Source of the DNA: Reclinomonas americana ATCC 50394
Taxonomy: Eukaryota
Direction: 5' to 3'
Assembly: GCA_048213135.1 (NCBI GenBank)
Contig: PS015623.1
Span: 1 to 43,586 of the forward strand
Length of the DNA: 43,586 bases
Part shown: one piece after another, positions 1-43,586 of the stretch
How the letters are laid out: every line of letters begins with the position of its first letter
Numbering within the stretch: position 1 is the first letter of the stretch
Position numbers and translations under genes: made by a program
Notes under the pieces: model-generated
Told to the model about the DNA's origin: nothing
Database searches by the model: none
What the model saw: the letters and a program-made list of their open reading frames with translations, nothing else

Positions 1-3000
1 ACAAGCGCTGAAGCAAAAGGTTCGCCTCCACTGTGGTCGATTCTCTGTGCTCGTTGTTGTTTCATTCCTTGTCGTGGCCTCGGCAGACTCGTCAGTTGGC
101 TGTGGGACAACTGCAGCAGCTGTACACCCAGGCGCTTCTGCAGGCCCAGTCGCAGGTGACGATTGTGTCGGATCCATCGTCAGGTGGCGCCGTGATGCAG
201 CCACCACCTCCGCCTCCAGCACCGTCGCTGGTCACCAGCATTGTGGAGCGCACGCATGCAGCGTGTGTGCACAAGGTGCATGTGTCACTGGCCGGCAAGG
301 CGCGTCTCTCGTACGGCAAGTGTCTCTGGTGAGCATTCATCCATTCATTTGCTTGACCCTCCCCGTGTTTCCTTTCGCTGACACGCGCACTCCTCGCAGC
401 ATGAGTGGCAGTGCGGATCACCTGGTCGTGGGCACCAGTTCGGGCTACCTCATCACGGTGTCGTGGAGCACGCGACAGGTGGTTCAGGCCGTCGACATTG
501 CCACACTGTGTCAGTCGTGGTTGCAGGCGTTGCTGGAGGAGCCGGAGGACGGTGGCGACGATGGTGATTCTGAGGGCTCGCCGACATCGTCGTCGGCCAG
601 TAGCACCAGCACGTTTCGGCGTACGAGCGATCCTGCGCGCGGTGCAGATGCTCGGTTCGTACCCTCGCACAGCGACCTTTCCTTTCTCGCATCTCCACTG
701 CGTCTAATCGCGAGACGTAGAGGCATTGTACCGACGCTGACGGTGCGGGAGATCATGCACCAGTCGAGCCTGCCGTACTGCTACCTGCTGCTGCTCAACA
801 ACGGTGCCGTGGCCATTGTGCAAGACGTAACCATGGTGCGCGCCAGTCGTGACACTCCTTCTTTTTCTCTCTCTTCCGTCTCACGTGTCTGTGTCTAGGG
901 TCGAGGCAGTGGCTATGTGGAGTACGTAGGACACTACGTGTGCAAGCGCGGAGTGCATTCGGTTCATCTCGCACCCGAATTACCGCGTCTGGCACTGGCC
1001 ACCACCAGGTGCGACGCTGCTGTAATTACCATTCATCTCATTCAGCGCCTCTTACCATCTATTGTGGCGCGGGCGCGCGCGCAGGCATCGCGTGGATGTG
1101 TTTGATGTGATTGTGGCGGACCAGCGGCCAGGAGGCCCGTCGTCGTCGTCAGAGTCGTCGGCACTGCGCACTCGCCGCGTGTTCACAGTGGATGTGGCGC
1201 CCGGCATTGTGACAGCGGTGCGGTGGTCTCCTGACGCGCGTCAGCTGGCCGTTGCCGTGGCGGCTCCTCCGCGGTCCTTGGACGACGAGCGGTGAGTTGT
1301 GGTAGCGCTCGAAAGTTGCCAGTCGGTGTGCTGACAAGTTGGAGCAGAGAGGACGCTCTCAGCTCGCACAAGAGCACCGATGGTGGCGCGCCGACTGCCT
1401 CACGACCCGAAGTTAGAGTTTATTGGTTGCGACAGCACGTGCAGCGAGTGGGTCCTTCGGTACTACCGCCGCATCTGCACTCGTACGGCTCACGGTGTAT
1501 TCCGGCGGAGCTGGCGAGTCGCGAGCATCCCGATCGTCTGTATGCCATCACGCAAATGGTGAACAAGTGTTCTTTGCATGGATAGCTTGCACTCTTTCTG
1601 TGCGCGCGATGCTCACTGCAGTCGCAGGAATGGGGAGCCGGTGGTTTCCAGTTGGTGTGCTCGAGCGACTGGATGGAGGCCGGTGACTGGTCGTCGTCTC
1701 CTGAGCTGCGCATTCAGACGTTTGCCAAGCCGCTGCACGCCGTCAACCGCACGCAACGGTGCGGACAGACCGTGGTGCTGGTCTCCGATCGCTTCTTGCT
1801 GCTGGTGATGCCGACACCGTCCGGCGTGACGCGGTGTCAGCACGTCCAACTGCCAGTCTCGTACATGGAGCAGAATTTCCCCGTGACGGTGCGTGCGCAG
1901 AGAGGGAGTGAACTGCGCTGTAATGTCGTCGCCCACTCATTCTCGTGTCGCAGTGCGCAAGCGTGACGCTGGATGGCTTGTGGATTGTTGTGGCTGGTCG
2001 ACGAGGTTGCTGCGTGTTTCGCACAGATCTGGGGCGCTGGCGATTCTTCTCCGAGGCAGCGCACGAAAGGTCGTTTCACTGCAGCTGTGTGGGATGGATC
2101 TCGCAGCACTCGGATCCGTCTCCCTACCTCGTGTTGGCTTGTGACATGCGCACGGCGGCACAGGCGTCGGGCTACTCGTCCACGTCGCGTTCGGCACGCA
2201 ATTTTGTCGTTCCGCCGGTCAGCGAATCCTCGTCGTCGTCACCTCTCTTTGCCGTGCGTCATTGTCGTACATCTGTGCGTGTGCCTCGTTTGTAAGCCTC
2301 TCACCATCGCATCGCGACAGTTGCGCATCTACTCTGCACGCACCCTCGACAACGACGACATTCTGTTGGAGTATCCGCTGCCGGCGCCGGCGCAATTGCT
2401 GGACATTTCCGACCCGGTACAACCGGTCCGACTGCCGCACCGTGGCGGCCGTTCCACGACCTCGCGCTCATTCGAACCGCTGTTGACCTCTCGCACGCTG
2501 AAAAAGGAGGAGACGCGCTACATTACTGTACTCGACGTGCGACACGTGTTGCTGCTCTTTAGGTGGACGCAGAATGCCAACGAAGGTCTGGCGGGCGACT
2601 GGCGATATTTGTCGGTCGCTTGAACTAACTGGCTTGCAGGCAACACAATGGAGTTGGAGCTGCTGCGCGAGATCTCACTGTCGAATCCATACAACACATG
2701 CTCCACGGCCGTCTGCTGGATGTACACGGGCGTTGCACCGTTTGCTTTGGCTCCCGAGTCGAGGTGGGACGCTATCTGTGTTTGCGTGTATGATTCCTGG
2801 TGCTGATGTGCTTGCGCTGGAGCAGAAGGCGATCGCACTCCAAGGAGCCGCTGATGCCGGCCATTCTGCTGCAACGGCAGACTGGCTTGCTGACGATTCT
2901 CGATCCGGTGACCGAAGCAGAGGTATCTCCCTGCCTTCAACTCTTTAATGGTTCTGTCGACACTCACCTACTGTACTGCATCCTAGGTGTGCGTTGGCGA

Positions 3001-5295
3001 GGGCATTGAGGATGTGTGGGTGCAGGACATGCATGCCGACTTGGCGCACATTGTCGTCAGCAGTTGGAACATTGGTGTCGAGGTAAGCGTGCTGTGTGTG
3101 AGGCCAGCATGTAGGTATGGCGTTTCACACACACCTCTTTGTGTGCAGGTGTGGACGTTGAGTTGCCGGGGCAGTGCGAGTGACGGCTACTCGTGGGGAT
3201 CAATAGAGTGTGAGCCGGTGCATCTGGTAGATACGGATCCAGAGACCACTCTGCTGGGCATCCTGTCCGATGCGGGTACGGTGGTCTTTGGGCAGTGGAC
3301 GCGCCCGTTTGAGAACCGGCGTATGACGCAGTCGCCGTTTGGATTGCACGTAGAGGTCCGTTGGGGGCATCTTACTCTCTCTCCTCTCTCTCGCACTCAC
3401 AGTGTGAAGAGCAGGAAGTGCCATTCGCACACGGGATTCTGCTCGGCATGGCGCGTCTGGGACGCACAGACTCGAGCGTGTGCGCGCAGTGGCTGACGCC
3501 GCGCACCTCCGAGTGTCTGCTGATTGCTGCACTGCTGCGATACATGGATCGGTTGGAGAAAGATCCGGCGGCCGACATGGATGAATTGCATCACGCTGCC
3601 GCTCTCTGTCGCCAGTTTCCGCATTTCCACGGTGAGCCGCGACCGTCCTTCTCTCTCTCATTCACACTTCCGTCGCTGAGTGGTGGGTGGTTCGTCCAGA
3701 TGTCACCGCCCATTGCATCCGCAAGTCCGAAATCGAGAGTCGCGAGTACCTGTATCGCGTGCTGGGCACGCATCTGGATCTGTTTCGGGTGTGTGCGGCT
3801 GCTCTCATTCTCCTCTTCCTACTTTTTTCAATCTGACCTCGCACGTGACAGGAATGTCTGGAGCGACGAGAACTGCATGCCAGTGTGTGTCACTTGTTGA
3901 TTCTGCGCGAGACAGAGGGTCTCACTTTTAGTCGCCGCATGGCGCTGCAACTCTTGCCGATTGCCATGGACTGCTTCCTGCAAGAGGAGTTGGCGCTGAC
4001 GAATGCACAAGAGACGCACCGACCGGCGACTGTGACTGCCACTTCTGTGCCATATGCACCACCGTCGCTCAANNNNNNNNNNNNNNNNNNNNTCGCGTGC
4101 AACAGCTGCTGGTGACGTCGGGTCGGTTGCTGCTGAGTGACGGTGTGTGGCGATGGTCGGCCTGGTTGCAATTGTGTCGTGCGTTCCCGCAGGAGCAGTA
4201 CGACTTGGTGGCGCGCACGTTGGCGTTGGACACGGAGCCGATGGCGTTGTCGTCCTTGTCGGCGGTGCAGACGCCCATGCCCGTCTCGCGACTGCGTGAG
4301 AACGGAGGAGTTGGGGAGGGGGGTTCACCGGTGCCGAAGATCTCAGTGTTTTCGGAGACCACCGACACTGGCGGTGCGTCGCATGTGTCGAGTGCCAGTG
4401 AGTTGGAGGAGTTGCTGCGACGCTCCGGCAGTTTCTCCGACTCGCTGCTCCTGTCGTGGTCGGAGCGGCGACTGCGCAGCCGGTGGCTGTCGGCCGACCT
4501 GCTGCTCGACGCCGTGCAGGCGGTGTTGGAGTCGTTCCCGTCGTTGGCGTTTGCGTTGACGGCACTGCACTGGCAGTCCGATCGGACGCAGCTTCACATT
4601 CCACCGCACTTGCAGGCCGCCGCGTCCGCACTGTCCAGCCCCGACGAGGCCAGTGCCGGCAGCAGTGCGGGCAGTTCGCGCCCGGGCACGCCGGATCCGG
4701 CCAGTCTGCTCAGCTCGAATCCCGACTTGGCGGGCATTGCCGGCTCGGCGGGAATGGCCGGCGGTGACGCGCCCTCGTGGCAACTCATCATGTGGCACCT
4801 GGAGGATCAGCAGCGCTTCGACTGGCTGCTCGTGTTTGGCGTCGCCACTGGCCAGGTCGAAGTGCTGCGCCAGTGCCTCGATGTGGTAGCAGAGACACTG
4901 GAAGACCGTCCGCCGGCCGTCGCCAGCTGGAGTCGCATGTCGCCTCCCGTAGCACGCTCCGACGGCAGCCCGTCGCCATGGCCAGCTCCCGGAGGAGCTC
5001 TGCTGCTGCCTAGACCACCGCTGGAGCTGATCCACGCGGTGCAGAACTTGGCCGTGCGATTCCTACAGCTGGCCGACGAGCCGGACGATCGCACTCGGCC
5101 TTCGCCCGCCCAGCGACTCGTCATGCACAGCGTCAAACTGCACGGGTTGCGTCCTTGTGTTCCCACTGCACGTTTTTTTCCTTTGGAAAGCTCACATACA
5201 GTTGTTGGGGCAGGCTACGCGACGTGCTGCAGGAGATCGCCACCCTCACGGCCGACTTGCCGAGCTCGGTCGCCGCTGTCCCGCCCGCTGAGTAA
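1..5295 (+). CDS. RIC1: RIC1 homologue (RAB6/Ypt6 GEF complex subunit), multi-exon, 5' end outside window
   Basis: Spliced translation gives YMEQNFPVT-CASVTLDGLWIVVAGRRG...RWRFFSEAAHERSF and FPHFHDVTAHCIRKSE...DLFRECLERRELHASVCHLLIL, matching the RIC1 beta-propeller and RIC1 domain motifs. About 16 GT-AG introns, a 20-N gap at 4073-4092, stop TAA 5293-5295. Confidence 0.85.
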
Positions 5296-5305
5296 AATCA
5301 TGCAT

Positions 5306-5315
5306 TTTCCCGCGC
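5306..5315 (+). promoter_or_regulatory. E2F-like element TTTCCCGCGC
   Basis: Matches the TTTSSCGC consensus, 25 nt upstream of ATG 5341. Identical 10-mer at 15276-15285. Confidence 0.35.
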
Positions 5316-5340
5316 ATTTTCAATCCACATTTTACTTCCG

Positions 5341-7271
5341 ATGAGCGGAGCACGAGCATCGCCCAACGCGCCCAAGAGCCACTCATCGCCCTCGCCAGCG
5401 CCTCCTGCGGCCTCCTCAGCAAAGCCGTCGGCCGCTCTGGACAACGCGTTTCGCGCCTTTTCGCAAATCCGACGCAGTGTGCGCGACTTGCAAGCAGGCT
5501 CGCTGCTGTTTCACTGGGACGCCAGTGGTCTCACGCCAAAGTTGCGCCTGTGTGTCTCCTTCTATGTGCGTGTGTGGGAGACAGAGAGTTTGAGTCGCCA
5601 TTTCCACTCACTTGTCACACACACACGCACACAGGTTCTTCTTGGTGAATCTCGAGCATCACTTGTTGTGTGTGTACGAGATTGAGCGCAACAAGCGACC
5701 AGATGGAACCTCGTCGTTCCCCTCATCGCTCGCTCGAGAGACACTGTCGTTGGAGTTTGAGGTGCCTCTGAGTTCCATTGTCAAGGTCATTGCGCTGGCG
5801 GAGCGCGATGAGAGCAAAGGGTGAGCGCACACACAGAGATAGACACACAGTCACACAGTGTCTCACTGTGTGTGCGTGACAGTCGTCGCGGCATTCCGAA
5901 TGATGATGAGGACGACGATGATTCGTATGGAGTGCCAAAGACTCCTGAGCAGATTGAGAAGCGCACGTTTGCGGTGGTGTTGCGTGATCGGCGGCACTTG
6001 ACGATTGTGTCGCCGAGTCGCGAGGACTTTAGGCGATGGTACTTTGGTCTCACGTTCTTGGCCAACATTGAGGTGCGTGGCTTGGTCGCGCAAAGACAAC
6101 TCGCGATCAGCACGGCTGATCGATGCCTCTCTTCACATGTACAGCCACTGGCGGAGGTGAATGTGACGTCGGAGTTGGCGGATCTGCTGGGCGATGAGGA
6201 TAATGTGCGGGGACTGGCGATGCGACAGCAGAATGCCGAGCGGCAGCAGCGCAGGGCCTCGGTCGACAAGAAGGCGGCGGCGGGTGGTCGGCCACTGCAC
6301 CGACAAGCGGTGCGCGTGTGTGTGTGCATGTGTGAATGTCGTTGGTGTGTGGACGTGCTGGCGCTGACGATGGCTGGTGAGCAGAGCGAGGGCGACGATC
6401 TCGGGAGCGGATTGGTCGGTGGTGTGCTCGAGGGTGGCGTGGACAGCGAGAGTGGCGCAGACAGTGCTGTGTACGGTAGTGGCGAGGAGGATGAGGAGGA
6501 GTTTGAGGACGATACGGAAGACTTGCCGGCGTCGGGGCGCGGAAGTGCCAGCCAGGTGCGTTCTCTTCACACTGTTGCTTTGTTATTGTTGATTTGCTCA
6601 CTCCCCGCACAGAGTGGTGCTCCGTCAGTGGCATGGTCGACGCTGACGCAGACTGGCTCCGACACCACGTCGCAGCGTGGCCGCGAGGTGCTGGAATTCG
6701 ACAATGAAGAGGAGGCCGACGACGACGACGACGAGGGTGAGACGGCGGCGGAGCGCGCCGCACGTGATCGGCAGCTGTCGCTGTCGTTGCAGCGGAATCG
6801 CGACCAGGCAGCGCTCATCGAGGCGCTGGCCGAGGAGAACAAACTGCTCGTGGCCATTCGGGACGAGAAGACGAATGTGATCAACAAGCTGCTGGAGCAG
6901 ATTGACATTCTCAAGGACGCCCTGTCGACCTCCATGACGCTGCAGCGCACGCACGAGGAGGAGCTCGATCGCAGACGAGAGGAGAACGAGAAGCTGATGG
7001 TGCTGCTGAGCGCGGCGCGCAGCGGTGCATCATCGTCACCGCAAGTCAAGCAACATCAGCGGCATTTGGTCGGCGAAATCGATCGACTCAATGAGGTGTG
7101 TGAGGGAGAGGAGAGGGAGGGAGGAAAGTTATATGATGTGCACGCGCGTGTGCTGACTGTGTGTGTGTGTTTGTGCAGATTGTCAAGGCCAAGGAGGAGA
7201 CCATTCAGTCGCTGGTGAAGCTGCTGAAGGACAACCGTGTGCCATTCTCACCCTCCAAGATCCGCTCATAG
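5341..7271 (+). CDS. PH-domain (PLC/Num1-like PH) protein with acidic linker and C-terminal coiled coil, 7 exons
   Basis: LQAGSLLFHWDASGLTPK|FFLVN...TFAVVLRDRRHLTIVSPSREDFRRWYFGL fits the PH beta-sandwich and its C-terminal helix Trp. Heptad-rich LIEALAEENKLL...LLEQIDILKDAL follows. Stop TAG 7269-7271. Confidence 0.7.
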
Positions 7272-7393
7272 TGCGTACGCGCTGCTTGTGTTGTTGTTGG
7301 TTTTTCTCTCGGTGCGAATGATATGGTGCAAGGACAATGCGTGTAGTGAAGATGATGGATAGTTACATTTTCATTGAACAACAACAACAACAC

Positions 7394-9198
7394 TCAGTGG
7401 AAAACAAACGCTGTGCCGGGCTTGGTGGGCGTGGTGGTGGCGGTGATTGATGATGACACGCCGCTGCCACTTGCACCAGACTCCTGCTTGAAAATGGAGC
7501 GCACGGGTGGTGTGGCCTTGTCGTCGGCGAACGAGCGACGCGGTCGCACCATTTCTCGCGGCGGGGCACAGAAGCTGTAGAAGCTGCTGACGCGCTCGCC
7601 TCGCATCTCGCGCTCCAGCAGCTCGTCGCGCTTGCTCTTGTCGTACGAGTCGCCGAGGCGCAGCAGCACGCCCTGCAGATCGACAGTGTACTGTGCGTCG
7701 GGCAGAGCGTGCAGTCGGGTGGCGATTTGGTCGCCCAGCAGCTGTGCACGCACGCAGCGAGAGAGAAGTGAGTGGAGAGGAGTCGACCGGGGCGAAGGTG
7801 ATGTGTTCTCACTCACCAAGTAGGATCCACTGGGGACGCCGGCCACGCAGCCGGTGACGTTCCACAGCTGCCAGCGATTGGGGTGCGTGTCGACTTTGGT
7901 CTCCTTCCACACCACCTCGGTGGCGAGGAGACCGCCACTGGAGAATGGCGCGTCGTAATAGTTCCACGAGTGATCCACACCCACGCCCTTGCCCTTGTAG
8001 CTGCGCCCGGTGGCACTGGACTGCCGGCCATTGGACTGTCGCTCGCTCTTGGCCTGTTCGCGCGCCGCGCGCAGACGAAGAGCGTGATCGCGGTTCTCCT
8101 CGCGATCCCGCAGGCACAGGCGCAGCAACTGTGCGCCGTCGGCAATGCCCGTCCACCGCCCCTGATCCCAGTCGTAGGCCCCTGTGGCACCAAGAGTGTG
8201 AGGATTGCATCCGTGGCATGCATGGCACTGGCCACGAACGCACCCTGCCACTTGTCGCCCGACATGCGGAACCGGCCAGTGGGGTCCACGTCGAAGCGCG
8301 CCACAAACTTCCAGTACCAGCGCGATCCATCGACGACATCACCGCGGCGGTCGACCTGAGACTTTTTGCGTGTGGACCACGCCACGGGGATCTCGTAGGC
8401 CAGCGCCCCGACTGCGCACATGTCAGCAAGGGAGGGAGAGGAAAAAGGGAGTGAACAGCGCAACTGTCGGCCACCGCAGACTGCGACGACTCCAGGCTGC
8501 TCTTGATCAGCACATCGGCGTCGTCGACAGGAGCGCTGCTGTGGGTGCGGCCGTGCGGAGTGCGCATCTCGTCGACCAGCTGCATCACTGGCGTCGGCAC
8601 CGCATGCGCAGCGGCGGACACCGCCGCCGGCTGCATCCACGCATCATAAGAAACACATACATACATGTGCGCAGGCAGAGAGACGCACCACATCCACGGC
8701 CGTGTTGGCGCGCTTCATCGCCGGTGCCTCCTCGTCGACATCGACTTGGGCGGGTCGTTTCATGCCGCGACCGTTGCTCACCAGCACCACACGCAGGCGC
8801 CGCACGTCACCGTCACCCTGCACACCACACTCGGCCAGTGTGCGCGCACGTGTGCGCTCGTCAGGGTCCACCAGCAGCTCGTCATTGAGCAGCATCTGTT
8901 GCACGCGAGAGAATGCGCCCTCAGGAATGCTGGTCATGATTTGTGTCAACTGTGTGTGTGTGTGTGGGTGGAGTGTGGTGAGACACACGTGTGTGAGAGA
9001 AGAAGAAGAGGGAGAGGAGCGCACCAGTGCACCAAGAGTTGTCGCGCCAGTGAGCCCCACACACTCCACTCGTGTGTGTGGAGCAATGTGCATGCCCACC
9101 ACGTCCACCACAACAGCAAACTTGACGCTCTGCGCGACATGTGAGCGAGCGAGAATTAAAACCACAAATAGCACGTGCAACGTGTCGCACGCAACCAT
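7394..9198 (-). CDS. Hypothetical protein with N-terminal ubiquitin-like (beta-grasp) domain and an unrecognised Trp-rich C-terminal domain
   Basis: ATG at 9198 is followed immediately by an intron. Spliced SVKFAVVVDVVG...TTLGALLTQIM...QQMLLNDELL...ARTLAECGVQGDGDVRRLRVVL resembles UBL (TL..xGI-type motif). Downstream exons join in frame at GT-AG sites to the stop at 7394. Confidence 0.6.
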
Positions 9199-9326
9199 GG
9201 CTCCACGACAAGGCAAAAGAAAGGTTTGTTGTGTTTGACCGGGAATGGCGAGCACCTGTCAGTGTCTGTCCGGGATCGACATCGACCACCTCGACATCGA
9301 CCTCTTGCCTTTGTTGTCGCGCAACA
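9199..9326. promoter_or_regulatory. 128-bp head-to-head spacer between the UBL gene and P2X
   Basis: Divergent ATGs at 9198(-) and 9327(+). Contains a duplicated TCGACATCGACC motif. Confidence 0.4.
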
Positions 9327-12159
9327 ATGGGGGGCTGTTGTTCTCGCTGTTGCGGGGCATGCTGGGTTCGTTTTGCGTGCCGACATGATGACGCATGAGT
9401 GAGAAAAGGAGTCATGACGCACTCACTTTGACTGCGTTTGCGTGTTGTTCCGCAGAGGAAAGTATGCGGCAAGCGTGATCCCGATGATGGTGTGTGTGTG
9501 CGNNNNNNNNNNNNNNNNNNNNNNNNNNNNNNNNNNNNNNNNNNNNNNNNNNNNNNNNNNNNNNNNNNNNNNNNNNNNNNNNNNNNNNNNNNNNNNNNNN
9601 NNNNNNNNNNNNNNNNNNNNNNNNNNNNNNNNNNNNNNNNNNNNNNNNNNNNNNNNNNNNNNNNNNNNNNNNNNNNNNNNNNNNNNNNNNNNNNNNNNNN
9701 NNNNNNNNNNNNNNNNNNNNNNNNNNNNNNNNNNNNNNNNNNNNNNNNNNNNNNNNNNNNNNNNNNNNNNNNNNNNNNNNNNNNNNNNNNNNNNNNNNNN
9801 NNNNNNNNNNNNNNNNNNNNNNNNNNNNNNNNNNNNNNNNNNNNNNNNNNNNNNNNNNNNNNNNNNNNNNNNNNNNNNNNNNNNNNNNNNNNNNNNNNNN
9901 NNNNNNNNNNNNNNNNNNNNNNNNNNNNNNNNNNNNNNNNNNNNNNNNNNNNNNNNNNNNNNNNNNNNNNNNNNNNNNNNNNNNNNNNNNNNNNNNNNNN
10001 NNNNNNNNNNNNNNNNNNNNNNNNNNNNNNNNNNNNNNNNNNNNNNNNNNNNNNNNNNNNNNNNNNNNNNNNNNNNNNNNNNNNNNNNNNNNNNNNNNNN
10101 NNNNNNNNNNNNNNNNNNNNNNNNNNNNNNNNNNNNTCTCTTGTGTGCAGCTTGCCAAACTGAAACTGCGTGTGTGTGTGTTGTTGGAAATGTCGCGCAG
10201 TGTTCGCGTACAGGTGAGCGTCTGTGCATGCAGCAGCAGTCTACGAGGGATGAGCTCTCTCTCACACACACGCGCTTGCAACACAGCACCTTCAAGATCG
10301 TGCTCATCCGCGATCGCTACCTCGGCATTTTGCATTACTCGCTGCTGGCGGCGATTATAATCTACGTGGTCGGCATTCAGATTGTGCTCTTTGAGCAGTA
10401 CCGCAAGGAGGAGTCGCCGGTCGGTGTGGTGCGACTCAGTCTGCGAAGAGTTGAGTGTGTCGGGGTGCTCCCTCCTTCCTTTCCCTTGGTGCCTGACTCC
10501 ATGATTGATGGACAGCCGTACTTGCCGCCGGGTTGTGGCGATACACCACGGCCGCCATGCACGCAAATCAAGATTGTTCCTGCTGATCAGTTACCATACT
10601 GTACAGCGTCTTCCGACTCGTATCCAGCCCCCAAGTTACCGGTGCGTCGGCGATCTCTCTCACTTCTCCTCCTCTTTCTCTTTCCGCGATAGCTCACCAA
10701 TGTCAATCGCAGTGCATCTATTGGGATGAGAGCGACGTGCAGTACCCACCAGTGGAGCAGTCGGCCATCTTTGCGACCTCGCGTGTGGTGCAGGATCATC
10801 AGCTGCTCAACTGTCAGCTGACGGATCCCAGTTGCTCGTACACCTCGGTTGCGAAGGACAACCTCATGGCCTATGTGGCACAAGTGATGGAGTTTACGGT
10901 GAGGTCACCTCGGTGCGCAAGTCTGTGTGTTGTCTCTTGCACTGACCCGTCCTCGTCACTGCCTCAGCTGCGTGTCATTCCTCGTGCACGCGCGCCCACT
11001 GTGGGCGTCGTGGGCGACACCACCAATCTGCAAGGGTCTGTCTCTTTGTCTTTTTTCCTCAGCCTTGGTGTCTGGTTCGCTCAACTCCCCACAATCCATA
11101 GATATTTGATGAAGCGACCCTGCAACACTTGTTTGGGCCCGAACGACTGGGTGGTGGCTGAAAAGTTCACCAATCCCGTGCTCGGCGATGTCATGGAGCT
11201 CGACAAGATGCTGGAGTATGCCGGTCACTTTTCCATGGATGACATGTGTTGCGTGCCCGCATTCTGGCACTCTCTCTCTCTCTCTCTCTCGCCTGAGTAC
11301 TTGTTCCTCACTTGTGCGCAGCCTACACAAACAAGACGGTGACGAATCGATGGGACGGTCTCGTGGTAATGGTCGAGCTGGTGTTCTCCAACAAGGGCAC
11401 TGGTGGCAAGTTGCGCGCCGACGGGAGATGTTGACGAGCTGGTGACCAACATCCTCCTTGATGCTCACCCGCAACAATGTGTGCACACAGAGTCCGCTAC
11501 GAGTACCGACCGGTGGTGCTGCCGTACACCGATTTCAAGATCACGCAGATCATCTACAACGTGTACCCGAACGATCGTGTGGTTCTCAATCGACACGGTC
11601 TGCGTCTCATCTTTTTGATCACGGGAGCGCTCGGCAGCTTCAACTTTACGGTGCTGCTGATTCAGCTGACCACGTCTTTGGCGCTGTTGAAGGTGGGAGA
11701 ACACCTCGCCTGTCCTTGCTCGGTGTCGATCATGCTGACTTTTGTGTACTGATGCAGGTGGCTGCTGTAGTAGTCGACCTGCTCGCCACGCGCTGCCTGC
11801 CTGCACGCAAGCACTACCGCAGCTACAAGTTTGAGGAAACGGTCGACTTTTCCGACCTACGCAAGCTGGAGGAGGAGCGCCGTCGACGCATGGAGGAGGA
11901 GGACACTGTGGATCCGTATCAAGTCAGTCAGCCGAACCCGTTCGCGCCAGTCACCGAGACCCAGGATCGGGAGAATCGGCCGCTGCTGGCACCGCGGACA
12001 ACTGGCGCAGCTGCGCCCACCGTCAACCCCAATGGCCTCATCCGCTCGCAGTACATGCCCTACGAGGCCACGTTGCGTTTGTCAGCGCTATTGATTCACT
12101 TTCCTGTCCCGGAACTGACCTGCTCCTCCTCCCCGCACAGACCATATTCAAGAACATAA
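9327..12159 (+). CDS. P2X: P2X purinoceptor-family ATP-gated cation channel (Dictyostelium/protist type)
   Basis: Spliced: MGGCCSRCCGACW|RKVCGKRDPDD|VFAYS|TFKIVLIRDRYLGILHYSLLAAIIIYVVG (YxTxK plus TM1), CIYWDESDVQYP, RWDGLVV, RHGLRLIFLITGALGSFNF-TM2 (...VVVDLL), C-terminal YxxxK (YRSYK). The N-gap 9503-10136 lies inside intron 2. Confidence 0.92.
9503..10136. other. Assembly gap (N run) within P2X intron 2
   Basis: N run flanked by TG and TC microsatellites. Other gaps at 4073-4092, 20648-21231 and 26057-26833. Confidence 0.99.
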
Positions 12160-12225
12160 GGACACAGTTCGCCAGTACATACCCCCGAATTGCATTAACA
12201 GTTTGCTCTTGGAGACGATTTCCTT

Positions 12226-15200
12226 TCATGGACGATTGCGCATGTAGGCCTGGAACATGTGGTTCTCGACGAACCGCAGCAGCTGGTTGTAGGCATAGAC
12301 GCACTTGCGGAAGCGCTCTTTCTCCAGTCGTATTGCCTCGCGCTCCATGAGCTTGATCTGCAACCCGTCGACCACATGAGCACGAGTGGGGGAAAGGTAG
12401 GTGTGTGCGGTGATGCGTAACTTCGCGAGCGTTCTCGGCCGCCGCCTTTTGAGCCATGGCGATTTCGGCACGGCGCCGAGACACCAGACGTGCTTTGGCC
12501 TGCATGATGAGAAGCATGATGAGCACGCGATGGCGAAGACCACAACAGCACAGTGACGCTTGTGCGTCCACTCACCGCCCTCTGCGCATCCTCCACCGCC
12601 CCCTCGTCCATTTTCAGAACAATCAGCGGCTCGCTGATGATTCCCTCGTCGGCACCCAGCGTCGGCATCTGCAGTGGCGCTGTTTCTGCCTTTGGTGGTT
12701 TCGGTCTGACACGCTTCGGCGTCGGAGCATCGTTGTCCTTGTCGGCCGGCGGTGGCGGTGGCGGCGGTGAAGGCTGTGATTGTACGCGCGTCCGTTTCGG
12801 TGCAGCCGACTGTGACTGCGGCTGCACTGGTGCCGATGGTTGTGGTGCTGGCGGTGGTGCTCGTGGTGGTGGCGTTGGATTGCGCGGTTTGGGTGCCGCT
12901 GGTCGACGCACCACCTTCTCCGCTCCGCCACCTCCGTCTCCCTCGTCGATGCTGGAGCGCAGCGGCATCGCCTTCCGCATCTGCAGACGTCGCTCTTCCA
13001 GCACGGCAGCCCGATACGCCTCCTCTTCGTCCTCGTACTTGGGCTTGGTTCGCGACCGACGAAGTTTCGGCATGGATGCCGTCGTCGTCGCTGTGGTCGC
13101 TGTGGTCGCCGACACAGTCTCCGACGCCGTCTCCAGACGCTGCTCTGGCTCGTTGTCGACCGCGTCGCTGGTCTCACTTCCCATGGCCAACTTGCGCACT
13201 GCACGCGCTGCTTGACGCGCCTCTCGTGGCGCCGAGCGACGGGGCTGTACCGTTTCTCGATGATTAGTCGCCGGCAGGTGTGTGACATGAACGTCTATCA
13301 ACATCCGCTCACCTCACTGGCCGTGGCGCTCAACGAGGGAGCGGGAGTCGACACTGGACTGCTCGGCTGCGACGTGGAGGAGACAGCGCGACGTGGCACA
13401 GTCGGCACTGGCGGCTTGCGGGCGGCTGGGAAAGGTGCAGGCTCGGTGATTGCCTCGATCGGCTTGGAGCCAACGGGCGCATGGGTGAGTGCTGCGGCTG
13501 GCAATGGCGGCTTGCGTGGAGGCGGGATCGACTCCTGCACCGGTGCAGCGCGGCGAACCACACGGATGCGCAGCTTGCGGCGTTTTGCGGGTGACTCTTC
13601 CTCGGACTCGGTCTCCGACTGCGATGCCTCGGTTGATGTGGCAGCGGCTGCTGCAGCCACCGCCGCAGCCTCCTCGGCTCTGCGTCGGCAACAAGCGCGT
13701 CAGTGACACCGTCGGTAGGTGCAACACAAGAATGATATGCAACTGCTGCCGTTGCAAGCGAGCCTGTCGCCGACGTGTGCGGGCGGCAAACGCACGAGCA
13801 CGCCGTCGTGCCTCTTGTTTCTGCGCTCACTCATTAATCGATTGGATACAGGCAGGAGGTGGAGTGCATTCGACGACGAGAACGCAACTGCAATGCGCTG
13901 CTGCTTCTGCTCCAGAATGTCGCGAAACACATTGCGCGGCTGCAGTTCGATTTTCTTGACAAACGATGTCGGTCCGAACAGACCCTCGCCCACACCGGCC
14001 TACGCAGGCACACAACAACGAGGATGAGCAAACTGGCGGAACACATTGGTGGGAACACAGCGCCCAGACGCAACAGTGCGCGCATTGAACGACATGCGGG
14101 CGGCGCGTGGCAGCGAACCGAGAGTGACACCTGGTGCCGGAGCCGCGGCCGTGACAACCGGCGCATGCATGGCAAACAGTGTCGCGTCCACCTCCGTATC
14201 GTCCGAGGAGCTCGACTCCTCGCTGCCTTCGTACTCATCACTCTCATCGTCATCGTCGTCGTCGTCGTCGTCATCAACGTTGTCTACGACCGGCTCTTCC
14301 TCTCCCTCAAAGTCTTCCGTCCCCTCCTCGTTGTCGCGGTCCACGCTGGAACTCATCGATCTCCTGTGATTGGTGAATCCAGAAGTTGGCTTGGACGCCA
14401 TCGTCGTCGTCGTCGTTGTGGTGGTGGTGGTCGCCATCACACCGCCGCGCACCGCAGCAGCACTGCTCGGGCGCGAATACACGGTCATTGTTGGCAGTGG
14501 CGCCGGCACATCCTCGCCCACCTGCTCCGCATCCACCAGCAGCGACTCGCCATGCAGCAACGGGCGCAGTCGCCCAGCCGACGCACCGCGCGCCAATCCC
14601 GCTGAGCCCGGCCGCGGTCGCCTGCCCGCACCAACCTCCACAGCAATGCGCCGCTGCAAGGCCGCCTCGGTCGCCGCGTACAACTCACGCACATCAGCAC
14701 CACTCGCCAGTCGCACAATCGGCGCCTCGCCTGCTGCCACTGGCGGTGGTGGAGGAGGAGGCAGTGGAGGCGGTGGAGGAGGCGGCTGACGACGCGGCAA
14801 CATCACCGCATCCGTATTGCTGCGAAACAGCGCCGCACGCGCAGTCGACATTGATGCGCCTCCACCGCTGCACACCACAGTCAGAGCGCGCACACACGCA
14901 CAAGCTCACGTCGACAATAGCAGACCTCACAGTGGAGGGAGCCTCAGCCTGCAGCTGTCCATGGCTCAACGATCGCGGCCGCTGCATTTCACACTGTCAC
15001 ACACTTACACACGCATGCATACACTCGCATTCAAGGCACACGCAACAGCAGGACCTCCAGCCGCCAGCAACTGCGCCATGATATCACTGGCCATGAGCGC
15101 TGCAGGTCGCGCGCTCAGTCGCTGCTGCTGGCGCTGTTGATGCAGCTGCTGTCGCGCGTGTAGGAGACCACTGATGCCCACGCTGTCGCTCATGGTGAAC

Positions 15201-15232
15201 GTCGGCAGCGCAGGCGATCGACGCGACGACAT
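12226..15232 (-). CDS. Large low-complexity (Pro/Ala/Thr/Asp-rich, basic) hypothetical protein, about 8 exons, helical C-terminus
   Basis: ORF segments 15005-15259, 14000-14893, 13298-13660 and 12195-13304 join in frame via GT-AG introns (donors 15046, 14074, 13888, 13743, 12421 etc.). Ends IKLMEREAIRLEKERFRKCVYAYNQLLRFVENHMFQAYMRNRP*. Confidence 0.65.
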
Positions 15233-15309
15233 GAGATAAGAGAAGAAGAGAAACTGCAAATTCGTTTCGTCTTGGTTTCCCGCGCGCCCTCTTCGTTCTC
15301 CGAGGTCGC
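15233..15309. promoter_or_regulatory. 77-bp head-to-head spacer (putative bidirectional promoter) containing TTTCCCGCGC
   Basis: Lies between divergent ATGs at 15232(-) and 15310(+). Confidence 0.45.
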
Positions 15310-16585
15310 ATGCGACCGCTGCGGTTGCTGGTGTGGCTTGCCGCGTACATTGTGTTGGTGGTGGTGCTGCAGCAGAGTGTGTGGCTCTTTGTCACCGTCA
15401 ATCCTCCACCCGCACCTGCATCGATTGTCACGACTGTTCTTCCGCCTCCTCCACCTCCTTCTCCACCACCTCCTCCTTCTCCTCCTCCCCCGCCACCAGC
15501 TCCACCAGTATCTCCTCTCGCAGAGCCGCTGCCATGGCCAGGTCTTTGCACCCCCTTGCACCCATGTGTATGATCATGTGTGTGTGTGACTGAGACTCGG
15601 TGAGTGCAGAGTTTCGTCGCCTGTTTGCGCCACAGTTGCCATCGCGACGACGAATGGAGCGCATGGAGGCACCAGTGCAGGTCTTTGATGGATTCCTGTT
15701 CAACGATGAACTCGATCTGCTGGAGGTCCGATCATCTCACCCTCTCCCTTTCCCCTCCCTTGCCCCTCACACTCTCTGCGGCCGCAGATCCGCTTGCATG
15801 AAATGGCGCCATGCGTGGACTACCACATCCTGGTGGAGTCGTCGATCACGCTGCGCAACGAAAGCAAGCCATTGCATTTCGCGCAGAACAAGGAGCGATT
15901 CGCTGCGTTCCTGCACAAGATCATTCACGTGGTGGTCGACGAGGCCATTGGAGACTTTGTGTACTGGGAGAACGAGACGCGCTTCCGCAACGCCATCGGG
16001 CAGCGCGGACTCGGCATGCTGCCGGTGACGGTGCAGCCGCACGACTGGGTGATGGTGTCGGATGTGGACGAGATTGTCGATCATCGTGCCGTGTGTTTCA
16101 TCAAGCACTACGCCTCCTCGTTGCCGCCAATGCTCCGTTTCCGTCTCAAGTGGGTGTTTGGCACGTTCGTGTGGCTCAACGTCAAGACGTGGGATGTGGC
16201 GGCGGCGGTGGCGGCCGAGGAGCTGTGGAAGCACAACAATCGCACGAACGAGGTGCGCAGGACGGGCTTGGAGTTGCCGGAGGTGGGCCACATTGGAAAC
16301 GGGGGTCGGTGGGCCGGCTGGCACGCTTCGTGGTGTGTTCCGCTGCTGTCGTGGGCCGAGAAGTTGCGCACGTTTGCACACAAGGAGCTGGACACGGCCA
16401 AGAACAATCACTTGGCGCGCCTGACCGCCATGCGACGCAATGGCGAGTGGTTTGACGGCACGCACCTACGTCGGCACACGCCGTCGAAAAAGGTGACTCC
16501 CGAGGCGGCCATGTTGGCGCCTGCGTATGTGTTGGAGAACGCCGATCGCTTTCGGTACTTGTTGGACCCGGAGGTGCCGGCGTGA
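15310..16585 (+). CDS. Glycosyltransferase family 17 (MGAT3/GnT-III-like beta-1,4-GlcNAc transferase), type II membrane protein with Pro-rich stem
   Basis: N-terminal TM segment, poly-Pro stem, VFDGFLFNDELDLLE|IRLHEM...LVES...KPLHF, SDVDEI (DxD) and AGWHASW are GT17 signatures. Two introns. Confidence 0.88.
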
Positions 16586-16793
16586 GAATCGCACCCGCCC
16601 CTGCGCGTGTGCGGTTTGCAGTTCGGAAGAACATTCCGTATTTGAAGAGTGACGGTGCGTGAGGCAGCGTGCGTTGTCGGCGGTGCGCGACGGCCTCTTC
16701 CCCCGGCAGCACAACCGTCAAACTTGCTTTTGCACTTTGGTGGCGAGCGCACACCACGACAACAACGAGAAGAAGAAGGTAGTGCCAGTCCCC

Positions 16794-17054
16794 ATGAACC
16801 TGACGGACAGTGGCCACGCAGCGGCGACCATGGAGCCACCCATGTCGCCCGGCACTCCCTCCAGTCGTCGACGTCTCAGCGACGGAGTCGCGCGATGTCT
16901 GTTTGGCTCGCCCGATCCAGCCGAGATGGAGGCATGGATGGACGCAGTGGAGGCAGAGGCGGCGCGGGCGTTTGCCGAGCTGCAGGAGCGCTATCGCATT
17001 GTCGAGCAGCTGAGTCCGGCACCGCCATCCACTCCGCCGCCGCAATCGCTGTGA
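16794..17054 (+). CDS. Small intronless protein, candidate Cip/Kip/KRP-like CDK inhibitor
   Basis: 86-aa ORF with ARCLFGSPDPAEMEAWMDAVEAEAARAFAELQERY (RxLFG cyclin-binding motif plus helix) and several S/T-P sites. Confidence 0.5.
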   Translation: MNLTDSGHAAATMEPPMSPGTPSSRRRLSDGVARCLFGSPDPAEMEAWMDAVEAEAARAFAELQERYRIVEQLSPAPPSTPPPQSL

Positions 17055-17189
17055 TCGAATCGAAGAGAGAAAAAGAATAGAGAAGGAAAGTAAGAGGGGG
17101 GAGGGCACTGAGGTAGAAATAGAGCGAAGAGTGAAAAACGTCGAGCCCGAGGAAGCAGTGTCGTCCCGACGATCGATTTGCATTGCAAC

Positions 17190-17746
17190 ATGGAAAGCCA
17201 ACGCGACTTTCCCGACCTGGCCGATGGCCTCACATATGGTTCACTCTCTCTGTCTATGCACGCATACCATCTCTCTCCTCACTTGTCACACACAGAGCTG
17301 CGCATGCGAGTGAAACGCGCACGCAAACTCGCCTTTCTGCAAGTGCTGGCCTCGCAGCGCGACCCCGGCGCAGCCGCAGATAGTGAGGCTGGCGACATGC
17401 CACTGGTGGATCGCGCCGGTGGTGTACTGCACACACTTCTCGACCAGTCAAGTTGCGACGAGAAAGAGAGAGAAAGAAGAGATTGTTGCATGCGTGTCAT
17501 CTTCTTCTTCCTCCTTCCTCACTCCCCTCTGCAGTCTTGCGACAACTGGCGGCCGGCTCTTCTGCGTCACCTCCTCCTCCTCCTCCACTGGTCGCTCAAG
17601 AGGACAACAGTTCCTCGGCTGCATTGCTGAGCTTGGAGAGACGACGGGCGCTGCTGCGGCGCGCGGAGAGTGCGAGAGATCCGTGGCGGTACGACTTGGT
17701 GCGCGCGATGGAGGAGAAGGCCGACACTCGGGCCGCGGGCGAGTGA
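17190..17746 (+). CDS. Small hypothetical protein, 3 exons
   Basis: MESQRDFPDLADGLTY|ELRMRVKRARKLAFLQVL...DQS|ILRQLAAG...RAAGE* joins in frame through two GT-AG introns (second donor GTTGCG at 17452). Confidence 0.5.
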
Positions 17747-17894
17747 CCATACGGGCGTGCATGTTGGTCATTAGGGTGTTCACTAAGAGGAGAAGGAGGG
17801 TCTACGGGGTTGTGCATCGGCGCGGTCGCGCACGAGCAAGGCTCAAAACTGTGTGGGATGGAGACAAAGGAGATGGAAGCGACTACTACTACTA

Positions 17895-19081
17895 CTATGG
17901 ATACAGATGCGCAGCCATGCGCATTACGCGAGTGCCTTCGAGGTGGGGAGCGTATCGTTTGACAGTCTCCGCAAACCTGCGTGAAGAAAATGTGCACGGT
18001 GAGAGGCGGAGAGACGGAGGGGAAGCGGCCGGGGGATGGATGAACCATTGAACGAAATCGTGGTGTCCGCGTATCTCGTCGTCGGTCTTGAGTTGCACGC
18101 GCAGGAGCAGATCGAGGCTGGCGAGCGGGTTGGCGCCGGCGTTGATGGCCAACAGCAGCTCGACAGCCTCACGCTGGTACAACAGTGCGGCAAACTCCAT
18201 GGCCGTCATGCCGCTGCTGTCGGTGGCGTTGACTTGCGCGCCGAGACGAACCAGTCGCTCAATGACCGGCGTCTGGTTGGCAATGGCGGCCACCATGAGC
18301 GGCGTGCGGCTGCGCACAGGCTCCTCCATGTCCACCGGGGCGCCGGCGTCGACCAGCAACTGCACCAGCTCCACATGCCCCTCGGCAGCGGCAGCGTGCA
18401 GTGGCGTCGACTCGGCGCCCGGAAACGCCGTGTGCACACTGGCGCCGTGCTCTTGCACCATGTACCGCACATGATCGTAGTGGCCAGCCACGATCGCAAA
18501 GTACAGCGGCGACAAGCCCAGCGTGTGGTTGCACTGCTCCGGATCGCCACCGGCCGCGATCAACTCGTACACAATGCGCGAGTCCGGCATGAGCGCCGCC
18601 GTCAGCAGCGGCGATCCGCGCGCGCACGAGTCGGCGTTCGGATCGGCGCCGGCCTTGAGCAGCACGCGCACGGCCTCCAGATGCTGTTGTCGACACGCAG
18701 CGAGCAGCGGCGTGGCGCGTCGCACATCAACACCTGTCTCCGGCAAGCTGTTCGCCTCGGCCGCTGACAACACACATTGTCAGCAGCAGTCCACAAGCAC
18801 ACAGACGCGCGCGCGCGCCACTCACCGACAGAGCGATAGACGCGATAGTTCGACACCGCCTCCGTGCTCGCTCCGTGCTTGATCAGCACACTGCACACGT
18901 CGGCGTGTCCGTGCCACGCCGCCACAAACAGCAGTGTCCGCGATGCCGACACCTTCGCATCCAGATTCACCAGTGCCATTGCCGAACCCTGCAACAGCTG
19001 ATCGACCACACTCGCATCGCCCTTCTCCACGTGTCGGATCAACAGCTGCAGGAGCGCCGACTTGGACGACACACAACCCAT
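17895..19081 (-). CDS. Ankyrin-repeat protein with N-terminal MGC myristoylation/palmitoylation motif
   Basis: Repeated TPLHxAAxxGHxxxVxxLLxxGA motifs (TPLLAAC, SPLLTAA, SPLYFAI, TPLHAAA, TPLMVAA, TAMEFAA). Starts MGCVSSK. Confidence 0.9.
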
Positions 19082-19318
19082 GCTTCTTCTCTGCGCACAC
19101 AATGAGGCAATGTGTGAGAAAAGACCAGGTCGGAACAAACACTCATCAAGGCGACACACACTGACTCACGCTGCGGGTGGACACGAGTGAGTGTATGTGT
19201 GTCACTGGGTGTGTGCGCGCGCTCGCTGTGAGCGAGAGGGAAGGGGTGAAGTGACTTGGGACAGACATTGCTCAGCTCCCATTCAAGCGAAAATTCACCA
19301 CATCTGAGTGTGTGTCAC

Positions 19319-20588
19319 ATGCAACGCGCCCGTGTTCTCTGCGGCCACTTGCTGCCAGTTGTCGACCAGCGAGTTGTCGAGTGTGCAGTGCAGTTGCATC
19401 TCTCCCTCGCTCTCTCTCTCTCTTTCTGTTGTTGTGTCTGACTGTGAGCTCCTCCCCAGTGCACAATGCACCTCGGGCGCCTCCACGCTGTCGGCCGAGG
19501 AGATGGCGGCGGCGACAGCTGTGGCCACTGAGGATATCCCCTCTGATGTGCAGTTGCGTGGCGCTCCTTGTTGAGTGTGCGTGAGTGTGTGAATGTTCGT
19601 GTTGATGGGGGGAGGCCATGGTCCAACACACAGAGGAGAGAACGTGTCGGATGATGTGGAGACTGATTTGGCACTGCAAGAGGTCGATGTGGAGTCGTGC
19701 ATTCACAAGAACGAGGCCACTGGTCGATATGAGATGGGTGTGATGCCCACGGAGGTCTGCCTCTCTCTCCCTGTCACAGTGTGTGTCTCTCTCTGTGTGT
19801 GTTTGTCTCTCATGCGCATGTCACACAGGTGACCTTTGATCAAGGCCTCTTTCACATTGTGCGAGTGATTGAACTGGTGAGTGCGGCGTGCACCACTGAA
19901 CAATTTGGTTTCTATGTTGTGATAATGACAAGTTGGTTGTCGCTGCATCAGCTCAAGGAGGCCAACAATGATCCAGTGGTGACGGTGGGCATTGCGGGGC
20001 CGACAGGTGCCGGAAAGACCACGCTCGCCAACAAGATTGCTCGGTAATATTGCACTGGTGCAGTGCATGTCGTGGATGTGTTCGGATCGTTGATTGTATG
20101 TGTGCGCGTGTGCAGCATGTTGGATGGCGTGGTGATTGACTTGGCGCACTTTGTCAAGCCGGACTTGGTGTTCCCCGAGGATCCGAGCAGTATCGATGTT
20201 GATCGCATTCTGGTGTGTGTGCGCGCGCGTCCCTGTGTTGGGGTAATGTTGGCTGACGGGCGTGCACAGGATACGCTGGAGCGATTGCGACGAGAGGAGT
20301 CAGTGACGTTGCCGGTCGCCAACTTTGTGGCGCGCACGGTCTCTGACAGCAGCGAGAAGTTGTCGCTGACTCGGGGACGCATTGTTATCATTGAGGCGAG
20401 TGAGTTATCTCTTGTGCATGTCTCTCTTCTCGGCTGACAGCAGCTGCGATCTGCAGGGTCTCTACGCGCTGCACGATCGCATTCGACCAGTGTTGGATGT
20501 GGCCGTGGCCATTGGCGGCGGCGTCCACTACGACCTGGTGAAGCGCATTTTCAGAGACATGGTGACCACCGAGTCCAGTCAGAAAAAG
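19319..20588 (+). CDS. Uridine-kinase-fold protein of the UdkC/UdkD / plant TTM1-2 type; 3' part lost in gap
   Basis: VTFDQGLFHIVRVIEL|LKE...VGIAGPTGAGKTTLA (P-loop), IVIIE|GLYAL and GGGVHYDLVKRIFRD match the N-terminal kinase-like domain of this family. Start is ATG 19319 (alternative ATG 19503). Confidence 0.8.
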
Positions 20589-21323
20589 GTCAGTGTGCCA
20601 TGCCTCCTGCTCCTCCTCTTCCTCCTCCTCCTGTCTCATACTTCTTGNNNNNNNNNNNNNNNNNNNNNNNNNNNNNNNNNNNNNNNNNNNNNNNNNNNNN
20701 NNNNNNNNNNNNNNNNNNNNNNNNNNNNNNNNNNNNNNNNNNNNNNNNNNNNNNNNNNNNNNNNNNNNNNNNNNNNNNNNNNNNNNNNNNNNNNNNNNNN
20801 NNNNNNNNNNNNNNNNNNNNNNNNNNNNNNNNNNNNNNNNNNNNNNNNNNNNNNNNNNNNNNNNNNNNNNNNNNNNNNNNNNNNNNNNNNNNNNNNNNNN
20901 NNNNNNNNNNNNNNNNNNNNNNNNNNNNNNNNNNNNNNNNNNNNNNNNNNNNNNNNNNNNNNNNNNNNNNNNNNNNNNNNNNNNNNNNNNNNNNNNNNNN
21001 NNNNNNNNNNNNNNNNNNNNNNNNNNNNNNNNNNNNNNNNNNNNNNNNNNNNNNNNNNNNNNNNNNNNNNNNNNNNNNNNNNNNNNNNNNNNNNNNNNNN
21101 NNNNNNNNNNNNNNNNNNNNNNNNNNNNNNNNNNNNNNNNNNNNNNNNNNNNNNNNNNNNNNNNNNNNNNNNNNNNNNNNNNNNNNNNNNNNNNNNNNNN
21201 NNNNNNNNNNNNNNNNNNNNNNNNNNNNNNNAGAGAGAGAGAGAGAGAGCGAAAGAGAGGGAAAGAACACAATAAGATTCCCACTGCGAAGAGCAGTTTG
21301 ACAGGGTACGACATGTACGCAAC

Positions 21324-24300
21324 ACTTCCTCAAATCGCGGATTCAACATGCGAATGCCGACAGGCTTGTGTGCTTGCAGAGTGAGTGGCACGCGACGACC
21401 GCCCACCGCATCCACTGTTGCTTGCACATTCGTCACGAAATCCTCAATCATGCTCTGTACGCATGTACGAACATGAGCAACACGAGAAATACTCTCCACC
21501 CTCCTACAGCATGCGGACACACCTTGGTGGCCGAGGGCGTGCTGACTTGCTCGCCGAAATGTCGCAGCATGGCGAGGAGTGGTGTCATCAACTCGGGCAG
21601 CATGGACGACTGGCGCTGCTGGTGGCAAAACACTTTGAACACCGACAGCAGCACGTGGAACACGCCAAGCCTGCACCCGACGGTCAACAAATCAAACACC
21701 CAAGTGCGACACACGCATTTGCACACATACCGAGTGGAGTTGTCGGGAGAGGCCGTCACCAAGTCACTGCCGTCCAGGTCCCCAGACAAGGAGAACGAAC
21801 GAGCATTTGTCTTTCTCGGTACCGTTGTCACATCTGCATAGAGTAAATATCGCGTCAGCGGTCCACGTGAACGCCGATATCACTCAATCACGAGCGCGCA
21901 CCGACAAGATCCGTCATCGAGCCAGGAGCCACGGCCTCGGTGATGGAGTATGCCACCGATGGACGGGGCTTCCGCAGTGCTGCTGCCAGCGTGCTCGACA
22001 AGAACGAATACACCTCCGGGGCATAGCGCTCCGACACGACAGTGTACTGTGCATGCAAGTGGTGAGACTCCACAGCATGTGTGAGAGGAAGAATACCGTA
22101 GCAGACCTGCAGGAAGACTTGAACGAGAGCGAGTCCGCGGAGTACATCGCGCACACTGCGCACCGGCGACTGCGCCAAAATCTGGCCCATCAGCAACTGC
22201 GCCGGCGTGCCGACTGGGTGCCGGTAGTCGAGTACGGAGAAGAGCGAGCCAATCAGCTGGAACCAGCAAATGTCACCAAACGAGCACCACGCGTCTCCCG
22301 TTCGCAACCGCTCTGTGAATTCCTCGTACAGAACGTGCAACTGTCTGCGTGCGCGCTTCAGCGCCATATTCGGATGCATCACGCACAACTGGTACATCAG
22401 TGAGGTGAAGTGGTTGAGCTCGGCTGGCGTCGCGCGCACGGCTTTCGTGTCCTCCTCGTCAAAGTAGAACAATGCATTGGCGTGGTAGCGGAACAGCACG
22501 CTGAGCAGTTTGCACAGTCGATCCTTGTTGCCGACGGCCAGTGAGGGATGCGTGCATTTCATGATGCGATCCAGGATCTGCGCACAAGCGACGAGTTGAG
22601 TGCCGCAGTACAAGAGAGAGTGCATAGGGAAGAGAGACAGACACACACCAACACACGCTGCGCTGGCGTCCTCCCGTCCATCAACTCGGCCATTGCTTCC
22701 ACATCCTGTGGTGCCGGTATCACAAACGGAATATCGTCGTCTGCCGACGGCGCCCCTGTTGCTGCACCTGCCGCCTTCTTCTTGTTCTTCTTTGTGGTCG
22801 CCGCCGTGTCATTCTCTTCAGCGGCTTTCTTCTCACGCCGACGTCTCCTCTTGGCATCATCATCCTCGTCCTCATCCTCCTCGTCCTTGTCACTGGCGTC
22901 CGAGTCTGCGTCGTCGTCGTCGTCAAATGCCTTGGACCCATCGTGAAACTCCACCTCCTCATCTTCGTCCTCCGCATCCTCCTCGGTGCCGCCTCCGGTC
23001 TTGCGGAGCTGCTCTTGCTTCTTCTTCTCGCGCTTCAGTTGGCGCTGCTCGCGCTTCAGACGCTTGCGTTCCTTGCGGTCCAGCTTGGCAGCCGCTGGCG
23101 CCAGAGTGCCATCGGCACCAAAGCCATCCTCATCGTCGTCCGAGTGCGCGTCAGCCGATGGACGCGCCGACGACGACTTGCGCAAGTCACTGGCCGTCAC
23201 TGAAGAGGGGAAACAAAGGAGAGAGTGAGTGCGGGAATGCGGAGAATTCTGTGCTAATAACACGCACCAACAAGGTTGCCGGGTACGGCACGCAAGTCGT
23301 CATGGTCGTCGCCAGTGTTCGCTGCAGCGGCGCCGCCGCCCGAGCCGGACGCCATGCGTCGACGGCGTCCCGCCTCGAGCTGCTCCAAGCGCGCAACCTC
23401 CTCTGCCGCCAGCTCGTCCTCTGTCTTGACACGATTCGCCGCCTGCGCCTTCTCCTCGCGCTGCACGTCCTCGCTCAGCAACTTGGTCAGCTGGTCGAAC
23501 GCGTCGTACTCGTCCAGTTCCTCCTCGTCCACCACCTTCTTGCCCTTGAGCTTGCTCGTCTTGGCTGCAGCCTGCGAGTCGTTGAGCGGAACATCATTCG
23601 CACCGGTGCCTGCCGTATCCTTCTTCTTCTTCGGAATCATCGACGGTGCAAGCAGCTTGCGAATGTCGTTGAACTGCGCATCGAGATCCATGATGGAGTC
23701 CTCTCTCGCGGCACGCTCTGTGCCACACAGAATACACACGCACGCAATCAGACTCGTGCGTGCGCGTCCGTGTATGTGTGCGGCGAAAAACAAGAGCACC
23801 AACCTTTGCGACGCTCGCCGCGATACATCTTGCTCTTGGCGACAATCTCCGCGTACACCTCCGCCTTGGTCTTTTTCCGTGCCGGTTGGTCGTCGTCCCC
23901 GCTGCTTGTGCCACTGCCCTCACCGCTGTCGCCCTCACGCGGTCGCTTCCGACGCTCACCACCACCACCGAAATGATGCTCGTCGACAATACGCTCGTCA
24001 ATAGCGCCTGCACTGGCATCGCTGTCGTCGTCGTCCGAGTCGCGAATGTCGATGCGATCGAGACTGCGCACCGGCTTGCCACCGTGCGTCATGGTGAAGA
24101 AGCTGCTCGATCCTCCAAGAGCTGCAGAAGAGAGTTAGCAGGGGGAGGTATGGAGAGAGAGACGGGGATAGGTGAAGCCGCAACTGCTAGGTCCGCCATC
24201 GGCATCGTCCGAGTCGTCATCGTCCACGGCAAAGGCGGCAGCCTTGCGTGCCTGTCGCGTACGCTCGCGCTGCAGGCGGCGAAGCATCTTGTCTTCTTCA

Positions 24301-25053
24301 GACATGTTGCGATTGCGCTCGCCAATGCGACGATCGACAAACGCGTTGGCGGAGCCCCTGTGGTTGGCGAAGAGTGAGGAAGTGGGAAAGGGCGATGGGT
24401 GGGGAGGAGTGAGAAAGCGTGGGGAAGTGTGAGGAAGTGAGATAAAGAGAGTGCAAGTGAGAAAGTGTGTGGAAGAGTGTGAGAAAGTGTGTGAGAGAGT
24501 GTGGAAGTGTGTGTAAGTGTGTGAAAGTGTGTGAAAGTGTGTGGAAGTGTGTGGAACTGTGTGGAAGTGTGTGGAAGTGTGAGAAAGAGTGTGGAAGTGT
24601 GTGAGAGTGCGTGCAAGTGACTGCTTCACTGCATCGATGTCAGTATGTCTCCTCTCTCTTCCGTCTGTCTCCCTCCTATCCCACTCTCCCTCCCTCTCCC
24701 TCTCTCTCCGACGCAACATGTGCTTCAGTTCGACGGCGAGCGTCTTGCGTCGGATCTCGTTGCCGCGATCCCTCCGCTGCGCCACATTCAGCGGCTGTTG
24801 AGTCACCGGATCCACAGGCAAGCCGCGAGTCTGTCCCACCGCGGGAAAGTTGCGACGAGACACCACACGATCAAAGGCGGTGCCTGCACGGGCAAAAGAG
24901 TTGCGCGTGTTATGTGCACATGCACATCACCAAGTGGAGGACATGGCCACACAACGCACCTTGTGGCTGGGTCTTGGTGGAGGCTGTGCCACCGCCAGAG
25001 GAGCGGCGATCCACCACTTTGGCCAGCTTGGCTCGTTGTGTGCTCCTGCCCAT
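21324..25053 (-). CDS. NOP14: Nucleolar protein 14 (SSU processome); C-terminus lost in gap
   Basis: NAFVDRRIGE...EEDKMLRRLQRER, THGGKPV, KTKAEVYAEIVAKSKMYR, RVKTEDELAAEEVARLEQLE, DYRHPVGTPA and PLTLQAHKPVGIRMLNPRFEE are Nop14 motifs. Confidence 0.92.
24405..24610. repeat. Intronic 10-bp tandem minisatellite (GTGGAAGTGT-like), about 14 clear copies plus degenerate flank
   Basis: gtggaagtgt gtgtaagtgt gtgaaagtgt gtgaaagtgt gtggaagtgt gtggaactgt... inside the 360-nt NOP14 intron 24358-24717. Confidence 0.9.
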
Positions 25054-25311
25054 CTGCGAGAGTGTGTGATGTGACTGACTTCACGTGTCCTGTCGACATA
25101 GTTGTGTGGGTGTGAGTGATGGCTTGTGCGTAAGCAGCTCAGGAATCGGTAGTGTACTGCTCAACTGTGTCTTTGTCGGTGATGAAACAAAAATGAGTTC
25201 GACGTCGCACTCTCGACATCGACGTCGCGACAAGATTGCTTTAAAAGACGGACTATGCATTCATTATGTCAAAAAGTGGCGCTTTCAGAGCAAGCGCATG
25301 CGGTGCTCTTG

Positions 25312-25524
25312 TCACCGGCCACGACCGCGGCCACCGCCACCAGGGCCAATGTTCACGTTGATGTTGGTGGAGCCATTGGAGATGTTTCGGCTGACGGCGT
25401 TCACCAGAGGCCGGACGACGTTGACATTAGCCGAGCGGGCGGCGTTGCAGAGCTGTCGGCCGCACGAGTTGCCAGGCGCGGAGGTCGTGTTCGCTCGACC
25501 GCAATACGGGCAGCTGTAGTTCAT
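25312..25524 (-). CDS. Candidate 70-aa microprotein (CPYC...C...C, C-terminal GGGGRGRGR)
   Basis: Intronless ORF preceded by caacaaccaccATG. Four Cys and an RG-rich tail. No recognised homologue. Confidence 0.35.
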   Translation of the reverse strand: MNYSCPYCGRANTTSAPGNSCGRQLCNAARSANVNVVRPLVNAVSRNISNGSTNINVNIGPGGGGRGRGR

Positions 25525-26861
25525 GGTGGTTGTTGGAGTTGTTGAGGGCCTTGTTGAGATGAGATTGTCTGCTCTCCAGCAAAGGTAGAAACTTGTTGTC
25601 TGGCCGCCAGATCCGCCACGTCTTCTTTTATGGCCCACCAGTGAGCCGGCTGACAGGTTTTTTTTGCAACAAAAACCGAACCCGACAGCAGCCTCATTTA
25701 GCACTTTGTGTACATTCAGCACCGAATTCAGCAGACAGTGTGTCCACGGAGGGGTGTCACCGTGGATCAGAGGCCAGCAGGAACACCATGGCATCTTCCG
25801 AGTTTCCAGAAGTGTTCTGCAGCAGCGACATCGATGAAAAAACTCGTCAGTGAAAAAAATCCTGTCAAGCAAAAACAAAAGCAAGCGAGTCGCTCACCGC
25901 CAGCGTCAGCGTGTCCATCGGGTGGATCTTCCACGGCAATAGGTAATCCTTCAACATGGAACACATGACATTGCACCGCCGCAAGGTAACGCACACCGAG
26001 ATGGTCGGTGGGGTGTCCTGAGGGAAATAAAGAAGGATGAGCGATTTATCTTTCGGNNNNNNNNNNNNNNNNNNNNNNNNNNNNNNNNNNNNNNNNNNNN
26101 NNNNNNNNNNNNNNNNNNNNNNNNNNNNNNNNNNNNNNNNNNNNNNNNNNNNNNNNNNNNNNNNNNNNNNNNNNNNNNNNNNNNNNNNNNNNNNNNNNNN
26201 NNNNNNNNNNNNNNNNNNNNNNNNNNNNNNNNNNNNNNNNNNNNNNNNNNNNNNNNNNNNNNNNNNNNNNNNNNNNNNNNNNNNNNNNNNNNNNNNNNNN
26301 NNNNNNNNNNNNNNNNNNNNNNNNNNNNNNNNNNNNNNNNNNNNNNNNNNNNNNNNNNNNNNNNNNNNNNNNNNNNNNNNNNNNNNNNNNNNNNNNNNNN
26401 NNNNNNNNNNNNNNNNNNNNNNNNNNNNNNNNNNNNNNNNNNNNNNNNNNNNNNNNNNNNNNNNNNNNNNNNNNNNNNNNNNNNNNNNNNNNNNNNNNNN
26501 NNNNNNNNNNNNNNNNNNNNNNNNNNNNNNNNNNNNNNNNNNNNNNNNNNNNNNNNNNNNNNNNNNNNNNNNNNNNNNNNNNNNNNNNNNNNNNNNNNNN
26601 NNNNNNNNNNNNNNNNNNNNNNNNNNNNNNNNNNNNNNNNNNNNNNNNNNNNNNNNNNNNNNNNNNNNNNNNNNNNNNNNNNNNNNNNNNNNNNNNNNNN
26701 NNNNNNNNNNNNNNNNNNNNNNNNNNNNNNNNNNNNNNNNNNNNNNNNNNNNNNNNNNNNNNNNNNNNNNNNNNNNNNNNNNNNNNNNNNNNNNNNNNNN
26801 NNNNNNNNNNNNNNNNNNNNNNNNNNNNNNNNNAACCGCATACACACAGAAGCAACGCAAC

Positions 26862-29800
26862 TGGCATCAACCACAGCTGCTGCAGTCCATTCAGCTCAAA
26901 CATGGCCTCGTATGTGCGCTGTGATGCCAGCTGATCCAAGTCCACTGTGACAGAGGCCTCGCCCACCGACTTGTCCTGCGTGGGATGCGAGTGAGCTCCA
27001 GATTCCCTGCAGCGATGACACAGTGGAAAATCAAACCAACCGTTCGGCGAATGGTGACCGTGAGGCTCTCCAGCTCCTCGAACAGCATCGGCAGGAACGA
27101 CTCGTGGCATACGATAAAGTACTGATCATTGCTTTCGACAATCAGCGGGCCGGGCATGTACAGAGAGCACTGTAGCGGGTGGGAAACACACAAGTAAGCA
27201 ACAGATAGCAGCAACAGGGAGGGGGCTGTGAACAGACGCAACACTGTGTGCCATGCGCGGCCACTCGGCCAGCTTGTACGCCACCTCCCATGTGCTGTCG
27301 AGCTCAATCTTCATGCCGTGCAGCGAGTTGATCTGCGCACCAATGACACTTCAGTTCGGCATGCCCACATGACACGCGTAAGCACCGACGCTCTCACCTG
27401 CACGCCGATCGAGTACAGTTGGTAGCCCTTCAGCACGTCGGGGCGATGGCGTGCTGTGCGCGCCGTTTCGGTGCCGCGCACCAGACGTGACGGCTGCGGT
27501 TGCTCCTCCGTCTTGGCTGTGTGTGTGTGTGACAATGCACCAGTCAGACAGAGAGTACATTGACAAGGGAACAGCACGTCACGAAACGTTCTGGTCTAGG
27601 AGTGACAATGTTGAACGCCTCACGCAGGTTTTCATCCTCCTGTGGCACTGTTGTGAGCATGCACGCGAAGCCAAGGGTGCGATATGACACACTCGCTGCT
27701 CACCGTCTTTTGCGTTGACTTGGAGCTCTTCCACGCGATTTCTGCAACATCCGCTCACCGTGTCAACACCTCTGCGATCACAATGAAGATGCAACGAAAC
27801 AAACAGAGACGCAACGGCGAGTGGAAGGTCCTGGCCCAAAGCCAGTTCCGATCTCCAGGGAGCGCATCGGTGACAGGGCGCGTGTGATTGACCCTGCAGT
27901 GGGCATGTCAGCACAGAAGAGAGAGAGAGAGAGAAAGGCAAGCACAGGACAAGAGCGACGAAACGTGCAGAGGTGAAGGACGACGGGGAGCGACTGCGAG
28001 CCACGGATCCCGGCCGGGCCGCCGACGCGTTGAGGCAACTGCCAATCGGCAGCGTGGCCTTTTCTCGCAACTCTTCTTTGTCAGGCAGCAAGTCGATCCA
28101 CTGGCACAAGAAAGATGGTGAGTCGCGAGTACACTTTCTCTCGTCAGGAGACAGACGAACCTCGTCAGGAAGCGGCTCGGCATAAAAGTAGTCAATGGGT
28201 GGCAGATAGATTTGACCAAACTGCTCTAGATGCATGTCCGACGTGTCGATCACACTGCTGCAAGAGAACGCAATGGTGCCCTGCATAACGCGGTGAGTAA
28301 CGAATCGCTAGAGGGGCTGTGGAAGGGTGACGACAAGGGCACCTTGAGAGTGGCCATGTCAAACAAATCCGACGATAATATCTGCTGGTAGTCCAGCTTG
28401 TCGAGCAGTCCGCTGACAAACTGGCCAAGCGAGAGAGCCACACGGCCGACCACTTCACCATTGGCCGTCTCCAGCGTCACAGGAATATCCTGCAGCGATA
28501 GAGAGTGAGCGGTCTCTCACCACTTTTGCACAACAGAGGCGACAGAACACTACGAACCCTCTGATCACGCAAGAACTGCACAAAGTCCTGGTGACTGTTG
28601 ACGAAAAAGTGATACACGCGGAGCTTGCCCACCGGCACAATCTTGCGATCGCGCACCGGTCCGTCGGACGGTGTCAACACTGACCATAAACACAACCGTG
28701 CACGTGAGAAGGAGTCGTTTAAGCGCGAATGCCGCGCGATTGAGGAGGGAGACGCAACATGAGTCCGAAGCGCTGTGGCGAGGCGGCATCGGCAGCGTTC
28801 CGCCAATGTCTTCGACACTGTGGGGCGGGGAGGCAATTTTGAGACACACGCATGGAGAAAGGAAGTGGCGGCGCGAACTCGACGTACCACTCGCGCAAGC
28901 TGACTTTGAAGGGCGAGTTCAGTGCGTGCACATTCAACGAGAACTCGGTCTCATCAATCGCAGCCGACACGCCGCGCAGCTCAAACAGCACCACCACCAT
29001 GCGGTACAGGATGAGCTTGGAGGGGCGGCGACGATCTTCGAGAGTGAGTGCATTCTTGGTGTCCGCTGCGACGATGGTCACCAACGTGAGCGAGCGAGGT
29101 GACAGCTGTGCGCACAGAGCGAGGCAACAATGGTACGAAACCTCTTCTCGTCGACTTGGAGCCACGCTCACGCAGCACAAAAGTGTCGCTCTTGTTCTCG
29201 ATGACCGCCTGTGCCGACACGGGCACACCAATGGCACGAGCAAACTGCACCTCCAGCTCCGCCAGCCGCTCCTCAACCTTGTACACATCATAACTGCGCA
29301 CAGCTCGTCGTCGTCAGCACAGGCCTTCACACACACACACAGTAGCAGGGCGGCGAGTTACGCAACCAATTCTTGCACACGTGGCACAGCTGGTACCAGG
29401 CGGCCAAATCGCTCGTGGACTGGAACTCCGGACGATCGAACCAGTCCATGACCACACCTCGTCGCTGCAAAAGTGTGCACCGCGTAAGACAACCGACGGA
29501 CGTGGGAGAGGGGGAATCAAGGAATCACACACCGTCAGATGCGACTCAGTGTCGAAAATCATCTTCAGTGTCATCGAGTACTGCAAATCGCCAGGTGGAT
29601 AGTGTGCCAGACACGACTTGCACGGCACAAGCTTCTCAGCGTGTAGTCCCGCCGAATCATCCTGCGCATCGATGCGTGTAAGAGAGAGATGCACCAGAGC
29701 CGCAGACACTGCGCATGTGAGACGCACGGTTTCGCGAGCCTGCGAGAAGCCGCCGGTTCCGAGCAGGGCGGCAAGAGGGTCACTGGTCGACAGCATGCCA

Positions 29801-31511
29801 GTGTTGCTGCCCATGGAGCGCGCAGCCTGCATAATGACGTCTTGTGCCTTGGCCGGCGGCAACTTGGTGTTCACCTTTGGCCTCTTCAGCTTCTCCGGCA
29901 ACTTGACCGTCTCCACAGCCTTGACTTGCAGGAACCACCACGTGCCGTCCATGTCTGCAAAGCGATGGTGAGTTTCCCCTGAGGGAAGAAAGAGAAAGAA
30001 GTATTTGCACGCACCACGACAGAAATCACACGCAAGGCGCGTCACTTGCTGGCCCTTGATGCAGCGATTAATCTGCTGCGCCACCTCTGCGGTCATGGCG
30101 GAGGCCTCGTCCAACGAACCGCCAGTCACGCGGAAAATCGTGATGCTGCCGGGCACATCCACGGTGGTAGTGTAGCGCTTGCGAAGATCCTTCTCCTCGG
30201 CAAAGTCGAACTTCATCTGCGCACGATGGTGTGGTGAGCATCAATCGACACCGCCCAGAGCGTCAGTCGAAAACACACGCAACTCGATTGGTGATGCACC
30301 ACCCGAATGGTGCACGATCGGTGCTCCAGTCGATGCGTGTGATGCACGCCTTGGGGCCGCGTGGCCTCACGTACCGCTGAATCACATACTGTCCCGACGG
30401 CGCATTCTCCATTGTGTTCTTCAGCTCACGCGCACTGAGCAAGGACAACTCGTTGCCGGCACCAGCCGCAAACCCAGGCTGCAGCACAGAGAGGAGCGAG
30501 TTAGCGCAAGCCTCGAGGCTACACATGCACTGCGTGAGACACCCAACTCGTTTGATGACGGCCACGATCGACTCGTCGGTGATGTCGGGACCAATGCAGA
30601 TCTTCTTGACAATCGAGTCGGCGGTGACGTTGTCCACTCTGCGCACGCACGTGTAAGACAGAGTGTCCATGCGTGCGTGTCTCCACAGTGACTCACCGAT
30701 AGAGGAACCCATCTCGCCCCGTAAAAAACCACACGGGCGTCTCCTCCACGCCAAACACAATCGTGTCGGGAACACGCACTCGGATCAACCCGCGCGACAC
30801 GGAGTTATTGCCCTCGAGCTCTCCACGCGGTCGCGGCACCAACGCCGCCATCAACATTACACCAGTCAGCGGGCACAGTGACTCAGTCGCCATGGCCTAC
30901 ACATGAGAAGCATGTGAGAGACGGTGTGTGCGAGTAACACGAGGAAAAGAGCAAAATAACATACCACAAAGGTGGCAGCGTCGAGCAGCGCCTGCTGCTT
31001 CTTCTTCTCCACCTGCGCAGAGAACTTCTTGCGTGCATTGATGCGCTCCAGCTCACTGCAACACACACTCGCGCATGAGTCAAACACCCCTCTCACTCAC
31101 ACTCACTCGTGTTGACGCAACACAGCCTCGATCTTCTTGTAAATGTCGCCCTCCAGCTCGTCCTTGGCGTGTGCGTCGCCTGTCGCTTGCCCAATCTGCG
31201 AGTGCCAGAGTGTGAGTCAGACAGTCAGTGCGTGTGTGTCAGTCACACACGCAGGCACTGACCGGCACTGAGTGGAGGCCAATGACTCCATCGACCTTCT
31301 CATACTTGGTGGCAGCAGCTCCGCGGCCGGCGGAGAGAGAGCGCGGAGCTGGTCCGCGTCGCTCGGCACTGCTGCTGCGACCTGAAGAATACACAAGACA
31401 AGAGAAAGAGAGGAGAAGTGAGCATGCGTGTGCAGAGAGAGGGAGGAGAGAGAGGCGTGTGGTTGGTGCTGCGTGGCGCGCACCTGCACTGCCGCTGCGA
31501 GGTCCGCTCAT
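26862..31511 (-). CDS. Large multi-exon uncharacterised protein with ATP-grasp-like region and C2-like beta-rich regions; 3' end in gap
   Basis: In-frame spliced exons include VPDTIVF...WFFTGRDG, YVIQRYVRPRGPKACITRIDW, LACDFCR|DMDGTWWFLQVKA, CKSC and YLPPIDYFYAEPLPDEWIDLLP. Exon joins near 27550-27950 are uncertain. Confidence 0.6.
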
Positions 31512-32538
31512 CGTTTGGCGACTTTGTGATTTTTTGGGACAACACAACGGCTTCAATGGTCTACAGAAACGCGGATTACAGAAGCCGTTTCTTCAACGGA
31601 GAAATGCAATCAACAACTGAAGACTGTGGGTAGTGTCAGTGTGTCACGTGCGATGCTCGCCATCGTGATGCAGTGCTGGAGACGGAGATGCATCGCACAG
31701 GAAGAATGTCCGGGTGTCTAAATTTGGAATGTTTACAGAATCGCAGCTAATGTGAAGAAAGGGTGAACCGAAAGATTGTATCGGTGTTTACATGTGGTGA
31801 ATGAAGTGTTTTGTTGCGTTGTGAAGTTGTTGCTGGCCGATGCGTACAACAACTTTACTAATCCAAACAGCAACACAGCTGCATGATGATCACATCTTAA
31901 TGCACCTCTCTGCGGTGCGCGAAGCTTACTGTTACTCACGCAAAGCTACCGCAGTGTGCACGTGTCGGATTCGTGAAATTTCTTCCGTGGCGATCAGTCA
32001 CCAACAAACGGGGGCTTTTCACTTGCTTTGCTTACAATCAAAAGACCGAAGGCAGATCAGAGCACAGGCAAAAGGGAAACACACCCAAAGAGGTATGAAC
32101 TATCACCAGTAGAGTCCGCTGTAAACAAGAAGACCGAAGATGTAGGAGAAAATCACGTGAAATCTTACTTACAATGTCCGCTTTCAAAAATGCATGGACC
32201 CATTTCCGAAAACTGGGTCGCCAACTTAACATCGGCAACGTATCTGCTCACCGCCACAATCACTCCACTGTGTACCGCACAAGATGCGCTTTTAACTGTC
32301 CAGTGAAGAAGAGCACCACCGCGTATACAGTGGGTTTATTGCTCGCGCGCATGCGCGCGCGCGAACAGCGGCGCACTGGAGCGCACCGACTGTTCACTCA
32401 CGTGCGAGAGAGCACACACCATCCCACTCGCCAGGTGAGATGTGCTGACCTCTCCTCACTGCTCTATGTTCACATACTCATGTGGCACACATGTACAGAC
32501 ACATTGCAATCAAACTCGAACACGAGACATCGTGCATC

Positions 32539-35500
32539 ATGAGTGGTGCCACGCATGACAACAGTGACGACAGCAGCGACGGTGGTGGAGAAGACTCTTC
32601 GGGCGCGCCCCCTTCACTCCCCACAGCAGCTGCCCGCGGATCCGGAGGCCGAAGTATGTCACGCGTTGTGTGTTTCTCTTTTCGAATCTCCTTTCGCATC
32701 TTCTTCCTCACTTGTCCGACAGGCACAGCTGCAGGCTCCACTCTTCTTGCTCCCAGCACTCCACTGTCACACTCTGCCGTGATGCCCGAGTTCACCAGTG
32801 TGGTGAGTGGTGACTGCTGCACTGGGTGTCTCTGTGTGTCGTGGCGCCCCCCTATTCGCGCCACCAGTGCGCAAAAGTTGTCGGTTGAGAAACTTATTTT
32901 TGGGCTGCGACTGCTGCACCTCTCCTCTCCGCCCATGTTGCTGCACAGGAGGTGGAATACATCGAACCGCGCTCACCTACCGACATCAAGGCTGCCAGCG
33001 GCACCTCCACCGTCCAACGCACTGCTGTGCCAATCGATGAGCTCGGTCGTGGAGCCGGTCCGCTGCGCTCACGCTCCCGCAGCGGCAGTCTGAGTTCGGG
33101 CACCTCGACCGGCAGCGGCTCGCCCTTGCTGCAAGCTATCAATCCGTTTGGAGCCAGCTACGCCACGGCGACTGCACCCAATGTATTCGCCGAGCTGCGG
33201 CAGGCGATTTCACTGGAACTGCGTGAGTACGACCCCGGTGTCGTGGCTCGGCAGACCTCAGTGCGCTTGACACCGGAGGAGCGCCTCAGTGTGGCTCGCT
33301 GCGCTGGCATTGTTGCGTTGTCTGTTTGTACCCACAGCGCAGTGTACATGTACCTGATACTGTTTTCTTGTCGCAGCAAGAGCACTTGTTGTCGGTATTG
33401 GCCGTGGCCGAGAAATACGGCACGCGCATTTCTCGTGATCGGGCTGACATCCAGGTGCGCTGCATTCGTGCTTTTCCTTCGCAATACTCGTGTTCTGATG
33501 GCGTATGCAGGGCTTGACCTCTGCTGAGGCCACCAATCGCCTCGCCGCCAATGGTCCGAATCTGCTTACACCGCCCAAGCGAATCCACCCACTGTTGCGC
33601 CTTCTCCGTCTCTGCTGCACGCCAATCACTAGCTTCGAATTCTCTTGCTGTGGCTCACTGCTGTGCACGCAGGGTGTCGTTCCTCAAGTGCTGCACCGAT
33701 TTGTTCAACCTGCTGCTGCTCGGTGCCGCCGTCATCAGCTTCCTGTTGATCATCACAGATCCAGGCCTGTCGGACAACGTTTCGCCTCCCGCCTGTGATC
33801 TGCAAGTTCTCGTTGCACTGAACTTGCGAATTACTACTGCTGCAGTACATTCTCGGTGGCCTGCTGGTGTTTGTGGTGCTTTTCAATGCCACCATTGACT
33901 TTGTGCAACGCCGCAAATCGGAGCGCATCCTCGCTGGCTTTGCCAACATGCTGCCGCCCGAGGCGACCGTAGTTCGCAACGGCGAACAGCAGCGTGTGCC
34001 TGCGGCGGGACTCGTCACTGGTGATGTGGTCATGGTGCGCCCGGGCGATAAGGTTCCGGCCGACATGCGCGTGATTGCCACTCGCGGTCTGAAAGTTCGC
34101 CGTGTGTCTTCCTCTTCTTTTTCCGTAGGACTTCGTTGTTGCGCTAACCTACAGAGTGCGCGGATCAGGTGGATCACTCGTCGCTCACGGGCGAAGCTGA
34201 GCTGCAGACCCGCACAATTGTGACCATGACCGAGGTCAATCCACTGGAGGCGAAGAACATTCTGTTCTACGGCACCAATGTGGTGATGGGAGAGGGTGAA
34301 GGTGAGTCATCAGCCATCGTGTACCTGCTGTTCTTCTCCTTCACTATTGTATGCTAATCGTCACTTGTTGTGCAGGCATCGTGATTCGCACTGGTGACAA
34401 TACCGTACTCGGCAACATCAACAAGACAGTGTCGTCGGAGAAAGTGCGCTCGTCGCCAATGACACGGGTATGCAGCGCAGCAGAGTGCATGCACATCTCA
34501 TGCCATCATCGTACCATGTAGACTGTATCTGTATGCTGACAAGTGTTGTGCGGCCGGTGCAGGAAATCCACTCCCTGGTAATCAAGATCGGCATCATTGC
34601 TGGCATTGTCGCTGTTGTCTTTTTCATCATCGGCATCTTGCTCAGTGAGTAGTGCTTTGAATCCAACAGTTGTTGCACTGCACTGATTCAGCTGCATTGC
34701 AGAGTATTCGATTTCTGTGAACTTCCTCTTCTGTGTCGGCATCATTGTGGCATTGTTGCGTCTCTAGTCTCTAGATCTCTATTCTGCAACAGTGTGTGGC
34801 CATCCTCCTCCGTGACTCATTGTTGTGCTTTCATGCAGCCTGCCGCAGGGACTGCCCTCCACTGTAATCGTTCAGTCTTTGTGTGCCACATATCCCTTCA
34901 CCACCGCCACCACCACTGATTACCGCCATCGCAGATGTTGCTGACCATTGCCGCCGCCAACATGGCCAAGAAGAATGTGTTGGTGAAGAGCCTGCATGCT
35001 GTCGACACCCTCGGTGAGATCAATCAGAAGAGTGTTGCTAGACTTGTCACTGCTGACATGTGTGCATCCTCTCCACCACACAGGTGCCGTGACACTGCTG
35101 GCCTCCGACAAGACTGGTAAATGCGTGTGAAGAGTGGTAATGCGTCTCAGCGGCAAGCTCATCCACTGCTGGCAGGCACACTGACGCAGAATCGCATGAC
35201 CGTTGTCAATGCGTGGATCGACAATACAATATACCGCGTTGTCCCTCCTGGACTGGAGGCGCCGCCTGGCGCTGTCCACATCTTCAGTCGCGAGTCGCCG
35301 AGCTCCGTGACGTTGCTGGAGGCCGCTCTGCTTTGCAATCGGTGAGTGCTGACGACCATCGATGGCGAGTCAGAAAATTGCTGACTGTTGTTGCAATTTC
35401 ATGGCGGCAGTGCTCGTTGGGCACCAGTGGCGGACAGTGACGTGTCTGCTGTAGGTGGTATTCGCGAGCGTGCCATCCTCGGTGATGCAACAGACACCGG

Positions 35501-38203
35501 TCTCTTCCGCTTTGCCATCAACAACATGGAGTCGGAGGCCGAGGAACTGGAGGTGCTGCTCTGCATTCATCTTCAGTGATCGCATTGGTGACAATGTCGG
35601 TTTCATCGCTGACTCTCTGTTGTGCAGATACAACGTCGGTGCAAGCGTATCTTCGAGGTGCCATTCAGCTCGGAGACCAAGACGCACCTCATCATTGTGG
35701 ATCGTGTTGACGACGGACGCCTGTTGATTATCAAGGTCGGTGCTCATTAGCTGTCCAGCAGCAATCAGTGCTGCCGCTATCCTAACACTCATGTACGCAT
35801 GCATGCAGGGAGCTCCCGAGCGTGTTCTTCGACGCTGCTCTCGCGCTCGTTTCAACGGCGGAGCAGAAGTTGACTTGGACGATGCAGTGGCGGAAAATTT
35901 TGATCGTGCCTATCGCAACATGGCGAACCAGGGCCAGCGTGTTCTGGCGTTCGCCGTGTTGCAGCTGACGGGCGAGATGGCGTCGGCGGACTATCAGTTC
36001 ACTCTTGACCCGCCGAACTACCCCGAGGTGAGTGGTCACTGCTTTTCCATCTGTGGAGACTGGAGAATGAGTCTGACTGAAAACATTGGTGTGTTCCACA
36101 GGATTCCTACGTGTTCCTTGGCCTTATCGGACTGGAAGTGAGTTACCTGGTTATCAAGGCACTTGCGCACTCGATCTCTCACACGACTGCACAGGACCCA
36201 CCCAAGCCAGGCGTCGCGGCCGCAGTGGAGACTGTTGCGTTGTCAACAGACACAATGCATCAGTCATTGTCCAACCTCTGCGCTCATTTAGTTTCCCACG
36301 CGCAGTGCCGTCGTGCCGGCATCCGCGTCATGATGGTGACTGGCGACCATCCGCTCACGGCGGAGGCCATTGGTCGCCAGGTCGGCATCATTCGCGGTTT
36401 GAAGCGAGAGGACGTGGCACGCACTCGCAACGTACCGGAGGAAGAGGTCCCCGAAGATGGCTACGACGCCGTGGTCATTCACGGCGACAAGATCGACACG
36501 CTCACCGACCACACCTGGCACAGTATCCTCAGCAAGTCGGAGGTCATCTTTGCCCGGTAAGTGCGAACACGAACAAACATAATTGTTTCCAGTTTTTTCT
36601 CACACCTGCTTGTGTGCAGAACGTCGCCGGCGCACAAGCTGGAGATTGTCAAGCGTGCGCAGGAGTGGGGCCATGTGGTTGGCGTCACTGGCGATGGTGT
36701 GAACGACTCACCAGCACTGAAAAAGGCCGACCTCGGCATCTCCATGGGCATCTCGGGCAGCGATGTGTCGAAGGAGGCCGCATCCATGATCCTCATGGAC
36801 GATAACTTTGCCACGGTGACCTTTGGCATTGCGGAAGGTAACGGAACTGCTGACGCGTACACCTACATGTTTGCGTGCATGCATGCACCGACACAAGCGT
36901 ACACACGCAGGTCGCCTCATTTTCGAGAACCTGAAAAAGTCGATCAACTACACGCTGACCCACATCATCCCTGAGCTCATCGCCTTCCTCCTCTTCATCG
37001 CGTTTGCTCTTCCGCTTCCACTGTCGTCCTTGCTGGTGCTGTTCATCGATCTCGGCTCCGAATTGTGCCCAGGTCTGTATTCATAATGATTGCAGTCGAT
37101 TGTCGTGTGTTCGCTTACAGTTGACACTCGCGTGTGCAGCTCTGTCGTTTGCCTTTGAGCCGCCGGAGGGCGAACTGATGATCAAGTGCGTTTGGATACT
37201 GTACACATGTGGCTAATGTCTTGTATCATTCCTCATCCAAGTATACCACCACCACCAGGCTGCCTCGCCGTCGAGTGGTGCCGCCGCCGGCGCCAGCGAG
37301 AGTGATCGAGCCTGGACGCTCGTTTGACGTCGAAGGTGGCCATCCCTCGGGAGGCTCTCCTGCCCTGCGTGCTGCAGGTGGTGGCGTGCAGCCGGCGCCC
37401 CCACCGCTCGTGGTGTTGTCGCGCATGGCCAGCTATCAGGCGCCACCCACGTTGCCAAAAATCGATCCGGTCGACATGCGATCCAGCGACGAGCGGCTGG
37501 TGGACACCAAGCTGCTGATCAACGCGTACTTGCAGATTGGCTTGTTCGAGACGCTCGGTTGTCTGGTGGTGTACTTTGTCGTGTTCTGGATTCACGGCAT
37601 CACGTCGGTCAAGGCGCTGTTCTTCACCGCCCAAGACTACTTTGCGACCACCACGACGCTTGACTTTGTGTTTGAGGATCGCTCTTACGTTGCGCAGCCT
37701 TGCTGTTGCTCATCATGCGAACTGTATCATGCATGATCAGTCTCGATTCCACTCACCGTCGTTGATGTTAACAGTCTCCCGACGAGCAGCGCTGGATTCT
37801 GGCCTCGGCACAGTCGGCATACTACTTGACCCTCATCATGATGCAGTGGGCCAACATGTTTCTCTGCAAGGCGCGCTACGGCACCATCTCGCGTTCGGCA
37901 TTCAAGTGAGTCTTCTTCACACACTTCCCACAAGCCTGATAACAAGCGCGTTTCCTCATTTCCCTTCACTCGCACAGGAACCGCATGACGTACATCGGCA
38001 TTGTCGTGTCCATTATTGTGGGCGTCATCATCGTGTACATGCCAGGCATCCAGCTGGTGGTCAAGTCGCAAATCGTATTCCCGCCGGTGCTCATCGGTTG
38101 CCTTCCGGTCATGGCAGTCATGATTTTGTACGATCAAGTCCGCAAGTGGGTCGTCGTTCGCACGGGCATTCGCGGGTGTGCTGCCGAGTACTGGAGCTGG
38201 TGA
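32539..38203 (+). CDS. P-type ATPase alpha subunit, type IIC-like (Na+,K+/H+,K+ related), about 26 exons
   Basis: GLTSAEA...[104 protein letters not shown]. Ends AEYWSW*. Confidence 0.95.
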
Positions 38204-38433
38204 CCTGCTGTCAAGCATGCTCTCTTGTGCTCCACTCGAGAGTCTTCTTCTGTTTTCTGTATCCATGTTCTTCACCTCCCCTACATACGCGCTCGATCTG
38301 CTCGATCAACGCCATTGAAGTGCGAAGCGCCTTGCTGACATGCATCAACCACCTACACACATCACCTGGCTTCACGTAAACAATGTGTTGTGGCTCTAAA
38401 TTGCTCATGCAGTCGCGTTTGCGCCTGCTTGCG

Positions 38434-39862
38434 TCACCCGAATCCGCAGAGGCGAAAGAACAGCAGCATTCGAGCGTGCTCCTCCAGAAAGCACCGCAGC
38501 ACCAGCAGTGGAAGTGGCTCCCACTCACTCTCCTCATCGTCAATCTCTCGCAGCGCCAGTTGTGCATTGCACACATCATCCACTTCGCGTTGCGCGTCTC
38601 TCGTCATGCTCCAATAGTCAGCTGCGCACGCGCCAAGCAAGTTCGTGAGAAGGTCACGTGTGCCACCATCCGTGTTCCCTCCCCAACCCACTTACCTGCA
38701 TTCCACACACGAATGCTGCCGTCCTCTGCACAGCTCACGACGCGACCGTCGTGGAGAAAACGGGCGCCGCTAACCGGCATTTTGTGACCGACGAGTACCG
38801 CCACGCATTTCCGAGAGCGGATTCGTGTCACTCGCACTGTATTGTCTTTGCATACACCACTGTCAGCCACGTGCACTTTGTGGGTCGGACATCGTGTGTC
38901 ACTCACCAGCACCTCCACTGAGCAAGAACTCGCCGTCGGCGCTGAAGCACAGACTGCGGATGGTACGCGAGTGGATGGTGAACTGTCGCAGTTGGTGACG
39001 ACCATCGGGGCTCCACACACTGATGCGACCATTGCCATACGACACGGCCAGTGCGGTACCATCGGGTGACGATGCCAGCGAACACACTGGCAAACCGAGC
39101 TCGACTTCATGTTCGCACTCTCCCGTGTCGATGCGCCACCATCGCAGCATGTGATCTTCCGATCCGCTCACAACCCACTCGCCGCCACCACCACCGCCAC
39201 CGCCGCCGTGCTTCTGGTGGGCCACCACCATTGCCAGCGACATGACAGGCCCGGCGCTACTGAGGCGCAGCAGACACTGCCCTGTGGCCACATCCCAGAC
39301 ACGGAGCGAGCTTACACAACCACCGCTCACCAGCAGCGCACTCGTAGACACAAAGAGCAGGGAGTTCACCGCTCGCTCCTGTTGCAGTTCACCAGATTTC
39401 CACTGCAGGAAGGCCTTTCCCCACTCTGCATCCGCTGTTGATCTTCTCCACAGCTGTACGGTGGACGAGTCGCGAGTGTCGCGAGCCGCCACTGCCAACA
39501 GAGTCGGGTCGACTTCCGATAGGGCGACTGCGTTGACTGGCCACGACCAGTGGCGGAGTGTCGTCAGCAGCGACATGGTGTTGGCGTCGAGCACACAAAC
39601 GCAGCCGTCGTGTGACGCCGTCACAATCACCTGCGCGCAGACATGATCAATGAAGAGCGCGTAGCAAGTGACGCACATCTTTCTTGTTACCTGCGACAAA
39701 GTGTCTGGCCAGGTCGACAGGGCGAGGCACTGCATATTGCCGGCACTGTCGGTGATCACCGTGTGCTCCTCACTCTTGGCGGCGTCTGGCGAGTGTGACA
39801 GCAGCTCCGCTGGCGGCCATGGTAGTGGTTTTGGCGGCGGAGGCGCCGTTATCAACTCAGGC

Positions 39863-39897
<35 letters not shown>

Positions 39898-39942
39898 TTG
39901 CAGAGGTGGCGGAGGTGGATGTCGAGAGGGCTTGTTCCCCAT
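38434..39942 (-). CDS. WD40-repeat protein with N-terminal MG motif, poly-Pro/poly-Gln
   Basis: TASHDGCVCVLD, SLRVWD, SGSEDHMLRWW, GRISVWS and GHKMPVSG...SCAEDGSIRVWN repeats. CAG run at 39861-39893. Confidence 0.88.
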
Positions 39943-40303
39943 CCACGCCCGCGGGCCACGCGCAAAAAAAAGATGTTATGTTTGCTGCGTTCTTGTCCCA
40001 CAGAAATGCAAAGGCATTGTCGGCGTACATGAGAACGCGACAGGAGACTCACTGCACAGATGTCTCCTGGTCGGCTTGGGTGACGACAGCGTCGTGCGCG
40101 GGAATGCGAGACAGGCGACGTCGACACCTTCGCGATGGATATCAGACTGAATTGACGCACCACTCGCACCCACTTGCACCAACTGCCTTTCGCCTGATTA
40201 CAGTACCCAACACTGCTGCGTGGCAGGTACCGAAACATCGTGAATCAAAACACGACATGACGACCGGACGAACACAGGCCAACACACATCTTTACACTCC
40301 TCC

Positions 40304-43012
40304 ATGGAGCCACGGCGACGACCATTGGACATCGCGCCCGATCCTGATGTGGACGACGATGCCACCGCAGAGGAAGCCGCGTGCATGCGAGTGCCCAGCG
40401 TTCGCGGCTCGTGGGACTTGATTGGCGGAACTCCCCATCCTACACCCACTGAGGAAGGGGATGCGGATTCAGAAGACGAGGAGGCGCATGGGAGCTCCTC
40501 TCTGCGCGCTTCTCTCTCCGCCCCCGTGCACCGCTCCTCCCCTCCTGCGTGGTCGCCGTCCGCCTCCACCGCCACCGCAGTGGCGGCCGCCTCAGAGGCC
40601 GGCTTGGAGCTGCTGCCACCGCCACCAGTGCCCGGTGTGGTGCTGGAGGCGTACCAGGAGCAGAAGGGCCCGACGCACTACAACGTGGCGACGTCGAGTC
40701 GCGAGCGCGCAGCGGCGCAGATCAATGGCGTTCAAGAGTATGTTGTGTTGCCGCACCACACGCCAGGTGAGTGTGTGAGATTGTTCGGGCACTTTTTTCT
40801 GGCAGCGACTTGCATTGACGAGTGCGCGTGCTTGTGTAGCGTGGCCGCGCATCGACGAGTTGCTAAGCAGAACCATCACGGATGAGGCTGGCCTGCGTGT
40901 GCGTGCTGTGTGCTGCGTGTATCTTGTCCGCCGGGTTCCATTGGTCAATATCTCTCTCTTTGTGTTGTGGCAGGCGTTTTACCGTGAGCTGGATCCATCG
41001 TTGGCCTATGTGGGCGAGACGCTTGCCGAGTTTGTGAGCACGCAGATGACGGAGGAGGTTAGTGGCGTGTGTGCGTGTGTGTTCGGTGTCGTGTGTGAGC
41101 GACTGTGCGTGACCACTCTTCCTGTCGTCGGCTTCTGCCAGGAACGTGAAACCTTCTATCATGGTACACTGAAGAGCATGATGGATTACGCGCAAGGCGG
41201 TCCGCTTCTCCTCCCGGCACACTTGCCGGTGCTGAGCATTGGGCGTGGTGCGATTGGCTGTTCCGTTGCAATGCTTCTTCCGCCCCCTCGCTCACTCGAT
41301 TTGCCTGGGCGACGCAGATGTGGCCGTGACCATCTCGCAGCATCAGGCCGCCTGTCTGGTGGCACAAATGGTGTTGTGTATCGCCAAGTTCGGGGACGTG
41401 CATCTGACAACATCGACTCGATATCCGAATTCTGGCATGCCAAGCCGCACGTTTGAGCGTCTCTTTGGTGGTGCGTGATGCATGTGACACTCCGATCGGG
41501 AACAAGAGAAAGAGACCGCGAGTTTGGTTCGCTCACTGTGCTTTGTGCGTATGTGTGGCAGACGAGCTTCGCGGGTCGCGCGCTGGAAAGCTGCGTTGCC
41601 TGTTCAACTACTTTCTCCGCATCGTGGATCACGGTTGCGTTTGTTTGTTCTCTCTCTCACACACACATACGCCGACAACTCCCACTTAAGAACTCACCCT
41701 GTTGTCCGCCACTTCTCAGTGTCCACCGGCAATCTCACATTCCACCGTCACGTGCTGCGTCCGGACGACGTTGTTGACTGGACTGCGTGTGAGACGCCAA
41801 TGTTGCCAATGTGTGCCGTTTCTGATAGTATCGCGATCGAGGACTGCGAGCCTCCATGTCTGATGTGCGACTTTGCGAACCGCTACATTGGCGGTGGCGT
41901 GACTGGCGGGGTGCGTAAGAATGAGTGCTCTCACCCCACTTTTTGCGTTAAAGTAACTGTGGCGATTGCAGGGTTCCGTACAAGAGGAGATCACGTTTGT
42001 CATCAAGCCGGAGCTGCTTGTTGCGCTGTTGCTTGCGCCCACAATGCAGGAGAACGAGACGATCACAATGGTGTGCTTGATTGTCGCAGCACGCGTGTGC
42101 GTGTCTGAGAGAGTGCTGCTCACTTGCGCATATGACAGTATGGCGCCGAGCGCTACTCAAAATACCGCGGCTACGCGGCATCGTTTGAGTTTGCCGGCGA
42201 TTTTGTGGACCCGGATGTGGGGACGTGAGTTATTCTTTCCGATATGCATCATGTCTTCTTGTGCGTCTGCGGGTTCTGAGCGATCGATACACACAGCGAT
42301 GCGTGCGGTCGTCGTCGCAGCTGGGTGGTGGCCATGGACGCATCGATGAATGCCCGAGGCAGTACGGCACAGTTCCGCTACAAGAATATTCTTCGCGATC
42401 TCAACAAGGCCTACTGTGCCTTCCGCGTCGACCGATTGTTGGACACTGACGATCGGTTGACAGCCATTGCCACTGGCAACTGGGGCACCGGTGTATTTGG
42501 TGGCGACAAGGATCTCCGTTGTTTGCAGCAGTGGATGGCGGCGTCTGTCGCAGCTCGTCACGTTGCGTGTTTGTGTGTCTCATATGCATGTTTCAGTCTA
42601 TTGGCAAGCAACTGATGTGCATGTGTGCAGCTGCGGTTCTGCACGTTTGGCGATCGCAGCCTGGCACTGCGTGTCGCCGAACTCGACCACGTGCTGCGCA
42701 CCACCGAGGTCCACGTCAGCGTCAGTTGCGTGGCCATCTTGCTGTCTCGGTGCACTGCCACACGTCGGATTCTCTCTCTCTCTCTCACACACACATACGC
42801 CCGCAGTGGAGGTTATTCGGTATCTGCACGACTACAAGGACTACCTCAAGCACTTTACCAAGGAGGCGGACAGGCGGTCTGTGAAGCTGACCGAGGAGAT
42901 GATGGAGGAGCACTACGGAAAGCACTTTTGCCCGGCAGTCGAGTACGTACGTCGGCGCATTACTGGACAGGCACTGTACACTGGCAACCCCAGTCGCTGC
43001 AGCACCATGTGA
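40304..43012 (+). CDS. PARG: Poly(ADP-ribose) glycohydrolase (canonical macrodomain PARG)
   Basis: DFANRYIGGGVTGG|GSVQEEI (GGG-x-QEE catalytic loop), GAERYSKYRGY, VVAMDA, RDLNKAY, ATGNWGTGVFGGD...QWMAAS. Confidence 0.95.
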
Positions 43013-43457
43013 CGCTGTCGAAGCAGTAAACAGCAGCACAGTTGCACGCACCCACGACAACACCAGACGACGTTGGCTGGAGTTGCTGAAGTCTTGTGGG
43101 CCCATGCTGCTGCTGCTGGTTGTGGGCGGTCGCCTCGGTCAGTGCGACGCGCATGGCGCTGCTGCTTCATTTCGTGTGTATGTATACGTGTTTGTGTGTG
43201 TGTGTGGCTGGTAAACTTGGTGTGTATCAAACCGAATTCGATATTGTTTGGTAATGTCGTGTGCCGAAGATGGAAACCTCTCATTCGATCATCACACTTT
43301 ATTCCTTTCTTCCTCACTCACTCACTCACTCCCTCTCTCCCTCTCGTCTTTCCATCCTCTTCTTCTTTGTCTCCGACCCCCAAGAATGGGGAAAACAATT
43401 TGAGGGCCCGGTTGACCGTTGAAGCGGACGGACAAAGAGGAGAAATTCGCACTTTTT

Positions 43458-43459
<2 letters not shown>

Positions 43460-43493
<34 letters not shown>

Positions 43494-43505
43494 CACACAC
43501 ACACG
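43460..43505. repeat. (GA)n followed by (CA)n microsatellite
   Basis: gagagagagag...aacgacacacacacac. Similar GA/CA tracts occur throughout introns and at gap edges. Confidence 0.9.
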
Positions 43506-43586
43506 CGACGTCGCGACCCACCCACTACCGTACGTACCGAACGGACGGGTACGGTACCTCTCGCGGCCGACGCGTCGCGACGAGAC

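Follow-up and report, generated by a model that had tools for sequence, protein, structure and literature searches.

Do introns in the 43,586-nucleotide stretch of Reclinomonas americana DNA analysed here (hereafter, the window) begin with GTTGCG, usually GTTGCGT, and if so, how might such 5' splice sites be recognized? The initial annotation had proposed that these donors constitute a major intron class, in which the conserved G has moved one position into the intron and the spliceosome tolerates a bulged or shifted U1/U6 register. We considered in turn the donor word, the placement of the introns, and the ways in which such donors might be read.

Occurrence and placement of GTTGCG(T) donors

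All 27 GTTGCG donors named in the initial annotation (15 on the plus strand and 12 on the minus strand) carry the motif in the window, and 21 of these 27 are the exact 7-mer GTTGCGT. Two variants it had named were likewise located, GTTGCAT at 13743 and GTTACGC at 12421, both as minus-strand donors; no GT was found on the plus strand at either position. The first of these adjoins the candidate intron 13746..13888 (Table 1). The hexamer GTTGCG is not clearly enriched overall (55 copies in the window against 44±6 after shuffling; 6 of 100 shuffles gave at least 55), whereas the 7-mer GTTGCGT occurs 26 times against 11.3±3.4, with none of 100 shuffles as high; an excess over composition is clear for the longer word but not for the shorter. 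Relative to the gene strand, GTTGCGT is distributed 24:1 sense to antisense (11:1 in Pfam-stranded regions and 13:0 elsewhere), the second strongest strand asymmetry among 1100 tested 7-mers, behind a CT microsatellite. One sense-strand copy, at 5979, is apparently exonic and unspliced.

Introns were placed by spliced protein-to-DNA alignments that required only GT/GC..AG and applied no donor scoring, using homologues of the ATPase (n=15), P2X (n=16), and PARG (n=11). Of the 34 homology-supported introns, 10 have T at +3 and six start with GTTGCG. The claim that reading frames fix cleavage at the GT was supported by these alignments at 33594, 34755, 36234, 11248, 11410, 42562, 10450, and 34870; it was ambiguous at 37689 and 41634, and without homologue support at 33312 (0/15), 42725 (0/11), and 12072 (0/16).

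Across the window, a trained parse, whose donor model already included the T class, returned GTTGCG as the commonest donor hexamer (27 of 130 introns) and +3T donors of all kinds in 46 of 130. GTTGCG again ranked first in a donor-blind parse (13 of 144 introns), the antisense control of which contained no GTTGCG donors among 56. The trained parse included 25 of the 27 originally listed sites and the donor-blind parse 12; 17 of the 27 are placed by ab initio parsing only. Retention of the GTTGCG introns would break the frame or introduce an in-frame stop in 25 of 27 cases. GTTGCG(T), in place of a more usual start resembling GTGAGT, seems to begin about one intron in five in this intron-packed stretch, which, at 6 of 34 homology-supported and 27 of 130 parsed introns, agrees with the description of a major class. 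The donor class is confirmed as an observation at the level of sequence, from which we infer its cleavage sites and mechanism of recognition.

Table 1. Introns and candidate donors with T at +3 in the window, with the evidence for each
Position	Strand	Donor	Gene or region	Length (nt)	Support and remarks
5146..5213	+	GTTGCGT		68	Phase 2; trained and donor-blind parses
5541..5634	+	GTTGCGC		94	Trained parse only; donor-blind parse chose in-phase GT at 5550
8412..8464	-	GTTGCGC		53	Trained and donor-blind parses
9130..9195	-	GTTGCGT		66	Both parses; ATG immediately before; length a multiple of 3 and stop-free, so frame alone does not force splicing
10450..10515	+	GTTGAGT	P2X		4/16 homologues; gapless junction with closest homologue, P0148
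11248..11321	+	GTTGCGT	P2X		9/16 homologues; P0148, gapless junction; donor-blind parse
11410..11490	+	GTTGCGC	P2X		5/16 homologues; P0148, gapless junction; donor-blind parse
12072..12201	+	GTTGCGT	P2X C-terminal tail		Candidate donor; trained parse only; 0/16 homologues, tail unconserved; possible acceptors 12140 or 12201
13746..13888	-	GTTGCGT			Candidate donor 13888; trained parse; context
14000..14074	-	GTTGCGT		75	Both parses; retention gives in-frame stop
14982..15046	-	GTTGCGT		65	Trained parse
17452..17534	+	GTTGCGA		83	Trained parse
19553..19633	+	GTTGCGT		81	Both parses
24122..24184	-	GTTGCGG	Nop14		Absent from initial annotation; both parses; Pfam Nop14 profile matched by the flanking ORFs to position 106 and from 107
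24712..24717	-	GTTGCGT			Candidate donor; motif present, in neither final parse; purine-rich downstream
26856..26861	-	GTTGCGT			Candidate donor; motif present; intron would enter N gap
27170..27242	-	GTTGCGT		73	Trained parse
27742..27815	-	GTTGCGT		74	Trained parse
28680..28758	-	GTTGCGT		79	Trained parse
29294..29366	-	GTTGCGT		73	Trained parse
30217..30283	-	GTTGCGT		67	Trained parse; one earlier donor-blind run
31056..31121	-	GTTGCGT			Candidate, absent from initial annotation; trained parse; alternative in-phase GTGAGT at 31106
33312..33376	+	GTTGCGT	ATPase N-terminus		Candidate; trained parse; 0/15 homologues
33594..33672	+	GTTGCGC	ATPase		15/15 homologues
33779..33845	+	GTTTCGC	ATPase		15/15 homologues
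34095..34168	+	GTTCGCC	ATPase		15/15 homologues
34755..34838	+	GTTGCGT	ATPase		15/15 homologues
34870..34934	+	GTTCAGT	ATPase		15/15 homologues
36234..36305	+	GTTGCGT	ATPase		15/15 homologues
37689..37774	+	GTTGCGC	ATPase		Ambiguous donor; 5/15 homologues, both parses pick 37689; rival in-phase GT at 37668, 7/15 homologues
41634..41719	+	GTTGCGT	PARG		Ambiguous donor; 3/11 homologues, in-phase alternatives 41637 and 41643 equally supported; both parses
42562..42630	+	GTTGCGT	PARG		5/11 homologues; trained parse
42725..42806	+	GTTGCGT	PARG C-terminal part		Both parses; 0/11 homologues, weakly conserved region

Donor consensus and predicted U1 pairing

The reported shift of the conserved G from +5 to +6 was recovered among the 34 homology-supported introns: G stands at +5 in 1 of 10 +3T introns versus 21 of 24 others, and at +6 in 9 of 10 versus 3 of 24. 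The T that follows this G also lies one position deeper in the GTTGCG class, with T at +7 in 74% of its donors. On the exon side, the homology-supported +3T introns have G at -1 in 0 of 10 cases, compared with 19 of 24 for ordinary introns (p=2.3e-5); the corresponding figures for the full parse are 9 of 46 and 72 of 84, and for GTTGCG donors 4 of 27. As copies of GTTGCG that are not donors are preceded by G in just 4 of 28 cases, G at -1 of the T class is best described as unenriched, not depleted. The T class lacks a clear A/C consensus at the last two exon positions (-2 and -1), though a fully shifted helix predicts one.

The T class is not, as had been suggested, simply the set of ordinary donors with an extra T. 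The ratio of GCG to GAG is 27:2 at +4..+6 in the T class, with C almost always at +5, versus 19:24 at +3..+5 in ordinary donors (p=1.5e-5), which have A (45%) more often than C (31%) at +4. The +3T donors other than GTTGCG (GTTGAG, GTTCAG, GTTTCG, and GTTCGC) make up 19 of 46. Branch motif, acceptor, and length are alike in GTTGCG and ordinary introns, the former being 53-143 nt long, with the branch motif CTNAY located some 19 nt upstream of a CAG acceptor.

Pairing with U1 was predicted using RNAduplex. The standard U1 5' end gave a mean of -1.3 kcal/mol for GTTGCG donors versus -6.7 for ordinary donors, and used the +1 register alone in 12 of 27 GTTGCG donors (14 of 27 including two in which it was combined with the canonical register). 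It would, moreover, favour A over C at +5, GTTGAGT being better paired than GTTGCGT. With an ACGUAC-type U1, the +1 register was predicted in 25 of 27 GTTGCG donors (21 wholly and 4 partly), and the means were -5.7 kcal/mol for these and -7.4 for ordinary donors. Because the duplex with standard U1 is nearly absent and C occupies +5, these models indicate that an additional factor is needed, for example a U1 with G opposite the C, a second U1, or some other factor. A search of the window for snRNAs returned no Rfam matches.

Recognition of the displaced donors

With a probability of roughly one half, we favour genuine U2-type GT-AG introns with a second 5' splice site class, N/GUUGCG(U), that is read in a +1-shifted register. 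Cleavage would occur at the GU, U1 would recognize the site one base into the intron, and U6 would later bind, probably, in an equally shifted register. G+1 would take the role of the ordinary G at -1, U+3 that of U+2, and G+6 and U+7 those of the ordinary G+5 and U+6. That C is nearly invariant at +5 calls for a partner missing from standard U1; this would most likely be a G at U1 position 5, in an ACGUAC-type 5' end (cf. Mastigamoeba), or, as a fallback, another factor with a preference for C at the corresponding +4 of ordinary donors. The preference of ordinary donors for A over C at +4 counts against this proposal, as a sole U1 of the G5 type does not predict it. While the donors, their frequency, and their displaced consensus are observed, both the register of pairing and the kind of snRNA involved are what we infer from them. 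If the register shift holds, it suggests a splicing machinery that routinely reads intron starts displaced by one base.

A dedicated variant U1, encoded by a second gene type, complementary to GUUGCGU in the normal register and acting beside a standard-type U1, would fit the rigid seven-position consensus (T at +7 in 74%; the exact 7-mer at 21 of 27 listed sites) and the obligatory C at +5 that standard U1 leaves unexplained. Co-evolution of U1 with +3U donors has a precedent in Entamoeba, as outlined by Roy and Bowser (2022). We nevertheless judge such a U1 unlikely: 19 of the 46 +3T donors mirror ordinary donors plus one base, for which a shift is simpler. Nor, to our knowledge, is there a precedent for two functional specificities of U1 serving U2-type introns within one organism.

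An identical +1 shift in G and U would result from a U1 duplex that leaves U+3 (or U+2) bulged out but keeps its usual pairs at -1, +1, and +2, a scaled-up version of the human "bulge +2/+3" class; registers with a single-nucleotide bulge have experimental validation in human cells (Tan et al. 2016, PMC4856993). Pairing of C9 with -1 would, however, enrich G there, yet GTTGCG donors have it in just 4 of 27 cases, against 72 of 84 for ordinary donors. RNAduplex, too, seldom returned a bulged solution combining the canonical and shifted registers: 2 of 27 donors for standard U1 and 4 of 27 for the G5 variant. The human bulge classes, as described by Tan et al. (2016, PMC4856993), comprise tens of sites among 201,541. 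We therefore consider a bulge quite improbable; as G at -1 is not enriched (9 of 46 versus 72 of 84), a +1-shifted U1 register fits better. Of the bulged or shifted register in the initial annotation, the shift is the better fit, and its interpretation as a whole is partly supported.

An annotation artefact, in which nearby ordinary GTs are the true donors and GTTGCG is a common intronic or coding word, would be compatible with the unenriched hexamer and the in-phase alternative GTs at 37689, 41634, 5541, 31121, and 34755, but it is largely refuted, and very improbable, given the 15/15 homologue agreement at three ATPase sites, the gapless P2X junctions, the 24:1 strand ratio of GTTGCGT, and the top rank of GTTGCG in the donor-blind parse against 0 of 56 in its antisense control. 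Equally remote is an origin of the class in a burst of mobile introner-like elements ending in GTTGCGT, to which the rigid terminal motif, the missing exon-side consensus, and the even phases (10/8/9 versus 47/21/16 in ordinary introns, a difference that is not significant) would be suited, but not the interior similarity (mean local score 8.6 versus 8.1 in ordinary introns, with similar 95th percentiles) or the branch and acceptor signals identical to those of ordinary introns.

Comparison with known splice site classes

Human cells are proven to use shifted-register 5' splice sites (work of Roca and Krainer 2009, cited by Tan et al. 2016, NAR, PMC4856993), and in humans the validated non-canonical registers combined account for about 1.5% of 201,541 sites (Tan et al. 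2016, PMC4856993). As described in that source, these sites share with the window class cleavage at GU, U1 pairing one position deeper, G+6, and U+7, and the example ACA/GUCAAGUAU indicates that -1 need not be G. The window differs in the share of such donors (6/34 to 27/130, or 10/34 to 46/130 for all +3T) and in a consensus C that mismatches standard U1.

Further parallels are outlined by Roy and Bowser (2022, bioRxiv 10.1101/2022.06.08.495308). Entamoeba has GUUUGU donors and a co-evolved U1 (5'-AACAAAC-3'), and resembles the window in having U as the normal base at +3; Mastigamoeba combines a U1 with ACGUAC and GUGCGC donors, so that the C of a GCG-type donor (there at +4) is matched by a U1 G, which in the window is proposed from the donors alone. 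Common to both organisms and the window is the idea of U1-donor co-evolution; however, each is described as having a single transformed consensus and low to moderate intron numbers, whereas the window has two coexisting classes at very high intron density. In the same account, Mamiellales green algae have strict GYGCGY donors, and Thecamonas trahens a +4C preference, with a standard U1 in each. These share with the window a GCG core after GU and a C opposite U1 position 5 with no compensating change known, but they lack the extra U at +3, and their conserved G remains at +5.

LUC7 proteins define two 5' splice site classes, with exon-side and intron-side matches respectively (Kenny et al., bioRxiv 10.1101/2022.12.07.519539); the split between exon-reliant and intron-reliant donors is similar, although both of those classes, as described, keep the normal register. 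Like U12-type introns, the GTTGCG introns form a second class with a rigid donor motif independent of exon bases. Unlike them, they lack the RTATCCTT donor, share branch site and acceptor with the ordinary class, and occur at tens of percent, compared with <1%.

Introns and donor sites in the window

All results are based on the DNA of the window (43,586 nt including four N gaps, ~58% G+C), on homologous proteins and on published work, and every intron described is a predicted one. Of the 471 ORFs reaching 60 aa, Pfam was run on all but the last 21 (all past position 41738), 450 in total, and identified genes for RIC1, a P2X receptor, a GT17 glycosyltransferase, a P-type ATPase and PARG on the plus strand, and for an ankyrin protein, Nop14 and a WD40 protein on the minus strand. 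Strand was assigned for 13 gene regions, eight of them through Pfam matches on single ORFs, and in all 13 a parse with a flat donor score (hereafter donor-blind) scored 3- to >100-fold higher on the assigned strand. Coding ORFs could not be told apart from the remaining ORFs by GC3, and ab initio parses driven by codon usage only were dropped, as they ran together across genes and strands. Matches to Rfam families at the gathering threshold, snRNAs included, numbered zero within the window.

Intron density was very high, with ~130 introns (median ~70 nt) predicted in ~41.6 kb of non-N sequence and 22–24 in the P-type ATPase gene alone. The acceptor was CAG in 123 of 130 predicted introns, preceded by a CTNAY branch motif ~18–19 nt upstream. 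CT and CA microsatellites are mostly intronic and on the sense strand (CTCTCTC, 61 sense versus 18 antisense).

Donor positions were fixed by aligning homologous proteins with a protein-to-DNA spliced aligner that demands GT/GC..AG introns and applies no donor scoring. For the ATPase, 22 introns received votes from at least 12 of 15 homologues; besides the donors with T at +3 (the +3T class) listed in the table, its donors were GTGAGT, GTGCGY, GTAAGT and similar, and the product after predicted splicing is a clean P-type ATPase. In the P2X gene, the closest homologue (P0148, score 944) selected all three of the supported +3T sites, with gapless junctions. Altogether, predicted removal restored conserved, gap-free protein at six GTTGCG sites and four other +3T sites, and two sites were ambiguous. 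Among the 34 homology-supported introns, 17 have G at +3, ten T, four A and three C; six of the 34 begin with GTTGCG.

A window-wide parse of 15 strand-assigned regions (the trained parse) combined a two-class donor model, trained solely on the 34 homology-supported introns, with codon usage and a model of acceptor and branch site. It returned 130 introns and long open products. GTTGCG was its commonest donor hexamer (27 introns, with GTGAGT in 14 and GTGCGT in 12), and T stood at +3 in 46 of 130; in genes outside the training set the corresponding figures were 16 of 88 for GTTGCG and 29 of 88 for +3T. As the trained donor model already knows the class, the parse was repeated donor-blind: GTTGCG was still the top hexamer (13 of 144), and the same procedure on the antisense strands yielded no GTTGCG among 56 donors. 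Retention would break the frame or add a stop in 25 of the 27 GTTGCG introns.

The initial annotation, a model's reading of the bare sequence, had listed 27 GTTGCG donors. The motif is present at all 27 coordinates, 25 were recovered in the trained parse (24717 is missing and the intron from 26861 enters a gap), and 12 of the 13 donor-blind GTTGCG donors were among them. Its central observation, the existence of a GTTGCG donor class, was confirmed at the level of motif, homology and parses.

Positions of individual donor sites, introns and genes (votes are homologues selecting the donor in spliced alignments)
Feature	Position	Strand	Remarks
GTTGCG donors, ATPase	33594, 34755, 36234	+	15/15 each
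GTTTCGC donor, ATPase	33779	+	15/15
GTTCGCC donor, ATPase	34095	+	15/15
GTTCAGT donor, ATPase	34870	+	15/15
GTTGCG donor, P2X	11248	+	9/16
GTTGCG donor, P2X	11410	+	5/16
GTTGAGT donor, P2X	10450	+	4/16
GTTGCG donor, PARG	42562	+	5/11
GTTGCG donor	37689	+	Ambiguous: 5/15, versus 7/15 for in-phase GT at 37668
GTTGCG donor	41634	+	Ambiguous: 3/11, level with in-phase alternatives
GTTGCG donor	33312	+	0/15
GTTGCG donor	42725	+	0/11
GTTGCG donor	12072	+	0/16
GTTGCGG intron, Nop14	24122–24184	-	Donor 24184, absent from the initial annotation; found in both parses; flanking ORFs match the Nop14 Pfam profile up to 106 and from 107, supporting the intron
GTTGCG candidate	31056–31121	-	Donor 31121, absent from the initial annotation; ambiguous, with an in-phase GTGAGT alternative
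GTTGCGT near the Nop14 3' end	21284–21323	-	CAG acceptor 40 nt on; could be a 40-nt intron, the parse (minimum 45 nt) having used an in-phase GTTGAAT 24 nt upstream
GTTGCAT...CCCCAG segment	19393	+	Intron-like, its end immediately ahead of a potential ATG; candidate 5'-UTR intron for the P-loop gene
GTTGCGT, sense	5979–5985	+	In apparent ordinary coding sequence
P-type ATPase gene	33100–38203	+	Na/K-ATPase-alpha-like kind
Predicted gene	26835–31511	-	~1,100 codons, 23 introns; no Pfam match for any ORF of at least 60 aa; T at +3 in 12/23 donors, the largest share among window genes

Properties of the GTTGCG introns

The GTTGCG hexamer is not clearly enriched in the window: 55 copies occur, compared with 44±6 in shuffled sequence, a count equalled or exceeded in 6 of 100 shuffles. 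The GTTGCGT 7-mer is enriched, with 26 copies versus 11.3±3.4 in shuffles, none of which reached 26. Relative to genes, 24 GTTGCGT copies are sense and one is antisense (11:1 where Pfam set the strand and 13:0 elsewhere), a strand asymmetry that ranks second among 1100 tested 7-mers, the first being a CT microsatellite of the intron pyrimidine tracts. Most of the listed GTTGCG sites are followed, 50–110 nt downstream, by a CTCAC/CTGAC-like motif and CAG. The motif alone is insufficient, however, as the copy at 5979 was left unspliced in every parse.

Apart from the donor, the class resembles the other introns. All 27 GTTGCG introns start with GT, and 26 end in CAG and one in TAG. The CTNAY branch motif occurs in 22 of 27, a median of 19 nt before the 3' end (67 of 84 and 18 nt among ordinary introns), so that branch motif, branch distance and CAG acceptor are alike in the two groups, and median lengths of 74 and 69 nt do not differ. 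These predicted introns show U2-type GT-AG features in their ends, their branch motif and, at the homology-supported sites, the protein restored by their removal.

The donor itself is displaced by one nucleotide. In the homology set, G occupies +5 in 1 of 10 +3T donors versus 21 of 24 ordinary donors, and +6 in 9 of 10 versus 3 of 24; in the full parse, G+6 is found in 37 of 46 +3T donors and U+7 in 74% of the GTTGCG set. A G at -1 precedes 19 of 24 ordinary donors (72 of 84 in the full parse) and none of 10 +3T donors (9 of 46). Because G is equally rare before GTTGCG donors (4 of 27) and non-donor copies (4 of 28), the proper wording is that -1G is not enriched in the class.

Register and identity of the U1 5' end

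The displaced consensus (G+6, U+7, no G+5) and the dispensable -1G match shifted-register donors, of the kind described for rare human sites (Tan et al. 2016, PMC4856993). Aligned on U1, G/GUGCGU and /GUUGCGU (the slash marking the splice site) show a single difference, the base opposite U1 C8. We estimate at roughly two in five the probability that two 5' splice-site grammars coexist in this genome, with one-fifth to one-third of introns beginning N/GUUGCGU and read by a +1-shifted register or a second U1 specificity; a non-standard U1 5' end that places a G opposite the obligatory C would allow this.

Pairing was predicted for two U1 5' ends. Against a standard 5' end (ACUUAC), RNAduplex gives GTTGCG donors a mean of -1.3 kcal/mol versus -6.7 for ordinary donors, and GTTGAGT pairs better than GTTGCGT; with this model U1, the +1 register alone is adopted by 12 of 27, or 14 of 27 counting two in which it is combined with the canonical one. 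Against a G5-type U1 (ACGUAC, with G at U1 position 5), 25 of 27 adopt the +1 register (21 wholly and four in combination with the canonical register), averaging -5.7 kcal/mol. Such a 5' end has been reported for Mastigamoeba (Roy and Bowser 2022, bioRxiv 10.1101/2022.06.08.495308). A G at U1 position 5 would account for the obligatory C of GTTGCG donors.

A G5-type U1 would leave unexplained the preference of ordinary donors in the window for A (45%) over C (31%) at +4. Alternatively, the GTTGCG donors may be read by a second U1 whose 5' end matches them. It is also possible that the obligatory C would have a cause other than U1, as +4C is reported together with a standard U1 in other lineages, namely Thecamonas and the Mamiellales (Roy and Bowser 2022, bioRxiv 10.1101/2022.06.08.495308).

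The mechanism proposed in the initial annotation fared unevenly. A shift of register fits G+6 and the lack of -1G enrichment; tolerance of such donors by a standard U1 does not fit the weak duplexes predicted for it. Its view of the class as ordinary donors with one T added did not hold: GAG and GCG stand at 24:19 at positions +3 to +5 of ordinary donors versus 2:27 at +4 to +6 of the T class (p=1.5e-5), and in the homology set at 10:4 versus 1:6 (p=0.024). A bulge at +2/+3 would keep the -1:C9 pair and so expects the -1G enrichment of ordinary donors; the missing -1G signal favours a shift over a looped-out U.

Two further classes were rejected. Introner elements should be similar from copy to copy along the intron, and pairs from the GTTGCG class score the same as pairs within and between classes; the interiors being no more alike than others, these are not mobile-element copies. 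U12-type introns, defined by an RTATCCTT donor and a TCCTTAAC-like branch site, were not matched in the donor and branch tables.

Comparison with other genomes

A literature search by motif and splice terms, covering the titles and abstract openings of the matches listed from an incomplete collection, found no report of a GTTGCG/GUUGCG donor class. Non-canonical U1 registers are put at ~1.5% of human sites (Tan et al. 2016, PMC4856993), and the +3U donors of Entamoeba are described as a single transformed consensus (Roy and Bowser 2022, bioRxiv 10.1101/2022.06.08.495308). A 2024 survey (PMC11347168) records that the annotations of some protists contain numerous 'non-canonical' introns, for which it offers no explanation.

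If two donor grammars do coexist, a non-canonical U1 register or a second U1 specificity would, for the first time in any genome, define a major class of introns instead of ~1% of sites. Studies of how the spliceosome chooses where to cleave when the GU is out of register with U1 pairing have so far dealt with rare human sites. A genome in which a shifted-consensus donor outnumbers every other donor would offer a natural system for register setting (by U1, U6, U1-C or LUC7), as well as for the co-evolution of U1 with donors and the coexistence of two donor grammars. Gene finders that have learned G+5 donors would get roughly one-fifth or more of the introns of such a genome wrong. The class is of real interest to splicing specialists.

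A metagenome scan with an ATPase exon kept 80 loci, the best at 58% identity; spliced alignments of the first 30 of these 80 loci yielded no close relative and no GTTGCG donors. The window introns are unlike those of M. balamuthi, for which 3.4 introns per gene and 137-nt introns are given (PMC8136499). Among named relatives, those nearest to the window ATPase are a Diphylleia rotans transcript, at 67% across a single exon, and early-diverging fungi.

Follow-up and report, generated by a model that had tools for sequence, protein, structure and literature searches.

The 43.6-kb stretch of Reclinomonas americana DNA analyzed here (the window) carries the following intron-rich gene:

32539..38203, forward strand: P-type (Na/K-like, type IIC) ATPase gene, 27 exons, 26 introns, coding sequence of 3750 nt

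All 26 introns run from GT to AG, and their excision leaves a single 3750-nt frame whose sole stop is terminal; homologs are 55–67% identical across one exon. We set 23 of the junctions by protein homology alone, using protein-to-genome spliced alignment of 22 homologs with GT/GC..AG as the sole constraint and leaving the donor motif unused. De novo intron calls that were blind to the donor placed 17 of these 23 junctions exactly and misplaced 6, and calls made with an intron-side donor model placed 19 of 23 exactly. Donors beginning with GTT occur at eight positions in the gene (a slash marks the exon–intron junction):

33312..33318, forward strand: att/GTTGCGT, phase 0 after an Ile codon; found by frame and both de novo runs, in the non-conserved N terminus and not homology-fixed
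33594..33600, forward strand: act/GTTGCGC, phase 2 within a Leu codon; 21 of 22 homolog alignments
33779..33785, forward strand: aac/GTTTCGC, phase 0 after a conserved Asn codon; 17 of 22 alignments
34095..34101, forward strand: aaa/GTTCGCC, phase 0; 21 of 22 alignments
34755..34761, forward strand: att/GTTGCGT, phase 2 within a Phe codon; 22 of 22 alignments
34870..34876, forward strand: atc/GTTCAGT, phase 0 after an Ile codon; 22 of 22 alignments
36234..36240, forward strand: act/GTTGCGT, phase 0; 22 of 22 alignments
37689..37695, forward strand: tac/GTTGCGC, phase 0 after a Tyr codon; 5 of 22 alignments and both de novo runs

The last of these lies in a poorly conserved stretch, and the alignments also place the donor at 37668 (9 alignments, over three acceptors), 37644 (4), or 37692 (2). 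Other donors of the gene include ordinary ones that follow A and weak ones that follow G:

32654..32659, forward strand: ordinary donor, gaa/GTATGT; frame-consistent model only, absent from the homology-fixed and de novo sets
34645..34650, forward strand: ordinary donor, tca/GTGAGT; 9 of 22 alignments and both de novo runs, with 12 of 22 favoring a GC donor at 34640
36138..36143, forward strand: ordinary donor, gaa/GTGAGT; 22 of 22 alignments
37186..37191, forward strand: ordinary donor, caa/GTGCGT; 12 of 22 alignments
37906..37911, forward strand: ordinary donor, caa/GTGAGT; 19 of 22 alignments
35117..35122, forward strand: weak donor, ctg/GTAAAT; 21 of 22 alignments
35553..35558, forward strand: weak donor, gag/GTGCTG; 16 of 22 alignments, two alternative acceptors
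35736..35741, forward strand: weak donor, aag/GTCGGT; 21 of 22 alignments
37073..37078, forward strand: weak donor, cag/GTCTGT; 20 of 22 alignments

The choice of donor is linked to the last base of the exon (position −1). A preliminary description of this DNA had claimed that all eight GTT donors of the ATPase follow a base other than G, and they do: G stands at −1 in 0/8 GTT donors versus 13/18 others, the remaining five following A (Fisher p = 0.0016). It had further held that the other non-G junctions carry GTGAGT, GTGCGT, or GTATGT and that GTCTGT, GTGCTG, GTCGGT, and GTAAAT all follow G; the gene model agrees on both counts, the former being the five junctions after A.

The Nop14 gene, on the opposite strand, also has donors with GTT:

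24711..24717, reverse strand: GTT-class donor, cat/GTTGCGT, 360-nt intron; 12 of 16 Nop14 homolog alignments
24178..24184, reverse strand: GTT-class donor, gca/GTTGCGG; 11 of 16 alignments, two alternative acceptors
23797..23803, reverse strand: GTT donor after G, aag/GTTGGTG; 16 of 16 alignments

Pfam Nop14 matches lie on the exons flanking the first of these donors. The donor at 23797 has +5G and +6T and is thus of the ordinary type, carrying T at +3. When the homology-fixed junctions of both genes are pooled, G precedes 1/10 GTT donors versus 14/18 others (p = 0.0011).

To cover the window, we analyzed 119 introns, 28 of them homology-fixed (23 ATPase and 5 Nop14) and 91 predicted de novo by a caller whose exact accuracy, measured on the training gene, is ~75–80%; junctions throughout are predictions from DNA and homology. 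A match at the exon end and a match on the intron side (G at −1 against GTT) are anti-correlated both at the 23 homology-fixed ATPase junctions (G before 0/7 GTT donors versus 12/16 others, p = 0.0013) and outside the ATPase, where donors were picked by an intron-side-only model blind to exon bases (7/30 versus 35/64, p = 0.007). Donor-blind calls outside the ATPase give a trend only (7/29 versus 40/98, p = 0.13). The earlier count of about 4 G-preceded sites among about 27 GTTGCG donors is close to the 4/23 of our gene model across the window, and the GTTGCG motif itself occurs 55 times on both strands, preceded by G in 8. The preliminary description had also proposed a wider rule, that any non-G exon end goes with either a GTT donor or a perfect +5G+6T donor. 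This rule stands in the ATPase (13/13 versus 7/13, p = 0.015) but not in the de novo calls elsewhere (31/51 versus 24/43, p = 0.68), where weak donors show no association with G at −1 (p = 0.68).

Across the window, the donors fall into two classes. About two thirds, class R, are of the usual G/GTG(A/C/T)GT type, with G at −1 in 60% versus ~22% at non-donor sites. About a third (38/119), class T, have the consensus GTTGCG(T/C), and their information lies entirely on the intron side, over +3 to +7 (G at +4 in 76%, C at +5 in 82%, G at +6 in 84%, and T at +7 in 61%; the second-stage donor model was self-trained and can sharpen this logo). Counted independently of intron calls, GTTGCGT has 22 copies in sense orientation within genes versus 2 antisense (p = 4e-5), and 17 of the 22 sense copies are called donors. 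We rejected a description of class T as a one-base displacement of the ordinary consensus: C stands at +5 in 31/38 class T donors versus at +4 in 26/81 ordinary ones (p = 5e-7), and the class T −1 base, which such a shift expects to resemble the A-rich ordinary −2, is instead at background.

G precedes 7/38 class T donors versus 24/36 ordinary donors with a perfect +5G+6T (p = 4e-5), and within class R alone the same trade-off is not significant (24/36 versus 25/45, p = 0.36). The −1 base of class T (G 18%, T 32%) matches that at non-donor GTT sites (G 14%, T 40%), indicating that the class is not depleted in G and simply lacks an exon-side preference, although false GTT calls would also carry the background −1 base, so that part of this window-wide flatness could be noise. 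In the ATPase, the codon bars G at −1 (through a residue change or a stop) in six of the eight GTT cases, at Ile, Leu, Asn, Phe, Ile, and Tyr codons. Having no exon-side preference for G, class T can thus stand at junctions where coding forbids it, which bears out the earlier suggestion of two donor classes, one of which frees the exon end.

Beyond the donor, class T and class R introns are alike in length, branch-like motifs, distance from these motifs to the 3′ end, and CAG acceptor. YTRAY is found in 21/38 class T and 36/81 class R introns, with a median distance to the 3′ end of 21–22 nt; CTGAC, CTGAT, and CTAAC occur as branch-like motifs in both classes (median distance 21 versus 22 nt). 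Introns without YTRAY may use looser branch sites, such as CTCAY.

We computed duplex energies with the canonical U1 5′ end, from which the host's own may differ, and ignored pseudouridine and U1 proteins. On these terms the mean predicted duplex is −1.56 kcal/mol for class T, −2.5 for non-donor GT sites, and −5.56 for other donors; class R is thus complementary to the canonical arm, and class T is no more so than random GT sites. GTTGCGT forms no stable duplex with this arm in any register, the energy being at or above 0. From this and the strict C at +5, we infer that recognition of class T also needs some lineage-specific determinant. For a reading in which an extra U is accommodated, the canonical-arm energies are not supportive and the +5 C is left unexplained.

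Our leading account, which we hold to be about evenly poised between right and wrong, is that these are ordinary major-spliceosome GT-AG introns whose 5′ splice sites are of two kinds, class T being read by the 5′ splice-site readers with the help of a lineage-specific determinant. As a best guess at the mode of reading, U1 first and U6 later would accommodate one extra U, G+6 and U+7 would occupy the places of the usual +5G and +6U, and the exon would be left unpaired; the added determinant might be a protein, an altered U1 5′ arm, or a second such arm.

A more specific proposal is that class T is read by an RNA arm complementary to GUUGCG(U). The 5′ arm of U1 may itself be altered, or a variant U1 or some other snRNA may supply a second arm beside the canonical U1, which would read class R; the second arm would serve about a third of introns with no contact to the exon. 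The motif is sharp over +3 to +7 and strand-specific yet misfits the canonical arm, and its +5 C asks for a G partner, all of which fits such an arm. Scanning 614 near-canonical arm variants, we found that a variant carrying an additional A and a U-to-G substitution binds class T at −7.07, class R at −4.81, and background at −3.66 kcal/mol. No single variant gives both classes the margin that class R has with the canonical arm, arguing for two readers rather than one. The prior is low, because the U1 5′ arm is among the most conserved RNA sequences of eukaryotes; a perfectly complementary arm running into CCUG would again prefer G at −1; and we found no snRNA gene in the 43.6-kb window. We therefore consider a dedicated arm unlikely, though ahead of the alternatives below.

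The preliminary description had proposed instead that canonical U1 binds GTT donors in a register shifted by one base, G+1 taking the place where the −1 G normally pairs, so that GTTGCGT aligns with G/GTGCGT. Class T +4, +6, and +7 (G, G, T) do mirror class R +3, +5, and +6, and the shift predicts the observed absence of a −1 G preference, which a simple bulge register does not. With the bulge (+2/+3), the −1 pair should be kept, and class T shows no preference for it (18% G versus 14% background). Tan et al. 2016 (PMC4856993) report proof of shifted and bulged (+2/+3) registers in human cells, with validated non-canonical registers at 1.5% of 201,541 sites, including 68 and 51 sites for the +2/+3 and +3 bulges. 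As presented there, the shifted-register sites of Roca and Krainer 2009 resemble class T in lacking −1 G and in carrying the downstream G and U one position later, and the bulged (+2/+3) and asymmetric-loop registers offer a further likeness, since the U after GU could bulge and later positions then pair as usual. Human shifted-register sites are rare, however, whereas class T is abundant; GTT donors make up 38/119 here, and the −1G pair that a bulge keeps goes unused. Moreover, the human model site /GUCAAGUAU pairs well when shifted, whereas GTTGCGT is unstable with the canonical arm in all registers. Shifted pairing is not clearly better than the canonical register for class T on the canonical U1 arm: the class pairs less well than random GT sites, and in canonical-arm folding G+1 lies opposite C9 in only 6/38 class T sites, with energies near zero. 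Nor does the shift predict the +5 C; GTTGAGT would pair better yet has no strand bias (3 sense, 2 antisense), and class T −1 is not A-rich like ordinary −2. As stated, the substitution of G+1 for G−1 is not borne out, though shifted pairing with a non-canonical U1 of the host may still occur, and we give a shifted register slightly less weight than a dedicated arm.

Intron history could also separate the classes if GTT introns were a younger cohort inserted away from AG/G proto-splice sites, leaving both exon flanks without G. The downstream exon begins with G after 7/38 class T versus 32/81 class R introns (p = 0.023), and a difference at both exon flanks is unexplained by U1 pairing at the donor. 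At homology-fixed junctions, the downstream effect is 3/10 versus 11/18 (p = 0.24). The GTT intron at 33779 occupies an old position, found at the same place and in the same phase in four distant metagenome relatives that have consensus donors there (GTAAGT in L003 and L006, GTTAGT in L007, and GTGGGT in L010); only 4 of 23 ATPase intron positions are common to any relative, which leaves age poorly resolved. GTT introns have no sequence in common beyond the donor, and an all-against-all blastn search of the 119 introns returned only matches of 14–27 nt, across both classes, with no introner-like similarity along their length. We consider a purely historical origin improbable.

Selection bias would produce the same link if junctions had been chosen by eye, or by a score in which exon-side and intron-side matches offset each other, since any threshold on total donor score makes positions negatively correlated, and the failure of the wider rule outside the ATPase fits an artefact. 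We think this very improbable, because protein homology placed the ATPase junctions without any scoring of motifs, alignments of conserved motifs run through six GTT junctions with no indel, donors outside the ATPase were picked blind to exon bases, and the sense versus antisense count does not depend on intron calls. Class T could finally represent diverged minor (U12-like) spliceosome introns, which likewise carry a long conserved donor motif within the intron and show no preference on the exon side, but this is the least credible reading, as the class T donor is unlike the RTATCCTT-like U12-type consensus and both classes have equal CTRAY-like branch motifs, 3′ spacing, and CAG acceptors.

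The leading account, two kinds of 5′ splice site in ordinary introns, has parallels in the literature. A 2022 study of U5- and U6-type donor classes (PMC9803359) and Kenny et al. 2025 on "left-handed" and "right-handed" 5′ splice sites (PMC11842720) describe donors that depend on the exon side or on the intron side. The pattern here is similar, with an exon-side group (−1 G, weak intron side allowed), an intron-side group, and a trade-off between the sides. It differs from what is described there in that the intron-side class is GTTGCG(T/C), with T+3 and C+5, not //GURAG. Class T accounts for about a third of donors and matches neither the arm of canonical U1 nor, by inspection, pairing with ACAGA. 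In fission yeast, U6 m6A "diversifies exon sequence at the 5′ splice site" (Ishigami et al. 2021, PMC8163875); the idea that a strong intron-side contact eases the demands on the exon end is common to both, but that case involves +4 A and a U6 modification. GTTGCG-like donors are a real, abundant, and lineage-specific class, a variant of the known exon-side versus intron-side pattern; drawn from 43.6 kb of DNA, this is a well-supported lead and not a settled fact.

To our knowledge, the U1 5′ arm and a GTRAGT-like donor are near-universal. A genome in which about a third of donors are GTTGCG, fit no canonical-arm register, and ignore the exon end would be a natural experiment on how 5′ splice sites are found. 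It would also reveal the extent to which signals inside the intron can free coding sequence from the constraints of splicing. Gene finders trained on standard donors will misplace class T junctions. A second reader, if there is one, would let introns survive at any codon boundary or spread there.

We aligned homologous proteins to the following gene with a custom-written protein-to-genome aligner that required only a GT or GC intron start and an AG end.

32539-38203, + strand: P-type ATPase gene, Na/K type, placed by homology

One 84-residue exon of this gene matched 423 relatives, the closest being a Diphylleia rotans transcript (67% identity over one exon) and the next best early-diverging fungi (55-63%); a metagenome scan for close ATPase relatives found none (best 58% over 84 residues), and metagenome loci served only for intron positions. 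Supplied with 22 of 120 homologues (alternate ones of the first 40 with at least 1000 residues, plus homologues P0001 and P0002), the aligner recovered 23 junctions, most of them in 17-22 of the 22 runs. Three extra N-terminal introns, which rest on frame only, bring the complete model to 26 introns, with a single open frame of 3750 nt. In the translation, ATPase motifs, which we take from comparison with other Na/K ATPases to be conserved, cross six GTT junctions without gaps, excluding a donor 3 bases downstream (GTT|GC) at those junctions. The frame also contains a Pro/Ala/Gly-rich insertion of roughly 80 residues (37259-37500, + strand) between conserved membrane segments, which is missing from the homologues and which several alignments tried to splice out; its codon statistics are good.

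Eight ATPase introns begin with GTT (33312, 33594, 33779, 34095, 34755, 34870, 36234 and 37689), and as the preliminary description had it, each follows a last exon base (-1) other than G, namely T, T, C, A, T, C, T and C. Among the remaining 18 donors, 13 come after G and five after A, the latter being the GTATGT, GTGAGT (three times) and GTGCGT reported for such junctions, and the four donors named as weak (GTCTGT, GTGCTG, GTCGGT and GTAAAT) are each indeed preceded by G. GTT is associated with the lack of a -1 G both among all 26 introns (Fisher's test, p=0.0016) and among the 23 fixed by homology (p=0.0013). The combined rule, by which a non-G at -1 predicts either GTT or an intron with +5G+6T, also held within this gene (13/13 non-G junctions vs 7/13 G junctions, p=0.015). 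The codon disallows a -1 G in 6 of the 8 GTT cases. No ATPase GTT intron lies in phase 1, compared with 7/18 others, and in five of these seven the G at -1 opens a Gly or Ala codon. Donor class is tied to phase through the codon position from which the last exon base comes.

The window as a whole is eukaryotic DNA with a G+C content of about 57-61%, and the seeming dips in G+C along its composition profile are due to runs of N. Outside the ATPase it holds further genes placed by Pfam and codon statistics, and five junctions of a Nop14 gene were fixed by 16 distant homologues.

4073-4092, 9503-10136, 20648-21231 and 26057-26833: four stretches of N totalling 2015 bases
320-7250, + strand, and 26984-31054, - strand: several strongly coding genes, no Pfam family matched
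10288-12081, + strand: P2X-receptor-like gene, weak Pfam matches
15815-16579, + strand: GT17 glycosyltransferase, Pfam
18075-19072, - strand: ankyrin-repeat protein, Pfam
41320-42561, + strand: poly(ADP-ribose) glycohydrolase (PARG), Pfam
24358-24717, - strand: Nop14 intron with junction cat|GTTGCG(T), 12/16 alignments; 360 nt, roughly fivefold the usual length (73 nt)
Nop14, - strand: junction gca|GTTGCG, 11/16 alignments
Nop14, - strand: junction aag|GTTGGT, 16/16 alignments
Nop14, - strand: junction ttg|GTGTGT, 9/16 alignments
Nop14, - strand: junction cag|GTCTGC, 16/16 alignments

Word-index homologue searches with Nop14 and PARG exon queries gave no matches; the Nop14 homologues, only about 35% identical, came from an exhaustive search, and Pfam profile coordinates were too coarse to fix the junctions of the predicted PARG and P2X genes. 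The evidence base comprises 43.6 kb, protein homology and custom scripts, among them a gene finder, built on codon usage and acceptor signals, that we used for the remaining genes. Run without a donor model, the gene finder called 153 introns within gene regions and placed 17/23 ATPase junctions exactly; with a self-trained, exon-blind donor model covering +3 to +8 only, it called 118 introns and placed 19/23 exactly. Outside the ATPase, this intron-side model placed G at -1 in 7/30 GTT donors vs 35/64 others (p=0.007), and the donor-blind calls in 7/29 vs 40/98 (p=0.13). The idea that the intron side compensates for a missing exon G is supported for its GTT half; the wider rule did not hold outside the ATPase (31/51 vs 24/43, p=0.68, many of these introns being predicted calls).

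For later counts we took the calls of the second run and replaced 33400-38420 (+ strand) and 22000-24800 (- strand) with the 28 homology-fixed junctions, giving 119 introns. GTT donors account for 38 of these, with G (76%), C (82%), G (84%) and then T (61%) or C (32%) following the GTT, and 23/38 start with GTTGCG. Counted independently of intron calls, GTTGCGT occurs in genes in 22 sense vs 2 antisense copies (p=4e-5), while GTGAGT occurs in 24 vs 18; 17 of the 22 sense GTTGCGT copies were called as donors, and GTGAGT and GTGCGT donors were called 10 and 9 times. The base before GTT donors (G 18%, T 32%) is close to that at non-donor sense-strand GTT sites (G 14%, T 40%; G is 21% at non-donor GT sites), indicating neither depletion of G nor selection at -1, whereas ordinary donors of the G|GTG(A/C/T)GT type have 60% G. 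Even ordinary donors with a perfect +5G+6T differ (24/36 with G vs 7/38, p=4e-5), and the GTT class is therefore more than a strong intron side. The next exon begins with G in 7/38 GTT cases vs 32/81 ordinary ones (p=0.023), and at verified junctions alone in 3/10 vs 11/18 (p=0.24).

Both classes have a median intron length of 73-74 nt and the same (G/A)CAG acceptor. The GTT intron at 33779, which follows a conserved Asn codon, shares its position and phase with introns of four metagenome relatives, whose donors are GTAAGT, GTAAGT, GTTAGT and GTGGGT after AAC or AAT. This comparison shows that GTT donors are not limited to young introns and that one of them occupies a site at which relatives carry a consensus donor. 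Across the window the acceptor consensus is unusually extended, with C at -3 (95-96%), G at -4 (63%) and a pyrimidine at -5, and in many ATPase introns a TG-rich run such as TGTTGTGCAG replaces the pyrimidine tract (for example, 34362-34375, 34541-34562 and 35615-35627). In three other metagenome loci (L009, L011 and L012; GC 0.66-0.68), several introns aligned with putative GC donors (GCGCGT), which suggests that GC-AG introns may be frequent in these distant relatives.

How GTT donors are read had been explained by canonical U1 pairing one base out of register, a proposal with which the mirroring of ordinary +3, +5 and +6 by GTT-class +4, +6 and +7, and the lack of a -1 preference, are in line. 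The energetics do not support it, however. Folding each donor (-3 to +9) against the canonical U1 arm sequence of Tan et al. 2016 (PMC4856993) gave mean duplex energies, ignoring pseudouridine and U1 proteins, of -5.56 kcal/mol for ordinary donors and -1.56 for GTT donors, weaker than the -2.5 of 2675 non-donor GT sites; GTTGCGT reached 0.5 at best under the same simplifications. Nor does a shift explain the C at +5, present in 31/38 GTT donors vs 26/81 ordinary donors at +4 (p=5e-7), in 23/26 GTTGNG vs 13/44 GTGNG cores, and in 6/6 vs 2/10 of these cores read from the list of verified junctions. GTTGAGT, the better predicted partner for the canonical arm, shows no sense-strand excess (3 sense, 2 antisense).

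No one arm suited both classes: among 614 near-canonical U1 variants, none gave both the margin that ordinary donors have with the canonical arm, and one variant, carrying an additional A as well as a G, bound GTT donors strongly. A bulged U1 register would retain a -1G pair that GTT donors do not use. Pairing of a GTTGCG start with a CGCAG intron end is unsupported (12/38 vs 15/81, p=0.16), and no GTT intron (0/38) contains the exact reverse complement of its own +2 to +7. GTT introns share no sequence beyond the donor, unlike an introner family, and a minor-spliceosome class is rejected because branch-like motifs and their spacing are the same in both classes.

A trade-off between the two sides of the donor, exonic and intronic, is established, as in two major donor classes whose U5 and U6 potentials are anti-correlated (PMC9803359) and in left- and right-handed donor sites (PMC11842720). 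That contact on the intron side can diversify the ends of exons is likewise a published idea (PMC8163875). In human cells, U1 registers of the shifted and bulged kinds have been proven but cover 1.5% of sites (PMC4856993), in contrast to the 38/119 GTT donors here. Full-text literature searches for the motif, in DNA and in RNA spelling, returned only primers and unrelated RNAs; searches on splice-site consensus or U1 snRNA in CRuMs and apusomonad protists yielded no donor paper, and the genome paper on Mantamonas (PMC10492846) gives no splice-site consensus in its main-text passages. Against the papers covered by these searches, what is new is the GTTGCG motif, how common it is and how poorly it fits the canonical arm. 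The window contains no RNA genes, snRNA included, by Rfam at gathering thresholds. We conclude that the extra U of GTT donors is probably accommodated in some way, but that these donors need a lineage-specific reader; among the candidates for that role, a second or altered U1 arm would explain the most.
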